Shown: piece by piece, positions 1 to 64,000 of the stretch
Numbering within the stretch: position 1 is the stretch's first letter
Layout: each line of letters opens with the position of its first letter
Virus record (IMG/VR): IMGVR_UViG_3300026479_000008
DNA: 64,000 nucleotides
Strand: one strand, 5' to 3'
Source: an uncultured virus (IMG/VR IMGVR_UViG_3300026479_000008)
Taxonomy: Duplodnaviria > Heunggongvirae > Uroviricota > Caudoviricetes
Made by a program: the position numbers and the translations under genes
Notes under the pieces: generated by a model
Databases searched by the model: none
What the model was told of the DNA's origin: nothing
Seen by the model: the letters and a program-made list of their open reading frames with translations, nothing else

Positions 1-3000
1 TGGACGAGCATCGAAATCGTATAATCTAGATGAACTAAAATCATTATATCCACTGAAGAATCTTCTTCTATTCCACCACCAGTTTCCGGAACCAAGGGAG
101 TTTCTATAATTACTCAGCATCACTTTGTTGATACTATTTTTATTTGTTCCAACTGCTCTATATTTAGCGTAAACTTCTACATCGAAGCTAAATTCAGTTT
201 TATAAGAATCTATGATGTCTAGCCCTATTTTCTTTGAATATGTTAAATTGGTAAATGCATTTCCATATATTCCAGCAACTCTACCTTTACCGGTTTCACT
301 CTCTCCAAAATAATCTGTCATTCTATATTGGAATACCATATCAACTGACACTGCATTTTGACTTCCACCTTCAATTAATTTTTTACCATACTTGTTAGGT
401 CCATCTACCGATAGACTAGTTTGGTTTATAGGTGAAAGGTATAAGAAAGAACCACATGAAAGACCACCTAATAAAAATTGATCATCTTCCGTAAATGAGT
501 TTTTTAAAGACTTTTTACCAATTACATTACCTTGTTCATCTATTGGTCCAGATTCACCGTCACTTCTAAATGTAATTGTCAGCGGTTGATATGCTGTTTG
601 AATTTTTCCATTCTTATCGTTAGATCTTTTAATAGCATATTTCGGCATCGATACAATTCCCGTTGAAACTATATCCTTTGTATTTAAACCTATGTCAGAC
701 TGAAGTAGCGGGTGTGATTTATGAAGAAAAAGACCTGAATCATACTTAGCAGCCGTTATTTGAGAAACAGAAACTGTATCAGCTGAGTTCGGAAGAATAG
801 CTTCAGGAACGTTCGGATCAGATTGGAATCCGTTTTCATCTTCATTCTGCACACCCTGTCCATTATTATTCCATGTTCCATTCCATATAAAATCACCAGC
901 TCCGTTTAAATTACTAGGTAAATCTTGATGTGGTTGTATTTTAAAGTCTGTAAAATCTCTTAAATGAGTTCTATCAGAAATTGATCCAATTCCAGAATTC
1001 GTGACTGTTGCAAATGTTAATCCATATTCTGCGCTACTTACTCCTGTTAAGTTTGAATCCCTAGACAAGTCAGTATCAGGATCTATAATCGAATAAAGAT
1101 CAGCGTTATTAGCTATATTTCTAAATCTAGAATAAATAAACTGTCCATTTAATTGAGATGATTGGTCTGGCGCAACAGAAAAATGATTGTATGAATTTCC
1201 ATCACCTGTAAGATTTTGATAAACAACAGGGACTAAATCATACTGAGCCTCTGTCATATAATATGTATCATTTGCTATTTTAACATCAGGTGTTGTAGTT
1301 CCAGTTGGTTGTTTATTACCAGTTTCTAAATTAATAATACCTAGGCCATATTCTTGTTGTGATGAAGAAACATAAGCAGGTTGTTTAAGATTTCCATTAA
1401 TTCTTGCACATAATTCTAGATCAGATGCCTTAGTATTATGAAGTTCTACTCTATAATTTTTAGTAACAATATATCCTTTAGTTTCATCATCTGGTTTTTC
1501 ATCTACATAATATCCTGCGAATATTTTAGCAGTTGAATTATTTTTAACTAGCGTTACTTCACCTTCTTCGTCAATAATTTTAATTTGTAATTCTCCAACG
1601 GCACCTTCAACCTTAGCTTGTAGTCTTTCTAATTGATTCTGTAATTCCAATAATTTATCATATACGCTAATAGGATTCTGTTCTCCTGTTAAAAAACCAG
1701 ATGCTAGTGATTCTGCGGCATGGGCATAATAAGTATCTCCTGCCGTAAATCCACTATCAAGGTGTGTAAATAATCCTTGTGATTCTAAATCATCATTTAT
1801 TTCAACCTTAACATTATCTAAATCATTTTGGTTTACTAGGCTATTTGCTCCGTCTGTAGATATTTCTCCTTCAGGAAAAGGAATAGTAATAATATCTGAC
1901 CATTCTGACTCTACTGGGGTTTGTGGGAAACCTGCTTCAGAAACAGATTTAATCATCATTTCTATTTTTTCACCAGGCTGAATAGATAAATCTATTGAGT
2001 TAAAATTAATAGCCTGTGAATCTTCTTCAGATTCTAGAATCCATCTATATCCACCATCTGCTTGCTTTTCTCTTTTTCTAATAGGACCTTTAACTTCGAC
2101 CCAGTTTGAAAATGCAGCAGTTTTTTTATTAAATTTGATTTGCTCTATTACAGATGTTTTACCCGTTGAGGAAACGTATCTATATCTAGCAATAAACTGA
2201 ACTACTTCTTGTGAAATTTCATCACCAACTTTCTTTGGCTCCGGAATAGACCAAAAGCCTCTTACCCTATATTTAGGATTAACTTTAGGTAATTCATTTG
2301 ATTCAGCAATCGCTTTAATCTGTCCAACGCTTGAAGAGAATACTTTAGTTTCAGCAGCCTTTTCTCTAATGATAGAAGCTAATTCATTTTTCTCTCTATT
2401 TCTTTCTATTTTAGATGAGAACTTTTTAGTAGCAATTAATTTTCTTTTCTTTCTAATTGTAGTGTCAAGCTTTTTAATAACTTCTTTAGCTTTAACTTTA
2501 TCAGATTTGATCTTTTTTACTTGTTCAACGCTAGCGTTTTGAGTAAGGTGTTTATTAATTTGTGTTACTTTAAAGTTATCTACTTCTACGATTGGTGCAT
2601 CTGGGATAAGACCTTCTGATGCAGGTGGAATGTAATCAACCTTAAGTGCTTTAATAAATTGACCAAAATCAGCAACTTCTTCTTTATAGTATTTAGCAAG
2701 TGTAGTAACTATACCATCTTCATTTTGAATAGTAAGTTCATTCGAAAAGAATGCAACACCTGGTGAGAAATCAGTAGCTGGTAGTTTAGAGATAGGATCT
2801 ATTGGTTTAACAAAAACTACTTGTCTTTCATTAAATCCAACTTTAACTTCTATAGAAACAGAAGCATCAATATCTTTATAAATAGCGAGAGCATTCGCTC
2901 CTATTTTAATCGGTGAATAACCTTCTAAAAGTGACAATTCAACTTGTGTTGTTGAAGAATCAATAGAGGTTACTCTATATCTTGTGTTATATTCAGACGT

Positions 3001-3807
3001 GTTTACTACCAATGAATCTCCAATTTTTAGAGTTTCAGTATCTTTCATGTCTTTATTAGAGTCCGAATATGTTAATTTATTTAGAGTATATACTTTTACG
3101 GTTTTAGTTTGACTAGTCCCGTCTATTAGAGATGTTTTCTGAACATTTTCTACTTTTAATACGTCTAACTGGCCATTATACTGAATAGATCTTACTGGCA
3201 TATCTACCGTCTCTGCATCTATTCTATATTTTAAACCATCTTCTTTTATTTTAGAAATAAATTTAGAATAATTGACATCATTCTGACCTTTAAAAATTTC
3301 ATCAAAGGATTCAGTGGAAGACAAGTCTTCATGATCAAATATAACTCTTTCAGTATAAACTCTTTCAGTATCTACTGGAATTTGTCCTTTAACATCTAAA
3401 CTAATAGTTAATAAAGGATTTAAGAAATCTTCAAAGAAATCGTTTAGTTGTGTATTAAATTCTTTTGGAGTTGCTAACGACTTTATAGGTAAAGAAGGAC
3501 CTTTTAATTTAGAAGTATGTATTCTTCTATAAGAACCATCTTTAAGTTTTACATTTGCACTGGAAGTATCTAAACCACTAATCGCAGTTATGTTCTTATC
3601 AATTCTTTCAATTTCTCTTTTCAAAAATCCAAATGCTGGAATTTGAATTGCAGTCATTTCTCCTGTGCGATTATCGAATAAATCTATTGTAACCGTTTCT
3701 TTATCGGTTGAAATAGCCTCATTGATACGTTCGAAAGTTTCTAGTGAATTAGTGTTTAATTCTAGAAACTGTTCGAGTAAATGTGATATAGAATTGCTAG
3801 CGCTCAT
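1..3807 (-). CDS. Large putative virion structural protein, partial (about 1269 aa in window, runs off the left edge)
   Basis: ATG at 3807 just after the stop of the upstream gene; reads MSASNSISHLLEQFLELNTNSLETFERINEAISTDKETVTIDLFDNRTG. Frame appears open towards base 1, which would explain its absence from the ORF track (no stop in window). Follows baseplate genes. Confidence 0.8.
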   Translation of the reverse strand, partial: MSASNSISHLLEQFLELNTNSLETFERINEAISTDKETVTIDLFDNRTGEMTAIQIPAFGFLKREIERIDKNITAISGLDTSSANVKLKDGSYRRIHTSKLKGPSLPIKSLATPKEFNTQLNDFFEDFLNPLLTISLDVKGQIPVDTERVYTERVIFDHEDLSSTESFDEIFKGQNDVNYSKFISKIKEDGLKYRIDAETVDMPVRSIQYNGQLDVLKVENVQKTSLIDGTSQTKTVKVYTLNKLTYSDSNKDMKDTETLKIGDSLVVNTSEYNTRYRVTSIDSSTTQVELSLLEGYSPIKIGANALAIYKDIDASVSIEVKVGFNERQVVFVKPIDPISKLPATDFSPGVAFFSNELTIQNEDGIVTTLAKYYKEEVADFGQFIKALKVDYIPPASEGLIPDAPIVEVDNFKVTQINKHLTQNASVEQVKKIKSDKVKAKEVIKKLDTTIRKKRKLIATKKFSSKIERNREKNELASIIREKAAETKVFSSSVGQIKAIAESNELPKVNPKYRVRGFWSIPEPKKVGDEISQEVVQFIARYRYVSSTGKTSVIEQIKFNKKTAAFSNWVEVKGPIRKREKQADGGYRWILESEEDSQAINFNSIDLSIQPGEKIEMMIKSVSEAGFPQTPVESEWSDIITIPFPEGEISTDGANSLVNQNDLDNVKVEINDDLESQGLFTHLDSGFTAGDTYYAHAAESLASGFLTGEQNPISVYDKLLELQNQLERLQAKVEGAVGELQIKIIDEEGEVTLVKNNSTAKIFAGYYVDEKPDDETKGYIVTKNYRVELHNTKASDLELCARINGNLKQPAYVSSSQQEYGLGIINLETGNKQPTGTTTPDVKIANDTYYMTEAQYDLVPVVYQNLTGDGNSYNHFSVAPDQSSQLNGQFIYSRFRNIANNADLYSIIDPDTDLSRDSNLTGVSSAEYGLTFATVTNSGIGSISDRTHLRDFTDFKIQPHQDLPSNLNGAGDFIWNGTWNNNGQGVQNEDENGFQSDPNVPEAILPNSADTVSVSQITAAKYDSGLFLHKSHPLLQSDIGLNTKDIVSTGIVSMPKYAIKRSNDKNGKIQTAYQPLTITFRSDGESGPIDEQGNVIGKKSLKNSFTEDDQFLLGGLSCGSFLYLSPINQTSLSVDGPNKYGKKLIEGGSQNAVSVDMVFQYRMTDYFGESETGKGRVAGIYGNAFTNLTYSKKIGLDIIDSYKTEFSFDVEVYAKYRAVGTNKNSINKVMLSNYRNSLGSGNWWWNRRRFFSGYNDFSSSRLYDFDARP

Positions 3808-3808
3808 A

Positions 3809-5794
3809 TTATCTTAAGATATCGTATTCAAACGTTTTATTTACTGGATCTACACATACTATTTCGATATATGGTTTATTAGATAATAAGTCCGATAAAG
3901 AAATAGAAAGTTTTTGCGACCATCCATTACTCTTATCAGTCCACAGTGTTATGTAATGTGTTGATAAGTTTTTTATTTTATTTTTAAAAGTTACTCTAAC
4001 TACTTGGCCTTTTTTCCAACTTGTTATTGTATCATCTAAGTATATATTTAGATTAGAATCAAAGTCCTGTGCCTGATCTGTATAGACCATAACTAAGTTG
4101 TCAAATTCTTTAAGTCTTTGCCATACCGCCTTTGTTCCAGCTTCATCTGGTAAAAACATAGAATCAGCAGATAATTCTCTTTCATTAGTAGAAGTTACAG
4201 TATCATATACATAAGCTTGTCCTAAAGAATAGCCATAATTAACACAACTGATTTTAACTTTACCATTGTTTGATTTATCAATAGACACTCCTGGGTTACC
4301 TGACTCTAAAACATCTGTATTATATTGTATCTCTGTTGGAATTACACCAGAAATAACCTGATTTAATCTAGAGTTGGTATTTGTTATTAGATCTAAAAGA
4401 CTTCTTTCATCTTGAAAATTAATAGTAGCATTTTCAACATCCTGTTCTATATGGTCTAGTCTCTTAGATATTCCTTGTAAGTTTTCAGAACTTAAAAAGA
4501 AACTTTCTAACATTTCAACTTTCTTAGAAATATCATTGTATCTAGTATTAGCATCTCTTAATAATTGAACCGCGTTTTCTAAGGCACTTGTTGTGTCTAA
4601 GAAAATGTCCATTGAGAAAGTAGAATAATCATTAACATTCTTTTCTATCCCAACATTATCTAGCGCTGAATTAAATTTAAGATTTAATTTAAGTGCAAAT
4701 GCATTACCATTAAGACCGGTAACTTCATTCGGCTTATACTTAGTTAATTCTGGAATATACCATCCATCATTTGAAGTATCTTCTTTCCAGTTATCTAATA
4801 ATATTATACCGTATAGGTTTGTTGCTTTATTTCCAATGTTAGACTTTGAATATATGTCATAATACACTAGGATAGCATTGAATCTAAAATCTCCACCTCT
4901 TTTAGAATAATCTAATATTGAATCTAATTTAGGATCATTTATTATTTTAGAGTAGGCGCTTGAATTAAAATCAATTCCAAATGTTGGAACTTCATTTTCG
5001 TCAGTATTATAAGTTCCGTCAGCTTGATCAGCATAAGATTCTACATTTAAAAAAGGATCTGGGTGAGTATCATCATTTGTTCTTCCTTCAATTTCAGCAC
5101 CAGGTACAAACTTAATATTATTAGTATTAAACTTAGATGTTTCTAATAAAACTTCAGGAGTATATCCTACAGAAGAAGGAACGTTAACAAATATTTCGTT
5201 GTACTGTTGCCCTTTATAATTTTTATCGTTAGTTACATCAATATTTCCAATGTATTTTATAACTTGACTATATTCAGAACCGGCTTGAGTAGAATCATCT
5301 AGCTCTATCATTCTAGAATATCCTGTTGAAACTTCTTGTGAAGTTGCAGTTCTTACTCTTATCGCATTGATGTGATATAAGTATTTAAAGAATATTTTTT
5401 CAGCATCACTTTGAAATAAAACATCATCAAAATCATCATTAACCTCTGGGTTAAGAAGCATGTTCTCTAAATTAAGAGCATAACTTTGAAAAGTTTGTGC
5501 AAAATGTACGTTACCATTACCATCATGTAACGAATCATTATAAGAACTAGCATTAGAACCGCCACCTCCTTCAAATAGTCTATCATACTTGATATAATTA
5601 GGACCCTCTGATAGATCAGTCGGATCACTTTGAATAAAATCAGCATATACTGGCAAGTCTAGTAATGCAAATTTAGAAAATTCAAAGTTAATATCCGGAT
5701 TATAATAAGCGCGTGTCAAATCCCTTGCTGCATTAGCAAATGCATACATCGTACCTCCTTGTTCTTGTGGAATCCTTATTAATGGTGTAGCCAT
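3809..5794 (-). CDS. Putative virion/baseplate structural protein (661 aa)
   Basis: Long ORF in the structural operon with a central coiled coil; no enzyme motif recognised. Confidence 0.6.
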   Translation of the reverse strand: MATPLIRIPQEQGGTMYAFANAARDLTRAYYNPDINFEFSKFALLDLPVYADFIQSDPTDLSEGPNYIKYDRLFEGGGGSNASSYNDSLHDGNGNVHFAQTFQSYALNLENMLLNPEVNDDFDDVLFQSDAEKIFFKYLYHINAIRVRTATSQEVSTGYSRMIELDDSTQAGSEYSQVIKYIGNIDVTNDKNYKGQQYNEIFVNVPSSVGYTPEVLLETSKFNTNNIKFVPGAEIEGRTNDDTHPDPFLNVESYADQADGTYNTDENEVPTFGIDFNSSAYSKIINDPKLDSILDYSKRGGDFRFNAILVYYDIYSKSNIGNKATNLYGIILLDNWKEDTSNDGWYIPELTKYKPNEVTGLNGNAFALKLNLKFNSALDNVGIEKNVNDYSTFSMDIFLDTTSALENAVQLLRDANTRYNDISKKVEMLESFFLSSENLQGISKRLDHIEQDVENATINFQDERSLLDLITNTNSRLNQVISGVIPTEIQYNTDVLESGNPGVSIDKSNNGKVKISCVNYGYSLGQAYVYDTVTSTNERELSADSMFLPDEAGTKAVWQRLKEFDNLVMVYTDQAQDFDSNLNIYLDDTITSWKKGQVVRVTFKNKIKNLSTHYITLWTDKSNGWSQKLSISLSDLLSNKPYIEIVCVDPVNKTFEYDILR

Positions 5795-5818
5795 CTAATT
5801 AACTGTTTTATTTTTATA

Positions 5819-6379
5819 TTATGAAATTGTGGCTTTATGTGAACCTGTAATCCACCAAGTGCCGTCCGTACTTCCTATAAAACTGATACTACCGTTCTGT
5901 AAAACATCTATTGAGGTATCAGCGCCATTTATATTGTCTAAACCTGTACCTTGCATTTGAAATGCAGTCGATGCAATAATAGTTAAAATTTGTCCATCTG
6001 CTGAAGGTCCTAATTCTACATCAGCTGAACCAGTGTAAATATAAGCTCCTAGTGTAGGAGTAACTGTTCCTGCTGGAAAAGTAGCAGTAGGAGCCACTGT
6101 AAACTGGAGTGCTTTTTCTAAAATTACATTTTCTTTAAACGTAGCTTCAACGCCTGCCTCTAATGAAGATGCAGTTACGTTAAAAGTATTTAAAGTACCT
6201 GTGTTTAAGGACAGTGTGCCTGCCGTAATAGCTCCAGTTAAAGATAACGTAGAACTTGTCGTGTCTAGAACATTTGCGATTAATCCTAATTCTTCATTTA
6301 CGTTATCAAAATTATTATTGATAGTAAGTCTCGAAGAAGAAAGAGAATGCGTTCCTAAAATTGTTGTAATACTTGCCAT
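5819..6379 (-). CDS. Putative baseplate/fibre-attachment structural protein
   Basis: N-terminal SRLTINNNF motif typical of phage baseplate/fibre proteins; T/S/G-rich beta composition. Confidence 0.5.
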   Translation of the reverse strand: MASITTILGTHSLSSSRLTINNNFDNVNEELGLIANVLDTTSSTLSLTGAITAGTLSLNTGTLNTFNVTASSLEAGVEATFKENVILEKALQFTVAPTATFPAGTVTPTLGAYIYTGSADVELGPSADGQILTIIASTAFQMQGTGLDNINGADTSIDVLQNGSISFIGSTDGTWWITGSHKATIS

Positions 6380-6380
6380 T

Positions 6381-9170
6381 TTATTTAATTGTTAAGATGT
6401 TTTTTCTTGTTATGTTTTTATTTCCGTTCAAATCAGTTAATTCAAGCTCAATACTGTACTCTCCCTTAGTGTCAAATAAGTATGTCAGCCACTGATTATC
6501 ATAATATATATCTTCTTTTTTTACACTATTATTTATCAATCTCCATTTCTGTTTTATTATGCCCGGCATTTTAGTCAGGTCATATGAAAATGTCATGTGA
6601 TTTAATAGATTAATAGTACCGTGATCGTCTATTATATAAGAATCATTGAAGCTAGGATTGTATGCTTGGTATTTAACAAAACTATCTGGATCTATGATTC
6701 CAGTGCTAGTCGTAGCATTGTAAAAATCATATACTTGATTGGGTTGTTTAGAAACTACGAGCATATAATTACATACATCTGCTCCATCAAAATTATTTAC
6801 TATATTTCCATCAGTATCTTTATATATCGGATTCCAATTGAATTTAGTAAAAATAGGCCATTGGTTAGGATTCAAATTATTCAATTCATCCTTTAAGCTT
6901 TCCCAAGCCGCAAAATCAGTATTAGACGTAGGATATGTTGCAACAGGTGTATATTCTTCTATTATTTCTAAATCTGTAAAAGGATCTAATTGTGAAACAG
7001 AAATAGTTCCATTATTAGCGCCGTTTAATTCTAATTTAAAAGAAGAATTTAAATCTGGTCCAACCCTAGTTTGATCCCAGCATATTTCGGGACCATCATT
7101 CCATACATGTTTTCTTAATGATTTCCATTGATAAGGCCCTGTCGTTTCATTAAATCCAGTTGGAGTTGTAGAATCTGCAAATCTTCTTACCATTGAGAAT
7201 TCTTTACCATCTTCATCTTCGTGTAAATAATTAGCTCTATCGAGAGTTAGATAATATGTAGCAATACTTTCTTCAACAGTGTTTAGGTTTTCTCTACCCC
7301 ATTCCCATGAAGAACCTGCTTCATCCCATTGATATTTATAATTAGCCCAATCTAATTCAGGCGTGAGTTTCTGATACATTCCATATACTTCAACATTCTT
7401 AGATTTAACTGTTATCTTTTCATTGTGACTAATACTTCTTATGTTATATAAATCCCAAAAAGCAACATCAATAGTGTACTCACCGATGTATGGAAGTATT
7501 ATTGGTAGTGTATACCAATTGTCAATAGATCCTCTGATAGTTTTAAAGTAGCCTCTAGGACCTTTAATTATCCATTCAATTTCATATACACTTCTTTTCC
7601 ACCAATCATCCCATGTTAAATAAGGATCTTGTAAAGTGGTATATGGAGGTTGTCCGGGTGGAGAATGTAAAATATTAGCATCATCGTCAGTATCGTTTGC
7701 ATCTATGAAAGTAAAGTCTGCATCATCCCATGTATCTTTAAGTGAAGTTCCAGTTAAAATAATAGGAGCTCCTATTGGAATTCCTGCAATGGTATTATGT
7801 GAAGACATATCTTCATCGTGCCAATCTGTATAGAAAGATCTAATAGAATCTTCTAATTCATTTCTTTCTGTTTTATTAAAAACTTCTATCTTTTGATTAC
7901 GACCTTCTAGTCTATAATCTACTTTCCTAAGATCTTCTATATAAATTGATTTAGCATCTGGAAATATATCATAATGTACGTCTTGTCCAGCATACTGTGC
8001 GTGTATTTGGTGTTGATTATTCCAAACTCTCTGATTTACTCCGTCAAAGTAATCACCCTCTGCTGTGATATCTACGATCTTTGCGTTAAGCGGTAAATAT
8101 TCTTTCTGTAGTTTACGCTTTAAAGCATATAATTTTATTAAGATTTCATCCGGCGAAAAATCTGTAATTTCCTCTACTTCTGGTAAATCAAATTCATTTA
8201 ATTTTCCAGTAGGAACGTTTAATCGGTATGCTAATGAAAATCTAGAAGTTTTCTTTTGATTAGAATTAGGAAGGTTCTTATTTCTACTCTTTTTTGCTAA
8301 GAAACCTACTTCAGTTTGATTAGCAACAGGAACCACCATCATTTTTCCAAATCCTTCAGATTGTTCGTTTATGTTTAACCAATACTCTCTAAGACTTACA
8401 TTACTATATCCAAAGAAATCAATAACACCTAATAGGGCTTTATATGTTCCTATAAAGGGTTTAATAGTAGAAGCCTGTAATAAAAGTTCTTTTCTTTTTC
8501 TATTTAATAGTTTATAATCTACACCAAGGTCTTTAATATCAGAATCTCTAAATATCAAATAATCCATTTCGTCTAGATTTAATGCCATGTTAGTTAAAAG
8601 ACTTTTTAGTCTTTCATCTTCAGCAACTACTTCACCATAAACTTTAATTTCTGCAACCTTTACTTCATTACCATCTTCGGTCGCATATACATTTAATGTT
8701 CTAATATGAAAACCTTCTTTATCTGAACTTAATGCTATATTGGCGATGCATGCTTGTACATTCAATGCCGCTGCGTTTAAAGGAACTATTTTAAAACCAT
8801 CAGAGTCAATTGAAGTGTAGTGACTGTTGTCTCTCATTTTAGAAACCTGAGAAGAATCTACAACTACTTCGTAGTCTCCGTTCTTCATTGTTCCACTATA
8901 AAGAAAAATATCATTACTATCTCCATAGCCTGAAACAAATTCAAATCTTAAAGTATTAGTATTAGCATCGACTGATATAGGATGTACAAATCTTTGATTA
9001 TCTAATTCATCCCTTACTTCTTCTAGAACATATAAATTTATCGTTTCATATAGGCCTGTCGATATTTCAGGTAGAAATATAGTACCCGTAGAATATTCTA
9101 AAGTAGAATCATACGTTAAATTTAATTCGTTAGAACTATTATCAAAGAATCTAAGATTTTGATATGGCAT
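6381..9170 (-). CDS. Baseplate wedge protein (T4 gp7/P2 gpI-like segment), C-terminal PKD/Ig-like domain
   Basis: IKPFIGTYKALLGVIDFFGY resembles the tail-protein-I GT..al..l...G motif; C-terminal YLFDTKGEYSIELELTD is PKD-like; near the gp6-like gene. Confidence 0.55.
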   Translation of the reverse strand: MPYQNLRFFDNSSNELNLTYDSTLEYSTGTIFLPEISTGLYETINLYVLEEVRDELDNQRFVHPISVDANTNTLRFEFVSGYGDSNDIFLYSGTMKNGDYEVVVDSSQVSKMRDNSHYTSIDSDGFKIVPLNAAALNVQACIANIALSSDKEGFHIRTLNVYATEDGNEVKVAEIKVYGEVVAEDERLKSLLTNMALNLDEMDYLIFRDSDIKDLGVDYKLLNRKRKELLLQASTIKPFIGTYKALLGVIDFFGYSNVSLREYWLNINEQSEGFGKMMVVPVANQTEVGFLAKKSRNKNLPNSNQKKTSRFSLAYRLNVPTGKLNEFDLPEVEEITDFSPDEILIKLYALKRKLQKEYLPLNAKIVDITAEGDYFDGVNQRVWNNQHQIHAQYAGQDVHYDIFPDAKSIYIEDLRKVDYRLEGRNQKIEVFNKTERNELEDSIRSFYTDWHDEDMSSHNTIAGIPIGAPIILTGTSLKDTWDDADFTFIDANDTDDDANILHSPPGQPPYTTLQDPYLTWDDWWKRSVYEIEWIIKGPRGYFKTIRGSIDNWYTLPIILPYIGEYTIDVAFWDLYNIRSISHNEKITVKSKNVEVYGMYQKLTPELDWANYKYQWDEAGSSWEWGRENLNTVEESIATYYLTLDRANYLHEDEDGKEFSMVRRFADSTTPTGFNETTGPYQWKSLRKHVWNDGPEICWDQTRVGPDLNSSFKLELNGANNGTISVSQLDPFTDLEIIEEYTPVATYPTSNTDFAAWESLKDELNNLNPNQWPIFTKFNWNPIYKDTDGNIVNNFDGADVCNYMLVVSKQPNQVYDFYNATTSTGIIDPDSFVKYQAYNPSFNDSYIIDDHGTINLLNHMTFSYDLTKMPGIIKQKWRLINNSVKKEDIYYDNQWLTYLFDTKGEYSIELELTDLNGNKNITRKNILTIK

Positions 9171-9172
9171 TA

Positions 9173-9442
9173 TTATCTAATTTTTTTATCATCTTTTTTC
9201 ATGGTGTAAGATTTGTAAATTTTTAAATAGTTTACAGAATCTACCCAATCGGCGATTGTATCTTGAATAAGATTAACAAAGTCGTTCATTTGATTATTTC
9301 TCCAAATATGAGAAGAAATTGAGTTTTTCAAAATATTACTTCTATAATCATTACCTAAATTTTTTCTATCGTCAAATGCATTTTCCCTGATAGAATATAA
9401 TCTCTTTTTTCTACTTTTAAAAAGGTTACTAAAAATACTCAT
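9173..9442 (-). CDS. Hypothetical protein (89 aa)
   Basis: Translationally coupled ORF within the baseplate operon. Confidence 0.6.
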   Translation of the reverse strand: MSIFSNLFKSRKKRLYSIRENAFDDRKNLGNDYRSNILKNSISSHIWRNNQMNDFVNLIQDTIADWVDSVNYLKIYKSYTMKKDDKKIR

Positions 9443-11262
9443 TATATAGCTTTTCTATTTTTAGCCTGAACTTTAGCGAATATGCTATTTTTCACAGCTG
9501 GTTCATCAAAGTAAATTGAAAGAGCTGCTTTTTCTCCAGTCTTTACTGAATCATCCACCATGTTTCCATTTTGATCTAACCAGCCACCTCTAAATAATGC
9601 AACTTCTTCTTTTTCTAAAATTATATCTCCAAATGAATCTAAATTAATTACATTCTCTGGAAGAGGTGCATTGGGTTCAAAATTAATTTGCCTTTCAGTT
9701 ACTGTTCTTTTAAAGAAAACCATTTTTTGTTTTCCATTACCTATATCTTCTAAGATTGGGGTAGAAGGAGTTACCGTTACTGTTTTAGAAGTATAATATC
9801 CTAATCTTCTAGCCGTTTCTTCTTTTTCAGAAGTGAATTTAACGTTAACGGAATCAATACCTTCAATTGATTCAACAATAGCGACAATATCAGATTTTGG
9901 TAATCTATCTCTTCTTGTAATGTTAATTAGGTATTCTGCTATTTTAGATCTAATTTCAGTAGCAAGATTAGCCTTTGTATATCCTTCAAAGTATCTTACT
10001 TTAATATCCATTCTAAAATATTGTGGGGAAGGATCTACTATTTTAATTTCAGTTGTTACCATCTGTCTTCCTGATTTTTCTAATAATCCCATAATTCCTT
10101 CTTTTTCTATTTCAGTAAAAAAGAATTCAGAATTATCTAAGCTAAAATAATCTTTATTGTTTTGTAATTTTTTAAGAGTATTAGGCAACATGAACAGATA
10201 GATAACATTATCATCGTCTAAATATCCATCATCTGTAGTGTTATATGCATCTAAATAAGAAAACATACCATATCTTGAAAGAAAGTGCTCATAGTTATCA
10301 GGAGTTGCTAATACAAATGAATGTGACTGTAATGGGGCAATTAACTTTGTTAATTCAATATCTTCTGGATTTGCTCCCATTTTAGGTGCAACTGTAAATT
10401 CAGATTCTAATAATTCATTTAGATCATGCGTATTTCCTAATGAATCTGTTCCTTCAGTTTTGAATTCAAACGATAAATCAGCTCTACCGTTTAAATTACC
10501 CATAGCACCTCCTATTTTTAAATATTCGATTTCAATCGATGCACCTGTTGGAGGAATGTCACCAAATGAACCATTACCGAAATAAAGATCTAATCCACCT
10601 GTAATTCCTGTTTTTACTAAATAACCTTCAGTTCCCTTTTTCATATCATATAAAGAATCATATTTAGTCCATAAATTAGAATTAACCTTTACTCTAATCT
10701 GTCCATGGTCTATCATGCTTTTAGTTATTACATTAAAGGATTGAAAAGATTCTCCAGTTGAGGTTAATGTTTGAGATTCATATTCTCCCTGAATTACAGG
10801 AATATAAATATAATTTGCGTTTGATTTTTCTAATCTAAATTGATCATTACTTGTTCTCAGGGTGTATTTAAGACCGTTGTCTTTGCATTCTATAATAGCA
10901 TTGGATGGAATGTTTAAAGCATCACCAGCAATATCATCTAAACCCTGCACTCCTAATCTAAGCTTTAATTCACCTGAAGCGGCAGCTCCTCTAAATGAAT
11001 CATGTCCTGCTAATCTTGAGAGTCCATATATTGATTCTGGGTTTTGAGCTGTAAGAATATTTTGCTCTACTGTAGAATCTTCAATGTAGAAGAATATTAA
11101 TCTTCCTATTTCTGAAATAACGTCTAGGATTTGTGAAAACGGAGAGGCTGTTGTAAATGCACCTTCTACCTCGCCATATATCCTAGTAATATAGGATCTA
11201 ATGTCGTCAATCATTTCTCCAGCTTTTATTCTGGAAGTTGATAAAAATTTATTATCTGCCAT
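9442..11262 (-). CDS. Baseplate wedge protein (T4 gp6 / baseplate J-like)
   Basis: EQNILTAQNPESIYGLSRLAGH, LYFGNGSFGDIP, IEIEYLKIGGAMGN and LATPDNY are typical gp6/J motifs; follows the gp25-like gene. Confidence 0.85.
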   Translation of the reverse strand: MADNKFLSTSRIKAGEMIDDIRSYITRIYGEVEGAFTTASPFSQILDVISEIGRLIFFYIEDSTVEQNILTAQNPESIYGLSRLAGHDSFRGAAASGELKLRLGVQGLDDIAGDALNIPSNAIIECKDNGLKYTLRTSNDQFRLEKSNANYIYIPVIQGEYESQTLTSTGESFQSFNVITKSMIDHGQIRVKVNSNLWTKYDSLYDMKKGTEGYLVKTGITGGLDLYFGNGSFGDIPPTGASIEIEYLKIGGAMGNLNGRADLSFEFKTEGTDSLGNTHDLNELLESEFTVAPKMGANPEDIELTKLIAPLQSHSFVLATPDNYEHFLSRYGMFSYLDAYNTTDDGYLDDDNVIYLFMLPNTLKKLQNNKDYFSLDNSEFFFTEIEKEGIMGLLEKSGRQMVTTEIKIVDPSPQYFRMDIKVRYFEGYTKANLATEIRSKIAEYLINITRRDRLPKSDIVAIVESIEGIDSVNVKFTSEKEETARRLGYYTSKTVTVTPSTPILEDIGNGKQKMVFFKRTVTERQINFEPNAPLPENVINLDSFGDIILEKEEVALFRGGWLDQNGNMVDDSVKTGEKAALSIYFDEPAVKNSIFAKVQAKNRKAI

Positions 11263-11279
11263 TTTTATTTTTAGTTTTA

Positions 11280-11633
11280 TTATACGTAAACTCCAAGTTG
11301 ATATCTATTATCAATTCTTATATCTACAAACACTGCATGTCTGTCAACTTCTTTTGTGAAATCAACATCAACAGTTACGTTAAATTTTCTAGCTAAAGGA
11401 ACATATTTATAAATCTGTTCTGCAACTACTTTTTTTAATAAATAGTCATTATAACTTAATGAATATACATAGTCTTCTAAATTAGCTCCGAATTCAGGAT
11501 CACCTAAAACATCTCCTCTTCTCGTAAAAAGAACAGTTTCTATCTGCGTCATCAACCTAGCTAATTCAGAACTAATTTCTAATTTGCTTGGATCGAATCC
11601 AGGATCTCCTTTTGCTTTTATATAAAACTCCAT
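11280..11633 (-). CDS. Baseplate wedge subunit, GPW/gp25 family
   Basis: LFTRRGDVLGDPEFGANL matches the gp25 signature; 117 aa. Confidence 0.85.
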   Translation of the reverse strand: MEFYIKAKGDPGFDPSKLEISSELARLMTQIETVLFTRRGDVLGDPEFGANLEDYVYSLSYNDYLLKKVVAEQIYKYVPLARKFNVTVDVDFTKEVDRHAVFVDIRIDNRYQLGVYV

Positions 11634-11649
11634 TTAACTATATATTCTA

Positions 11650-12483
11650 TTAAGAATGCATCATCCAATCGGTGCCTTCATCTGTTTTTATTTCTTCAAT
11701 CACTGCTTCCAGTTCTCCTTCACCTAAACCCTGAATTGCGTCTGCATTGACTTCAATATTTCCAGGTAAAGCAAAACCAAATATACTTAACTTTTGTCCT
11801 AATGAAATTTTAATCTTTGCAGCACAATATCTAAAGAATGCTTCATCTTCAAATAATGCACACTCTGGAATTGTTTCATATACTTCTAATATAATATCTC
11901 TGTTAGGGGTTTCTCCAGTAAATTTAATCTCATGTGTTAGTTGGTTATAGTGATAGCCAATGGGGTTTTCTAGAATTTGTCTAGCCATATCAAAGAAACT
12001 TTCATTAACCACATAATATTGAAGGTTCTCTGCGGCATCTACTACACCATCTCCACTGAACATTCCAGTATACATCATTCTTTCGATAGCAAAATCACCT
12101 TGTGAAAATCTAATATCTGTTCCACCTGCATACTTTGATCCAGTTTCAAAACATCCATATACTGAATAAACTTCTCCACCACCTGTAACTGGATCCATCT
12201 TTGGAAGAGTAAAGCATCTTCTAGATTTAAAAAGATTAGACTTAAAAAGTTCTTTAGGTAAAACCATAAAGTTTTCTTTCATCGAATACTCGTAATTTTT
12301 ATAGAACCATTTCTTTGCTCTCTTGACAATATTCTCTACTTCTGATTTTGGAAGATTCATAGGAATCATACAAGACCCTGTTACTTCCGATGCCAACTCA
12401 TTTACAAAGTCGTTAAAGCATTTATTATCATCCCATGTAGGTTTATCTAAGTGGCTATTATTACCTATTATATTATCACTCAT
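11650..12483 (-). CDS. Putative neck/head-completion protein (T4 gp13-like)
   Basis: C-terminal AKIKISLGQKLSIFGFALPGNIEVNADAI resembles the gp13 K...G..L.KF...LPGG..NG motif. Confidence 0.65.
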   Translation of the reverse strand: MSDNIIGNNSHLDKPTWDDNKCFNDFVNELASEVTGSCMIPMNLPKSEVENIVKRAKKWFYKNYEYSMKENFMVLPKELFKSNLFKSRRCFTLPKMDPVTGGGEVYSVYGCFETGSKYAGGTDIRFSQGDFAIERMMYTGMFSGDGVVDAAENLQYYVVNESFFDMARQILENPIGYHYNQLTHEIKFTGETPNRDIILEVYETIPECALFEDEAFFRYCAAKIKISLGQKLSIFGFALPGNIEVNADAIQGLGEGELEAVIEEIKTDEGTDWMMHS

Positions 12484-12499
12484 TTTGTTTTAGTTATTT

Positions 12500-13795
12500 T
12501 TAAACTTCCGTATAAAGTATTTTTTCAGTGTTGTCAAACTTTGCAGTTCTTTTATCGTATTTACCGTCTCTAAATATACCTCCTTGCATCGTCCCTTTCA
12601 TTATTCCATTTCCGTATATGTAACAGTCTTTTAATACACAAGACTGGTGAACGTATGAACTTTCTAATTTAGATGAATTAACCTGTGTAGATTGATAGAA
12701 ATTACACGTATGTATGTCAGATCCATTTATGTCACATCCGAAGAAATCACAATTTGTGAATTCTCCTCTCAAAGAACATCTTACAAATTCATATCCTTCT
12801 AATTCTACACAATATGATAAGTTACCATGATCAACTTGAATTACACCATTGTCGGCATCATAGTTAATATGCCCTTTTGTTAATTCACCATGTGTAAATA
12901 ATCTAAGAACTCTTTCTCTAATATTAGGCCAGTGTAAATCTATTATCTTTTCATTGTCATTTAAATCAACCGTTAATTTAACATCTTGATTCCAACCTGT
13001 ATTAATGGTTTTCCAATCTTTTCTAGCCTTTATAACTCTTTCATTCTTAGCAAGAATTTTTCTAAGCTCTATTGAATTAAGATTGTTAAATTGAACATTA
13101 CCCGTGCTATTCCATAGTTGAGTTATAAAAAGATCTAGCATTTGTAGAATCTTAGAAGTTTTCTTTTCCCAATCTTTTCCACCGAGATATCTAAATTCTA
13201 AATAATTCTTATGTCTTTTTTCAAAGTTAATTCCGTAATATTTAGAATCAGGATATATGAAATTACTAGGAGTAATATTTAATCCATCATAGAAATAAGT
13301 ATCTGACTTAGGTAAAACGAATTTAATTGATTTTGCGTATGCAGAATCTTTTCTTTCAGGAAAAAACTTAAAGACTTGACTTTCTTTAAAATCTAAAATA
13401 AATTTAAGAACATTCATCTTAGATATTCTATGTTTATTTTCTATTTTATCTGTATCGAAAGAAAGGTTTAAGTGAATAGAACTTCTATCATTCGTATATC
13501 CATTTTCTTCTATCCATTTACATACTTTAATAATCATCATCCTTGCAGCATAATACGGCTGTGCGCCTGTTACGAGTTCCATTAGTTTTTCACCACCTGA
13601 CATATCAGGTTCAATTTTAAACTCATCTCTTGTAACTTCAAAATCACTATGCGCCTTTGCTTCTACTCTAATCTTTTTACCTAAAAGACCCGCTAACTCT
13701 TTAGCAGTCGTATCGATATCCTTGTTAGAATAAAATTCAAATTCAACACCTACCAGTGCATTCTTTAATATGTCTGAATTATTAATATTATTCAT
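12500..13795 (-). CDS. Putative amidoligase (COOH-NH2 ligase, Amidoligase_2 type) with C-terminal beta-helix-like repeats
   Basis: GVEFEF, EPDMSG, ELVT, SSIHLNLS, KYYGINF and YLEFRYLGG motifs in the expected order. Confidence 0.75.
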   Translation of the reverse strand: MNNINNSDILKNALVGVEFEFYSNKDIDTTAKELAGLLGKKIRVEAKAHSDFEVTRDEFKIEPDMSGGEKLMELVTGAQPYYAARMMIIKVCKWIEENGYTNDRSSIHLNLSFDTDKIENKHRISKMNVLKFILDFKESQVFKFFPERKDSAYAKSIKFVLPKSDTYFYDGLNITPSNFIYPDSKYYGINFEKRHKNYLEFRYLGGKDWEKKTSKILQMLDLFITQLWNSTGNVQFNNLNSIELRKILAKNERVIKARKDWKTINTGWNQDVKLTVDLNDNEKIIDLHWPNIRERVLRLFTHGELTKGHINYDADNGVIQVDHGNLSYCVELEGYEFVRCSLRGEFTNCDFFGCDINGSDIHTCNFYQSTQVNSSKLESSYVHQSCVLKDCYIYGNGIMKGTMQGGIFRDGKYDKRTAKFDNTEKILYTEV

Positions 13796-13823
13796 TTACG
13801 TAATTATATAACTTAAGTTGGTT

Positions 13824-13831
13824 TATATATC
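13824..13831 (-). promoter_or_regulatory. Putative late promoter GATATATA (amidoligase/neck operon)
   Basis: Recurrent octamer upstream of structural genes. Confidence 0.6.
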
Positions 13832-13853
13832 TCTGTTAGATACACTATAACGT

Positions 13854-13881
13854 GAAAAAGCCCGAGTGATCGGGCTCTTTC
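13854..13881 (-). terminator. Rho-independent terminator after the S1 gene
   Basis: Minus strand AGCCCGA-TCAC-TCGGGCT followed by a T run. Confidence 0.8.
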
Positions 13882-13900
13882 AACTAAATTATAGATTTGA

Positions 13901-15229
13901 TTATAGTTTAAGGAATACTTTTCTAGTGTCTTCTTCAACTCTGATCACTTGAACAGTAATATCTGCACCTTTTGATATGTCTTTAATATCTATGTTTTCA
14001 GGGAATTCAGATACATGTAAGAGTCCTACTACACCTTCTTCTATTTCTACAAATAAACCATAGTCTTTAGTAGATTTTACCTTTCCTACCACTTCAGTTT
14101 TCTTAGTATATCTTGAAGAAATACCTTCCCATGGATCTACTTTCTTTTCAGCAGGAGAACCTTGAACAAGTGTAATTTTTCTTTCATTAATAACTTCTTT
14201 AACATAGAATTTAATCTCTGTTCCTGGCTCTAAAGATCTATCTCTATGTGCCTTTGAAGTTTCAGTATCTAAGTCGTTAACGTGAATCATACCAGTTAAA
14301 CATCCTTCAAACTCAACGAATACGCCGTATTTTGCAGAACCAGTAACGTGACCTGTTCTTTCAACTGTAATATCTTCTTGTATTGTTTTGAGTGTATTAG
14401 GAATAAGAGCTCTTAAATATGCTCTATGTGAAACTACCACAGTTCCTTTTTCTTCCGAATAACTTACAGGTACTACATACATTTCCGTGTCGATGATTGA
14501 TTCAAAGTCATGCAATTTATTTACACCAGCTAAAGAACCTGGCATAAAGCAATCAATTCCTTGAACTTGAACAATATATCCTCCACCTGGAATCATTTTA
14601 GAAACAATACCACTATATGCTGTATTTCCATCGTCAATAGATGCTACGATTTCTTTAATAACTTTAGTCTTAAGACCTTCAGTCACAGAACCTATCATAT
14701 ATTTCTTGACATTCATTGAAGTATCGGCGATCAATTGAACATCGACTTCAACTCCTTGTTTTAGAAGTTCTCTTACTTCTGTAGTTTCTCTTGATAAATC
14801 TACATAGATTAATTCTCTATATCCTACATCAATTGATGCCCATTCGGAATCAACTGCATACACCTTTCCAGTATAGCTAGCTCCTAATTGTAAAGAATAT
14901 AAAGTATTTGAAGTTAGTGAATGACCTTCCATTAGGTCAAATAGTTCTTGGGCGTATGATTCTCTGCTATATACCTTTACACCTTTAGGTGTTTTAATAT
15001 GTGGATTGGGTTTCCTAAGCTTAGTTACACATGTTGCCTCATATTGGTCCCACATGAATTCTCCGTTTTCATCCATATAATTTGTATCTGGACCGGGAGT
15101 TGGTTTTTCCGGGGTTGCGGCGTTTAATGAAGTTTCTACTTTAACTTCTGTTTCTTGGTTAGCTTCTGTAAGCTGTGTAGTTGTCGAGAGTCTTGGTCTC
15201 TTTTGTTTTTGAGTTGTCTTTGTTGACAT
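13901..15229 (-). CDS. rpsA: Ribosomal protein bS1 homologue (about 4 S1/OB domains plus N-terminal extension)
   Basis: Repeated S1 motifs: GGYIVQVQGIDCFMPGS, YGVFVEFEGCLTGMIHVNDL, DYGLFVEIEEGVVGLLHVSE; VVSHRA motif of S1 domain 2. Confidence 0.85.
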   Translation of the reverse strand: MSTKTTQKQKRPRLSTTTQLTEANQETEVKVETSLNAATPEKPTPGPDTNYMDENGEFMWDQYEATCVTKLRKPNPHIKTPKGVKVYSRESYAQELFDLMEGHSLTSNTLYSLQLGASYTGKVYAVDSEWASIDVGYRELIYVDLSRETTEVRELLKQGVEVDVQLIADTSMNVKKYMIGSVTEGLKTKVIKEIVASIDDGNTAYSGIVSKMIPGGGYIVQVQGIDCFMPGSLAGVNKLHDFESIIDTEMYVVPVSYSEEKGTVVVSHRAYLRALIPNTLKTIQEDITVERTGHVTGSAKYGVFVEFEGCLTGMIHVNDLDTETSKAHRDRSLEPGTEIKFYVKEVINERKITLVQGSPAEKKVDPWEGISSRYTKKTEVVGKVKSTKDYGLFVEIEEGVVGLLHVSEFPENIDIKDISKGADITVQVIRVEEDTRKVFLKL

Positions 15230-15270
15230 TTACTTTGTTTTTTAAAAGGGTTAATGTATGTTTTACTAGT

Positions 15271-15278
15271 TATATATC
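15271..15278 (-). promoter_or_regulatory. Putative late promoter GATATATA (S1 gene)
   Basis: Recurrent octamer about 40 nt upstream of the start. Confidence 0.6.
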
Positions 15279-16995
15279 AAATTACGGTGGCGTCAAATCC
15301 TATCATTGGAACGTAAGGAACAGTAGGAACTGGTATACCACCCATATAAATAAATTTCATTTCACTAAGATGCGTAAAATAAGAATATGCAAGTGCTTTA
15401 GCCACTGCATTGGCTGCACCTTCCCTATCTAATCCATAATCTTTACCTGAATTAAGAGCTCTTCTTAAATTATCTGCTAATTTCCTTTGATTTCCGTAAC
15501 TAACTCCTATGTATTTTCCGCCTAAAGGAGGAACAGATAAACATGGTGGTGTCGGGGGATCAGTTGCAAATGGCTGTATTGTTGCATCTTTCCAATATTT
15601 AAGAGTTGCCTTTGCAAGTTCTTTATATGGATCATCTTTACTTCCACCTTCTGCTAACATTGCAGCTTCAATTCCCATTTCTACTATTAAAGTATTTCTA
15701 ATTTGCTTAGCTAAAGTTCCCGTTTTAGACATATCTATATTCACAATAGAATCCTGTGTTTCGTCGTTTTCAGTAAGAGGACATCCTTGCCATTTTTTTC
15801 TTAATTCATCTTCTAGAAAAACGGGTTTAACTTTATTTTTTTTAAAACCATAGTCTTGTTTACCGTTCCATGTAAATTCTGTAATAACATACTGAGTTAA
15901 TGCAGGTGGCATTTTATTATTTTCATCAAAAGGCTCCTGTATTTTTAAATTAGTTAATTTAAATGGATATCTTACTTTTAATTTTTCGGCAGGTTCCATT
16001 TCTTCATATCCTACGGGTAATGTAGTATCAAAGGGCCATGGATATTTAATAGCTTGTATAGAATCTTTCTTTAATGCGGTTTCCTCACTGTATAAAAACT
16101 TTCCATCGCTATCTACAGTTGGATGGCACTTCTTTATTTCATCAATTACATATTTAGAAACTAGTAGATGAAATTCACCATCATAATTTCTATTATTATT
16201 ATTTATTGAAACACCCGAGGAAGATTTAAATGATTGCCAACCCCAGTCTAATCCCTTTAGTGTAGATATGGCTGCCTTCCTGTTATTGTTCATCTGCTGA
16301 ATGTCTTGATTACTAAATCCTGAACCGCCAACCCCAGCTGTGGAATTGCTTCTAATTTCATTAGTTCCCATCCAAGTCGCCCAGTGCCAAAAATCCCATC
16401 TTTTATCTCCGTCAGAAATATCCTCAAATTGCATTAATAATCTTGTTGCAAATATTCTAGCTAATTCATCGCCGGTTTCTTTACCATCTAAGCGATGAAA
16501 CTCGAAGAATTTAAATCTATATAGGTTTTCTGCTTCGTCATCCTTAAACTCTTCCAGATACTTGTCAAGCTCTTCAGTTGGCTCGTATTGTATACCTCCT
16601 GAAATTTCACCTTCTAGTTTATTATATTCAGGATCATTGTCTTTTCCTGCAATACTTAACCTGGAAGCTGCGCCAGCTGCACTCGCCAACCATGTTGCAA
16701 TTCCTATTTTCTTTTCTTCGGTGTCTGGTGTTTCCATGACAGGTTCTCCTTTTTCAAAAAGGTCAGTGAACCAATGTTCATAGCTTGCTATGAATGCACT
16801 CTCCCCGGGTGATGATTCATGAGGTGCCATTCCTGGAATACACGTTGCATTAGGACCAGAACCTTTTTTAACATCAATCGTATATTGTGTGGCTAATAAT
16901 TTACCGAATTCTGCGGCACTAGTCGGTGGGGCAGTAGGTGCGCTTAAAAGAAATCCTTCTACTTCACTAATAAAATTAGTCCAATCTGCAGCCAT
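15277..16995 (-). CDS. Hypothetical protein, probably baseplate/spike-associated (572 aa)
   Basis: Directly downstream of the spike gene; Pro-rich termini. Confidence 0.55.
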   Translation of the reverse strand: MAADWTNFISEVEGFLLSAPTAPPTSAAEFGKLLATQYTIDVKKGSGPNATCIPGMAPHESSPGESAFIASYEHWFTDLFEKGEPVMETPDTEEKKIGIATWLASAAGAASRLSIAGKDNDPEYNKLEGEISGGIQYEPTEELDKYLEEFKDDEAENLYRFKFFEFHRLDGKETGDELARIFATRLLMQFEDISDGDKRWDFWHWATWMGTNEIRSNSTAGVGGSGFSNQDIQQMNNNRKAAISTLKGLDWGWQSFKSSSGVSINNNNRNYDGEFHLLVSKYVIDEIKKCHPTVDSDGKFLYSEETALKKDSIQAIKYPWPFDTTLPVGYEEMEPAEKLKVRYPFKLTNLKIQEPFDENNKMPPALTQYVITEFTWNGKQDYGFKKNKVKPVFLEDELRKKWQGCPLTENDETQDSIVNIDMSKTGTLAKQIRNTLIVEMGIEAAMLAEGGSKDDPYKELAKATLKYWKDATIQPFATDPPTPPCLSVPPLGGKYIGVSYGNQRKLADNLRRALNSGKDYGLDREGAANAVAKALAYSYFTHLSEMKFIYMGGIPVPTVPYVPMIGFDATVI

Positions 16996-16997
16996 TC

Positions 16998-17723
16998 TTA
17001 TTTATTTTCTTGTTGATAATCAGGGTGTTTACTTTTCAAAGATGCAACACCCGATGGGGTAGGAGGTAATGAAACCGCAGTTCCTGATGGACCAACTCCG
17101 GTTGGATGTATATGGTTTTCAAAAAGAGTTAAATACTCGTCTAACCATGCTTCTAGTGATTTACCCCTTACAGCGGGTTCTGAAGTATCTTCTCCACTTT
17201 CACCTGTATTACTTAAATATACGTCTCCTGAATCTATGAATATTCTATCGTCCGTAGAAATTTTAATATCACCTACTTCGTCGATTTGAATTATAGGTCT
17301 TTCTTTTGCGCCAAATCCTCTGGTAATTACAAGACCATCTTCTTCTGAGTGATAAATTCTTACGTTTCTTTCAGCATCATACACTAAACTGATTACATTT
17401 TCAGCATTGCCTGCACCATCTAAAATATCTTCTTTAAGAAAAAGATTCTGCTCTATTTGAAACCAATATTCAGGATGATATAAATTTCCATTATCAAATC
17501 TAGCTGAAACTATATCCCCTATTCTTGGAACATGATGTGAACCTACTGCATTTCTATTCATAGGAGTTGCCCATGGAATAGCATCATCCGGTAAATTATC
17601 ATATTTACCCAGGACCTTAACCTTACATCTACCTAGTTTAAGAGGATCGACATTATCGATAACTTCTCCTAACCAATGAGTGTCTCTAAGATTATCAGTA
17701 TTTAATTCTTTTTCTGTTGACAT
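16998..17723 (-). CDS. Baseplate central spike (T4 gp5 N-terminal OB fold / gpV-like), no lysozyme domain
   Basis: GEVIDNVDPLKLGRCKVKV...IPWA...VPRIGDIV...FDNG is the gp5 OB motif; C-terminal HIH (HxH) apex motif. Confidence 0.85.
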   Translation of the reverse strand: MSTEKELNTDNLRDTHWLGEVIDNVDPLKLGRCKVKVLGKYDNLPDDAIPWATPMNRNAVGSHHVPRIGDIVSARFDNGNLYHPEYWFQIEQNLFLKEDILDGAGNAENVISLVYDAERNVRIYHSEEDGLVITRGFGAKERPIIQIDEVGDIKISTDDRIFIDSGDVYLSNTGESGEDTSEPAVRGKSLEAWLDEYLTLFENHIHPTGVGPSGTAVSLPPTPSGVASLKSKHPDYQQENK

Positions 17724-17726
17724 ATA

Positions 17727-18983
17727 TTAATCGTTTATATTACCAAGGGATTGGGCTGCTGCATCGTTTAGTGCAGCTCCTACTGTCGCACTAGTATCTA
17801 CATTAAATACATTCTCTGCGATGTTAGAACCAATATTATCTACTCCATCAGAAACACCTCGTAAGGCGTCTTGATATATGTTTTCAAAATTAGGAACTCT
17901 ACCTCTAATACCGTCCCTTGCACCTTGAACTAATTCATCTTTCTTTTCTCTTGCTAATCTGTTCAGGTCGTTTAAACCTCTTTCTCCTATTTCTTTAAGT
18001 TTAGCTAGCGCCTTATCTTTTAAAAGACCTAATATCCCATCAGCTTCATAATTTTCAGAATCATGTGCTGGGGATAATGCGTTAGGTATAGTATCAGAAA
18101 CAATTCCATTTAATACTCTTGCATCCATACTATCTACAACTTCATATTGCATTTCAATAGTTTGTCTAGCCTGTTCGCCTGGATTTTTAGTAAGATCTCC
18201 AAATATTTCAGAACCTGTGTTTAAGGCAAATTCACATTCACCGAATCTAAACATAAAGAAGGGTCTATTGTCAGATCCTGATATACCTTTGTTTGAATTA
18301 TCAACTCCTAGGCTTGGTTTCATATTTCCAGGAAAACCCTTAATAGCAGCCAAGTCTATCTTTTTAGGAACCCCTGATAATGTAATTTTAGACATGTTTT
18401 GGATCTTTCTAACCTCAGTAACATATACTATCATTGAAAACTTTCTTAAATTTTCAGGTAAAATCCAATTCCATTTAACTTCGTCAAACACTGCTTTTCT
18501 ATAAAGGTGCATAAGACCAGAAACTCTAAGGTTAATAGATTCTAAACAGCTTAGTGTTAACTTAGCATCATCGCCTCCGTAATATGGAGTAGTAGGATTA
18601 AAATTTGTAATTGCTCTATCAACACCCTGTAATCCTTGGAAAAACCACGGTGTATTTCTATTTATGTCTAGTAATGCCTTTTTAAATTTAACTAGAGCAT
18701 CTAATCTTTCTTCATAGAATTTAGTTGATCCCGCAGAAGCACTTGAACTAAGTGCAGATAATCTATTAGTGTCTTTGCTACTTTTTTTAGCTGACTCCGG
18801 CGGCTTTTTTGTAGCTCCTAATTGATTAACGTAGAATTCTTCGGCCGCTCCAGATAATAGAGGCGAATTAGTATGATCGCTTACGTTAAATAATATAACA
18901 AACGATAAAAAAGTCGGATCCTGATATGGCGACTGTGCTAATTTACCTTTTTGAAAATCTAATTTACTTTTAAAATCTGACAT
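17727..18983 (-). CDS. Putative tail-tube-fold baseplate protein (gp48/gp54-like)
   Basis: Position between hub and spike; LTLSCLESINLRV...ENLRKFSMIVYV resembles tube-fold proteins. Confidence 0.4.
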   Translation of the reverse strand: MSDFKSKLDFQKGKLAQSPYQDPTFLSFVILFNVSDHTNSPLLSGAAEEFYVNQLGATKKPPESAKKSSKDTNRLSALSSSASAGSTKFYEERLDALVKFKKALLDINRNTPWFFQGLQGVDRAITNFNPTTPYYGGDDAKLTLSCLESINLRVSGLMHLYRKAVFDEVKWNWILPENLRKFSMIVYVTEVRKIQNMSKITLSGVPKKIDLAAIKGFPGNMKPSLGVDNSNKGISGSDNRPFFMFRFGECEFALNTGSEIFGDLTKNPGEQARQTIEMQYEVVDSMDARVLNGIVSDTIPNALSPAHDSENYEADGILGLLKDKALAKLKEIGERGLNDLNRLAREKKDELVQGARDGIRGRVPNFENIYQDALRGVSDGVDNIGSNIAENVFNVDTSATVGAALNDAAAQSLGNIND

Positions 18984-19014
18984 ATAGTATATATTATTAT
19001 TTGATAGGGTTTAA

Positions 19015-20493
19015 TTATCCTTTAACGTTATTTAATCTACTCGGCCATTCTCTTCTTAATAGAGTAAGTTTTTGAATAATTCCAGTAGACTCCTTATATA
19101 TGTATTTAATTCCACCTATTACATAATAACCTGTTAAAAATTCATCTTTAACCTGATCTGCGTTTAAATCATTTACGCTTTCAACTTCTTCTTCATTTTC
19201 TGTTTCAAATCCCTTTTCATCTTTATCGCCACCTATACCCTGCTGTGCAGTCATTTGTGTAAACCCACTTTTTAATATTTGAATAGGTATTTTTTGCCAC
19301 AAATGAATTCCAGGATTAAATGTCTTTAAGGTTATTTCTAACTGCATTTTATTCATTTCATCTAAATTCTGTTGATTGCTTAATGCGGCAAATGAATAGT
19401 TAAGATGTACATTTGGCATATCATCTGATTGAATAGGGAGCCTTCCCATGTATTTTGATTTTACCTCTTTAGTATATCTGTCTTCATCTCTTCTTCCCTT
19501 TAGCGGCTCCTCAATGTCCTTCATACTATCACTAGCGAGTGGTTCTATTTCATGAGCAACAACACCAACAGAGTCGTTCTCAAAATATATCATTTTTCTT
19601 TTATAGCCGTTCTTTTTAGAAAGTCCGCCTGAATTGTTAACTAAGTTATAGCTTTGTATGAATGAATTAGTAGAATTCATAGACGAAGCGTTAGTTAGCA
19701 TGTTAGGTATTCCTATTGCGTTTGAAGTCTGTTCTTCTCCATCTTCATCGAAATCTATTTCAAAGTTAATAAGTGTTTCATCCATTCCATCTTCTGAATT
19801 TAAAAGAGCATTAATATCTACGAAACATATATTATAATAAGGATCGATACAATATGTCTGAAAACTATCTTCACCGACATATGAATGTTCCACTAAATTA
19901 TTTAAAAATTCTATATTAGGTTGACATGCATTAAGTGCTTTCATTGCGTCATCCGATGAATCAATGTTAGTTGCTAATCCTAGTTTTAAATTATTAGCAA
20001 ATTCTTCTATCTGTTCTCTAGATGTTCCTTCATACGAAGCACATCCTTCTGAATATAATGTAGGTACTTTCATCGTACCCTGTATAGAAAATTTAGTGCC
20101 ACTAGTGGCTTTTTTCAAATCGCCAGTAGCAGGGCCTCCTATTTCATCTATATCAAAATCTATTCTAATATCTTTAAAAGTGTCTTGTTGTCTTGCTGCA
20201 ATTCTAACTGAAACGACATCACCATCTCTTGGAATTTGATCCGCATCAAAGGTTCCTCTAGTGTCTATTATAGTTAGGGCTAATTTAGGAATTTTAGTAC
20301 TACAATCAATTTCAAATCTCTTAACATCTTGTCCCGTAAATGAAGCTCCATTAATAACTACCATTGGAATAGGACCTCCTATTTCATGGCTCATTTTCTG
20401 TCCACCCTCATCTTCACCATGTGCATCAAACTTTATTGTGTCTAATTCCAATGAGTGTTCTATTACATTTAGAATGTGATTATCTATCGGCAT
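19015..20493 (-). CDS. Putative baseplate hub protein (gp27/late control D-like)
   Basis: Size and position upstream of the spike; C-terminal LTGYYVIGGIKYIY...QKLTLLRR typical of hub proteins. Confidence 0.6.
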   Translation of the reverse strand: MPIDNHILNVIEHSLELDTIKFDAHGEDEGGQKMSHEIGGPIPMVVINGASFTGQDVKRFEIDCSTKIPKLALTIIDTRGTFDADQIPRDGDVVSVRIAARQQDTFKDIRIDFDIDEIGGPATGDLKKATSGTKFSIQGTMKVPTLYSEGCASYEGTSREQIEEFANNLKLGLATNIDSSDDAMKALNACQPNIEFLNNLVEHSYVGEDSFQTYCIDPYYNICFVDINALLNSEDGMDETLINFEIDFDEDGEEQTSNAIGIPNMLTNASSMNSTNSFIQSYNLVNNSGGLSKKNGYKRKMIYFENDSVGVVAHEIEPLASDSMKDIEEPLKGRRDEDRYTKEVKSKYMGRLPIQSDDMPNVHLNYSFAALSNQQNLDEMNKMQLEITLKTFNPGIHLWQKIPIQILKSGFTQMTAQQGIGGDKDEKGFETENEEEVESVNDLNADQVKDEFLTGYYVIGGIKYIYKESTGIIQKLTLLRREWPSRLNNVKG

Positions 20494-20504
20494 TTATTTT
20501 AGTT

Positions 20505-20930
20505 TTAATATGTGGGTTTGTTAATGATCTTCTTTTTAACGAGGATATCTACAAAATCTCTAAAGTCCATTCCTACCTTAGCTCCTTTAACGTCTTTATC
20601 ACCTTCAACGAATACGCCACCATCAAAATAGTAACTCTTTCCATTATCGGCTGCTACTTTAATTAAAGTACCTAACATAACCTTTCCAGGAACTCTTACC
20701 TTAGAACCATGTAAAGCTTTTACGGAATCTTTGTTCCATTTGCTTAAATACATTTCTTCTCCAGTTGTACTTCCACCAGCTACCATTCCACCGGCTGCCG
20801 TTAATGCTTCACCTTCGGGTGTGTCTCTTTCAGCATAAAGAACTGCGATGATTTCTTTTGCTAGATCTTGGTCTCTTCCGACCTTTAATCCCTCGTTAAG
20901 GAACTGTTCAAATAATTGTACGTGTTTCAT
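20505..20930 (-). CDS. Hypothetical protein with capsid-targeting-like N-terminus
   Basis: Starts MKHVQLFEQFLNE. Confidence 0.65.
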   Translation of the reverse strand: MKHVQLFEQFLNEGLKVGRDQDLAKEIIAVLYAERDTPEGEALTAAGGMVAGGSTTGEEMYLSKWNKDSVKALHGSKVRVPGKVMLGTLIKVAADNGKSYYFDGGVFVEGDKDVKGAKVGMDFRDFVDILVKKKIINKPTY

Positions 20931-20953
20931 AATTGTTTTTATTTATTTTATTC

Positions 20954-21430
20954 TTAGATTTTAACTTGTCCGTTACTGACGTCGATATTTGTTTCGCCAG
21001 ATCTTAAAATATTTGGAGGTAATATTTCTTTATTATATTTTTTAGATAGATACTCAATTCTATTAGCATCCTTAACTGGTAGTCTTTTTGTATTAATAAA
21101 CTGTTCTCTAATAGGATTTTTATAAGTAGCATTAAGCATTAATTTCCATTTCTTCTTTCCAGAATCTTGATTAGGAATTAGTAATACATCACCTTCTTTG
21201 ATAGAAAATGGATTTGAAATTCCATTAAATTTTAAAATATCATCAGTACGATCATGTGTTCCGTATTCTGACAAAGATATTAGATCTATTCTACCCGTTT
21301 CGTCAGCTTCTACAATATGTATTGATTGTACTGCGCTTTCCGTCATGTCTAGAAAAACAAACGATGGAGAAGCCATTGTTAGTTTATCCTCAGATAATTT
21401 CTTATTATCTATACTATATAGTTTTATCAT
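20954..21430 (-). CDS. Baseplate wedge protein (T4 gp53 / LysM-like tail X)
   Basis: GRIDLISLSEYG...DDILKFNGISNPFSIKEGDVLLIP is the gp53/LysM-like motif. Confidence 0.75.
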   Translation of the reverse strand: MIKLYSIDNKKLSEDKLTMASPSFVFLDMTESAVQSIHIVEADETGRIDLISLSEYGTHDRTDDILKFNGISNPFSIKEGDVLLIPNQDSGKKKWKLMLNATYKNPIREQFINTKRLPVKDANRIEYLSKKYNKEILPPNILRSGETNIDVSNGQVKI

Positions 21431-23193
21431 TATCCGTTAGCTATTTTTCTAAATTCTCTATTGAGAGCCTTTCTCTTATCTTTACCACCGTAGGCTGTTT
21501 CAATATAAGTTTGATTAACATCAACTCCTTCTTCAGGCTGTAAATAAAATCTACCTCTACCCATATTAAACATAGATTCAATATCCAGTTTATCTCTAGC
21601 TCTACCAGGCTTAAGAGTTATTTCTACTGTCATTCTTTCTGGAAAATCTTGTACACCCATACCTCCTTCAAAGGTAACGTTAGTTTCTCTACATGTTAAA
21701 TTACCTACCATCATTATAGGATTTAAAGGATTACCAACCGTAAGGTGCCATGAACCCGTAGGATCACCTGTTAATAAAGATGCTGCCGCCTGTCCACCTC
21801 CTGGAGAATTAAACATTTTCATTAAAGTACCTCCTAATATATTATTTAAGAATTTAGAATCACCTTTACCAGACATCGCGTTTCCTATATCTTTGGCAAC
21901 TCCTTTAAACATGTCTCCTAAACCAGATGCAACGCTTTTAATAAATCCACTATAATTACCCGATTTAATTAAACTAAGATCACCCAATGGTTTACCAGCT
22001 GATCCGTTTCCTACATATCTAACTGATCCTCCCCAGAAAGGAGCCTGACTGGAAGTTAGTACCATTATGTTTGCTAACTGATCTAGCATTAAAACCTTAG
22101 GATTTGCTCCACCAAAGGATCTTAATTCATATTCAAATTTAAGTTTAAATTCTTGATTAAAAGTTAAACCTTGATCTCTAAAAGATACATCTTTAATTAC
22201 ATTCACCGGACCGAATATATGATTAGGATATGTAGTTGCTTGTGCATCATATCCACTTCCTCCGTTTTTTCTTCTTTGTGCCGTTACACCATCTACACCT
22301 GCCGCTGCATTAGCCGCTGCAGTACCTATTACACTAGAATCTAAGAATTGTCCAAATGCACCTCTTCTGCTTGAGTTATTAGATTGTACAGTTTGCACTG
22401 AAGCTGATTCATCTTTCCAATTATATCCATGTGACCAATTAAGAATTGAGGACATACTATTACCTGTAACTTCACTCATCCATGTTACTGCTCTTGCAAT
22501 ATCGGGTTGATCTGTTTCACGCACTTTACCATCTTTATCAATGTCCATTGGTGTAATAATATCATCCTGTACTGGATATGGAAATCTTCTTAAAGTTAGT
22601 AGATAATTATTAGGTATTTTACCATTATATCTACACATTGCAAAGTCGGCGTAATTATACATATATCCATATCCACTTGAACCGGCTGCATTATTTTTAG
22701 TAACTTCTACTATTTTAGAAACAGTAGGATTATCTAATGTTCTCTCGTCTATTTTATTATATTCAATAGAGTCTACTCCTTTAGACTTAGCAGCTCCACC
22801 TGGTGTAAAGAAACTACCTCTATAATTTACTAGAGTATATTTATTAAAAGTAGAATATGCATGTACACCATCCGTTATTTTTTCTTTAGTGTCTTTTCCA
22901 TCCTTTCCTCTTTTATAATATATTACTGAGTCAGCCTCTTGTGTATAATATTGTGATTTTCCACCAGGAGCAACGTTACTTAAAGGCTCACCCACTAAAA
23001 GAGCTCTACTTCTTGTGTTAGGGTTATCAAACGTTCCGAGCAGTGTATTCTGAGGATCTACATTCGCAGAACGAGCACCCTTTCCGTCTGGGCTTGACAA
23101 ATTAAAGAAGTTATCTACTTTATCTCCAAATCCTGAAACTGATGATTTTAAACTGGAAGCGGCTCCCGCTGATACTAATCCAAATAATGGCAT
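21430..23193 (-). CDS. Putative baseplate/tail-tube initiator protein (587 aa)
   Basis: First gene of the baseplate operon; F.LKFEY and FPERMTVEITL segments resemble tube-initiator folds. Confidence 0.45.
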   Translation of the reverse strand: MPLFGLVSAGAASSLKSSVSGFGDKVDNFFNLSSPDGKGARSANVDPQNTLLGTFDNPNTRSRALLVGEPLSNVAPGGKSQYYTQEADSVIYYKRGKDGKDTKEKITDGVHAYSTFNKYTLVNYRGSFFTPGGAAKSKGVDSIEYNKIDERTLDNPTVSKIVEVTKNNAAGSSGYGYMYNYADFAMCRYNGKIPNNYLLTLRRFPYPVQDDIITPMDIDKDGKVRETDQPDIARAVTWMSEVTGNSMSSILNWSHGYNWKDESASVQTVQSNNSSRRGAFGQFLDSSVIGTAAANAAAGVDGVTAQRRKNGGSGYDAQATTYPNHIFGPVNVIKDVSFRDQGLTFNQEFKLKFEYELRSFGGANPKVLMLDQLANIMVLTSSQAPFWGGSVRYVGNGSAGKPLGDLSLIKSGNYSGFIKSVASGLGDMFKGVAKDIGNAMSGKGDSKFLNNILGGTLMKMFNSPGGGQAAASLLTGDPTGSWHLTVGNPLNPIMMVGNLTCRETNVTFEGGMGVQDFPERMTVEITLKPGRARDKLDIESMFNMGRGRFYLQPEEGVDVNQTYIETAYGGKDKRKALNREFRKIANG

Positions 23194-23221
23194 ATTGTAA
23201 TATTATGTTTTTACTAGGTTT

Positions 23222-23230
23222 TATATATTC
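23222..23230 (-). promoter_or_regulatory. Putative late promoter GAATATATA (baseplate operon)
   Basis: At the 5' end of the baseplate operon; same sequence at 11639-11647. Confidence 0.55.
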
Positions 23231-23819
23231 ACAATTCTATGTCATCCAGATCGTCTGACTGTGGTCTATATAAAAGCTTATCATAATATTTATCCGTCTT
23301 TGGTTCTCTATCTCCTAAAAACTTCTTGAGATGGGCAGCATATACTCCCCTGGATTGATAATAATATTTGCCAGAAGAATATACACTTCTGCTTGAGAGT
23401 TCAAATATATCTTTAAAATTCTTTTCGATTAAGAAATCTTGTATATTATTAAATAGATCTATTACCTCTGTCTTGGTTTTAACACACATTACAGAATCAA
23501 CTGAGATCATATAAGATTCCCATTTAGAATCTATTTGATTCTGAAAATCTTTCATAGATTTATAGTTCTTTCTAGTAAGACCGAATGTTGTAGTTCTATT
23601 ATTAAAGTCTTTTGAAAACTTCATACCGAAGAGATATCTTTTTAAGAAATCTATGTTGTCATGAAACTTAGTAATTCTTATTTGATACCTTGGCATATCC
23701 TCGTCGAACTTAACGTCATGAATTATTCCATAAACGGGAAATACAATGTGAGAATGTCTAGTGTTGGATATAAGGGCATGTATTCTTTCACCCTTTGAAA
23801 ATAACTTATGCCTTATCAT
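23229..23819 (-). CDS. Hypothetical protein
   Basis: 196-aa ORF in a tightly coupled run. Confidence 0.65.
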   Translation of the reverse strand: MIRHKLFSKGERIHALISNTRHSHIVFPVYGIIHDVKFDEDMPRYQIRITKFHDNIDFLKRYLFGMKFSKDFNNRTTTFGLTRKNYKSMKDFQNQIDSKWESYMISVDSVMCVKTKTEVIDLFNNIQDFLIEKNFKDIFELSSRSVYSSGKYYYQSRGVYAAHLKKFLGDREPKTDKYYDKLLYRPQSDDLDDIEL

Positions 23820-24220
23820 TATAGATCGATTATCTTGACGCTTTCGAATCTTTTAAGAACGCCTTTAGGATAATCATCTCTGTTAATGACTGTTAAGTTT
23901 AGTGATGCATCAGGTTCTATTGTTTCTTTTAAAAATAATTTAAAGTTGTCAATAGTTTCTGCATCTAAATTTTTAAATAAGTAAATGATTTTTTCTAAGT
24001 CGGCATTCTTATTTAGAACATTAATGAAAGAATCTCTTATTGCAAGACCAATTACAGAGCGATGTGGTTCAGTGTCATAGGGATCTGATTTAACTAGCTT
24101 ATTTCTAATGCTATAGAAATCTATAACCGTTTCTCCTGGGTTGTTTCTACAGAATTTATTAAATTCCTTTCTACTATTACACCATACACATTCTATTGTA
24201 ATTTCAGTCGTTGTTGTCAT
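23819..24220 (-). CDS. Hypothetical protein
   Basis: 133-aa ORF with overlapping start/stop. Confidence 0.65.
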   Translation of the reverse strand: MTTTTEITIECVWCNSRKEFNKFCRNNPGETVIDFYSIRNKLVKSDPYDTEPHRSVIGLAIRDSFINVLNKNADLEKIIYLFKNLDAETIDNFKLFLKETIEPDASLNLTVINRDDYPKGVLKRFESVKIIDL

Positions 24221-24531
24221 CTTATCAATTTCTCCAATTCTTTAATTTTAGTTTGTAAAGTTTGGATTTTATGTTTTGTTTCGATGGTAGAGGGACTGTA
24301 ATTAGTTCCCCATTCAGTGACCACCTTTATTTGATTAGATTGTTTTGAATTACCAAAATCTAATCCGACATCGATACAGATATCTCTGATAAAATTTAAT
24401 CTATCATCGATACCTTTATCAAAATCATAGACAATAACTGACTCGTATTTCTCACCAGCCGCATTGATGTTATCATCTGTTACGGTTTTAATTACACCGT
24501 TATCTGCTATCTTAAGAGTTATCTCCTGCAT
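24217..24531 (-). CDS. Hypothetical protein
   Basis: 104-aa ORF, ATGA overlap with the next gene. Confidence 0.65.
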   Translation of the reverse strand: MQEITLKIADNGVIKTVTDDNINAAGEKYESVIVYDFDKGIDDRLNFIRDICIDVGLDFGNSKQSNQIKVVTEWGTNYSPSTIETKHKIQTLQTKIKELEKLIR

Positions 24532-24898
24532 TTAGTCTTTCTTCTAGGGATTGTTGAACTTTCTTGTATATTTTCCTAGCCGCTTTTCTATCAGCTCTAT
24601 AAGTTTCTTTATCTTTGATTGTAGTCATTGCGAAGGCTTCTTCTAATAAATCAATCTCTTCTTTATTATAACCCACCTTAGTCCATGTTTCCTTTAATGA
24701 ATTAAGCTTTGAACCTAACTGCTCTTCAATTTGGTCATTGACTTTTTTCTCATGAGCCTCTTGGAATTGTTTTCCTTCCTCCTGTTTCATGGCGTACCAC
24801 GCTATTCCTTTTTCAGAGAATCTTCCCCATTCGTTTTTAGCTTTTAATAACCCAGCTCTTTTATAGGTGTCTCTTCTGTATTTTCTTGCTTGACTCAT
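24512..24898 (-). CDS. Hypothetical helical protein
   Basis: 128-aa ORF, coupled. Confidence 0.65.
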   Translation of the reverse strand: MSQARKYRRDTYKRAGLLKAKNEWGRFSEKGIAWYAMKQEEGKQFQEAHEKKVNDQIEEQLGSKLNSLKETWTKVGYNKEEIDLLEEAFAMTTIKDKETYRADRKAARKIYKKVQQSLEERLNAGDNS

Positions 24899-25413
24899 AG
24901 TTTATAATAATTAGTTACAAATTCAGTTATTTGTTCGTTTAAAAATTCTTGTAGGTTATTTATCTCTATTTGAGAAACAGCTGATTTAGAGATCTCTTCT
25001 AAGATTTGTTCTTTTTCTTCTTCAGAGTTTTCAACTAGCATGTTAAATATTTCTTTCTTAGGAAGATTAATTCCTACGCTTAATTGAAATGATTCGACAT
25101 TCTTAGCAGATAAAGTTTTAATTAATTGACCAAGGGGAGAAGTATTTTCTTTAACTTCTACCTTTTTTTCAATTTCTTTAACGGGAGCTTTTTTAGGCGT
25201 AGGTGTAGTTCCTACAAGCTCGACTCCAGGAAATGGTAATCCTTCAGTAGTTATTAGTTCTAAAAACTCAGGTAATACTTTGTTGAATATTTTAGATCCA
25301 TCTTTAAAGTAAGTAAATTCAGAATCTTTAGATTCTACCTCAACCACTTTACCAAAATTATCTCCCTTTTTCCACTGATATTTTACAATATCTTTTTCTT
25401 CAGTTGTTTGCAT
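24895..25413 (-). CDS. Hypothetical protein
   Basis: 172-aa ORF downstream of an AAAC-N17-TATAAT motif. Confidence 0.65.
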   Translation of the reverse strand: MQTTEEKDIVKYQWKKGDNFGKVVEVESKDSEFTYFKDGSKIFNKVLPEFLELITTEGLPFPGVELVGTTPTPKKAPVKEIEKKVEVKENTSPLGQLIKTLSAKNVESFQLSVGINLPKKEIFNMLVENSEEEKEQILEEISKSAVSQIEINNLQEFLNEQITEFVTNYYKL

Positions 25414-25431
25414 GATTTAACCTATTTTATT

Positions 25432-25458
25432 ATTATACACCTAAACTTAGAAAAGTTT
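25432..25458 (-). promoter_or_regulatory. Putative middle promoter AAAC-N17-TATAAT
   Basis: Minus strand taAAC ttttctaagtttaggtg TATAAT; one of 12 copies with identical 17-nt spacing. Confidence 0.7.
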
Positions 25459-25662
25459 AAGCTGTGGTATAATATAGAAGGTATTAGATTCTCCTTCTTG
25501 ATAGAACTTTATAAAGTCGTTTATAAAGGCATGGGATGTAGATGGTCCTATCATTGCCTCTGTCTTTTTAATATACCTTCTAAAAAACTCATGGCTTCCA
25601 TGTTCTTTTAAATAGTCTTCTAGGCGGTTTACTTCTGGTAAGTTTATTTTATTAATGCTCAT
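25447..25662 (-). CDS. Hypothetical protein
   Basis: 71-aa ORF overlapping the dCMP deaminase stop. Confidence 0.55.
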   Translation of the reverse strand: MSINKINLPEVNRLEDYLKEHGSHEFFRRYIKKTEAMIGPSTSHAFINDFIKFYQEGESNTFYIIPQLKLF

Positions 25663-26158
25663 TCCATACGATTACTTGTTCAACAATAATTCCTGCCTTT
25701 TTTAATAAAGAAATACCTGACAGATCTCTATATCCTTCACAGTAGAATACTTTTTCTACACCAGCTTGTATAATTAACTTAGCGCATTCAAAGCATGGAG
25801 AAGTAGTAGTATATAGGATCGATCCTTTCGAAGTAAGTGTAGATTTTGAAATCTTCATTAGTGCATTTGATTCTGCATGTAAGACTTCTTGTTTAGTAAC
25901 TTGTTTAGAACAACAAGTATCTTCACATTCATATCCTTTTTCTATTAAAATTTCTTTGTGATCAGGATTATCTATATTTCTAGTTTGAGTTTCTTCACAT
26001 TGATTATCAAAACCATGTGGAGTTCCATTATATCCAAATGAAACAATCTGCTCGTCTTTAACTACTATACAGCCGACTTTCCTTCTCTCAGCATAACTAA
26101 GTTTAGAAATTTGATATGCTATTTGCATGTATATTACGTCTACTGAAATTCTTGGCAT
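25652..26158 (-). CDS. dCMP deaminase
   Basis: KVGC, GYNGTP, HAESNA and SPCFECAK zinc-deaminase motifs. Confidence 0.92.
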   Translation of the reverse strand: MPRISVDVIYMQIAYQISKLSYAERRKVGCIVVKDEQIVSFGYNGTPHGFDNQCEETQTRNIDNPDHKEILIEKGYECEDTCCSKQVTKQEVLHAESNALMKISKSTLTSKGSILYTTTSPCFECAKLIIQAGVEKVFYCEGYRDLSGISLLKKAGIIVEQVIVWNEH

Positions 26159-26173
26159 ATTACTTTATAAATA

Positions 26174-26205
26174 AAAAGGGTCCATGTATTATACATGAAC
26201 CCTTT
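26174..26205 (-). terminator. Terminator hairpin overlapping the dCMP deaminase promoter
   Basis: Minus strand AAAGGGTTCATGTA-TAA-TACATGGACCCTTTTT. Confidence 0.65.
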
Positions 26206-26214
26206 AAAAAGTTT
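26188..26214 (-). promoter_or_regulatory. Putative middle promoter AAAC-N17-TATAAT
   Basis: taAAC tttttaaagggttcatg TATAAT upstream of dCMP deaminase. Confidence 0.7.
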
Positions 26215-26232
26215 ATATTGTTAATTTTAATA

Positions 26233-27258
26233 TTAAGCTTCTGGAGTTTCCTCACCAACAGCTGAATCAGATTCTTTCATCTCATTCACTTTCTTAGAAT
26301 ATGCTTCGATCATTTCATTACATGCAGCTTCATAAGCTTCAACTGAATAATCTTCTTTCATTTCTTTAAGGCATTGAGCAGCCATTCCGCCAACTAATGC
26401 AGCATTTTCTTTCATATAAGTTTCAACAGTATGCTCATCATGTGCATCGTCTTCCCATGCTTTAGCTTCATTTTTACAAGATTCGTAAACCTCTTTTAAC
26501 ATATCAGAAACTAGTGCTGTTTCTTCCTCTTCTTCAGCAACCTCTTCAGTTTCTTCTTCAGCAACTTCTTTAGTTTCTTCTTCAGCAACAACTTCTTCAG
26601 TTTCTTCTTCAGCAACTTCTTCAGTTTCTTCAGCTTCAGAAATTTCTTCATTTCCAGCAGCATCAACAGTGTCTTCTAATTCAGCTTCTAATTCGTCTGA
26701 TTTGTCTTCAGGAGTTTCACAGTCATTATCAACTACTTCAGTTTCATCTTTTAAATCTTCAGCAGGTAAACCAGCTTCTTCACCAGATTCAGTTACTGCT
26801 TCGATGTTTTCAACTATTTCATCTTCGATTACTTCTTCAGATTCTTTAATACCTAAGAAATCGGCAGCAGCTGCCTTTAATTCGTCATAAGTATATTTGC
26901 CTGCTAGAGCGTCATCAAGAATTGTTCCTCCTTTTTTACCAATCGCGTATAATGATACGTGATCAAATCCTAACCAAGGTCCAACGAATTCGTCTGATGC
27001 TTTTAAACCTAAATCAACGGATAGTGTCCATGATAAAGATCTTCTTCCTAGGAATTGGTCATTGTAACCTAATTTTCCAGCTTTAATATAACCGGATGCG
27101 TTTACTGCTTCTTCTATAGCATCACCGTTTCCTTGAACTTCTTCCGCTTTTTCTTCAGATTGTTCAACTGGCTCAGCTGTTGCAACTACGTCTTGTTGCA
27201 CCTCCTCAGTTCTATCCATCTCAGATAAAAACTGTTCAAATGATTTTAATTTTGCCAT
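26233..27258 (-). CDS. Highly acidic putative internal head/scaffold-like protein with EEETEEVA repeats
   Basis: Starts MAKLKSFEQFLSE; very Glu-rich; preceded by GATATATA at 27299-27306. Confidence 0.6.
   Translation of the reverse strand: MAKLKSFEQFLSEMDRTEEVQQDVVATAEPVEQSEEKAEEVQGNGDAIEEAVNASGYIKAGKLGYNDQFLGRRSLSWTLSVDLGLKASDEFVGPWLGFDHVSLYAIGKKGGTILDDALAGKYTYDELKAAAADFLGIKESEEVIEDEIVENIEAVTESGEEAGLPAEDLKDETEVVDNDCETPEDKSDELEAELEDTVDAAGNEEISEAEETEEVAEEETEEVVAEEETKEVAEEETEEVAEEEEETALVSDMLKEVYESCKNEAKAWEDDAHDEHTVETYMKENAALVGGMAAQCLKEMKEDYSVEAYEAACNEMIEAYSKKVNEMKESDSAVGEETPEA
26520..26640 (-). repeat. Coding tandem repeat (EEETEEVA, about 4-5 imperfect copies)
   Basis: Recurring cttcttcagcaac(t/c)tcttcagttt units. 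Confidence 0.75.
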
Positions 27259-27311
27259 AATTTTTTATTTTATTTGTTTTATTGTATTAATTACTATCTA
27301 TATATCCCTTT

Positions 27312-27794
27312 TTATAGGGTTTTAATCTTATTTTGTTTCATCCAGGCTTCTAGCTCTTTAACTGCTCTATCGAATACCCTGTTTCTATCAATTTTTAATT
27401 CAAATGAATTAAAGTAATTTTTCATCATATAATACGCAGGTTCTACGCTTTCATCATTCGCTGCTAGATCTTCTACGTGTTTAGAAACTTCATACGCATA
27501 ATATGCAGATTTTTCAGCCATAGGGTTTGTCATTGCTTGATAGAATTGTCCACCATAGAATTTACCTACTATGTCTCCGAATTTTTCTTTCATTTCTATC
27601 CATGAAATTCCTTCTAATCCAATCCATAATTTGGCTTGAACAGATTTCGTATCTTTTCTAATAAAACCGGCCTTAGCCATTTCTTTAGATATATCTTTAA
27701 TTTTCTTAGGAATTGGTAATTTACCAAACTCTTTTTCCCATGTAGAAATTTCTTTGTCGTTTACAAAGGATTCAAATAGCTTTATGTGTTTCAT
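27312..27794 (-). CDS. Hypothetical protein with capsid-targeting-like N-terminus
   Basis: Starts MKHIKLFESFVND. Confidence 0.65.
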   Translation of the reverse strand: MKHIKLFESFVNDKEISTWEKEFGKLPIPKKIKDISKEMAKAGFIRKDTKSVQAKLWIGLEGISWIEMKEKFGDIVGKFYGGQFYQAMTNPMAEKSAYYAYEVSKHVEDLAANDESVEPAYYMMKNYFNSFELKIDRNRVFDRAVKELEAWMKQNKIKTL

Positions 27795-28135
27795 TTTTTA
27801 GTTATTTGTATTTTCAAAGAAGAAGTACCCTGTATAATTCTATGATACTCTCCTGCATTTACTTCTATATATCCTTTTAATTCTATAGGGAGCTTATTAT
27901 CATATTGGAACTTCCAATCATTTTCGTTTAAAGCTTCGATAACCCTGTCCTCCTCGTCGAAGTGCCATTTAAAAAGATGTTCAGGTTGGTTTGGTAAGAA
28001 TTCTCTAATGATTATATTTTTTGAAACAGTCGTCTCCGTAAAGGGTAATGTTTTATCATCGACCATGGATATCATTTCTTCCATGGACATTTCTCCACAA
28101 CCGCAACTTTTACATTTACAATCTTTATCTACCAT
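27791..28135 (-). CDS. Cupin-like small protein
   Basis: WHFDEEDR...GEYHRII His-containing cupin-like motifs. Confidence 0.5.
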   Translation of the reverse strand: MVDKDCKCKSCGCGEMSMEEMISMVDDKTLPFTETTVSKNIIIREFLPNQPEHLFKWHFDEEDRVIEALNENDWKFQYDNKLPIELKGYIEVNAGEYHRIIQGTSSLKIQITKK

Positions 28136-28668
28136 GGTTGATCACTTTTTATACCAAGCTGTTTTCCAAAAAGAGTAGGTCCGTAACATGCCCAAAATCC
28201 CGCCTTAGTCGGATCCATCTTAGCCATTTTATCACAACCGTGTCTAGCCCAAAAGTTAGCTGCTCTTCCCGGGTCGTCGTTCTTAATAGTAGATGAAGGA
28301 TCTCCCCATTCTAATTTCTTAGCAATGATGTTTCCTTCTTTATCAGTTCTTCCACTATTTCTGTAAACTATGAATTTCTTATTTCCACCCCTTGTTGGTG
28401 AATCTAATTTTACATTCTTTTGATTTCCTCCTCTAGGTTTATAGACTGCTTTAGTTCCTACTTCTAGATTTTTAGCCATCCATCCTGAAGGACCCTTTAA
28501 GATAATATTGTTTTTATCCCAATATTGCTTTACTTCTTCAAATAATTCAATATATGCATCGCTTCCTAAACGAAAGAATGAATTAGTAAGATCTAATCCT
28601 TCTTCAATGTGAGCTTTTAATTCGGGGGAAACTTCGTTCCAATCTTCAAATGTCTTTATAAACTTCAT
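28129..28668 (-). CDS. Conserved phage protein (DUF6321-like) with capsid-targeting-like N-terminus
   Basis: Starts MKFIKTFEDWNE; C-terminal DDPGRAANFWARHGC...KAGFWAC motif; GATATATA at 28673-28680. Confidence 0.65.
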   Translation of the reverse strand: MKFIKTFEDWNEVSPELKAHIEEGLDLTNSFFRLGSDAYIELFEEVKQYWDKNNIILKGPSGWMAKNLEVGTKAVYKPRGGNQKNVKLDSPTRGGNKKFIVYRNSGRTDKEGNIIAKKLEWGDPSSTIKNDDPGRAANFWARHGCDKMAKMDPTKAGFWACYGPTLFGKQLGIKSDQPW

Positions 28669-28679
28669 AACTTATATAT

Positions 28680-29612
28680 CTATGATAGAACGAGCTCCTT
28701 TAAAAACTCCTGCTTGTATCGCTGTAGGGCAAGTTCTTTCGCCTTTGCTTCGAGTTCGATATCTAGATCCATACCATACGTTTCAATGTGATCATATACA
28801 TAATCAGCATGTGCACGTTTATTGCCTTGTGTAGCATCTTCGTGTATTTGTTTACATGAAGAATAGTGGCATAGTTGGCGAATTCCTTTAGGCCATGATT
28901 TAGCTGCAAGTTCTAGAGCTTCTTTTTCTGGCATTGAATCTTCGTAGCACCAGTGATGATGATAGTCAAATGTGATTGGAGTTTTACCCGTTAATAGATG
29001 TATGTCATATAAATCCTGTACCGAATACTGTGCTGTTTTGTCATCGTTTTCGATAACTAGACGATTCGCTGCACCTGGAGTAAGTCGCTTGAAATTTTCA
29101 GCAAATCTTTTCTTAGTAGCTTCTTTATCGTCGTAGGTTCCGCCGATGTGAATATTGATAGCAGCATAAGGAGTTTGTGGTAAATCTAGCATATCCATTA
29201 TTTCGCCGTGTTGACGTAAATCTTTAAGGGCTTTGATAACTACCTTTTCATTCGGAGAAGCAAGAACATTGAAAGGACCTGGATGGAATGTCAATCTTTG
29301 GCCATATTGTTTAGCAAGTTTACCTGCACCTTTCATTAGATTACACACTTTGTCATAATCAGGAAGTTCAGATAATTCGTATTCCGACATCCATGGAAAT
29401 AGATTACTTGACATACGATACATTGTTATGTCGTTCTTGTAATTCCACTTGATAATTTCTATCATGTCCTTGATATTTAACACTGCAAGTTCTGATGCGT
29501 ATTTAATACCTTTTTCCATGAAGGTTCTTTTAATCATTTTTCTACCAACATATATGTTCGATTCTTTTTTAAGAGTCATGTTGATACAACAATATCCGTA
29601 GTCTGCTGCCAT
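28680..29612 (-). CDS. uvsE: UV DNA damage repair endonuclease UvsE/UVDE
   Basis: GYCCIN, YRMSS.LFP, RLTFHPGPFNVLAS, IENDDK, FDYHHH, HADY, ELEAKAKE. Confidence 0.93.
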   Translation of the reverse strand: MAADYGYCCINMTLKKESNIYVGRKMIKRTFMEKGIKYASELAVLNIKDMIEIIKWNYKNDITMYRMSSNLFPWMSEYELSELPDYDKVCNLMKGAGKLAKQYGQRLTFHPGPFNVLASPNEKVVIKALKDLRQHGEIMDMLDLPQTPYAAINIHIGGTYDDKEATKKRFAENFKRLTPGAANRLVIENDDKTAQYSVQDLYDIHLLTGKTPITFDYHHHWCYEDSMPEKEALELAAKSWPKGIRQLCHYSSCKQIHEDATQGNKRAHADYVYDHIETYGMDLDIELEAKAKELALQRYKQEFLKELVLS

Positions 29613-29616
29613 ATAT

Positions 29617-29643
29617 TTTATATTAAGAGTTTGTATTAAGTTT
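29617..29643 (-). promoter_or_regulatory. Putative middle promoter AAAC-N17-TATAAA
   Basis: gAAAC ttaatacaaactcttaa TATAAA upstream of uvsE. Confidence 0.6.
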
Positions 29644-29865
29644 CTTTTTTACTTCTTTGACCGTTCGTTCGGCCATGCATGCTTCTTCTAACGTAAATAC
29701 ATCGAAATCCATAAAAAGTAATCGGTCTTCAGTCTGAACAAACAGATTGTCACCAATTACTTCATATCCATTTTGTCTGTATACTACACTGTCTTCTATT
29801 CGTACGACATGAGTCGTGCCTTCGATTCTAGCAATGCGTTCATACATTGAAATCATTAGTCCCAT
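29623..29865 (-). CDS. Hypothetical protein (start may be 29856)
   Basis: Short ORF coupled to the upstream gene. Confidence 0.55.
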   Translation of the reverse strand: MGLMISMYERIARIEGTTHVVRIEDSVVYRQNGYEVIGDNLFVQTEDRLLFMDFDVFTLEEACMAERTVKEVKKKLNTNS

Positions 29866-30269
29866 TGCTTTTCAAATTCGTACCAATGATCTGTTTCTGC
29901 ACAACACTTGAGTCCGTCGACAATAAGCATATCAATTTCAGAAGCGGAGAGAGTGTCGAACCATGCGCTAATGATACCTTCTAAAAGAGGAAGAGTTTCC
30001 TCAGATGTCATTGAATTGCGACCCATGTTAGAATAAATGTATTCTTCCTGTGCTTGTCTAACAATTGCTCCACCAATTCTAATTGCTACATCACCGTTAT
30101 CGTTAAATCGCCTTCCTGAAAAGTATTCGCCATCTCCGAACTTTTCGAAAATATCCTTTTCTGGATGTCTCATTTTAAAGATTCCAATTTGAGTAGTGAG
30201 ATGTGGGATAATAGATTTTGCAGGTTCATACCAACTAATTCCGTTTGCTTTGATTGATTCTAAGTTCAT
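29856..30269 (-). CDS. Hypothetical early protein
   Basis: 137-aa ORF right after the 60-bp repeated element. Confidence 0.65.
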   Translation of the reverse strand: MNLESIKANGISWYEPAKSIIPHLTTQIGIFKMRHPEKDIFEKFGDGEYFSGRRFNDNGDVAIRIGGAIVRQAQEEYIYSNMGRNSMTSEETLPLLEGIISAWFDTLSASEIDMLIVDGLKCCAETDHWYEFEKQWD

Positions 30270-30288
30270 GTGTTTGTTTTAATTATTA

Positions 30289-30347
30289 ATTACTATACTA
30301 ATATAAGCAAAATACTTGAGATAAAAAAACATTTTACTGTTTATTTT
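30289..30347 (-). promoter_or_regulatory. Repeated 60-bp element, copy 1 (putative early promoter)
   Basis: Near-identical to 30725-30790 and 36599-36664; minus strand ends TTTTGCTTATATTAGTATAGTAAT. Confidence 0.75.
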
Positions 30348-30484
30348 TAATCTTCTTTATTTTTATGCTTATTCTTTCTTCGATACTTTTTCTTGTTTCT
30401 CACAGGAGTAGGCATACGAAGGGCATCAAGCCACTCTTGTAATGTTAAATTTACTTCTTTTAATTTCTTACCCTTGTTTTCCAT
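30347..30484 (-). CDS. Small basic protein (45 aa), ArfA/BrfA-like; not in the ORF track
   Basis: Hand translation MENKGKKLKEVNLTLQEWLDALRMPTPVRNKKKYRRKNKHKNKED; ATG overlaps the TAA of the upstream gene (TAATG); fills the intergenic gap exactly. Confidence 0.65.
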   Translation of the reverse strand: MENKGKKLKEVNLTLQEWLDALRMPTPVRNKKKYRRKNKHKNKED

Positions 30485-30708
30485 TACCTTTCTAAGATTA
30501 CAAAATCTCCAAACGCTTCGTCAAATACCTTAATAAGATTTTCATAGTCTCCTCCTGTCATTTGAGAATAAAGAGTTTCCCAATCCTTTCCAAGATCTTT
30601 TGAAAAACTTTTTGCGTAGGCTAATAGCATGAAGGCATTTCCTTCAGGACCCGTTAAGTCGATTATTACAGGATTTGATTGATGTTTGTGAAGTTTTTTT
30701 CTGATCAT
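30484..30708 (-). CDS. Conserved small phage protein
   Basis: IDLTGPEGNAF...MTGGDYENLI motif recalled from many phage genomes. Confidence 0.7.
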   Translation of the reverse strand: MIRKKLHKHQSNPVIIDLTGPEGNAFMLLAYAKSFSKDLGKDWETLYSQMTGGDYENLIKVFDEAFGDFVILER

Positions 30709-30724
30709 TATTATTGCTTGATTG

Positions 30725-30790
30725 ATTACTATACTAATATAAGCAAAAAATCTGAGATAAAAAAACTTTTAGCTGTTTATTTTCAAAAAA
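30725..30790 (-). promoter_or_regulatory. Repeated 60-bp element, copy 2 (putative early promoter)
   Basis: attactatactaatataagcaaaaaatctgagataaaaaaacttttagctgtttattttcaaaaaa. Confidence 0.75.
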
Positions 30791-30813
30791 CTTTTGGTTA
30801 TAACCAGAAGTTA

Positions 30814-31410
30814 TTACAAAAACTTATGGTACAGTTTACCTAAAGGATATTCGTTATCTTCTGACTCCATCTTTTCAGGATGCCATTGAACTGCCCATAT
30901 CTTTTTATCTAAGTCTTCGAATCCTTCAACTACAGAATATAATGGATATGAAAGATGTGTAGCTTTGAAGTTTTTAGCTAGTATATTACAGTGTTGATGA
31001 TGCCTAGAATTAACACTAGTTAATGTTCCATTTAAATCTTCAACCGTATGGAATTGAGATGGCTTCCCGCTATGATCAACGTCTTCTGAAAAGTCAGCTG
31101 CTTTATGATCTTCTACTATTGCATCAGATAAATCTTCTACCGTTCCTCCAAAATAATGATTTAGGATTTGCATTCCTCTACATATTCCTAATATTCTATT
31201 ATTAGAATCCAGGGCCTGTTTAATCCATACGAATTCTTTAGCGTCCCTTTCTTCGTCTTTTCCAATGTCTGCTCCTCCACATAATAGTAAAGGGCCTTTG
31301 ACCTTGCGTCTAAGATCTAGCCATATTATTTCATGGTTGTAATGTGAAAGCCAGAGTCGAATTGCCTCTTTTTCCTTTATTCCCCTTGGAGGTGCTACGT
31401 AAATAGTCAT
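30814..31410 (-). CDS. Class I glutamine amidotransferase / peptidase C26 family
   Basis: GGAD, GICRGMQ nucleophile elbow, VNSRHHQ, VQWHPE catalytic His-Glu. Confidence 0.9.
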   Translation of the reverse strand: MTIYVAPPRGIKEKEAIRLWLSHYNHEIIWLDLRRKVKGPLLLCGGADIGKDEERDAKEFVWIKQALDSNNRILGICRGMQILNHYFGGTVEDLSDAIVEDHKAADFSEDVDHSGKPSQFHTVEDLNGTLTSVNSRHHQHCNILAKNFKATHLSYPLYSVVEGFEDLDKKIWAVQWHPEKMESEDNEYPLGKLYHKFL

Positions 31411-31413
31411 AAT

Positions 31414-31435
31414 AAAAACCCAATGAATTTGGGTT
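31414..31435 (-). terminator. Probable terminator
   Basis: Minus strand AACCCAA-ATTCA-TTGGGTT followed by T residues. Confidence 0.55.
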
Positions 31436-31447
31436 ATTTTTAAAAAG

Positions 31448-32005
31448 CTAGGATTTGAAAAGGTTGTTTACCTGATCAACGATATCTTTTCCTTTATAAG
31501 ATGCCTTAAAATGTTTAAGCAATTCTTTCTTAGCTTTCTTTTTATCAGAAGATGATAAATTGTCAAATCTGTCTATAATAGAAGAATTGTTATCTTTTGC
31601 GGCTCTATATTGTCCACCATCATCGATGTATTGTGCATATAGATCGTATGATTTAAAGTATTTTAAGAATAATTCTAGATCAGATAAGATTTCTTTTTCT
31701 AGTTGATTCTTTAATTTTCTATAGATGGTTTTCTTTTTGTTATAGTAATATTCCCATCCATCATTTTCTTGCATTCTCCATCCACTTACTTTATACATGT
31801 GGATTGTATCTTTAGAAGATAATTTGATTTCAAATTTAATACCCTTGTCAGTTGAAAGATCTTCAATGCTTTTAAGCATATCTTCCTTAGGTAATAATCT
31901 CGCCATAATCCATTCAACTTCCTGTTTCATTTCTTCAGGAGAACCCCAGTTCTTTTTGAAATCGTTATATGCGTAATACTTTTCGAATGTCATTAGATGT
32001 TTCAT
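31448..32005 (-). CDS. Hypothetical protein with capsid-targeting-like N-terminus
   Basis: Starts MKHLMTFEKY; GATATATA at 32010-32017. Confidence 0.65.
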   Translation of the reverse strand: MKHLMTFEKYYAYNDFKKNWGSPEEMKQEVEWIMARLLPKEDMLKSIEDLSTDKGIKFEIKLSSKDTIHMYKVSGWRMQENDGWEYYYNKKKTIYRKLKNQLEKEILSDLELFLKYFKSYDLYAQYIDDGGQYRAAKDNNSSIIDRFDNLSSSDKKKAKKELLKHFKASYKGKDIVDQVNNLFKS

Positions 32006-32016
32006 ACTCTATATAT

Positions 32017-32742
32017 CTATCCTACGAATCCAGGATCTCCAGCTCTTCTATCCCATCCGATATGTTTGACATATCCATCATTATCGTCCACTGATAAACT
32101 AACAACTATAAAACCCTGATCTCTATACCAGTGATCTACGAGATGTTCTCTAACCATTCCCGTGTACCCGTTATTTAATAGTCTATAGTCGCTCATTCTT
32201 TTTAAGCCTGGATTCCAGCTAAATCCCATATAATCCCTGACTATCATGGGAGTACCATCTTCGTTCAAGTCTCCTGTTGAAAAACTGGCAGGAAGAACAG
32301 CTCTAACTTTCATTCCGTTTAATTCAAATACTCTTTCAGATATTTTATTTAAAATCCTATCGTTCTTTGGGCGTATCCATGCTTGTAATATTTTTTCACT
32401 AGCAGAGAGAATTCTAATAGAATCTTCGATAAATCCATGTCTATAGAATTCCCAATCTTCTTCACAATGAAAAACATATTTAGTAGTTACGGTAGAGTAT
32501 GCTTTATCTATTGACTTTGACTGTCCTAGTTTATTTTCATTAAACATAAACTCTAAAGAGTTATTATACTTCTTATTAAGCTCATTACATGCATCAAATA
32601 CTTCTTCCTGTGCAGAGTCCTCTGTTATAATAAATCTTTCAATTGGATATGTGTTGAATTTAAAAAAAGAGTCTAGTGTTTTTTCTAAAAGATCAACTCT
32701 TCCACATGAGGTAAGAACAACTGTAACTGAATTTATTTCCAT
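32017..32742 (-). CDS. Glycosyltransferase, GT-A/GT2-like
   Basis: VVLTSCGR.DLL..TL.SF, ITEDS, FHCEEDW, FSWNPGL, YVKHIG. Confidence 0.8.
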   Translation of the reverse strand: MEINSVTVVLTSCGRVDLLEKTLDSFFKFNTYPIERFIITEDSAQEEVFDACNELNKKYNNSLEFMFNENKLGQSKSIDKAYSTVTTKYVFHCEEDWEFYRHGFIEDSIRILSASEKILQAWIRPKNDRILNKISERVFELNGMKVRAVLPASFSTGDLNEDGTPMIVRDYMGFSWNPGLKRMSDYRLLNNGYTGMVREHLVDHWYRDQGFIVVSLSVDDNDGYVKHIGWDRRAGDPGFVG

Positions 32743-33074
32743 AGTATTTGTATCGATATTAAAATAAGGGTTAATAATAGAGACACTCCGGTCTTCGCCG
32801 TGATACCTTCATTCATAAAGTAATAAGTCATAGCAGTAAATATAAGAATACCACTAGCAAAACCTATGAATCTTCCAGGCCAAAGTAAACCGTCAAAGTG
32901 CTCAACAACCATCTGTGTTGCTTTAATTAAAATGTAACTAATAATAGAACCCATTCCAATGGCAACTGGCCATGGGTTTTTCTTAAACCAGGGCCATACA
33001 AATTGTCCATTAGTTTGAATCCAAATAAGTCCTTGCCCTAAGAGGAATAATAAAAAGCCGTAAAAAAGTTTCAT
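32733..33074 (-). CDS. Small multi-pass membrane protein (SMR/DMT-like)
   Basis: Four hydrophobic segments in 113 aa. Confidence 0.6.
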   Translation of the reverse strand: MKLFYGFLLFLLGQGLIWIQTNGQFVWPWFKKNPWPVAIGMGSIISYILIKATQMVVEHFDGLLWPGRFIGFASGILIFTAMTYYFMNEGITAKTGVSLLLTLILISIQILWK

Positions 33075-33703
33075 TAGAATAATGAATTAGTAGTAGTTAA
33101 TAGATGTGATATAAATGAAGGCCTATGTGAATCACTGGCTCCCATTTCCTTTATTGCAGTTATATGTTGCTTTGTTCCATATCCTTTATTAGAATTCCAT
33201 CCATATCCTGGAGTTTCTTCATCTAATTCTTTCATTAACATATCTCTACTTGTTTTAGCAAGTATGGATGCAGCAGCGATAGAACTATATTTATTATCTC
33301 CACCTATTACGGTTTTAAAAGGTATTCCTTCATATCCGTGGAATTGATCTCCATCCACTAATATAAAATTAAATGAATTGTCAATAGTGTTTAGACATTC
33401 TTTCATTCCTAGAAGAGTAGCCTTTAATATGTTAGTAGATTCTATTGTTTCCGTATCTATATGCTGAACGCTATACGCAATTGCGTTATCTAATACTATT
33501 TCCCTAGCCTCTTTTCTTTGAGATTCATTTAGCAATTTAGAATCTTTTATTAAAGGATGGTTAAATCCATACGGCATAATAACCGCAGATACTGTAACTG
33601 GGCCTGCCAAGGCACCTCGACCTGCTTCGTCTATTCCAACTTCAACGATACTTCTATCGTCATTATAACTTCCTTTAAGTAAGATGTGTTTTGCTTTCTC
33701 CAT
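33074..33703 (-). CDS. rnhB: Ribonuclease HII (start revised to ATG 33703)
   Basis: GIDEAGRGALAGPV, DSKLL, LVDG, SIAAASILAK, NKGYGT; a promoter motif lies inside the ORF-track 5' extension. Confidence 0.93.
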   Translation of the reverse strand: MEKAKHILLKGSYNDDRSIVEVGIDEAGRGALAGPVTVSAVIMPYGFNHPLIKDSKLLNESQRKEAREIVLDNAIAYSVQHIDTETIESTNILKATLLGMKECLNTIDNSFNFILVDGDQFHGYEGIPFKTVIGGDNKYSSIAAASILAKTSRDMLMKELDEETPGYGWNSNKGYGTKQHITAIKEMGASDSHRPSFISHLLTTTNSLF

Positions 33704-33719
33704 ATTAAGTTTTATAGGA

Positions 33720-33746
33720 GTTATACACACATTTAGTGAAATGTTT
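33720..33746 (-). promoter_or_regulatory. Putative middle promoter AAAC-N17-TATAAC
   Basis: taAAC atttcactaaatgtgtg TATAAC. Confidence 0.65.
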
Positions 33747-34473
33747 ATTTAGGCTCGTGGTTTTCCTTCCACTTATCGTATCTCTTTACAACTTCCTGAA
33801 GGATCTTTGCTCTAACAATATCTTTTTCAGTAAATTCATGCACACCTATTCCTTTAATACCTGTCATTAATTCAGTAAACGAAGGTAAACCAACATTGGC
33901 TTTAGATATATCATGCTGGCTAACGTCTCCTGTTACTATAACCTTAGAGTCTTTACCCATTCTTGTTACAAATAACATTAACTGCTTGAACGTTGCATTC
34001 TGTGCTTCATCTAATACCATTAATGATCCGTCAAATGTATCACCTCTCATATAAGCCATTGGCCTAAATACAATAACTTCTTTCTCTACGAGAGTTTGTG
34101 CTATTTCAGATCCTACTATTTTTGTAATGTTCGATATGTATGATTGCATGAATGGATCTATCTTGTCTGCGATATCTCCTGGTAAAAATCCTAACTTTTC
34201 ACCTGCTTCCTGGATGGGTTTACATAATACTATTTGTGAAATCTCTTTTCTAGCTAAGAGGAGGAGTGCAGTATAACATGCTGTAAATGTTTTGGATGTT
34301 CCAGCTGGACCTGTGCAAAACGTTATCTGATTCTCTAGTATTGTGTTTGTATATTTCTTTTGGGATTGTCTTAATTGTACTCCTTTTAATTCTGCTTCTT
34401 TTATTCCGTATCTTCTTCTTCTAGGTCCATCGGAACTAGATGAAGATTTATTGTTTGAATTGTTTCTGCTCAT
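33745..34473 (-). CDS. phoH: PhoH-family ATPase
   Basis: GPAGTSKT, EKLGFLPGD, AYMRG.TF, LDEAQN, TRMG, GDVSQHD, DIVR. Confidence 0.93.
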   Translation of the reverse strand: MSRNNSNNKSSSSSDGPRRRRYGIKEAELKGVQLRQSQKKYTNTILENQITFCTGPAGTSKTFTACYTALLLLARKEISQIVLCKPIQEAGEKLGFLPGDIADKIDPFMQSYISNITKIVGSEIAQTLVEKEVIVFRPMAYMRGDTFDGSLMVLDEAQNATFKQLMLFVTRMGKDSKVIVTGDVSQHDISKANVGLPSFTELMTGIKGIGVHEFTEKDIVRAKILQEVVKRYDKWKENHEPK

Positions 34474-34487
34474 CGAGTTTAATTTTT

Positions 34488-34745
34488 TTAGTCTCCTGCC
34501 ATTATTACCGTTTTTTTAAGCTGCAATAACGTATCACATTTTTCATACTCCTCAAGTTCTTCAAAATATTCTATAATAATATCTATGAACTTGCTTCTTT
34601 GTCCTTCGCCATGAGGGATTTCTATCGTATTCTTGCCTTCGCTGAATACAACAAATCTATTAATGGTTTTAGTAAAATTTCTTGTGATAGTATAATAGCT
34701 TGATCTCATCAATGCGTCTTTGTCATCACTAAAAGATTCCTTCAT
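34488..34745 (-). CDS. Small protein with C-terminal UVR (UvrB/C)-like motif
   Basis: IIIEYFEELEEYEKCDTLLQLKK; ATG at 34745 preferred over TTG at 34787. Confidence 0.65.
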   Translation of the reverse strand: MKESFSDDKDALMRSSYYTITRNFTKTINRFVVFSEGKNTIEIPHGEGQRSKFIDIIIEYFEELEEYEKCDTLLQLKKTVIMAGD

Positions 34746-34851
34746 TACAAAGTATATTTTTTTATATCGAGATATTAATAATCTCAATTTATATATTTAA
34801 TTCCGGTAAGGTCTAAGGTAAAATGAAGTAAAAAAATATGTTATTATATTT

Positions 34852-35049
34852 CTACTTGTCCTTGTTTTCGGCGTTAGATTTCTTTTGAAGATATATTGCC
34901 TTTTGGAACTTAAGTCTCTTTAATGCAGAGGGCTTCGTATATTGCTTTTCATCTCTAACCTTTTTCATCTGTTTGGTCTTAATGGTTTTACGCTTATACT
35001 GTTTTAAAGCTTTTTCTATATTCCCTTTATCTACATTAATTATTAACAT
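34852..35049 (-). CDS. rpsU: Ribosomal protein bS21
   Basis: MLIINVDKGNIEKALKQYKRK...YTKPS..R...QKAIY, Flavobacteria-type bS21 pattern; 65 aa, basic. Confidence 0.88.
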   Translation of the reverse strand: MLIINVDKGNIEKALKQYKRKTIKTKQMKKVRDEKQYTKPSALKRLKFQKAIYLQKKSNAENKDK

Positions 35050-35348
35050 ATATTGCTTATGATTTTTTTAAGTTCATGGCATCTTTCATATTCTTCTTGT
35101 TCTGCGAAATATTTGATAACCGTTTCTAGTGCTGCTATTTTTTCTTCTTTAGGAGAATTATTGTTTAATGCTCCCATTTCATTTTCAATTATAGCCTTAT
35201 AAATTAAGTCCATCATTATCTCTTTGGATGATGATTTCAATTTTTCAATAAACGCGATTGATTCTACGCTGTTGTTAACTTCAAATTCTGGATTATTTCT
35301 ATTGGTATCTGAATTATCCCATTCGTCAAAATCTGGTAAATCATTCAT
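35043..35348 (-). CDS. Small protein with C-terminal UVR-like motif
   Basis: LETVIKYFAEQEEYERCHELKKII. Confidence 0.65.
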   Translation of the reverse strand: MNDLPDFDEWDNSDTNRNNPEFEVNNSVESIAFIEKLKSSSKEIMMDLIYKAIIENEMGALNNNSPKEEKIAALETVIKYFAEQEEYERCHELKKIISNIC

Positions 35349-36141
35349 TGTCTATTTCTTTTATTTTTTTTATTAGTTCTATTTGTGAATCTTTAAGGGG
35401 TGGATTAAATGCATTTAACTTCACCATAAGGTTACCATAAGTATTCATACTATATATCGGGAATCCTTTACCACTTATTCTTAATATCTTATTATTCTGT
35501 GAATTTGGAGGAACATTTACCTTTATTTTATAAAAAGGCGTATTGATTTCTATTTCAGTTCCTAGAATCATATCATAAAAAGAAACATTTGCATCTACAT
35601 AGATGTCATTTCCGTTTAATATAATCCTATCATCATATTTTAAATTAATTATAATGATTAGATCTCCTTTGGGTGCAGATGAATTAGCAGGATGAGGTTG
35701 ACCTTTTCCACTAATTTTTAACTTCATACCTTCATAAACTCCTTTAGGTATATTAACGTTTAGTTTTTTAGAACCTATGTCTACTCTCTTTTGGGTTCCA
35801 TGATAAGATTCTTCTAGGGTTATTGTCATTCTAACCGTAACGTCTCTTCCTTTTGAAGAGGAACCAAACGCATCATTGAACATATCACTGAAGGATCCTT
35901 CTCCGTTTTGAAACCAACTATGAAATGGATTGTCAGAAGACTTATATCCTAATTCAATATCATACTTTCTTTTTCTGTTCTCGTCAGATAAAACCTCGTA
36001 TGCTGTAACTATTTCTTTAAAGGAAGACTCATCCCCTTCGACGGTATCGGGATGATATTGCTTTGCTAGTTTACGATAGGCCTTCTTAATCTCGGCTTGG
36101 CTTGCTGACTTGTCTATCTGCAGCAGTTCGTAGTAGTTCAT
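35341..36141 (-). CDS. dnaJ: DnaJ-class chaperone (CbpA/type II, no zinc finger)
   Basis: J domain with HPD; C-terminal G.D....ITLEE.Y.G, IPKG, GDL, LRISGKG; no CxxCxGxG repeats. Confidence 0.9.
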   Translation of the reverse strand: MNYYELLQIDKSASQAEIKKAYRKLAKQYHPDTVEGDESSFKEIVTAYEVLSDENRKRKYDIELGYKSSDNPFHSWFQNGEGSFSDMFNDAFGSSSKGRDVTVRMTITLEESYHGTQKRVDIGSKKLNVNIPKGVYEGMKLKISGKGQPHPANSSAPKGDLIIIINLKYDDRIILNGNDIYVDANVSFYDMILGTEIEINTPFYKIKVNVPPNSQNNKILRISGKGFPIYSMNTYGNLMVKLNAFNPPLKDSQIELIKKIKEIDNE

Positions 36142-36280
36142 TCTTTCTTTTCTTTACGGCTTCCTTAACGACTTTAATGCTCTTTCTTTTTTCAACCACA
36201 TCTCTTTTCTGTTGGTTTTCCATAAGATCTGCAATTCTCGTAAGTTGCTCCGCAATGACTTTTAATAATTGTTCTTCCAT
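36086..36280 (-). CDS. Hypothetical protein (start revised to ATG 36280)
   Basis: MEEQLLKVIAEQL; TATAAATA motif at 36285-36292 just upstream; 3' end overlaps the dnaJ start by 56 bp. Confidence 0.5.
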   Translation of the reverse strand: MEEQLLKVIAEQLTRIADLMENQQKRDVVEKRKSIKVVKEAVKKRKNELLRTAADRQVSKPSRD

Positions 36281-36298
36281 GATATATTTATACACATT

Positions 36299-36583
36299 TT
36301 ATTTATTGTCTAGAATATTTTTAAGATGTGCACATTTTTCATATTCTTCAGATTCCTGAAACCAATCTAACATTTGCTGTAATGTTCTGATAATCGGTTC
36401 TATTTCTATGCCGTTGTCTTGCATTGATTTAAAGTCAACTCCTTTTTCTAAGATCATATCCCAGTTATTTCTAACTAGTTTATCTTTCAGTTCGTGAAGG
36501 TTATTTTCCATATCTGCATTTTTTTGAATTTGAGCTATTTCATCGTGCTCATCGTTGTTTTGGTCTTCGAAGTCTTCAAACAT
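36299..36583 (-). CDS. Small protein with C-terminal UVR-like motif
   Basis: LQQMLDWFQESEEYEKCAHLKNIL; downstream of 60-bp element copy 3. Confidence 0.7.
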   Translation of the reverse strand: MFEDFEDQNNDEHDEIAQIQKNADMENNLHELKDKLVRNNWDMILEKGVDFKSMQDNGIEIEPIIRTLQQMLDWFQESEEYEKCAHLKNILDNK

Positions 36584-36598
36584 ATTTCTTTATTTTTA

Positions 36599-36664
36599 AT
36601 TACTATACTAATATAAGCAAAATTTCTGAGATAAAAAAACTTTTAACTGTTTATTTTCAAAAAA
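36599..36664 (-). promoter_or_regulatory. Repeated 60-bp element, copy 3 (putative early promoter)
   Basis: attactatactaatataagcaaaatttctgagataaaaaaacttttaactgtttattttcaaaaaa. Confidence 0.75.
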
Positions 36665-36671
36665 GTTTAAA

Positions 36672-37415
36672 TTAAAATGGAGCTTCAACCTTAGATACTA
36701 GTTCCATATCTGACATCTTTAACATCACGTTCATAGTTCCAATAACATCATCTTCACAATAGTCTTTAATTTCTTCTAATCTTCCAGCGTAATACGCTTC
36801 TGATACTTCACCACCATACATGTTTTGTTTAGGAGAAGGTATCTGTAAAAGATCACAGATCATAGAAAGAGATGCACCATTCCATCCGCCAAATTTCCAT
36901 ATTTCATTAGTGTCTAATAGACAATTCTCCCATGGCTTAAGTTTTTGTAAGTGTAATTGTTGTGGAATTTCTACACCTTGAATAATGGATCTTTTAATTA
37001 AGTAAGGCATATCAAAGCCTTTAATGTTATGACCTACTATTTGAATTTTAGGATTTGCCTTAAAGATTAATGCCATCGTATCCATAAATTCCTTTAGAGT
37101 ATTCTTTTCATCATCTCCATAAAAAGACTTTATCTTAGGGGTAGGTGTAATGCCATCTGGGAAGGTGACTTGTCCGATTGTAATAACTACTGCTCTTCCG
37201 AATTCAGGATAAAGGGCAGCATCCTTGATATACATATCAGCATCTGAAACTCCTTCATACTCTGATTTACTTTGTCTACCATACTTTGCTTTCTTTTCCC
37301 AGTGTGAGTATGCATTTTCTCCAATAATCTCTGCAAAGCTATCTAAGTCCTTTGCAGCAGTTGACGTTTCAATGTCAATAAATAACATGTTTTTTAAATC
37401 TGAAATACTATACAT
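36672..37415 (-). CDS. 3'-5' exonuclease, DnaQ/PolB-exonuclease-like
   Basis: FIDIET (ExoI), GHNIKGFDMPY (ExoII), YCEDDV (ExoIII). Confidence 0.88.
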   Translation of the reverse strand: MYSISDLKNMLFIDIETSTAAKDLDSFAEIIGENAYSHWEKKAKYGRQSKSEYEGVSDADMYIKDAALYPEFGRAVVITIGQVTFPDGITPTPKIKSFYGDDEKNTLKEFMDTMALIFKANPKIQIVGHNIKGFDMPYLIKRSIIQGVEIPQQLHLQKLKPWENCLLDTNEIWKFGGWNGASLSMICDLLQIPSPKQNMYGGEVSEAYYAGRLEEIKDYCEDDVIGTMNVMLKMSDMELVSKVEAPF

Positions 37416-37656
37416 CTTTTTCTTGTTTTGGGTGAGTTTTTCTAATATTATAAATAGAGACTGGATATCTCATTTGTCTTCCATAATTTCCATTAACAAA
37501 TGTAAACCATCGATGGCCGTATGTTTCTGTTAATTTGTCAGAGGTACCTTCTAACTTTCCTACTTCCCATGATCCTGCGAAATAGAAATAGTACGTTTCG
37601 CCAATAATTGGCTTCTTAACGTGAATAATCTCTAGCTTCTTTTTCTTCTTTGCCAT
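37408..37656 (-). CDS. Hypothetical protein (start revised to ATG 37656)
   Basis: MAKKKKKLE; a promoter motif occupies the ORF-track 5' extension. Confidence 0.6.
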   Translation of the reverse strand: MAKKKKKLEIIHVKKPIIGETYYFYFAGSWEVGKLEGTSDKLTETYGHRWFTFVNGNYGRQMRYPVSIYNIRKTHPKQEKDV

Positions 37657-37660
37657 ATAG

Positions 37661-37687
37661 ATTATACTCAAATATGTGTAATTGTTT
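37661..37687 (-). promoter_or_regulatory. Putative middle promoter AAAC-N17-TATAAT
   Basis: taAAC aattacacatatttgag TATAAT. Confidence 0.7.
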
Positions 37688-38153
37688 ATATTTTCTTCTT
37701 TAATCTCATTAAGTATACTACTCTAGAGAAATGATAAAAGGAAAGAATAGGTATCTGTAACACTTCAAACAAGAATAAATTCTGTTCAGTGTTTATAAAG
37801 AGTGTTGGATATAATATTGCAGATATTATTCCAAAGATTTTAAATCTTTTATCAAAGAGCATGATCCATGTCGATGACATAAAAAATAGAATAGCAGATA
37901 TATTATGTATTGTAGGGTAATTTGCAACGCTAAAGCTTGCTATGATTATTAATAAGAATGCCGGTATTTTCCATTCAATAGAACGATGAAGCCATAATCC
38001 TAATGAAACTCCTATTGTTAATAAAGGGAATAAGATTGGTTTTAATTGATGATAATCACTATAACTATCCTCTATGCCTAGGATTAATGGCAGACACACT
38101 GTATATAATATTGCGTAAATACACAGTGCAAATCGTAACCATAATCTATTCAT
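37686..38153 (-). CDS. Multi-pass membrane protein
   Basis: 5-6 hydrophobic helices; SYSDY and IHNISA.LFF motifs (DUF998/Frag1-like). Confidence 0.6.
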   Translation of the reverse strand: MNRLWLRFALCIYAILYTVCLPLILGIEDSYSDYHQLKPILFPLLTIGVSLGLWLHRSIEWKIPAFLLIIIASFSVANYPTIHNISAILFFMSSTWIMLFDKRFKIFGIISAILYPTLFINTEQNLFLFEVLQIPILSFYHFSRVVYLMRLKKKI

Positions 38154-38179
38154 ACTTGGAAGTTTATTAACTATACTTA

Positions 38180-38206
38180 ACTATACACTTCCATTTGGAA
38201 TTGTTT
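38180..38206 (-). promoter_or_regulatory. Putative middle promoter AAAC-N17-TATAGT
   Basis: gAAAC aattccaaatggaagtg TATAGT. Confidence 0.6.
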
Positions 38207-38209
38207 CAA

Positions 38210-38434
38210 TTAAAAGTGTCCGTGTTCTTTAACACGTCTTATCATAAGATATGTGTTATATGATACGTTAATTTCTGCATATCCTCCTGTAATTGTAGAA
38301 GGACAAGATTCTCTAGAAATCCAATAGCTAGGTGGTTCTTTAATTCTTTCTGTTATAAAGTCAAACAGTTTGTCAATGTCCATGTGATGAACCCATAAGT
38401 TCACATGCATACAAGTCATATCCGGATATGCCAT
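38210..38434 (-). CDS. Hypothetical protein
   Basis: 74-aa ORF. Confidence 0.55.
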   Translation of the reverse strand: MAYPDMTCMHVNLWVHHMDIDKLFDFITERIKEPPSYWISRESCPSTITGGYAEINVSYNTYLMIRRVKEHGHF

Positions 38435-38437
38435 AAT

Positions 38438-39391
38438 TTATTCTTTTATTTCGAATCGTTCGCTGTCAAGTTCTATAGTTTTTTTATCTAAATCATTAGA
38501 TAATTTTGTTAGGGCCTTGTCAGTATCTTTGTTTACTTCTCTTCCGTAAAAGTCTTTAAATATTTTACGGTATATTTGCACAGTAGAATCATAAGGAACT
38601 CCAGGTTGAGAATTACTTTCTATAATATACAATTTTCCTTCTTGATCTTCCATTATATCAAAACATATATATGGTAAATCTTTAAACTTATCACAGAATT
38701 TTTCTATTAGTGTTTTAAATTTTTCAGGAAGAGTTGTAATATCTCTTTTGATATATTTAAAATTCATTTCTTCTTTTCCGTCACCATCACCTGATTTTGC
38801 TTTATCATTTAATGGTTCTCTTTCCATCCAAAAGAAAGCATCTCCTTTAAAGTTAATTATTCTATGCTCTGATTTCTTATCTACGAATTCGGAATATACG
38901 TCAAATTTAGAATGATCAGCTTTATCCCAATCTTCCTGAGATTTAAAAACCTGAATTCCAATACCTGAATGTCCTTCAGCTGGCTTTGCAATTAATGGAA
39001 AACCAATTTCTAAAGCTTCTTTCTCGTCATGGCATGTTTGTGGAATGTTTTCATCTCCATCGACTATTTTATGAAACTCTGCCTTAGATCCAGATTGCTT
39101 AATGAATTCTGGTCTATTATATACATTTTCTTTTTTAACTAATCCTTCCTTTAAAAGGGTTTCAACTACTCCTGAATTATAGGTTAATATAGGATAGTCT
39201 GGATTAATATCTATGTCTTTATAATTGTCTTTATTGATTTGTATAAAGAAATTATCTGACGCAAATCCTTTATAAGACCACCACCTGTGACCTGAGTCGG
39301 GATCAATTGCTAGATAAACTTTAAAAAGATCATTAGTATCTTCGTTTAGGCTTTCGTTAATAAATTGGTTGAATGATTGTATTTGCTTCAT
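38438..39391 (-). CDS. ATP-grasp (RimK-like) ligase with capsid-targeting-like N-terminus
   Basis: FPLIAKPAEGHSGIGI, EHRII, CFDIMED...YIIESNSQPG; starts MKQIQSFNQFINE; GATAAATA at 39396-39403. Confidence 0.8.
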   Translation of the reverse strand: MKQIQSFNQFINESLNEDTNDLFKVYLAIDPDSGHRWWSYKGFASDNFFIQINKDNYKDIDINPDYPILTYNSGVVETLLKEGLVKKENVYNRPEFIKQSGSKAEFHKIVDGDENIPQTCHDEKEALEIGFPLIAKPAEGHSGIGIQVFKSQEDWDKADHSKFDVYSEFVDKKSEHRIINFKGDAFFWMEREPLNDKAKSGDGDGKEEMNFKYIKRDITTLPEKFKTLIEKFCDKFKDLPYICFDIMEDQEGKLYIIESNSQPGVPYDSTVQIYRKIFKDFYGREVNKDTDKALTKLSNDLDKKTIELDSERFEIKE

Positions 39392-39398
39392 ATTCTAT

Positions 39399-40016
39399 TT
39401 ATCCACTCATCTTACAGAAACTTACAGTAATATACCTTGTTCCTGAAAAAATAGGCTTTGCACCGTGTCTATGTGTAATTGCACCTGGGTGTAAAGCTGC
39501 CATTCCAACTCTAGGAGGACTAATATTTGCCTTATATAATGGGAAATAAGTTCCACCTCCTGTAAAATCTTCATTCATTCTAACAACAGTTGTTAAATGG
39601 CTATTATCATGGTGAAGAGAAAGGTGCGCTTGTGTTTCTGTAGTATACTTTACAATAAATGTTTCATCTGACATAGAATTCCACTGCTTTCCTTCTAAAG
39701 TCCAGAACCATATTCCTAATGGCCTAACAAATTCGTTAAGAACCTTTGAGTAAATTTCATTCATCCATACTTTGTCAATGAGCATGTCGGTTGTTGGATA
39801 AAATTCATGTCTATCTACTGTCCATTCTCCTTCAGTTTCACATAGTTCAATTAGATCTTTACAAAACTGTTCTTTAAATAAAGGAAATACTAAAACACTC
39901 GGAGCCGCTTCGTCAACTATGAGTTCATATTCTCCTTTTCTTAAAAGGGGATCGATGTATTTGTCACACCATGCATCCCAATCGCTTGCATCTAAAATTT
40001 CTACGTATTTTCCCAT
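39399..40016 (-). CDS. 2OG-Fe(II) dioxygenase resembling the procollagen lysyl hydroxylase (PLOD/LH) catalytic domain
   Basis: FPLFKEQFCKDLI, PTTD, FIVKY...Q..L.LHHDNS, F.GGG..F, LHPG..TH.H...I..GTRYI.VSF; HxD...H iron triad plus the 2OG-binding Arg. Confidence 0.85.
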   Translation of the reverse strand: MGKYVEILDASDWDAWCDKYIDPLLRKGEYELIVDEAAPSVLVFPLFKEQFCKDLIELCETEGEWTVDRHEFYPTTDMLIDKVWMNEIYSKVLNEFVRPLGIWFWTLEGKQWNSMSDETFIVKYTTETQAHLSLHHDNSHLTTVVRMNEDFTGGGTYFPLYKANISPPRVGMAALHPGAITHRHGAKPIFSGTRYITVSFCKMSG

Positions 40017-41890
40017 TATTTTACTTTTTCTAATTTAGTTACTTTTTTTTCAACTCCTGATTTTTCAGCGTATGTTTCGTTAGCAACTCCTTCTTCTTCT
40101 CCATATCTTGACTCTGCTGAGATAGGATAGTCAGGGCTTTCATTATATGCCCAATCTTCTATTCCTAATTCAATAAATCTAGCGTTGATTTGTTCATTAT
40201 AATATTGTGCTATTGTTCTAACTCTTCTTTGAATGTCTGCTCTTGATAAATCATGAGTGTTTCTTCCACCTTGATTATTATAGAGAAATTGAATATAGCT
40301 TAGTTTAGGTATTTTACATATCTTAGAATATAGGAAGCTTCTGATCACTAATTCAAAATCATCTGCAATTGTTAGACTTCTGTTATGTCCTCCTATTTCA
40401 AAATAAGTAGATCTTCTCCATGCTCTAACGTGATTTGGAACTCCTACAATATGTCTGATTGTTTTTGGATTAATATTCTGTTGATTAGCAGGTGACAACA
40501 TTCTACCTTCATACTCTTCTTCTCTATAAGAACCATATCCTAATGCAAACCCTTCTCCATATCTTTGATTTTCCCACTCTTCATTTACCTCGGCAGTATC
40601 TCCATAAAACATACCACAATCAGGATGTGCCTGTGCAGCATTATGTAAATCTTCTGCACATGTTTTAACCAATAAGTCATCATGGTCTAATTCTGCTAGA
40701 ATATATCCTTTAGCAAGAGAACAACATCTGTATTTAGATTCTCCAATACATCCTCCTGATTTTTCTCTAAAATCATACACCTTTACTCTTGGATCTACTA
40801 ACGCAATTTCTTCTGCTATCTTTAAAGTTTTACCTCCATCGGTGGAATCATTTACTAAAACCCATTCCCAGTTATTATACGTCTGATCTCTTACGGATCT
40901 ATATGTGTTCCATAACTTTTCACCAGTATTATATATAGGCGTAAAGAATGAAATCATCTGATCATCTTCTAGGTTAGAAGGAGATAGAATAGAATTCATT
41001 GCTACGGAATATGCAGTGTTTCCTATATTTTCCGTGTTCTCAGAATTAAACCACCTTTTTCTAAATTGGAGAGGAAGAGAAGCTAGGTTAGGAAACTCTT
41101 TCCATGATTCTCCATTTGTAATAATTGCATCAGGATTAAACGACGTAACTGCGTTAATTACTTCACTATCGTCTTCTAAGTATTTAACGTCTAATTCATC
41201 TGCTTCATACGATAAATATTTTATAGACTTTAATTCTGGCTTAGTTTTTCCTATATAAATTATTTTAGGTATTTTTGCACTTGGTACTTTTTCTAAATAA
41301 TTGTAGTGGCATAAAACCTTGTCAATCCATACGAATGAATCACCATGTGTTTTTAATACTTCTTCTATAAAGAAACCGTCTGCTGCATAATTTGCACTAA
41401 ACGAATGAGTATCAAATATGCTTCTATTAATAACCATCTGTGCAATGTCAATTTTCTGAAATGCAGTATTTTCACGACTAGCTACTCTAATTTCTTGTCC
41501 GGTAAAATCTCTACCTGCAACTAATTGAGAAACGATATGAACCTGTGCAATTGGAAGATTCTTTATACTCGCTTTAATAGTTTTGTAAAAGTCTTCGTGT
41601 ATAATGTTATCATCATCTAGTAAATAGATCCAACCTGATTTGATTGTTCTAATAATATCAGAAACTTCAGGATATAATAATCCTCCTCTTTGTCCTTTTA
41701 CAAAATGTAATTTGACATTGACAGTATCTGTTAAGTTCGAGAGAACCTCTGCATCAATATCCTTTAATGCTCCTGTATCAAATACAATGTGCCAATTTAC
41801 TGTTACTCCCTTAGGCGCATTTAATACTCCTTCTTTAATTGTTAAAAGGTTACTTGTTCTGGTACACCTTGTAATAATATTAATCTTCAT
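40016..41890 (-). CDS. Two-domain glycosyltransferase (GT-A domain plus GT2 domain)
   Basis: N-terminal YLLDDDN; C-terminal ISFFTPIYNT, QTYNNWEWVLVNDS, AELDHDD. Confidence 0.85.
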   Translation of the reverse strand: MKINIITRCTRTSNLLTIKEGVLNAPKGVTVNWHIVFDTGALKDIDAEVLSNLTDTVNVKLHFVKGQRGGLLYPEVSDIIRTIKSGWIYLLDDDNIIHEDFYKTIKASIKNLPIAQVHIVSQLVAGRDFTGQEIRVASRENTAFQKIDIAQMVINRSIFDTHSFSANYAADGFFIEEVLKTHGDSFVWIDKVLCHYNYLEKVPSAKIPKIIYIGKTKPELKSIKYLSYEADELDVKYLEDDSEVINAVTSFNPDAIITNGESWKEFPNLASLPLQFRKRWFNSENTENIGNTAYSVAMNSILSPSNLEDDQMISFFTPIYNTGEKLWNTYRSVRDQTYNNWEWVLVNDSTDGGKTLKIAEEIALVDPRVKVYDFREKSGGCIGESKYRCCSLAKGYILAELDHDDLLVKTCAEDLHNAAQAHPDCGMFYGDTAEVNEEWENQRYGEGFALGYGSYREEEYEGRMLSPANQQNINPKTIRHIVGVPNHVRAWRRSTYFEIGGHNRSLTIADDFELVIRSFLYSKICKIPKLSYIQFLYNNQGGRNTHDLSRADIQRRVRTIAQYYNEQINARFIELGIEDWAYNESPDYPISAESRYGEEEGVANETYAEKSGVEKKVTKLEKVK

Positions 41891-41904
41891 ATTTATATTT
41901 GTTT

Positions 41905-42837
41905 TTATACGTCAAAAAAGAACATGTGAAAAAATCTAGCATTGTCAATTGCATCTCCAAAATACTGAGTCGCAGCGTGGATATTTTTAGCATTAAACAA
42001 GACTAATCTATTATACACATTTCCTACTTCATCTATTTTTTCAAAATTAGATCCATCGTAAAAATTCATTTCATTACTATTACCCTTGAATGCATCTATG
42101 TATGCTTGGGTTTTTCTTTTATCGTCATCGAATGTATAATCACCCGTGACTTTACTTCTATAGAACGCAGTTCCAGATGTAGGTGGAGCGTCAGGTGTTA
42201 AATATACCATTGCTGCATAAGTTTGATTATCCACGTGATAAACAATCTGTTGATCTGCTGTACAAAATTGAAATATTCCGTTAGCATACCTGTCGTGATT
42301 CCAATTGAATATTGGTTTTCCTATAATTTCTTCTAGTTTTTCTTTAGTTCCATCTAAGATAAATCTTTCATTTGCTCTTTGGCCCTTGTGATAATCGGAA
42401 GGTGTAAATTCTAAATGGTTCATTGCCCATTCTCTTACAAGGTCAGGATCATTATAAAAATTATCTACTACTATAACATCCTTTGATGTATTTGCAAATC
42501 CTGAATGATACGATAACCAGTGTCCGATTGGACCTATTGCAGTTTCTCCAATACTAGTATGGATGACTAGTGTTTTTAGTTTTTTATCAAAAGGAACCTC
42601 AATAGTAAATGACATATTCTGATTAGTAAGCTGATTTGAATATACTTCCATTACGTCTTGCCTATCACCTAAAAATTGAACTTTAAGAGGTTCATTTGAC
42701 ATTGAAAAGCCTAAAGCTTCTCCGCCTATTAATCCAACCCATCCATTAAGAGTATATGTGTCTGTATTCTTAGTTACGCTTTCCACATAGAATTTTACAT
42801 TCTTGTTAAACGTATCATGTTTGATTTTATTATCCAT
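41905..42837 (-). CDS. 2OG-Fe(II) oxygenase-like protein (DUF6445-like) with an extra N-terminal domain
   Basis: VIVVDNFY.DPD.VR, HVD, AAMVYLTP, GT.FY, YNRLVLF...IHAA, R.F..FF. Confidence 0.75.
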   Translation of the reverse strand: MDNKIKHDTFNKNVKFYVESVTKNTDTYTLNGWVGLIGGEALGFSMSNEPLKVQFLGDRQDVMEVYSNQLTNQNMSFTIEVPFDKKLKTLVIHTSIGETAIGPIGHWLSYHSGFANTSKDVIVVDNFYNDPDLVREWAMNHLEFTPSDYHKGQRANERFILDGTKEKLEEIIGKPIFNWNHDRYANGIFQFCTADQQIVYHVDNQTYAAMVYLTPDAPPTSGTAFYRSKVTGDYTFDDDKRKTQAYIDAFKGNSNEMNFYDGSNFEKIDEVGNVYNRLVLFNAKNIHAATQYFGDAIDNARFFHMFFFDV

Positions 42838-42858
42838 CGATTGTGTTCTATAATATTA

Positions 42859-42885
42859 GTTATACTTAGATATTTTAAATTGTTT
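42859..42885 (-). promoter_or_regulatory. Putative middle promoter AAAC-N17-TATAAC for the oxygenase/GT/lysyl-hydroxylase operon
   Basis: taAAC aatttaaaatatctaag TATAAC; a GATATATA late motif is also present at 42920-42927. Confidence 0.65.
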
Positions 42886-42931
42886 ACTAAGTGTAATAAG
42901 ATAATAAGTTATTACAATCTATATATCACAT

Positions 42932-42962
42932 AAAAAAAGGGTCCTCTTTCGAGGACCCTTTC
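42932..42962 (-). terminator. Rho-independent terminator after the collagen fibre gene
   Basis: Minus strand AAAGGGTCCTC-GAAA-GAGGACCCTTTTTTT. Confidence 0.9.
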
Positions 42963-42985
42963 TAAAATTATCTTGATGATTTAAA

Positions 42986-48544
<5,559 letters not shown>

Positions 48545-48564
48545 GTTTTAATAATTTATTTTTT

Positions 48565-49341
48565 TTAGTCGTCTAGATTACTTTTGTCGTATACTACTTC
48601 AAACTGATCAGTTCCAGCAAGCTCATAACCTGCAAGAGTTCCGTTCCAGTAAAGTGTATCTCCAGCATCTAAGTCAGAAGCAGGAACAGCAGTTGCACCA
48701 CCGTCTCTTGAGAAATATACGTCTCCGTTTCTATCATTATAAGATTCGTCAAGTGCTATACCGTTTAAGAATACTTGAACTGTTGAATCTTGGAAAGGAG
48801 TATACGTTAGTGTAAGTCCTGTTGATGAGTAATTACCTGAAGTTACAGCAGAGAACGAAGTCTGTGTGAATTCTTCTGGTTGAATTAGGTCTGTTGGCGA
48901 CTGCGATGGTCTCCATGGAAGAACATGACCCACTGTTTCTGTTAATGCTTGTAAAACAGGATTGCTGTATGCAAAACCTGGATCACCAGTATTAACGTAA
49001 TCTTCTAAAGTACCGTTACCTGAGTTATCTACAACGTAGAAATCTCCGGGAACTAACTGGTCCAATTTAGGCCATGCTGAAACGTTAATAGTTCCAACTT
49101 GCACAGCGATAAAATTGTCCGCGTCTACAATAGATTCGATGATTAATCTTCCTAGCTTGTTAGCAGTGCTTGAATCAGCTAACACCCATCTAGAACCCAC
49201 ATAAGCTATAACAACTCCAGCAGAAAAACCGTGGTCTTCCTGTGTGTAAGCTGATTTAAGCGAACCTGATTCAATGCTGGTGTTAATAAGATCAAGAGCA
49301 GCCTGTAAGCCGTCAATTTGCTTGATTTTAATTAATGACAT
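48565..49341 (-). CDS. Putative fibre-associated structural/adaptor protein
   Basis: Directly upstream of the collagen gene; C-terminal domain paralogous to that of 53484-54710 (YFS.DGG.TA...AGYEL). Confidence 0.65.
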   Translation of the reverse strand: MSLIKIKQIDGLQAALDLINTSIESGSLKSAYTQEDHGFSAGVVIAYVGSRWVLADSSTANKLGRLIIESIVDADNFIAVQVGTINVSAWPKLDQLVPGDFYVVDNSGNGTLEDYVNTGDPGFAYSNPVLQALTETVGHVLPWRPSQSPTDLIQPEEFTQTSFSAVTSGNYSSTGLTLTYTPFQDSTVQVFLNGIALDESYNDRNGDVYFSRDGGATAVPASDLDAGDTLYWNGTLAGYELAGTDQFEVVYDKSNLDD

Positions 49342-49460
49342 GAATAGTTACATTTTTTTTTATTTATTTTAAATGTGGAATAATTCCACTCAATCTTATA
49401 TATTATAAATTGATGGGATAAAGGTCCCAGAATCTATAGTATAAGATATTATTTTACGTA

Positions 49461-50231
49461 TTAAAAATCCCACTTATCTGTAAAGTGACATCTTACGTAT
49501 GTTGGTCGGTTCATTACTGCTCCGCCTTTATGATTTTCTCTGAATCTTACGTTGAAATCTGAATCTTCACTTACGTTACCCCAAGTATCTCTCCATAAAA
49601 CAGATGCAGATGGTTTATGCATAAACAACCAAGGACTCATTACTACTAAACCTTCCTTTATTCTTGTTATGTTCCACTTTCCTTCAACATCTGGAAGTTC
49701 TTCACCATATTCTGTAGAATCTTCAAATGTTTTATCGTCTTTAAATTTCATTACTTCGTTATCGTACCAAGATCTGTTAATCCACCAATTAGCGTCAGGG
49801 TTTTTATTAAACTCTATCATTAGGTGTAGTGTATGTTCTTCTAATAACATATCGTCTGAATCCATATATGTAATTAAATTTCCAGTTGCGGCTCCTACTC
49901 CTACTCTACGAGGAAAACCTCTATAATATTTGTTGCCTTCTTCGTTTTGCATATATGTACTCATTTCTTTTGAGTTTCTAGAAACGTATATTAATCTTAT
50001 GTTATCTTCAGTTTGAAAATGAGCATCATATAGTGACTTTGTTTCCATGCAATTGTCTGCTACTATTATTAATTCACAGTTTTTATATAATTGATTTTGA
50101 AAACTCTGGACTGCTCTTAAAAATTTAGAATGTGAATCTTTCCTAGATCCTGGATAATTACCAAGATATGATTGCATGATAATACTAATCTTTGGCTTTG
50201 CAGCCGCTTCAATTACTTCTTTTAATTCCAT
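49461..50231 (-). CDS. Glycosyltransferase family 2
   Basis: KISIIM, Q.YKNCELIIVAD, ITYMDSDD, SEDSDF. Confidence 0.85.
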   Translation of the reverse strand: MELKEVIEAAAKPKISIIMQSYLGNYPGSRKDSHSKFLRAVQSFQNQLYKNCELIIVADNCMETKSLYDAHFQTEDNIRLIYVSRNSKEMSTYMQNEEGNKYYRGFPRRVGVGAATGNLITYMDSDDMLLEEHTLHLMIEFNKNPDANWWINRSWYDNEVMKFKDDKTFEDSTEYGEELPDVEGKWNITRIKEGLVVMSPWLFMHKPSASVLWRDTWGNVSEDSDFNVRFRENHKGGAVMNRPTYVRCHFTDKWDF

Positions 50232-50243
50232 TATTTATTATGT

Positions 50244-51431
50244 TTATTTATATAGGTTTGTTGACCAGTCATATTCGTTTGATAGAGCATGTTTTCCTGG
50301 TTCAAAAATATTCTCTATTAGTTTTTTATATGTATCTACGATGTTAGGATTTGTTGTAAGATATCTTGAAAGAACCTTTGTGCTTTTTGCTGTATATTCC
50401 TTTTCTATCTCATCATGATGATTTAATACATTCTCTAACATCTTTGCAGCTGACACTGTATCGAATCCTTTATAATAATACCCTGCATCCTTTATCATTG
50501 TTGCGTTATGAACTAAAGGATATCCAAAATAAAGAGCGTCTAAATATGCATAGTTTAAAGGATTATCCCATTGATGTGAAAGAACTATATCCGTTTTCTC
50601 AGAAAGAAAATTAGTTACTGGGTACCTTGAGCACATTTTTAATTTACCGGAATGAGTTACATCTAAGTGTTTAATGGAACTAATAAAGTATTTACTAGAT
50701 AATAATCTTTTACCACTTCCTACCCAAAATTCATTGAACGCCTTTTTACCCTTTTTTCTGTATAGTTCTTCTACCATCATGATAAGAGGCATACAATATT
50801 TAACTACATTCATATTAGGTTCCATTGAAGATAGGTTCATATCTTCTGCATTCTTGCCTCCTTTATAGAATGCGTCTTTCATACCATTTCTGACGTTTTT
50901 AGAATTTTCTTCTTTTATAAACTTAGGACTCCATACAAATGGAACCACTTTAACCTTGTCAGCAGAAAGCCTTCCCATTGTTTGATAGTATGATCTATTT
51001 TGATATTCCTGCTGTGGAATAAACCATGCTTCATCGTGGCCATGCGTCCAATTACTTACAGATTCTTTAGAATCAAATAAGACTCTTTCCATATCTATAA
51101 TATAATTATTACCGCAAAAGTATTTAATAATCTTAATTTTAGGATTCTTTTTTCTAACGGCGACTGTTTGCTCGGTACTAAATGAAGTTCCTAGAAGTAT
51201 TAATAAATCCGTTGAATTTACTTTATCTGCATATTTATAAATAGGATATTTAGAAGTGTCCCAATCTACCTTTGACAGATCTTTAACTTTATTACTAGTG
51301 TCTAACGCATATACACTATGATCTCCTATTTCAGAAAGAGTTTCAATTAAATTTAATACATTTAATTTGATTCCATTTATCCAAAGAGATTCATTATCCT
51401 GTTGTAATCCTAGTGTAATTCCAATGTTCAT
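50244..51431 (-). CDS. DUF2827-like putative glycosyltransferase (start revised to ATG 51431)
   Basis: MNIGITL...SLWINGI, VPFVWSP, EPN.NVVK...P, SHQWDNPLNY.Y.DALY.GYPLVHN; the ORF-track 5' extension contains a terminator and a late motif. Confidence 0.7.
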   Translation of the reverse strand: MNIGITLGLQQDNESLWINGIKLNVLNLIETLSEIGDHSVYALDTSNKVKDLSKVDWDTSKYPIYKYADKVNSTDLLILLGTSFSTEQTVAVRKKNPKIKIIKYFCGNNYIIDMERVLFDSKESVSNWTHGHDEAWFIPQQEYQNRSYYQTMGRLSADKVKVVPFVWSPKFIKEENSKNVRNGMKDAFYKGGKNAEDMNLSSMEPNMNVVKYCMPLIMMVEELYRKKGKKAFNEFWVGSGKRLLSSKYFISSIKHLDVTHSGKLKMCSRYPVTNFLSEKTDIVLSHQWDNPLNYAYLDALYFGYPLVHNATMIKDAGYYYKGFDTVSAAKMLENVLNHHDEIEKEYTAKSTKVLSRYLTTNPNIVDTYKKLIENIFEPGKHALSNEYDWSTNLYK

Positions 51432-51468
51432 GTTAAACCGATATTTTGTTTTACTATATATTTTAAAT

Positions 51469-51497
51469 AAAAAAGGCTCCTCTTCCGAGGAGCCTTT
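51469..51497 (-). terminator. Rho-independent terminator
   Basis: Minus strand AAAGGCTCCTC-GGAA-GAGGAGCCTTTTTT. Confidence 0.9.
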
Positions 51498-51540
51498 AAT
51501 CAATTAAGCATTAAGCTAATAATTTAAACCGAAGTTTAGA

Positions 51541-53313
51541 TTATAGTTTTATACCCATAACTTGAACTTTGTCCTTAGCATCAACGTCATAAGCTAATAA
51601 GCCTGTGAAATCGATATCAGTTCCACCTGTACATCTGAAGTCAACGAATACACCGTTTACATAAACAGTTAAATCATCGTTAGTTCCGAATGCAACTGGC
51701 TGAGGTAAAGTAAATAAGTTAGTTGCAGTAAATACTGCAGTTTGTCTTAGGTACGTACCACCTTCTTCAACAGCTACTTCTAATGAATCGATAGATGCGT
51801 TTATAACATTTACCTCTCCGTTAGTTGTTGCTATCTCAGCAGCTAATTCAGCAGATAAAGCAGATTCAACAGAACCAGCTCTTGTGATTTCAGCAGCTAA
51901 GTCACCTTCAACACCTAATACTCTAGTGTCGATTGAAGTGATGTCACCAGCTAATTCACCGTCAACAACCTCTAAAGAATTAACTGAAGCAGTTAATAAT
52001 AAGTTGTCAGCGTCGTTAGCGTCGATCTGTGCTTTTAACTTAGCGTCTTCACCAGCTCTATCTTCTTTTTCTTGCTCGATAGCAATCGCTAGATTGTTAT
52101 CAACAGCTTCTAAAGAATCGATAGATCTGTCTTGTGCGATTTGCTCAGCGTTAGTTGAAGCGATTTCAGCAGCTAAAGCAACTTCTAAAGAATCAACAGA
52201 TGCGTCAGTTCTTACTACGAATGCAGCAAAAGCATCATCATTTTCAGTATCAACAGAGTTGATTAAAGAAACGATTTCAGCGAATGAATCTTTGTCAGCA
52301 GTTGAAGCTTCTAAGATTGCATCGATTCTACCTTTTTCTGTAGCGATGTCAGATGCTAATTCACCATCAACAACCTCTAAAGAGTTTACAGATAATGTTA
52401 AGTTAGCGTTGTCTAAATCGTTAGCGTCGATTCTAGAACCTAATGCTAAATCAGCAGCAGCTCTTAATCTTGCTTCCTCTTCGATAGAAGATGATAAACC
52501 AGCGTCAGCAGCTTCTAAAGAATCAATAGATGCGTTTTGAACAGCTTGCTCAGCAGCAGTTTCAGCGATCTCAGCAGATAATTCTGCAGATATCTTACCT
52601 TCCATTGCAGTTGCTCTGTCGATTTCAGCTTGTAAGTCACCTTCAACACCAGATACTCTAGTGTCTAATGAAGTGATGTTACCAGCAAAACCATTGTCAA
52701 CAACTTCTAATGAATCGATAGATGCGTTAACATTGATAAAATCAGCGTTAGTTGCAGCGATCTCTGCGTTTAAAGCAGCTTCAATAGCATTTTCTCTACC
52801 AGTTGCTCTTTCGATTTCAGAAGCTAAGTCACCTTCAACACCTAATACTCTAGTGTCTAATGAAGTGATGTCACCTTCTAAACCAAGAATGTCAGAGTCA
52901 TTGCTTGTGATTTGTCTCTGAAGATCAGCATCAACTAATTCTAATGAATCGATTGACTTATCTGTTCTTAGTACGAATGAAGCGAATGCATTGTCATTTT
53001 CAGTATCAACTGCGTTGATTAAAGAAACGATTTCAGCGAATGAATCTTTGTCTGCTTCTGCAGAATCTAAGATTGCATCTACTCTTTCTTTTTCTGTTAC
53101 GATCTCAGCCGATAAAGCAGTATCAACAGCTTCTAAAGAAGATACTTCACCTGCGATGAAAGTCTCTAAAGAGTTTACTGATGCGTCTACTGTATCAAAT
53201 CCTTGTTTGATGTCCCATACGTTTGCAATTTTTACATTGTCAGACGATACAACATTTGCCCATGTGATTGAACTTAGAAAGTCAGAAATTTGTTTTGAAC
53301 GAATTTGTGCCAT
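51541..53313 (-). CDS. Acidic coiled-coil fibre/whisker-like protein with internal repeats
   Basis: Recurring AS(I/V)(D/N)SLE, ITSLDTRVLGVEGDLA and a duplicated DKDSFAEIVSLIN.VDTEND.AF module. Confidence 0.7.
   Translation of the reverse strand: MAQIRSKQISDFLSSITWANVVSSDNVKIANVWDIKQGFDTVDASVNSLETFIAGEVSSLEAVDTALSAEIVTEKERVDAILDSAEADKDSFAEIVSLINAVDTENDNAFASFVLRTDKSIDSLELVDADLQRQITSNDSDILGLEGDITSLDTRVLGVEGDLASEIERATGRENAIEAALNAEIAATNADFINVNASIDSLEVVDNGFAGNITSLDTRVSGVEGDLQAEIDRATAMEGKISAELSAEIAETAAEQAVQNASIDSLEAADAGLSSSIEEEARLRAAADLALGSRIDANDLDNANLTLSVNSLEVVDGELASDIATEKGRIDAILEASTADKDSFAEIVSLINSVDTENDDAFAAFVVRTDASVDSLEVALAAEIASTNAEQIAQDRSIDSLEAVDNNLAIAIEQEKEDRAGEDAKLKAQIDANDADNLLLTASVNSLEVVDGELAGDITSIDTRVLGVEGDLAAEITRAGSVESALSAELAAEIATTNGEVNVINASIDSLEVAVEEGGTYLRQTAVFTATNLFTLPQPVAFGTNDDLTVYVNGVFVDFRCTGGTDIDFTGLLAYDVDAKDKVQVMGIKL
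52261..53052. repeat. Direct repeat pair (36 bp identical, 52261-52296 and 53017-53052) inside the coiled-coil fibre gene
   Basis: gattaaagaaacgatttcagcgaatgaatctttgtc occurs twice. Confidence 0.8.
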
Positions 53314-53483
53314 ATTATTTATATAATTATTTTTTGCACACCCTACATTATTGTAGGATTGGATTATATATTAATACGTTTATTCGTGGGGGGTAAAAAA
53401 GTATATAATATCTTAATAAAATTAATTAAATTTTACGTATTTACGTTTTTACGTTTTTCTTATAATACTAAGATAATATATTA

Positions 53484-54710
53484 TTAAGAATAAGATTCGT
53501 AGAATAAAGAGACTCTATCTTCATCAGTGAGCTCATATCCCGCGACTATCGAGTTAAAGATTAATTCATCACCTACTCGGATATCTTGGAATGTTCTAGC
53601 AGTAGTTCCTCCATCTGATGAAAAGTAACCATCTAGGTTTTTAGTTCCGTCTCCTAATGAAATAGAAATACCATTAATTTCAACGTCAATGTATTGGCCA
53701 TCTTGCGGTGTAACCGATAATATGATTCCAGTTCTAGATACATTTCCAGATGTATTATTTGGAATTAATTCTTTATCTAGTACTGTGCTAGATTTCTTAC
53801 CTAGATCAGTTGAAGATAATGCTGAACCATATACATCTAGTTTAAATGAAACTTCGTCCGTAACTAGCCAATTATTTTTATATACACCAGGTCCTTCAGT
53901 CGACATTTCGTGAGATACTATAACCTGTATTGCATCATCGATGTCGTCAATACATTCTCCAGAAGAACAGTTGATTCTGTACCAGTCTACTACATTAAAA
54001 ATAGAATATTGAGCGGTATCGCTTCTGTTTATTAATGTAATCGTACCTTCAATTCCATCTTTATCTATTCTGTTAATTAAAAAGTTTTCTAAAACACTTA
54101 CTCTAATTCCATCGTAGTCACTATTCATAAATGTCATTTTAGTTACTAGACCAGGGGATCCTGAATCTAAAGATAAGCTTCCTTGTCCAATAGGAACTGA
54201 ACCATCGATATGTTGAACTTTATAATATGGATCCATGGACGAAGATACACCTATTCCCGAACTTCTTTGAGTAGATTTATACAGAGAAGGATCGTGTCTG
54301 TTTTCATTAAATAAAATAGATCCAATTTCCATGTTAGGTAAAGAATAAACCTTAGTAGGTTCTATTCTAGAATTAGTCACTACTATGTTTACGTATATTT
54401 TTCCAGCAGGAAGATTTAATGTTTGTAGTTTTGATAATTCAAATTGAAAAACAGCCTGTGTAGTTGGATCGTCATTTACTAATATAAGATCTCCTGAAAC
54501 TCCGTATACTCTAGGCATTGAATATTGTGCGATTAAATCAGACGATTCATCTAATAAATTCATAGTAAATGTAGAATATAGTGATGTATTAAGATTTCCA
54601 CCTACCCTATCTCTATATAGTTTTACTGTGTAGACTTGTGAGTCTCCCTGTATAACATCTATTGTGTTATCAATATATCCAATAATATCTTCTTGCGTAA
54701 CCTGTGGCAT
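53484..54710 (-). CDS. Putative virion structural protein with C-terminal domain paralogous to 48565-49341
   Basis: TGIILSVTP...VEINGI...YFSSDGGTTA...GDELIFN...AGYEL; GATATATA at 54737-54744. Confidence 0.65.
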   Translation of the reverse strand: MPQVTQEDIIGYIDNTIDVIQGDSQVYTVKLYRDRVGGNLNTSLYSTFTMNLLDESSDLIAQYSMPRVYGVSGDLILVNDDPTTQAVFQFELSKLQTLNLPAGKIYVNIVVTNSRIEPTKVYSLPNMEIGSILFNENRHDPSLYKSTQRSSGIGVSSSMDPYYKVQHIDGSVPIGQGSLSLDSGSPGLVTKMTFMNSDYDGIRVSVLENFLINRIDKDGIEGTITLINRSDTAQYSIFNVVDWYRINCSSGECIDDIDDAIQVIVSHEMSTEGPGVYKNNWLVTDEVSFKLDVYGSALSSTDLGKKSSTVLDKELIPNNTSGNVSRTGIILSVTPQDGQYIDVEINGISISLGDGTKNLDGYFSSDGGTTARTFQDIRVGDELIFNSIVAGYELTDEDRVSLFYESYS

Positions 54711-54736
54711 TTTTAAACTATTTTGTTTTTATAAAC

Positions 54737-54744
54737 TATATATC
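54737..54744 (-). promoter_or_regulatory. Putative late promoter GATATATA (fibre island)
   Basis: Recurrent octamer upstream of a structural gene. Confidence 0.6.
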
Positions 54745-54748
54745 TTGA

Positions 54749-55435
54749 TTAATTTGCTCTTAAATGATTGTAAAGCTTAAATTTTAATACTGGCAATACC
54801 CTTTCATTCATATCGAATTCTGAATTAACACTGCATCTAAAAAACCTATAATCAGAACTTTCATCTTGTACCTTTGTAATAAAAAGAGAAATTGCTCTTA
54901 TATCATACACTGTTTCTCCTTCATATTTTAGATTTAAATCTTTCCAGTTTTCTGTCAATAAAGAAGGAACTTTAAAAGAATATATTTGCATGATATCTTC
55001 AGGAGTTTTCACTAAAGCATATCCTAGTTTTTTAGTTCTTTTAATATCTGGAATTTCTGTAATGTTAATAGCCTTCTCGACTAATCTAAATACTACCCTT
55101 ACATTTTTATGTATATCTTCTAATATATCTATAGCTTTATCACAAAGCTTATACATGTCTTCTATATGTTTATCTCCTTCTGGATATTCATATTCTAAAG
55201 ACATTGTGTCAAGGTTGATTCCCTTGAGAACTCTTAAATTAACGTCTATCTCCTCCTTCCTGTGCTTAATTTTATACATTTCAAGTAGATGATCTTCTAC
55301 TTCATCGAGTATGGATATTAAGCCTCCATCTTTGAGAATCTTATTAAAAGTGTTCTCAGCTGCTAAGAGTTTATAGTATTTTAATTCAAAATCATGAGGC
55401 TCGATAGTGAGCCAATTTGGATCTAATACATTCAT
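54749..55435 (-). CDS. Hypothetical protein (resembles a conserved Bacteroidota family)
   Basis: N-terminal WL....DFE.K.Y.LLA motif, recalled rather than searched. Confidence 0.55.
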   Translation of the reverse strand: MNVLDPNWLTIEPHDFELKYYKLLAAENTFNKILKDGGLISILDEVEDHLLEMYKIKHRKEEIDVNLRVLKGINLDTMSLEYEYPEGDKHIEDMYKLCDKAIDILEDIHKNVRVVFRLVEKAINITEIPDIKRTKKLGYALVKTPEDIMQIYSFKVPSLLTENWKDLNLKYEGETVYDIRAISLFITKVQDESSDYRFFRCSVNSEFDMNERVLPVLKFKLYNHLRAN

Positions 55436-55467
55436 GGAATATTTATCTAAAATTCCACGCGTGTATT

Positions 55468-55779
55468 TTATTTTTTAGAAGATGTCTTCTTTTTAGAAGC
55501 TTTTTTAGGTGGAGTTTGTTCGGTTGGAATAACTGCTAATCCCCATTGTAGAATAAACCACTGTGCTTCTTTCTCAGCTTGTTTGATGTCTAATCCTAAT
55601 GTGTTAACAACAGTTTCTGTAATATGCTTTATAAACTTTTGCTCTTTTTCTTGAGTAGTTTTATATTCCATATACCATTGTGGATTGTCCTTAACATCAT
55701 CATAGGTTACCCCATGATCTTTTAATTGATGATTGATTAGCTCAATAAATAATTCTCTTTCAATGTCTCTGTTTCTCAT
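55468..55779 (-). CDS. Hypothetical protein
   Basis: 103-aa ORF. Confidence 0.6.
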   Translation of the reverse strand: MRNRDIERELFIELINHQLKDHGVTYDDVKDNPQWYMEYKTTQEKEQKFIKHITETVVNTLGLDIKQAEKEAQWFILQWGLAVIPTEQTPPKKASKKKTSSKK

Positions 55780-55973
55780 AATGATAGTATTGTAATTAGT
55801 GCATCCATATCCTGTAACCTAATCCATTCGTCATAGGTTAAAGAGATCATGGTGAAGTCTTTTGCCGGTGTATTTAAAAATTCAAACTCTTTCGTCGTCT
55901 CCGAAAAAGGATCACTTAATATCTTATTAAGAGAGTCTAAATCTTGCGTTTTTACGTAAATATGAATTTTCAT
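55776..55973 (-). CDS. Hypothetical protein
   Basis: 65-aa ORF with ATGA overlap. Confidence 0.55.
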   Translation of the reverse strand: MKIHIYVKTQDLDSLNKILSDPFSETTKEFEFLNTPAKDFTMISLTYDEWIRLQDMDALITILSL

Positions 55974-55985
55974 ATAATTTATATA

Positions 55986-56654
55986 TTAAGATTTCCCGAT
56001 GATTTCGTCAATAATACCATAAGCTTTAGCTTCTTTTGCATTTAACCAAAAGTCTCTAGTCGCATCTTTCATTACTTCGTCAGCTGGTTTTCCACAATAT
56101 TCTCCTAAAAGATTAAATAATTCTTTATTTACTTTTTGCCATTCTTTCCAATCTATTTCAGCATCTTGAATATTACCATTAAATCCACCAGAGGATTGGT
56201 GTAACATTGTAGTAGAATGTCTAAGTGAAGATCTTTTTCCCTTAGTTCCTGCTCCTAATAAAACAGAACCCATTGATGCAGCCATACCAGTATTTACTGT
56301 TTTAATATCTGACTTAATGTAATCCATAACATCAACCATTGAAAGTCCACTTTTAACACTTCCACCTGGAGAATCAATATGCATCGTAATATCTGTTCCT
56401 CCAACTGAGTCTAAAAACATCAACTGTGCTTGAACAATCGTAGACATATTATCATTAACAGGTCCTGCAACCCATAATAACCTATCCATCATTAATCTAG
56501 AAAAGATATCCATCTGAGTAGCTCTTAACTCTCTTTCTTCTAAGATATATGGAGTTAACGAGTTTTCAATCTGCTTCTCATAGTAATTTAATTTAGATGA
56601 TGAAACATTATGATCACTCATCGCATACTTTTCAAATTCTTTTCCGTAATTCAT
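55986..56654 (-). CDS. clpP: ATP-dependent Clp protease proteolytic subunit
   Basis: DIFSRLMMDR, IDSPGGSV, GMAASMGS (catalytic Ser), MLHQ (His), RDFW (Asp); Bacteroidota-like N-terminal extension. Confidence 0.95.
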   Translation of the reverse strand: MNYGKEFEKYAMSDHNVSSSKLNYYEKQIENSLTPYILEERELRATQMDIFSRLMMDRLLWVAGPVNDNMSTIVQAQLMFLDSVGGTDITMHIDSPGGSVKSGLSMVDVMDYIKSDIKTVNTGMAASMGSVLLGAGTKGKRSSLRHSTTMLHQSSGGFNGNIQDAEIDWKEWQKVNKELFNLLGEYCGKPADEVMKDATRDFWLNAKEAKAYGIIDEIIGKS

Positions 56655-56681
56655 ATAATTCTTTGTGTGTATTATTTTAAT

Positions 56682-56708
56682 ATTATATTAAGTTATCCTT
56701 AAATGTTT
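56682..56708 (-). promoter_or_regulatory. Putative middle promoter AAAC-N17-TATAAT (clpP)
   Basis: gAAAC atttaaggataacttaa TATAAT. Confidence 0.65.
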
Positions 56709-57522
56709 CAACATAAGAATAAGTATTATCAGATTCGGTATCATCTCCTTGTGTTATTAGATTATGATTAGTCATATACACTTGCATGTTTTTGAATTGA
56801 TAATTAATCCATACGTCAACTGGGCCGACAATAGGCAAACCTTCTAATAATTTCTTAGCTCCTTCGTATGTTAATACATAACCAGATAACCACCATACTC
56901 CATTATATAACCGTGATAGATTTTGGGAATGAGGATCCCATGTAAATCCAAATTGATTTGGCAAACTAGAAAGATACAATAAATCCCAATCATTAGGAAG
57001 TTCTTTTTCAAATATGCTTTCTATTTTATCTTGAAATTTATGACAAAATTCAAAGTCATCTTCCATTATGAGGGTGACTGGTGTTTTATTCTCTACAATT
57101 TCTTTCCAAATTCTATAGTGTGAAAATGCGATTCCAGTTTCAGCAGAAGAACATAATATCTTATTATTTCTTTTTAATTTATTTTTCATTCCGGGAGAAG
57201 GATCTATTTCCCAGTGAAATGAAAATGGATATTTGTTAATGTGTATTTTTTTAGAAAACCACTTTATTCTTTTTCCTTCTATTGCGTCAAAGAATCTTAA
57301 ATGATCTAGTAATGTTTTACGTCCCTTTAGTTTTTGGGAAGATGCTCTCTTCTCTGCTATTTTTAATCTATCTTTCCTGTATGCTAGATGAATAACTACG
57401 GTGTCGTCAATATACTTAGTCCATTCAATTCTTTTCTGTCTCTCGAATACTCGTAAGAGTCGAGAGAACCATTTTGATGTGGTTCTAGCGACTCTATTAA
57501 ATCCTTCAAGCCCGTACTTCAT
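56683..57522 (-). CDS. Glycosyltransferase family 25 (LgtB/COLGALT-like)
   Basis: VIHL..RKDR, FDAIEG, E.GIAFSHYRIWKEIV, LIMEDD, WDLLYL, GYVLT..GAKKLL, PVD. Confidence 0.85.
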   Translation of the reverse strand: MKYGLEGFNRVARTTSKWFSRLLRVFERQKRIEWTKYIDDTVVIHLAYRKDRLKIAEKRASSQKLKGRKTLLDHLRFFDAIEGKRIKWFSKKIHINKYPFSFHWEIDPSPGMKNKLKRNNKILCSSAETGIAFSHYRIWKEIVENKTPVTLIMEDDFEFCHKFQDKIESIFEKELPNDWDLLYLSSLPNQFGFTWDPHSQNLSRLYNGVWWLSGYVLTYEGAKKLLEGLPIVGPVDVWINYQFKNMQVYMTNHNLITQGDDTESDNTYSYVETFKDNLI

Positions 57523-57530
57523 TATTGAAT

Positions 57531-57833
57531 TTATATTCTATTTAGCAAGTCTGTGATGTGTTTACATTTTTCGTAATTTTCTCTTTCTTTAAAAAATTCT
57601 AGAGATTTTTGCAAAGACTTATTATATCTATCTTCATCCAAGAGGGATTCATACTCATTTCCTTGTTCATCTATCAATTTACATAGTATATTTCCTTTCA
57701 TTGATATTCCATCAATAGTATCTTCTATGTGTTGTACGATATTTAAATGAAAACCGACAATGTCATCTATGCCATCTTCCAAGGAACCCAGTTCCATCGT
57801 CCTAGTGTTAATCCTGAATTTCGGGTATTCCAT
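57531..57833 (-). CDS. Small protein with C-terminal UVR-like motif
   Basis: LQKSLEFFKERENYEKCKHITDLL. Confidence 0.65.
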   Translation of the reverse strand: MEYPKFRINTRTMELGSLEDGIDDIVGFHLNIVQHIEDTIDGISMKGNILCKLIDEQGNEYESLLDEDRYNKSLQKSLEFFKERENYEKCKHITDLLNRI

Positions 57834-58707
57834 CCTTTCCTATGAGTTCTTCTTCATTAATAATACCTGCGAATGATTCTAGAATTTGTCTGAATTCTTT
57901 CTGTGTAGGTTTTTCAGTTTCTATAGTCTCGTTTACTTTTTCTATAAAGGATAATCCATGATCTGTTAATAGCATCTTACCCGCTTCAATGGTAAAGAAT
58001 GGTTGATCTATTATCATTGCGTATTGTGTAGAATCTTCTATAATTTCTTGTTGAATTTTAGCTGCTAATTCGAAGTGTCTTTCGTAGAAATGAGAGTTAT
58101 CTGCACAATGGTAATATACTCCTAGGTCTAGTTCAGGGTATGTGTCTTTTAACCATAGATGAACATGTTGGTGAACGAATGCAAAGAAAGGTGCGTCAAA
58201 CGTTAATCCATAGAACACATCATTAGATCTCATTTGAACTTTCATATTCAATTGATTATTTCTAATAAAGAAATTTAAGTACATAGTACATACAAAATCT
58301 TTATTACCTTCAAACTGAAATTTGGGTTGATTAAGAAATGCTATCGCCTGTCTCGTGTTTTGATCCGCTTTTAATGAATCTACAACCCATTCTAATTGTT
58401 CATTAAATAATAGTGAACCGTAGTTTGAGTTAATTTCATTTGAATTAGGATTAGTTAATGTAGACCAGAATCCTGAAAATTGACCTATATAATCTACATC
58501 GTTATCTTTTCGTAGATACCATGTTAATTCACCTGCAAAGTATTTCCAGTTGAATTTTCTATTTTCAAAATTAGCAATAGGCATGTAAGGATCTATAGGT
58601 AAAGTTGTAAGGGCTAATTCCTTTACTTTCATATCACGTGGTTGTGATACACTTCCTATATCGTCTATGTTTGTAATTGTTTTTGAGAATTGACTTGAAA
58701 AATTCAT
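57808..58707 (-). CDS. Thymidylate synthase superfamily enzyme, dCMP hydroxymethylase-like
   Basis: NSNYG, TRQA, KDFVCT (catalytic Cys), MRSNDVFYGLTFD, H.YERHF. Confidence 0.8.
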   Translation of the reverse strand: MNFSSQFSKTITNIDDIGSVSQPRDMKVKELALTTLPIDPYMPIANFENRKFNWKYFAGELTWYLRKDNDVDYIGQFSGFWSTLTNPNSNEINSNYGSLLFNEQLEWVVDSLKADQNTRQAIAFLNQPKFQFEGNKDFVCTMYLNFFIRNNQLNMKVQMRSNDVFYGLTFDAPFFAFVHQHVHLWLKDTYPELDLGVYYHCADNSHFYERHFELAAKIQQEIIEDSTQYAMIIDQPFFTIEAGKMLLTDHGLSFIEKVNETIETEKPTQKEFRQILESFAGIINEEELIGKDGIPEIQD

Positions 58708-58728
58708 TTAATAAGTTATTAGTTTATT

Positions 58729-58755
58729 ATTATACTACTTTTTAATAGAAAGTTT
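58729..58755 (-). promoter_or_regulatory. Putative middle promoter AAAC-N17-TATAAT
   Basis: taAAC tttctattaaaaagtag TATAAT. Confidence 0.7.
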
Positions 58756-60738
58756 ATCTTCTTTCTTCGTATGATTGATTGTGTACACCTCGTCTCCTCT
58801 AACTATTTCTCCTTTAATAATAGCATCCGCTAAAAGATCTTCAATGTAAGTTTGAACCGCTCTCTTCAAGGGTCTTGCACCATAATCAGGATCATATCCT
58901 TTTTCTGCTAAGAATTCCTTTGCTTGCTTAGTAACTTTAATATTATATTTCTGATCAAACATTCTAATTACCAGGTGTCTAACTTCAATATCAACAATTT
59001 GAAGAATATCTTCATGCTTTAATTGGTCGAATAATACTACATCATCTAATCTATTTAAAAATTCCGGTGCAAACTTATTTTTAAGTTCCTTTGCGATGAT
59101 AGCTTCAGTGTGTGCTTTTCTTCCAGCGATTGAAGATTTCTTAGTTTCAAATCCAATACCCGTTCCGAACTCACTTACTTTTTTAGCACCGACATTAGAT
59201 GTCATAATGATAATCGTATTCGTAAAGTCAACTGTTCTTCCTAATGAATCTGTTAATCTTCCTTCGTCTAATACTTGTAGTAAAGTATTGAATACATCAG
59301 GGTGTGCTTTTTCAATTTCATCGAAAAGTACAACCGAATAAGGTCTTCTTCTAACCTGTTCTGTTAATTGACCGCCATCTTCATGACCAACATATCCAGG
59401 AGGAGAACCAATTAATCTTGATACTGCAAACTTTTCCATGTATTCGCTCATATCAATTCTAATTAAATGATCTTCTGATCCAAAGTAATAATTAGTAATC
59501 GCCTTTACTGTTTCTGTTTTACCAACACCAGTTGGTCCTAAGAACATAAAAGAACCTATAGGTTTTTTAGCAGATGATACACCAGTTCTTGATCTTTTAA
59601 TTACCTTAGAGAGTGCGTCTACTGCTTGATCTTGTCCAATAATCATTTTCTTAAGCTCTGTTTCCATTGCTAGGATTATTTTACTTTCATCACCTGTCAT
59701 TCTTGTTACAGGAATTCCTGTTGCTTGTGAAATAGTTTCAGCAATATCTTCGGCTGTTACTTTTTTCTTTTTATCTCTTAGTGACTTTTCCCATGCAGAT
59801 ATTTTCTTTTCAATTAAATTCTTAGATTGAATTTCTTTATCTCTAAAGTGAGCAGCTTTTTCATAGTCTTGTTCTTCAACTGCCTTTAATTTGTCAAGTG
59901 TTAAAGCTTCTACCTCAGTCTCCGCTCTTTTAATATGCACAGGTACTTTGATTTCGCTTAAGTGAACTTTTGCACCTGATTCATCCATTAAATCAATAGC
60001 CTTATCAGGAAGTTCTCTACTTGTAATATACCTTGTAGAAAGAGAGACACATGCTTCTAGTGCATCATCAGTATATTCAACTGCATGATAATCTTCATAG
60101 TTTCCTTTAATTCTTTGTAAGATTTCGATAGTATCTTCCTCGCTAGGTGGATCTATAAATACTTCTTGGAATCTTCTAGTAAGTGCACCATCATCTTCAA
60201 TATTTTCTCTATATTCATCTAAAGTAGTTGCACCAATACATTGTACTTGTCCTCTCGCTAATGCAGGTTTTAATATATTTGAAGCGTCTAAAGATCCACT
60301 AACACCACCTGCTCCAACGATTGTATGTAATTCATCGATAAAAACAATGATGTCTTTGTTATTCTTTAATTCCTCAACGATAAGTTTCATTCTTTCTTCA
60401 AACTCACCTCTATATTTTGTACCTGCTACGATATTAGAAATATTGATAGAAACTATTCTTTTCTTTAAAAGAGTTCTTGCTACTTTCTTATCTACGATTC
60501 TTTGTGCAATCGCCTCTACTAACGCAGTCTTACCTACACCAGGATCTCCTAAAATAATAGGATTATTCTTCTTTCTTCTCGATAGGATTTGGCAAATTCT
60601 ATACACTTCTTTTTCCCTTCCGATAATAGGATCTAGATTTCCTTTTGCAGCTTCAGCTGTTAGGTCTTCTCCATACTCATCAACGTAAGGTGTTTTTCTT
60701 TTACCGCCTTTTCCTGGATTTTCAAATTGTTCTGCCAT
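58735..60738 (-). CDS. clpC: ClpC-type AAA+ unfoldase lacking the N-terminal Clp-repeat domain
   Basis: Two AAA modules (GDPGVGKT/IDE and GPTGVGKT/FDE), pore loops KYRG and GYVG, UVR M-domain (EQDYEKAAHFRD), IGF ClpP-docking loop; only about 15 aa precede the D1 module. Confidence 0.92.
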   Translation of the reverse strand: MAEQFENPGKGGKRKTPYVDEYGEDLTAEAAKGNLDPIIGREKEVYRICQILSRRKKNNPIILGDPGVGKTALVEAIAQRIVDKKVARTLLKKRIVSINISNIVAGTKYRGEFEERMKLIVEELKNNKDIIVFIDELHTIVGAGGVSGSLDASNILKPALARGQVQCIGATTLDEYRENIEDDGALTRRFQEVFIDPPSEEDTIEILQRIKGNYEDYHAVEYTDDALEACVSLSTRYITSRELPDKAIDLMDESGAKVHLSEIKVPVHIKRAETEVEALTLDKLKAVEEQDYEKAAHFRDKEIQSKNLIEKKISAWEKSLRDKKKKVTAEDIAETISQATGIPVTRMTGDESKIILAMETELKKMIIGQDQAVDALSKVIKRSRTGVSSAKKPIGSFMFLGPTGVGKTETVKAITNYYFGSEDHLIRIDMSEYMEKFAVSRLIGSPPGYVGHEDGGQLTEQVRRRPYSVVLFDEIEKAHPDVFNTLLQVLDEGRLTDSLGRTVDFTNTIIIMTSNVGAKKVSEFGTGIGFETKKSSIAGRKAHTEAIIAKELKNKFAPEFLNRLDDVVLFDQLKHEDILQIVDIEVRHLVIRMFDQKYNIKVTKQAKEFLAEKGYDPDYGARPLKRAVQTYIEDLLADAIIKGEIVRGDEVYTINHTKKEDKLSIKK

Positions 60739-60761
60739 TGTAGAATTTAATTGTTATACTT

Positions 60762-60788
60762 ATTTTACTCCGTTTTTAGGAATTGTTT
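60762..60788 (-). promoter_or_regulatory. Putative middle promoter AAAC-N17-TAAAAT (clpC)
   Basis: taAAC aattcctaaaaacggag TAAAAT. Confidence 0.6.
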
Positions 60789-61242
60789 ATTTTGACAGAT
60801 TATCTGCGGCTGCTATTGCAGGTAAGATATCTGGCTTTATTCTTACTTTAATTCCAAGAGACTTAACATAACCTATCGCAGCGTTAACTACTTTATTAGA
60901 AGCGTGTTGTTCTTGGTGGTTGAGGTCTAAATCAATTGTATGTATATTTATCCCATTATCCCGAAGATATTGTGTAACTTCGACGGATCTTTCAACTTCT
61001 CCCCATAACTTTCTCCACATATCTCGAATAGGTTCTACCTTTTCCTTCTTATAAAGAACATGGCATCCAGTATTTCCAACATGAATTACAACCGTGCTTA
61101 CGTATGTTGTAAACTCACCCTTTACATGTGAATCACATCCTACGTAAATTCGAATTGAATTATTGGAATTTCTTTTTATGTATTGTTTCAGATATGTCGC
61201 TAAATCAATTTGCGACTTATCAGCAAGTCTTCTGAACTTCAT
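60787..61242 (-). CDS. RNase H-like protein (YkuK/DUF458 family)
   Basis: IYVGCDS, L..EV.RS, IDLDLN, KPD..AI.AAD. Confidence 0.8.
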   Translation of the reverse strand: MKFRRLADKSQIDLATYLKQYIKRNSNNSIRIYVGCDSHVKGEFTTYVSTVVIHVGNTGCHVLYKKEKVEPIRDMWRKLWGEVERSVEVTQYLRDNGINIHTIDLDLNHQEQHASNKVVNAAIGYVKSLGIKVRIKPDILPAIAAADNLSK

Positions 61243-61254
61243 CTATTATATTTA

Positions 61255-61920
61255 TTAGAAATTGGTGGAGTCGGTATTCTTAGAAAACTTATTATGATAC
61301 TCTGTAATTTTAGACACTGCTTCTTCTGCAGTATCAACTACTCTAAATAAATCAAAATCTTTTTGACATATTGCACCATGTTTCCATAAAGTATTTTGCA
61401 TCCAATCTACGAGACCTTCCCAATAATCTCTACCTACAAGAACAATAGGATATTTTACATTATGTCCGCATTGTGCAAGTGTTATGGCTTCGAATAACTC
61501 ATCTAAGGTTCCAACACCTCCTGGGCAAATAACAAATGCCTGTGAATATTTAAGGAACATTACTTTTCGTGTAAAGAAATATCTGTTCTCGACTCCTAAA
61601 TCAACGTAATCGTTCATGCTAGCTTCGAATGGTAATTCAATTCCAACACCTATACTTTTACCTAATGCTTCATGTGCTCCTTTATTTGCAGCTTCCATAA
61701 TTCCAGGACCACCTCCTGTGATTACACCAAACCCTGCTTCAACGAGAAGCTTTCCAATTTTCTCAGCTTCTTTATACATTGGATTTGTTGATAATGTTCT
61801 AGCGCTTCCAAATACAGAAACACAAGGACCTAATTCATTAAACGTATCAAACCCCTTTGTGAATTCTCCCTGAATTCTTAGAATCTGCCAAGCATCTTCA
61901 GATTTTCTATTGTTACTCAT
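61255..61920 (-). CDS. LOG family nucleotide monophosphate phosphoribohydrolase (TIGR00730-like)
   Basis: VSVFGSAR, ITGGGPGIMEAAN.GA, YFFTRKVMF, PGGVGTLDE. Confidence 0.92.
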   Translation of the reverse strand: MSNNRKSEDAWQILRIQGEFTKGFDTFNELGPCVSVFGSARTLSTNPMYKEAEKIGKLLVEAGFGVITGGGPGIMEAANKGAHEALGKSIGVGIELPFEASMNDYVDLGVENRYFFTRKVMFLKYSQAFVICPGGVGTLDELFEAITLAQCGHNVKYPIVLVGRDYWEGLVDWMQNTLWKHGAICQKDFDLFRVVDTAEEAVSKITEYHNKFSKNTDSTNF

Positions 61921-61950
61921 TATGTGTTTTGATTATGTGAATACTTTAAT

Positions 61951-61977
61951 ATTATACTAAGATATTCCTAAAAGTTT
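61951..61977 (-). promoter_or_regulatory. Putative middle promoter AAAC-N17-TATAAT (LOG)
   Basis: taAAC ttttaggaatatcttag TATAAT. Confidence 0.7.
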
Positions 61978-61981
61978 AGAT

Positions 61982-62012
61982 AAAAAAAGACCAATTCGTT
62001 AGAATTGGTCTT
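61982..62012 (-). terminator. Rho-independent terminator
   Basis: Minus strand AAGACCAATTC-TAAC-GAATTGGTCTTTTTTT. Confidence 0.85.
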
Positions 62013-62179
62013 AAAATAAATTATTTCTGTATAGCTATTCGTTCAAGTTTAAATATAAAACTTATGGTTTATATATCAATGTTATTTGGGTGAAATGTAA
62101 TATTTTAATAAATTAGTAGAATAAAATGATAATATCAAAATATCATATTATCATAATTTTAGAATCTTAAAATATCTTA

Positions 62180-62416
62180 TTATTTTAATCTAATATTATT
62201 TACTGATCTTCCAGTACATCTCCAACATAAAGAAGCTGTTGTATCTGTGCCAACCTCGGACCATTCGTCGCATTCTCCGTTCTCTGGTGCAAATTCAGAA
62301 TATTTACTCATAGTTGGTTTTGAGTTTTGACATATCATCATTCTCATACCATTTACGTCTTTGGTTTTCCAATGTGTTGTTTTCTTAGCCATTTTAGTTT
62401 GTATTAATCTTATCAT
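62180..62416 (-). CDS. Small Cys-containing protein (possible Zn ribbon); start probably 62392
   Basis: C...C...CWRC pattern. Confidence 0.55.
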   Translation of the reverse strand: MIRLIQTKMAKKTTHWKTKDVNGMRMMICQNSKPTMSKYSEFAPENGECDEWSEVGTDTTASLCWRCTGRSVNNIRLK

Positions 62417-62428
62417 AATATTAAGTTA

Positions 62429-62695
62429 TTATAATAGGTCTTCGTCTTCTTCATCTTTAAAATCTAGATCTATTTTAAAATTCTGCATTTGTGTATACAA
62501 ATCGTCTAGTATATGTGCAGCTACTAAAAAATTAACAGTAATTCCTATTGAAAAGATCCATCCAAACGACCATCCTGATATCCATGCAATGAATGAAGAT
62601 ACGAGAGCTATTAATACAGCTGGAATTGCAAAGATAGCTGCAATGACACTAACGATTAGTGCACAGTATATCATTTTTGATAAGACGTTATTCAT
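62429..62695 (-). CDS. Small membrane protein (2 TM)
   Basis: Two hydrophobic helices and an acidic tail. Confidence 0.6.
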   Translation of the reverse strand: MNNVLSKMIYCALIVSVIAAIFAIPAVLIALVSSFIAWISGWSFGWIFSIGITVNFLVAAHILDDLYTQMQNFKIDLDFKDEEDEDLL

Positions 62696-62722
62696 ATTAA
62701 AAGTTTAAGTTAATCCTTTAAT

Positions 62723-62749
62723 ATTATACTCTAATAATCTTAATTGTTT
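62723..62749 (-). promoter_or_regulatory. Putative middle promoter AAAC-N17-TATAAT
   Basis: gAAAC aattaagattattagag TATAAT. Confidence 0.7.
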
Positions 62750-63699
62750 CAATTACCCTTTTTTCTTGAAGGAGGAGAGCTTGAACGAACAGGTGTCGAA
62801 GATCTTGTATTAGATGGACGAGAATTATTAATCACAGGTCTATTATTATTAGATGGACGAGAATTATTGTTAAACGTTGGGCGATTATTTCTCACTGGCG
62901 GTTTTTCTCTAATAATTCTTGGCCTAGTGTTTGTATTATTAGAGTTGTTCTCGGGTCTCTGATAAACTCTTACTCGTGTGTTATTATTTCTATTCGGACT
63001 ATTATTGATGATAACCTCATTGTTCCTAGTATTATTAGTGCTTCTTCTAGTAGTCGTACTTCTAGTTCTTCTTCCATTATTTACTTCAGTTCTAATACTT
63101 GAACGTCTGCCATTAATATGCACTGTATTTGTTCTGCCACTTCTCCAACCTGGGATTCCATAGACGTTATTACCATAATACGGCCATCCTCCATAATAAT
63201 TATTAAAGTGTGAACCATACCATCCATAATGGTTTCCATATCCCCAGCCATGATTATTCCAACCATAGTAGATTCCATATCCCCATCTATCATATCCAAA
63301 TGGTGACCATCTATGAGGAGAGCCCCAAGAATTCCAGCCTGTATAACCCCAAGCCCAATCATTCCACATCTGATCTCTATTCCAGCTCCAATAATAATTA
63401 TTCCATCTAGAATCGTATTGTCTTCCTAGTAATCTATTATTCCAATCAAATGACCTCGGTTGACTCAATGCGTATTGCGCAAAGTCTAATCTGAAGCTTA
63501 GATCTGTTCTTAGTTTATTTCTAAATTGAAATTCGGATAGCGTGTCTATTTTAACATCTCCGAAGTGTTGCATCGACGTCGACACATTGTGCGCCGAAAC
63601 ATCGTTATTTTGATCGTAACCCATCAATCGAAATTGTGTGCTACAAGAGGCTAGAAGAAAGATTCCTAGCATTAGAATTAAGTGGTTTAGTTGTTTCAT
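62749..63699 (-). CDS. Putative lipoprotein with W/G/Y-rich middle and N/R/S-rich disordered tail
   Basis: Signal peptide and lipobox LLAS-C at Cys19; GATATATA at 63706-63713. Confidence 0.75.
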   Translation of the reverse strand: MKQLNHLILMLGIFLLASCSTQFRLMGYDQNNDVSAHNVSTSMQHFGDVKIDTLSEFQFRNKLRTDLSFRLDFAQYALSQPRSFDWNNRLLGRQYDSRWNNYYWSWNRDQMWNDWAWGYTGWNSWGSPHRWSPFGYDRWGYGIYYGWNNHGWGYGNHYGWYGSHFNNYYGGWPYYGNNVYGIPGWRSGRTNTVHINGRRSSIRTEVNNGRRTRSTTTRRSTNNTRNNEVIINNSPNRNNNTRVRVYQRPENNSNNTNTRPRIIREKPPVRNNRPTFNNNSRPSNNNRPVINNSRPSNTRSSTPVRSSSPPSRKKGN

Positions 63700-64000
63700 A
63701 TACCTTATATATCTCAGATTCCTCTAATTCCTCCTAGGACTTCTTAGTCTTGGAAATTTTTTGAGTTAGGAAATTTTTCTAAATAGTCATCGCCGCCTCT
63801 CTATACTCCCTCTAAGTCAGGGGAAAATTTGGAATTGACTTTTAAAAAAACGTATTTTTTCAATTTTATGTTTCTTCAAAATACTCTAATCCAAATATCA
63901 ATCCATCGCAATTTACTCTAATATAGTATCAGGTCCCCTGTACCGGTAGGTAGTGGGGCCGCTCTCCGAGTCTCTGAGCCCTCAAATGTGTCATACTCAA

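What the first reader, a model, noticed from the sequence alone, without database searches (positions are those of the whole stretch)
34488..60738. N-domain-less ClpC plus ClpP plus four small UVR-motif proteins: possible modular phage proteolysis/adaptor system
Seen: four otherwise dissimilar 85-101 aa proteins end in one helical-hairpin motif: YFEELEEYEKCDTL (34488-34745), YFAEQEEYERCHEL (35043-35348), WFQESEEYEKCAHL (36299-36583) and FFKERENYEKCKHI (57531-57833). It aligns with the M-domain tip of the phage ClpC (AVEEQDYEKAAHF). That ClpC keeps both AAA modules and the IGF loop but lacks the N-terminal domain normally used for adaptor and substrate binding. One UVR protein lies between clpC and clpP; three surround dnaJ and rpsU. 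Established: UVR motifs pair head-to-head, ClpC M-domain tips mediate the resting state and MecA binding, and the Clp-associated factors McsA and ClpF carry UVR domains. Inference: these proteins are plug-in adaptors or regulators that dock on the M-domain of phage or host ClpC, each variable N-terminus choosing a substrate. They sit in different promoter contexts, which would allow timed degradation.
Basis: partly seen in the sequence, partly recalled or inferred. Interest (0 to 1): 0.82.

Follow-up and report, generated by a model that had tools for sequence, protein, structure and literature searches.

The report
Headless phage ClpC with hairpin proteins
A large uncultured phage carries a protein-unfolding motor (ClpC) that lacks its usual control head, plus four small proteins ending in a hairpin like the motor's own off-switch; only the one inside the protease gene block looks like a real partner, probably an activator.

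Summary
Observation confirmed. Four 85-101 aa genes end in F-x-E-x-E-x-Y-E-x-C (4 hits; 0.002 expected). ClpC starts where S. aureus ClpC's N-domain ends, with motors, IGF loop and M-domain tip intact. The hairpin is UVR-like, not Pfam UVR: none of the four hits PF02151, and the tip Arg-Asp is missing in all 144 members checked.

The adaptor-set idea is only partly supported. U4 (57531-57833) sits in a clpC-thyA-U4-clpP block across its clade. A protein of the same predicted fold follows an N-less clpC in 76 of 80 loci of a second lineage. A predicted ClpC-U4 complex gave weak support (0.48, best control 0.28). U1-U3 keep fixed places beside dnaJ, rpsU and phoH, about 20 kb away. A cultured Flavobacterium phage with no clpC or clpP also carries the hairpin.

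Best reading: U4 caps the M-domain tips that, in published N-less ClpC, lock rings head-to-head, so it switches the phage protease on (about 0.4). A four-adaptor substrate code is unlikely (about 0.12). The scan noted this system before in at least eight other genomes.

The parts
58735..60738 (-). ClpC-type AAA+ unfoldase, 667 aa, no N-domain; M-domain tip Y292/R299/D300 matches S. aureus F436/R443/D444; GIGF loop 527-530
   Evidence: (numbering counted on that alignment)
57808..58707 (-). thymidylate-synthase-like gene between clpC and U4; overlaps the U4 start by 26 bp
57531..57833 (-). U4, 100 aa, beta-alpha-beta-beta-alpha-alpha fold ending in the Cys hairpin; candidate ClpC M-domain cap
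   Evidence: (pLDDT 92, pTM 0.83)
56683..57522 (-). glycosyltransferase family 25 between U4 and clpP; present only in the window's nearest relatives (L001-L005)
55986..56654 (-). ClpP, 222 aa, catalytic motifs ASMG/MLHQ/RDFW present
36299..36583 (-). U3, 94 aa, acidic N-terminal tail, Cys hairpin; behind a repeated long promoter-like motif
36086..36280 (-). 64-aa ORF of unknown function overlapping the dnaJ start
35341..36141 (-). DnaJ-type co-chaperone (J domain plus DnaJ_C)
35043..35348 (-). U2, 101 aa, Cys hairpin; directly after dnaJ in 7 of 7 related regions
34852..35049 (-). ribosomal protein S21 (rpsU)
34488..34745 (-). U1, 85 aa, Cys hairpin; the most conserved of the four; between rpsU and phoH in 7 of 7 related regions
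33745..34473 (-). PhoH

Best explanation
The four proteins belong to a large, virus-restricted family ending in a Cys-bearing variant of the UVR hairpin, but they are not one system. The phage ClpC has lost its N-domain yet kept the M-domain tip. In S. aureus, that engineered form pairs rings head-to-head through the tips and degrades nothing until the tip contact is broken. U4, co-expressed with clpC and clpP, most likely binds the phage ClpC, using its Y-E-x-C hairpin as a free copy of the tip. That would cap the six M-domains, release single hexamers and let ClpC-ClpP degrade proteins whose degrons the pore reads directly. U4 is then an on-switch (perhaps also a tether), not a substrate code. 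U1-U3 use the same hairpin in other contexts, with partners unknown. Shown: anatomy, gene linkage, predicted fold. From papers: behaviour of N-less ClpC. Inferred: binding, binding site, direction of effect.
For: Linkage, lineage A: clpC-thyA-U4-(GT25)-clpP in L001-L014. In the 15 loci without GT25 (L006-L014, L198-L203), U4 abuts thyA (-20 to +16 bp) and clpP (-14 to +41 bp). Linkage, lineage B, fetched by the hairpin protein and not by ClpC: 76 of 80 loci have an N-less clpC upstream on the same strand (74, plus 2 with a split clpC); 2 loci are too short; 2 are another subfamily beside phoH. In 55 non-redundant B loci the gap is 16-4210 bp, under 300 bp in 5, with no clpP or window-type thyA in the fetched flanks. 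A and B ClpCs fall apart on the tree. U4 and B models have the same element order and the same eight best BFVD hits. ClpC-selected loci: hairpin gene downstream in 24 of 38 N-less, 0 of 31 full-length (4 cut loci set aside). Tip Y-R-D kept in 41 of 41 N-less representatives. PMC12583610 sections 7-8 and PMC5699869 passages: delta-N ClpC forms M-domain ring dimers and is proteolytically inactive; adding F436A or R443A makes it degrade GFP-SsrA. Complex of ClpC 12-345 with U4: weak support, score 0.48, best of 3 controls 0.28, runs agree in 100% of contacts, partner pLDDT at least 83. The mark was reached by 116 of 157 solved and 2 of 215 mismatched pairs, but at 0.60 or under by only 18 solved ones and both mismatches. 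UVR bridge: a U4-family protein of LR756504.1 (U4 profile E=4e-10) has Y-E-K-C-x-x-x-R-D and hits PF02151 over 2-35/36 at E=0.001, 19.2 bits.
Against: The linkage rests on two lineages only. Ten N-less representatives from other lineages (L030, L042, L074, L080, L031, L043, L077, L026, L020, L016) have no hairpin gene downstream, and the tree backbone is poorly supported, so the 24/38 versus 0/31 contrast is not independent evidence. Five of 19 N-less records have no Cys-hairpin match at all, one of them 97% complete. The Arg-Asp pair that mediates tip contacts in S. aureus is absent in all 144 family members. The hairpin-to-M-domain profile match is at chance level. Phage immuto 2-6A has no clpC or clpP, yet has a Cys-hairpin protein, a U4-like protein with a degenerate tip, and a small UVR-like gene right after thyA, so U4's place could follow thyA. 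In LR756504.1 the U4-family gene is 45 kb from its N-less clpC. The complex pass is weak, gave no interface, and may be memory of solved M-domain contacts. Homology of U4 and B outside the hairpin is not detectable by sequence.
Confidence: 0.4

Rival explanations
1. The hairpin is a general structural or self-pairing module (third and fourth helices of small bundles, or a homodimer tip) reused by unrelated phage proteins. None binds ClpC; U4's position is conserved gene order in a host-takeover region.
For: Family present without Clp genes. Neighbours differ: dnaJ, phoH, thyA, glycosyltransferases. RD missing. M-domain match at chance. In the AF2 model the hairpin is part of one confident domain (pTM 0.83).
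Against: In lineage B the gene stays behind clpC while the genes between change, and in 5 of 55 loci it follows within 300 bp. Tip residues E, Y, E, C are 94-100% conserved across 86 diverse hairpins while flanks vary. Weak complex pass.
Confidence: 0.3
2. The hairpin proteins act on host UVR-bearing proteins (host ClpC, UvrB/UvrC, nuclease-UVR proteins), hijacking or blocking them as SPO1 Gp53 does with host ClpC; the phage ClpC is incidental.
For: The Clp-less cultured phage has such proteins. Small proteins with a canonical UVR tail occur in phages with full-length ClpC (G051; short UVR frames in G031, G035, G041) and with N-less ClpC (G015). Gp53 precedent (PMC6873191 abstract and section 6). 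Plant UVR proteins are trapped by CLPC1 (PMC8889267 passages).
Against: No host target was tested and the host is only inferred. It does not explain why U4-fold genes stay with phage N-less clpC.
Confidence: 0.18
3. One reading: all four dock on the phage ClpC M-domain as interchangeable adaptors whose N-termini choose substrates at different times.
For: The set of four is kept across lineage A: 3-4 matches in 8 of 10 records, the other two holding one. Different upstream motifs. U2 and U3 have acidic, variable N-terminal tails.
Against: U1-U3 have no positional tie to clp genes. Lineage-B genomes with the same headless ClpC carry only 1-2 copies. MecA needs the N-domain to bind (PMC5699869), and a tip-only anchor is unproven. 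No substrate data.
Confidence: 0.12

Closest known systems
ClpC-ClpP of Staphylococcus aureus / Bacillus subtilis, and engineered delta-N ClpC (PDB 6em8, 3j3s; PMC12583610, PMC5699869)
   Same: Two AAA modules, short UVR-type M-domain with aromatic/Arg/Asp tip, ClpP-binding loop; best PDB hit E=5.6e-224.
   Different: Phage-encoded and naturally without the ~145-residue N-domain, so the MecA and phospho-arginine sites are gone. No natural N-less phage ClpC turned up in my searches.
UVR motif, Pfam PF02151 (UvrB/UvrC, ClpC M-domain, plant CLPF/UVR1-4/EXE)
   Same: Helical hairpin with an E-x-Y-E tip. Bridge protein at E=0.001; 2 of 35 U4-family members hit at E about 0.1; nearest named Atlas clusters are UVR, score 0.83, a lead only.
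   Different: Invariant Cys in place of the first Ala, no Arg-Asp, Phe six residues before the Tyr; below the Pfam cut-off.
MecA and SPO1 Gp53 (ClpC adaptors; PMC6873191)
   Same: Small proteins that modulate ClpC; MecA covers the M-domain tip and breaks head-to-head contacts.
   Different: MecA needs the N-domain; Gp53 acts on the host enzyme. U4's model has no clear PDB match (Foldseek none at E<=0.001; best Z 5.5).
ClpL stand-alone disaggregase (PMC11006417, listing only)
   Same: Forms M-domain ring dimers through the same aromatic tip (stated in PMC12583610 section 8).
   Different: The phage ClpC keeps a ClpP-binding loop and sits near clpP. That ClpL has its own short N-domain and does not use ClpP is recalled, not checked.

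Membership tests
UVR motif (PF02151) | Pfam score at or above 21.5 bits | tested here: not met
   0 of 4 hit at E<=1; best relative 19.2 bits
UVR motif (PF02151) | Two-helix hairpin with aromatic tip | tested here: met
   U4 model helices 67-83 and 87-99 with Y87 at the turn; U1-U3 not modelled
UVR motif (PF02151) | Arg-Asp after the tip (ClpC R443/D444) | tested here: not met
   RD absent in all 144 members of six subfamilies; present in the bridge protein
UVR motif (PF02151) | Profile homology to the ClpC M-domain | tested here: inconclusive
   Best hit on the tip but at chance score; only a transitive link
UVR motif (PF02151) | Head-to-head pairing | not testable with these tools
   The complex job gave no interface
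ClpC | Two intact AAA+ modules with pore loops | tested here: met
ClpC | UVR-type M-domain | tested here: met
   PF02151 25 bits at 274-306
ClpC | IGF/LGF ClpP-binding loop | tested here: met
   GIGF 527-530; x-G-F in 41 of 41 N-less representatives
ClpC | N-terminal Clp_N repeat domain | tested here: not met
   Starts at about S. aureus residue 145; upstream in-frame stop
ClpP | PF00574 and Ser-His-Asp motifs | tested here: met
   192.7 bits; motifs at 126, 150, 200
ClpC adaptor (MecA/Gp53 type) | Binds ClpC | tested here: inconclusive
   U4 only: weak pass, 0.48 against best control 0.28; U1-U3 not tested
ClpC adaptor (MecA/Gp53 type) | Stimulates ATPase and delivers substrates | not testable with these tools
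   Needs biochemistry
ClpC adaptor (MecA/Gp53 type) | Sequence membership of a known adaptor family | tested here: not met
   No such hit in Pfam, PHROGs or NCBIfam

The most novel reading that the evidence does not exclude
Some jumbo phages replaced the ClpC N-domain with separate genes. A free M-domain mimic (U4 type) switches the headless ClpC on, and further hairpin-tailed proteins (U1-U3) dock at the same tip to bring substrates at different stages. Phages without clpC use the same tails on host ClpC. The hairpin would then be a portable 'ClpC address label' across a large viral family.
Probability: 0.15. Interest if true: 0.85.

Novelty: new variant of a known kind. Interest (0 to 1): 0.55.

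Why it matters
Headless ClpC is known from the papers read only as a lab construct, where it locks itself through its M-domain tips. These phages carry it naturally with the tip unchanged, so they must have a way round the lock. If U4 is that way, it is a 100-residue activator acting without the N-domain, a mode of ClpC control I did not find described, and it shows phages running their own regulated protease. The test is a simple three-protein assay. A cultured phage (immuto 2-6A) allows the host-target rival to be tested in vivo.

Tried and rejected
Pfam, PHROGs and NCBIfam name none of the four. The hairpin profile finds no PDB sequence at E<=10. The U4 model finds no clear solved fold (best Z 5.5, generic helical matches); this does not show the fold is new. 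Hairpin versus ClpC profile: chance level; reversed control 13.0. N-terminal homology among six subfamilies: none.

'Hairpin only with N-less ClpC' rejected: G041 has full-length ClpC and two copies; immuto has no ClpC. 'U4 is tied to clpP rather than clpC' weakened: lineage B has no clpP in the flanks, and in G055 clpP is about 100 kb away. 'Headless by misannotation' rejected. 'M-domain tip mutated to compensate' rejected.

One scan of 185,579 prokaryote genomes with the lineage-B pattern gave one locus, a 39-kb MAG contig with the phage gene order; one narrow pattern does not prove absence from cells. GenBank phage searches with U1 and a B protein gave nothing; U3 gave only hits at E>=1. 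The U4 and hairpin alignments were too diverse for pattern scans, so lineage A was sampled through ClpC and single proteins. Profiles A2 and A6 were built from proteins of the genomes later searched, so positive counts are partly circular; six of the N-less records were chosen through the hairpin. Not held, so not searched: L052, L059, L068, L070, L133, L137. No supplements were read. Expression was not examined.
Full report
Setting. The window is bases 62064-126063 of a 133-kb virus record, 44% complete. Nearly all genes are on the minus strand; it carries S1, S21, PhoH, DnaJ, ClpC and ClpP homologs. A Bacteroidota host is an inference: the hairpin family occurs in a Flavobacterium phage, and the best ClpP model is PRK14514, which I recall as the Bacteroidota type.

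Observation. U1 (34488-34745), U2 (35043-35348), U3 (36299-36583) and U4 (57531-57833) exist as described and share six invariant residues. The motif hits these 4 of 145 genes; shuffles give 0.002. Without the hairpin the families do not match each other. ClpC begins where the S. aureus N-domain ends and has an in-frame stop six codons upstream. It keeps all catalytic motifs, the GIGF loop and the tip Y292/R299/D300. ClpP keeps its catalytic motifs.

Is it UVR? A distant variant at best. None of the four hits PF02151, and the profile match to the M-domain is at chance level. Cys replaces the first Ala, and the Arg-Asp is missing in all 144 members. In favour: a U4-family protein of LR756504.1 has both the Cys and the Arg-Asp and hits PF02151 at E=0.001; 2 of 35 U4-family members hit weakly; the nearest named Atlas clusters are UVR at 0.83, a lead only. 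The family is large and viral: 420 of 1999 candidate proteins for the U4 profile, virus-only Atlas clusters, one phage-like contig among cell genomes.

Gene linkage, lineage A. Among 80 ClpC loci, the 14 nearest (68-100% identity) all read clpC-thyA-U4-(GT25)-clpP (thyA of L007 confirmed). U4 abuts both neighbours. dnaJ-U2-rpsU-U1-phoH is kept in 7 of 7 fetched regions, with U3 upstream in the 6 that reach that far. The four-gene set is therefore stable in this lineage, but three members follow other genes. Their N-termini are orthologous, 19-63% identical to the window.

Gene linkage, lineage B. A second group has a 97-119 aa hairpin protein behind an N-less clpC. Fetched by that protein, 76 of 80 loci have the N-less clpC upstream, at 16-4210 bp with changing genes between and no clpP near. 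Its model has U4's element order and the same eight top viral structure hits. The two ClpC groups are separate on the tree, with full-length ClpCs between them on a weak backbone. Downstream hairpin genes occur in 24 of 38 N-less and 0 of 31 full-length loci, but these are two lineages, and ten N-less representatives lack the gene.

Whole records. With a broader profile, 14 of 19 N-less records, 1 of 11 full-length records (G041; a weak hit in a 422-aa frame of G021 not counted) and the one Clp-less record have Cys hairpins (partly circular). Small genes with canonical UVR tails occur with both ClpC types. The complete cultured phage immuto 2-6A has no clpC or clpP. It has gp126 with the Cys hairpin, gp223, a 65-aa UVR-like gene after thyA annotated as McsA-like, and gp161, U4-like with a degenerate tip. 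The family does not need phage Clp genes.

Promoters. U3 lies behind a long motif whose core is found upstream of seven other ORFs of the contig. U1 lies behind an ATATATA motif found in 21 upstream regions, many before long virion-like genes. clpC has a GTATAAC element; U2 and U4 are internal to gene runs. Timing is inference.

Mechanism. In S. aureus, delta-N ClpC binds ClpP but forms head-to-head ring dimers and rods and degrades nothing; with F436A or R443A it degrades GFP-SsrA as fast as MecA-activated wild type (PMC12583610 abstract and sections 7-8; PMC5699869 passages). All 41 N-less phage representatives keep the tip, so the simplest release is a protein that covers it. U4 fits by position and shape. 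The one complex job (ClpC 12-345 with U4, both as alignments) gave weak support: 0.48, best of three controls 0.28, 100% contact agreement, partner pLDDT at least 83, no interface given. The mark was reached by 116 of 157 solved and 2 of 215 mismatched pairs; at 0.60 or under by only 18 solved ones and both mismatches. Solved M-domain contacts could explain the pass. I put U4 as M-domain cap at 0.4, a generic module at 0.3, host targets at 0.18 and the four-adaptor code at 0.12. U4 could also repress rather than activate; nothing here fixes the sign.

Known systems and literature. Closest are ClpCP with MecA, SPO1 Gp53 (PMC6873191 abstract and section 6), plant UVR proteins trapped on CLPC1 (PMC8889267 passages) and ClpL (PMC11006417, listing only). 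Five searches showed no paper on a natural N-less phage ClpC or this family; the library lacks most subscription papers, and no supplements were read. The scan itself noted this system in other genomes; those notes were leads only.

Verdict. The feature is real and is a new variant of a known kind. One member is a good, cheaply testable candidate regulator; the modular adaptor set is not supported. Interest 0.55.

Noticed in passing
window 13901-15229 (-): Ribosomal protein S1-like gene (442 aa; best NCBIfam E=2e-41, below cut-off) in the same phage as S21.
   Followed up: no
window 57808-58707 (-): The thyA-like gene scores far below thymidylate synthase cut-offs; with several glycosyltransferase-like genes nearby it may be a nucleotide-modifying variant. 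Not tested.
   Followed up: no
window 42986-48544 (-): 1852-aa collagen-like (Gly-X-Y) protein, probably a fibre; its C-terminus resembles an intramolecular chaperone domain (recalled).
   Followed up: no
window upstream of 36583, 30708, 30269; contig upstream regions: Three recurring promoter-like motif classes; the long one resembles the Bacteroidota -7 element (recalled).
   Followed up: partly
NC_055915.1 28171-28368, 62554-62856, 74474-74992 (L228, L224, L232): Cultured Flavobacterium phage immuto 2-6A, without clpC/clpP, has three relatives of the family (gp223, gp161, gp126): an experimental handle.
   Followed up: yes
L055-L079 and L118-L195, upstream of clpC: In lineage B the N-less clpC is usually divergent from a ~120-aa gene that looks like a small heat-shock protein (by eye, not scanned).
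   Followed up: partly
L212:1015-1608 (G015): Bifunctional nuclease (PF02577) plus UVR gene in a phage with N-less ClpC and no Cys hairpin.
   Followed up: partly
L048, L057, L066; L032, L033, L059, L178: Phage clpC genes lengthened to about 1200 aa or split by an inserted ORF, probably inteins or introns.
   Followed up: no
L113:4745-5098; L196/L197: In other phages a hairpin gene again sits directly before dnaJ (G069) or phoH, echoing U3 and U1.
   Followed up: partly
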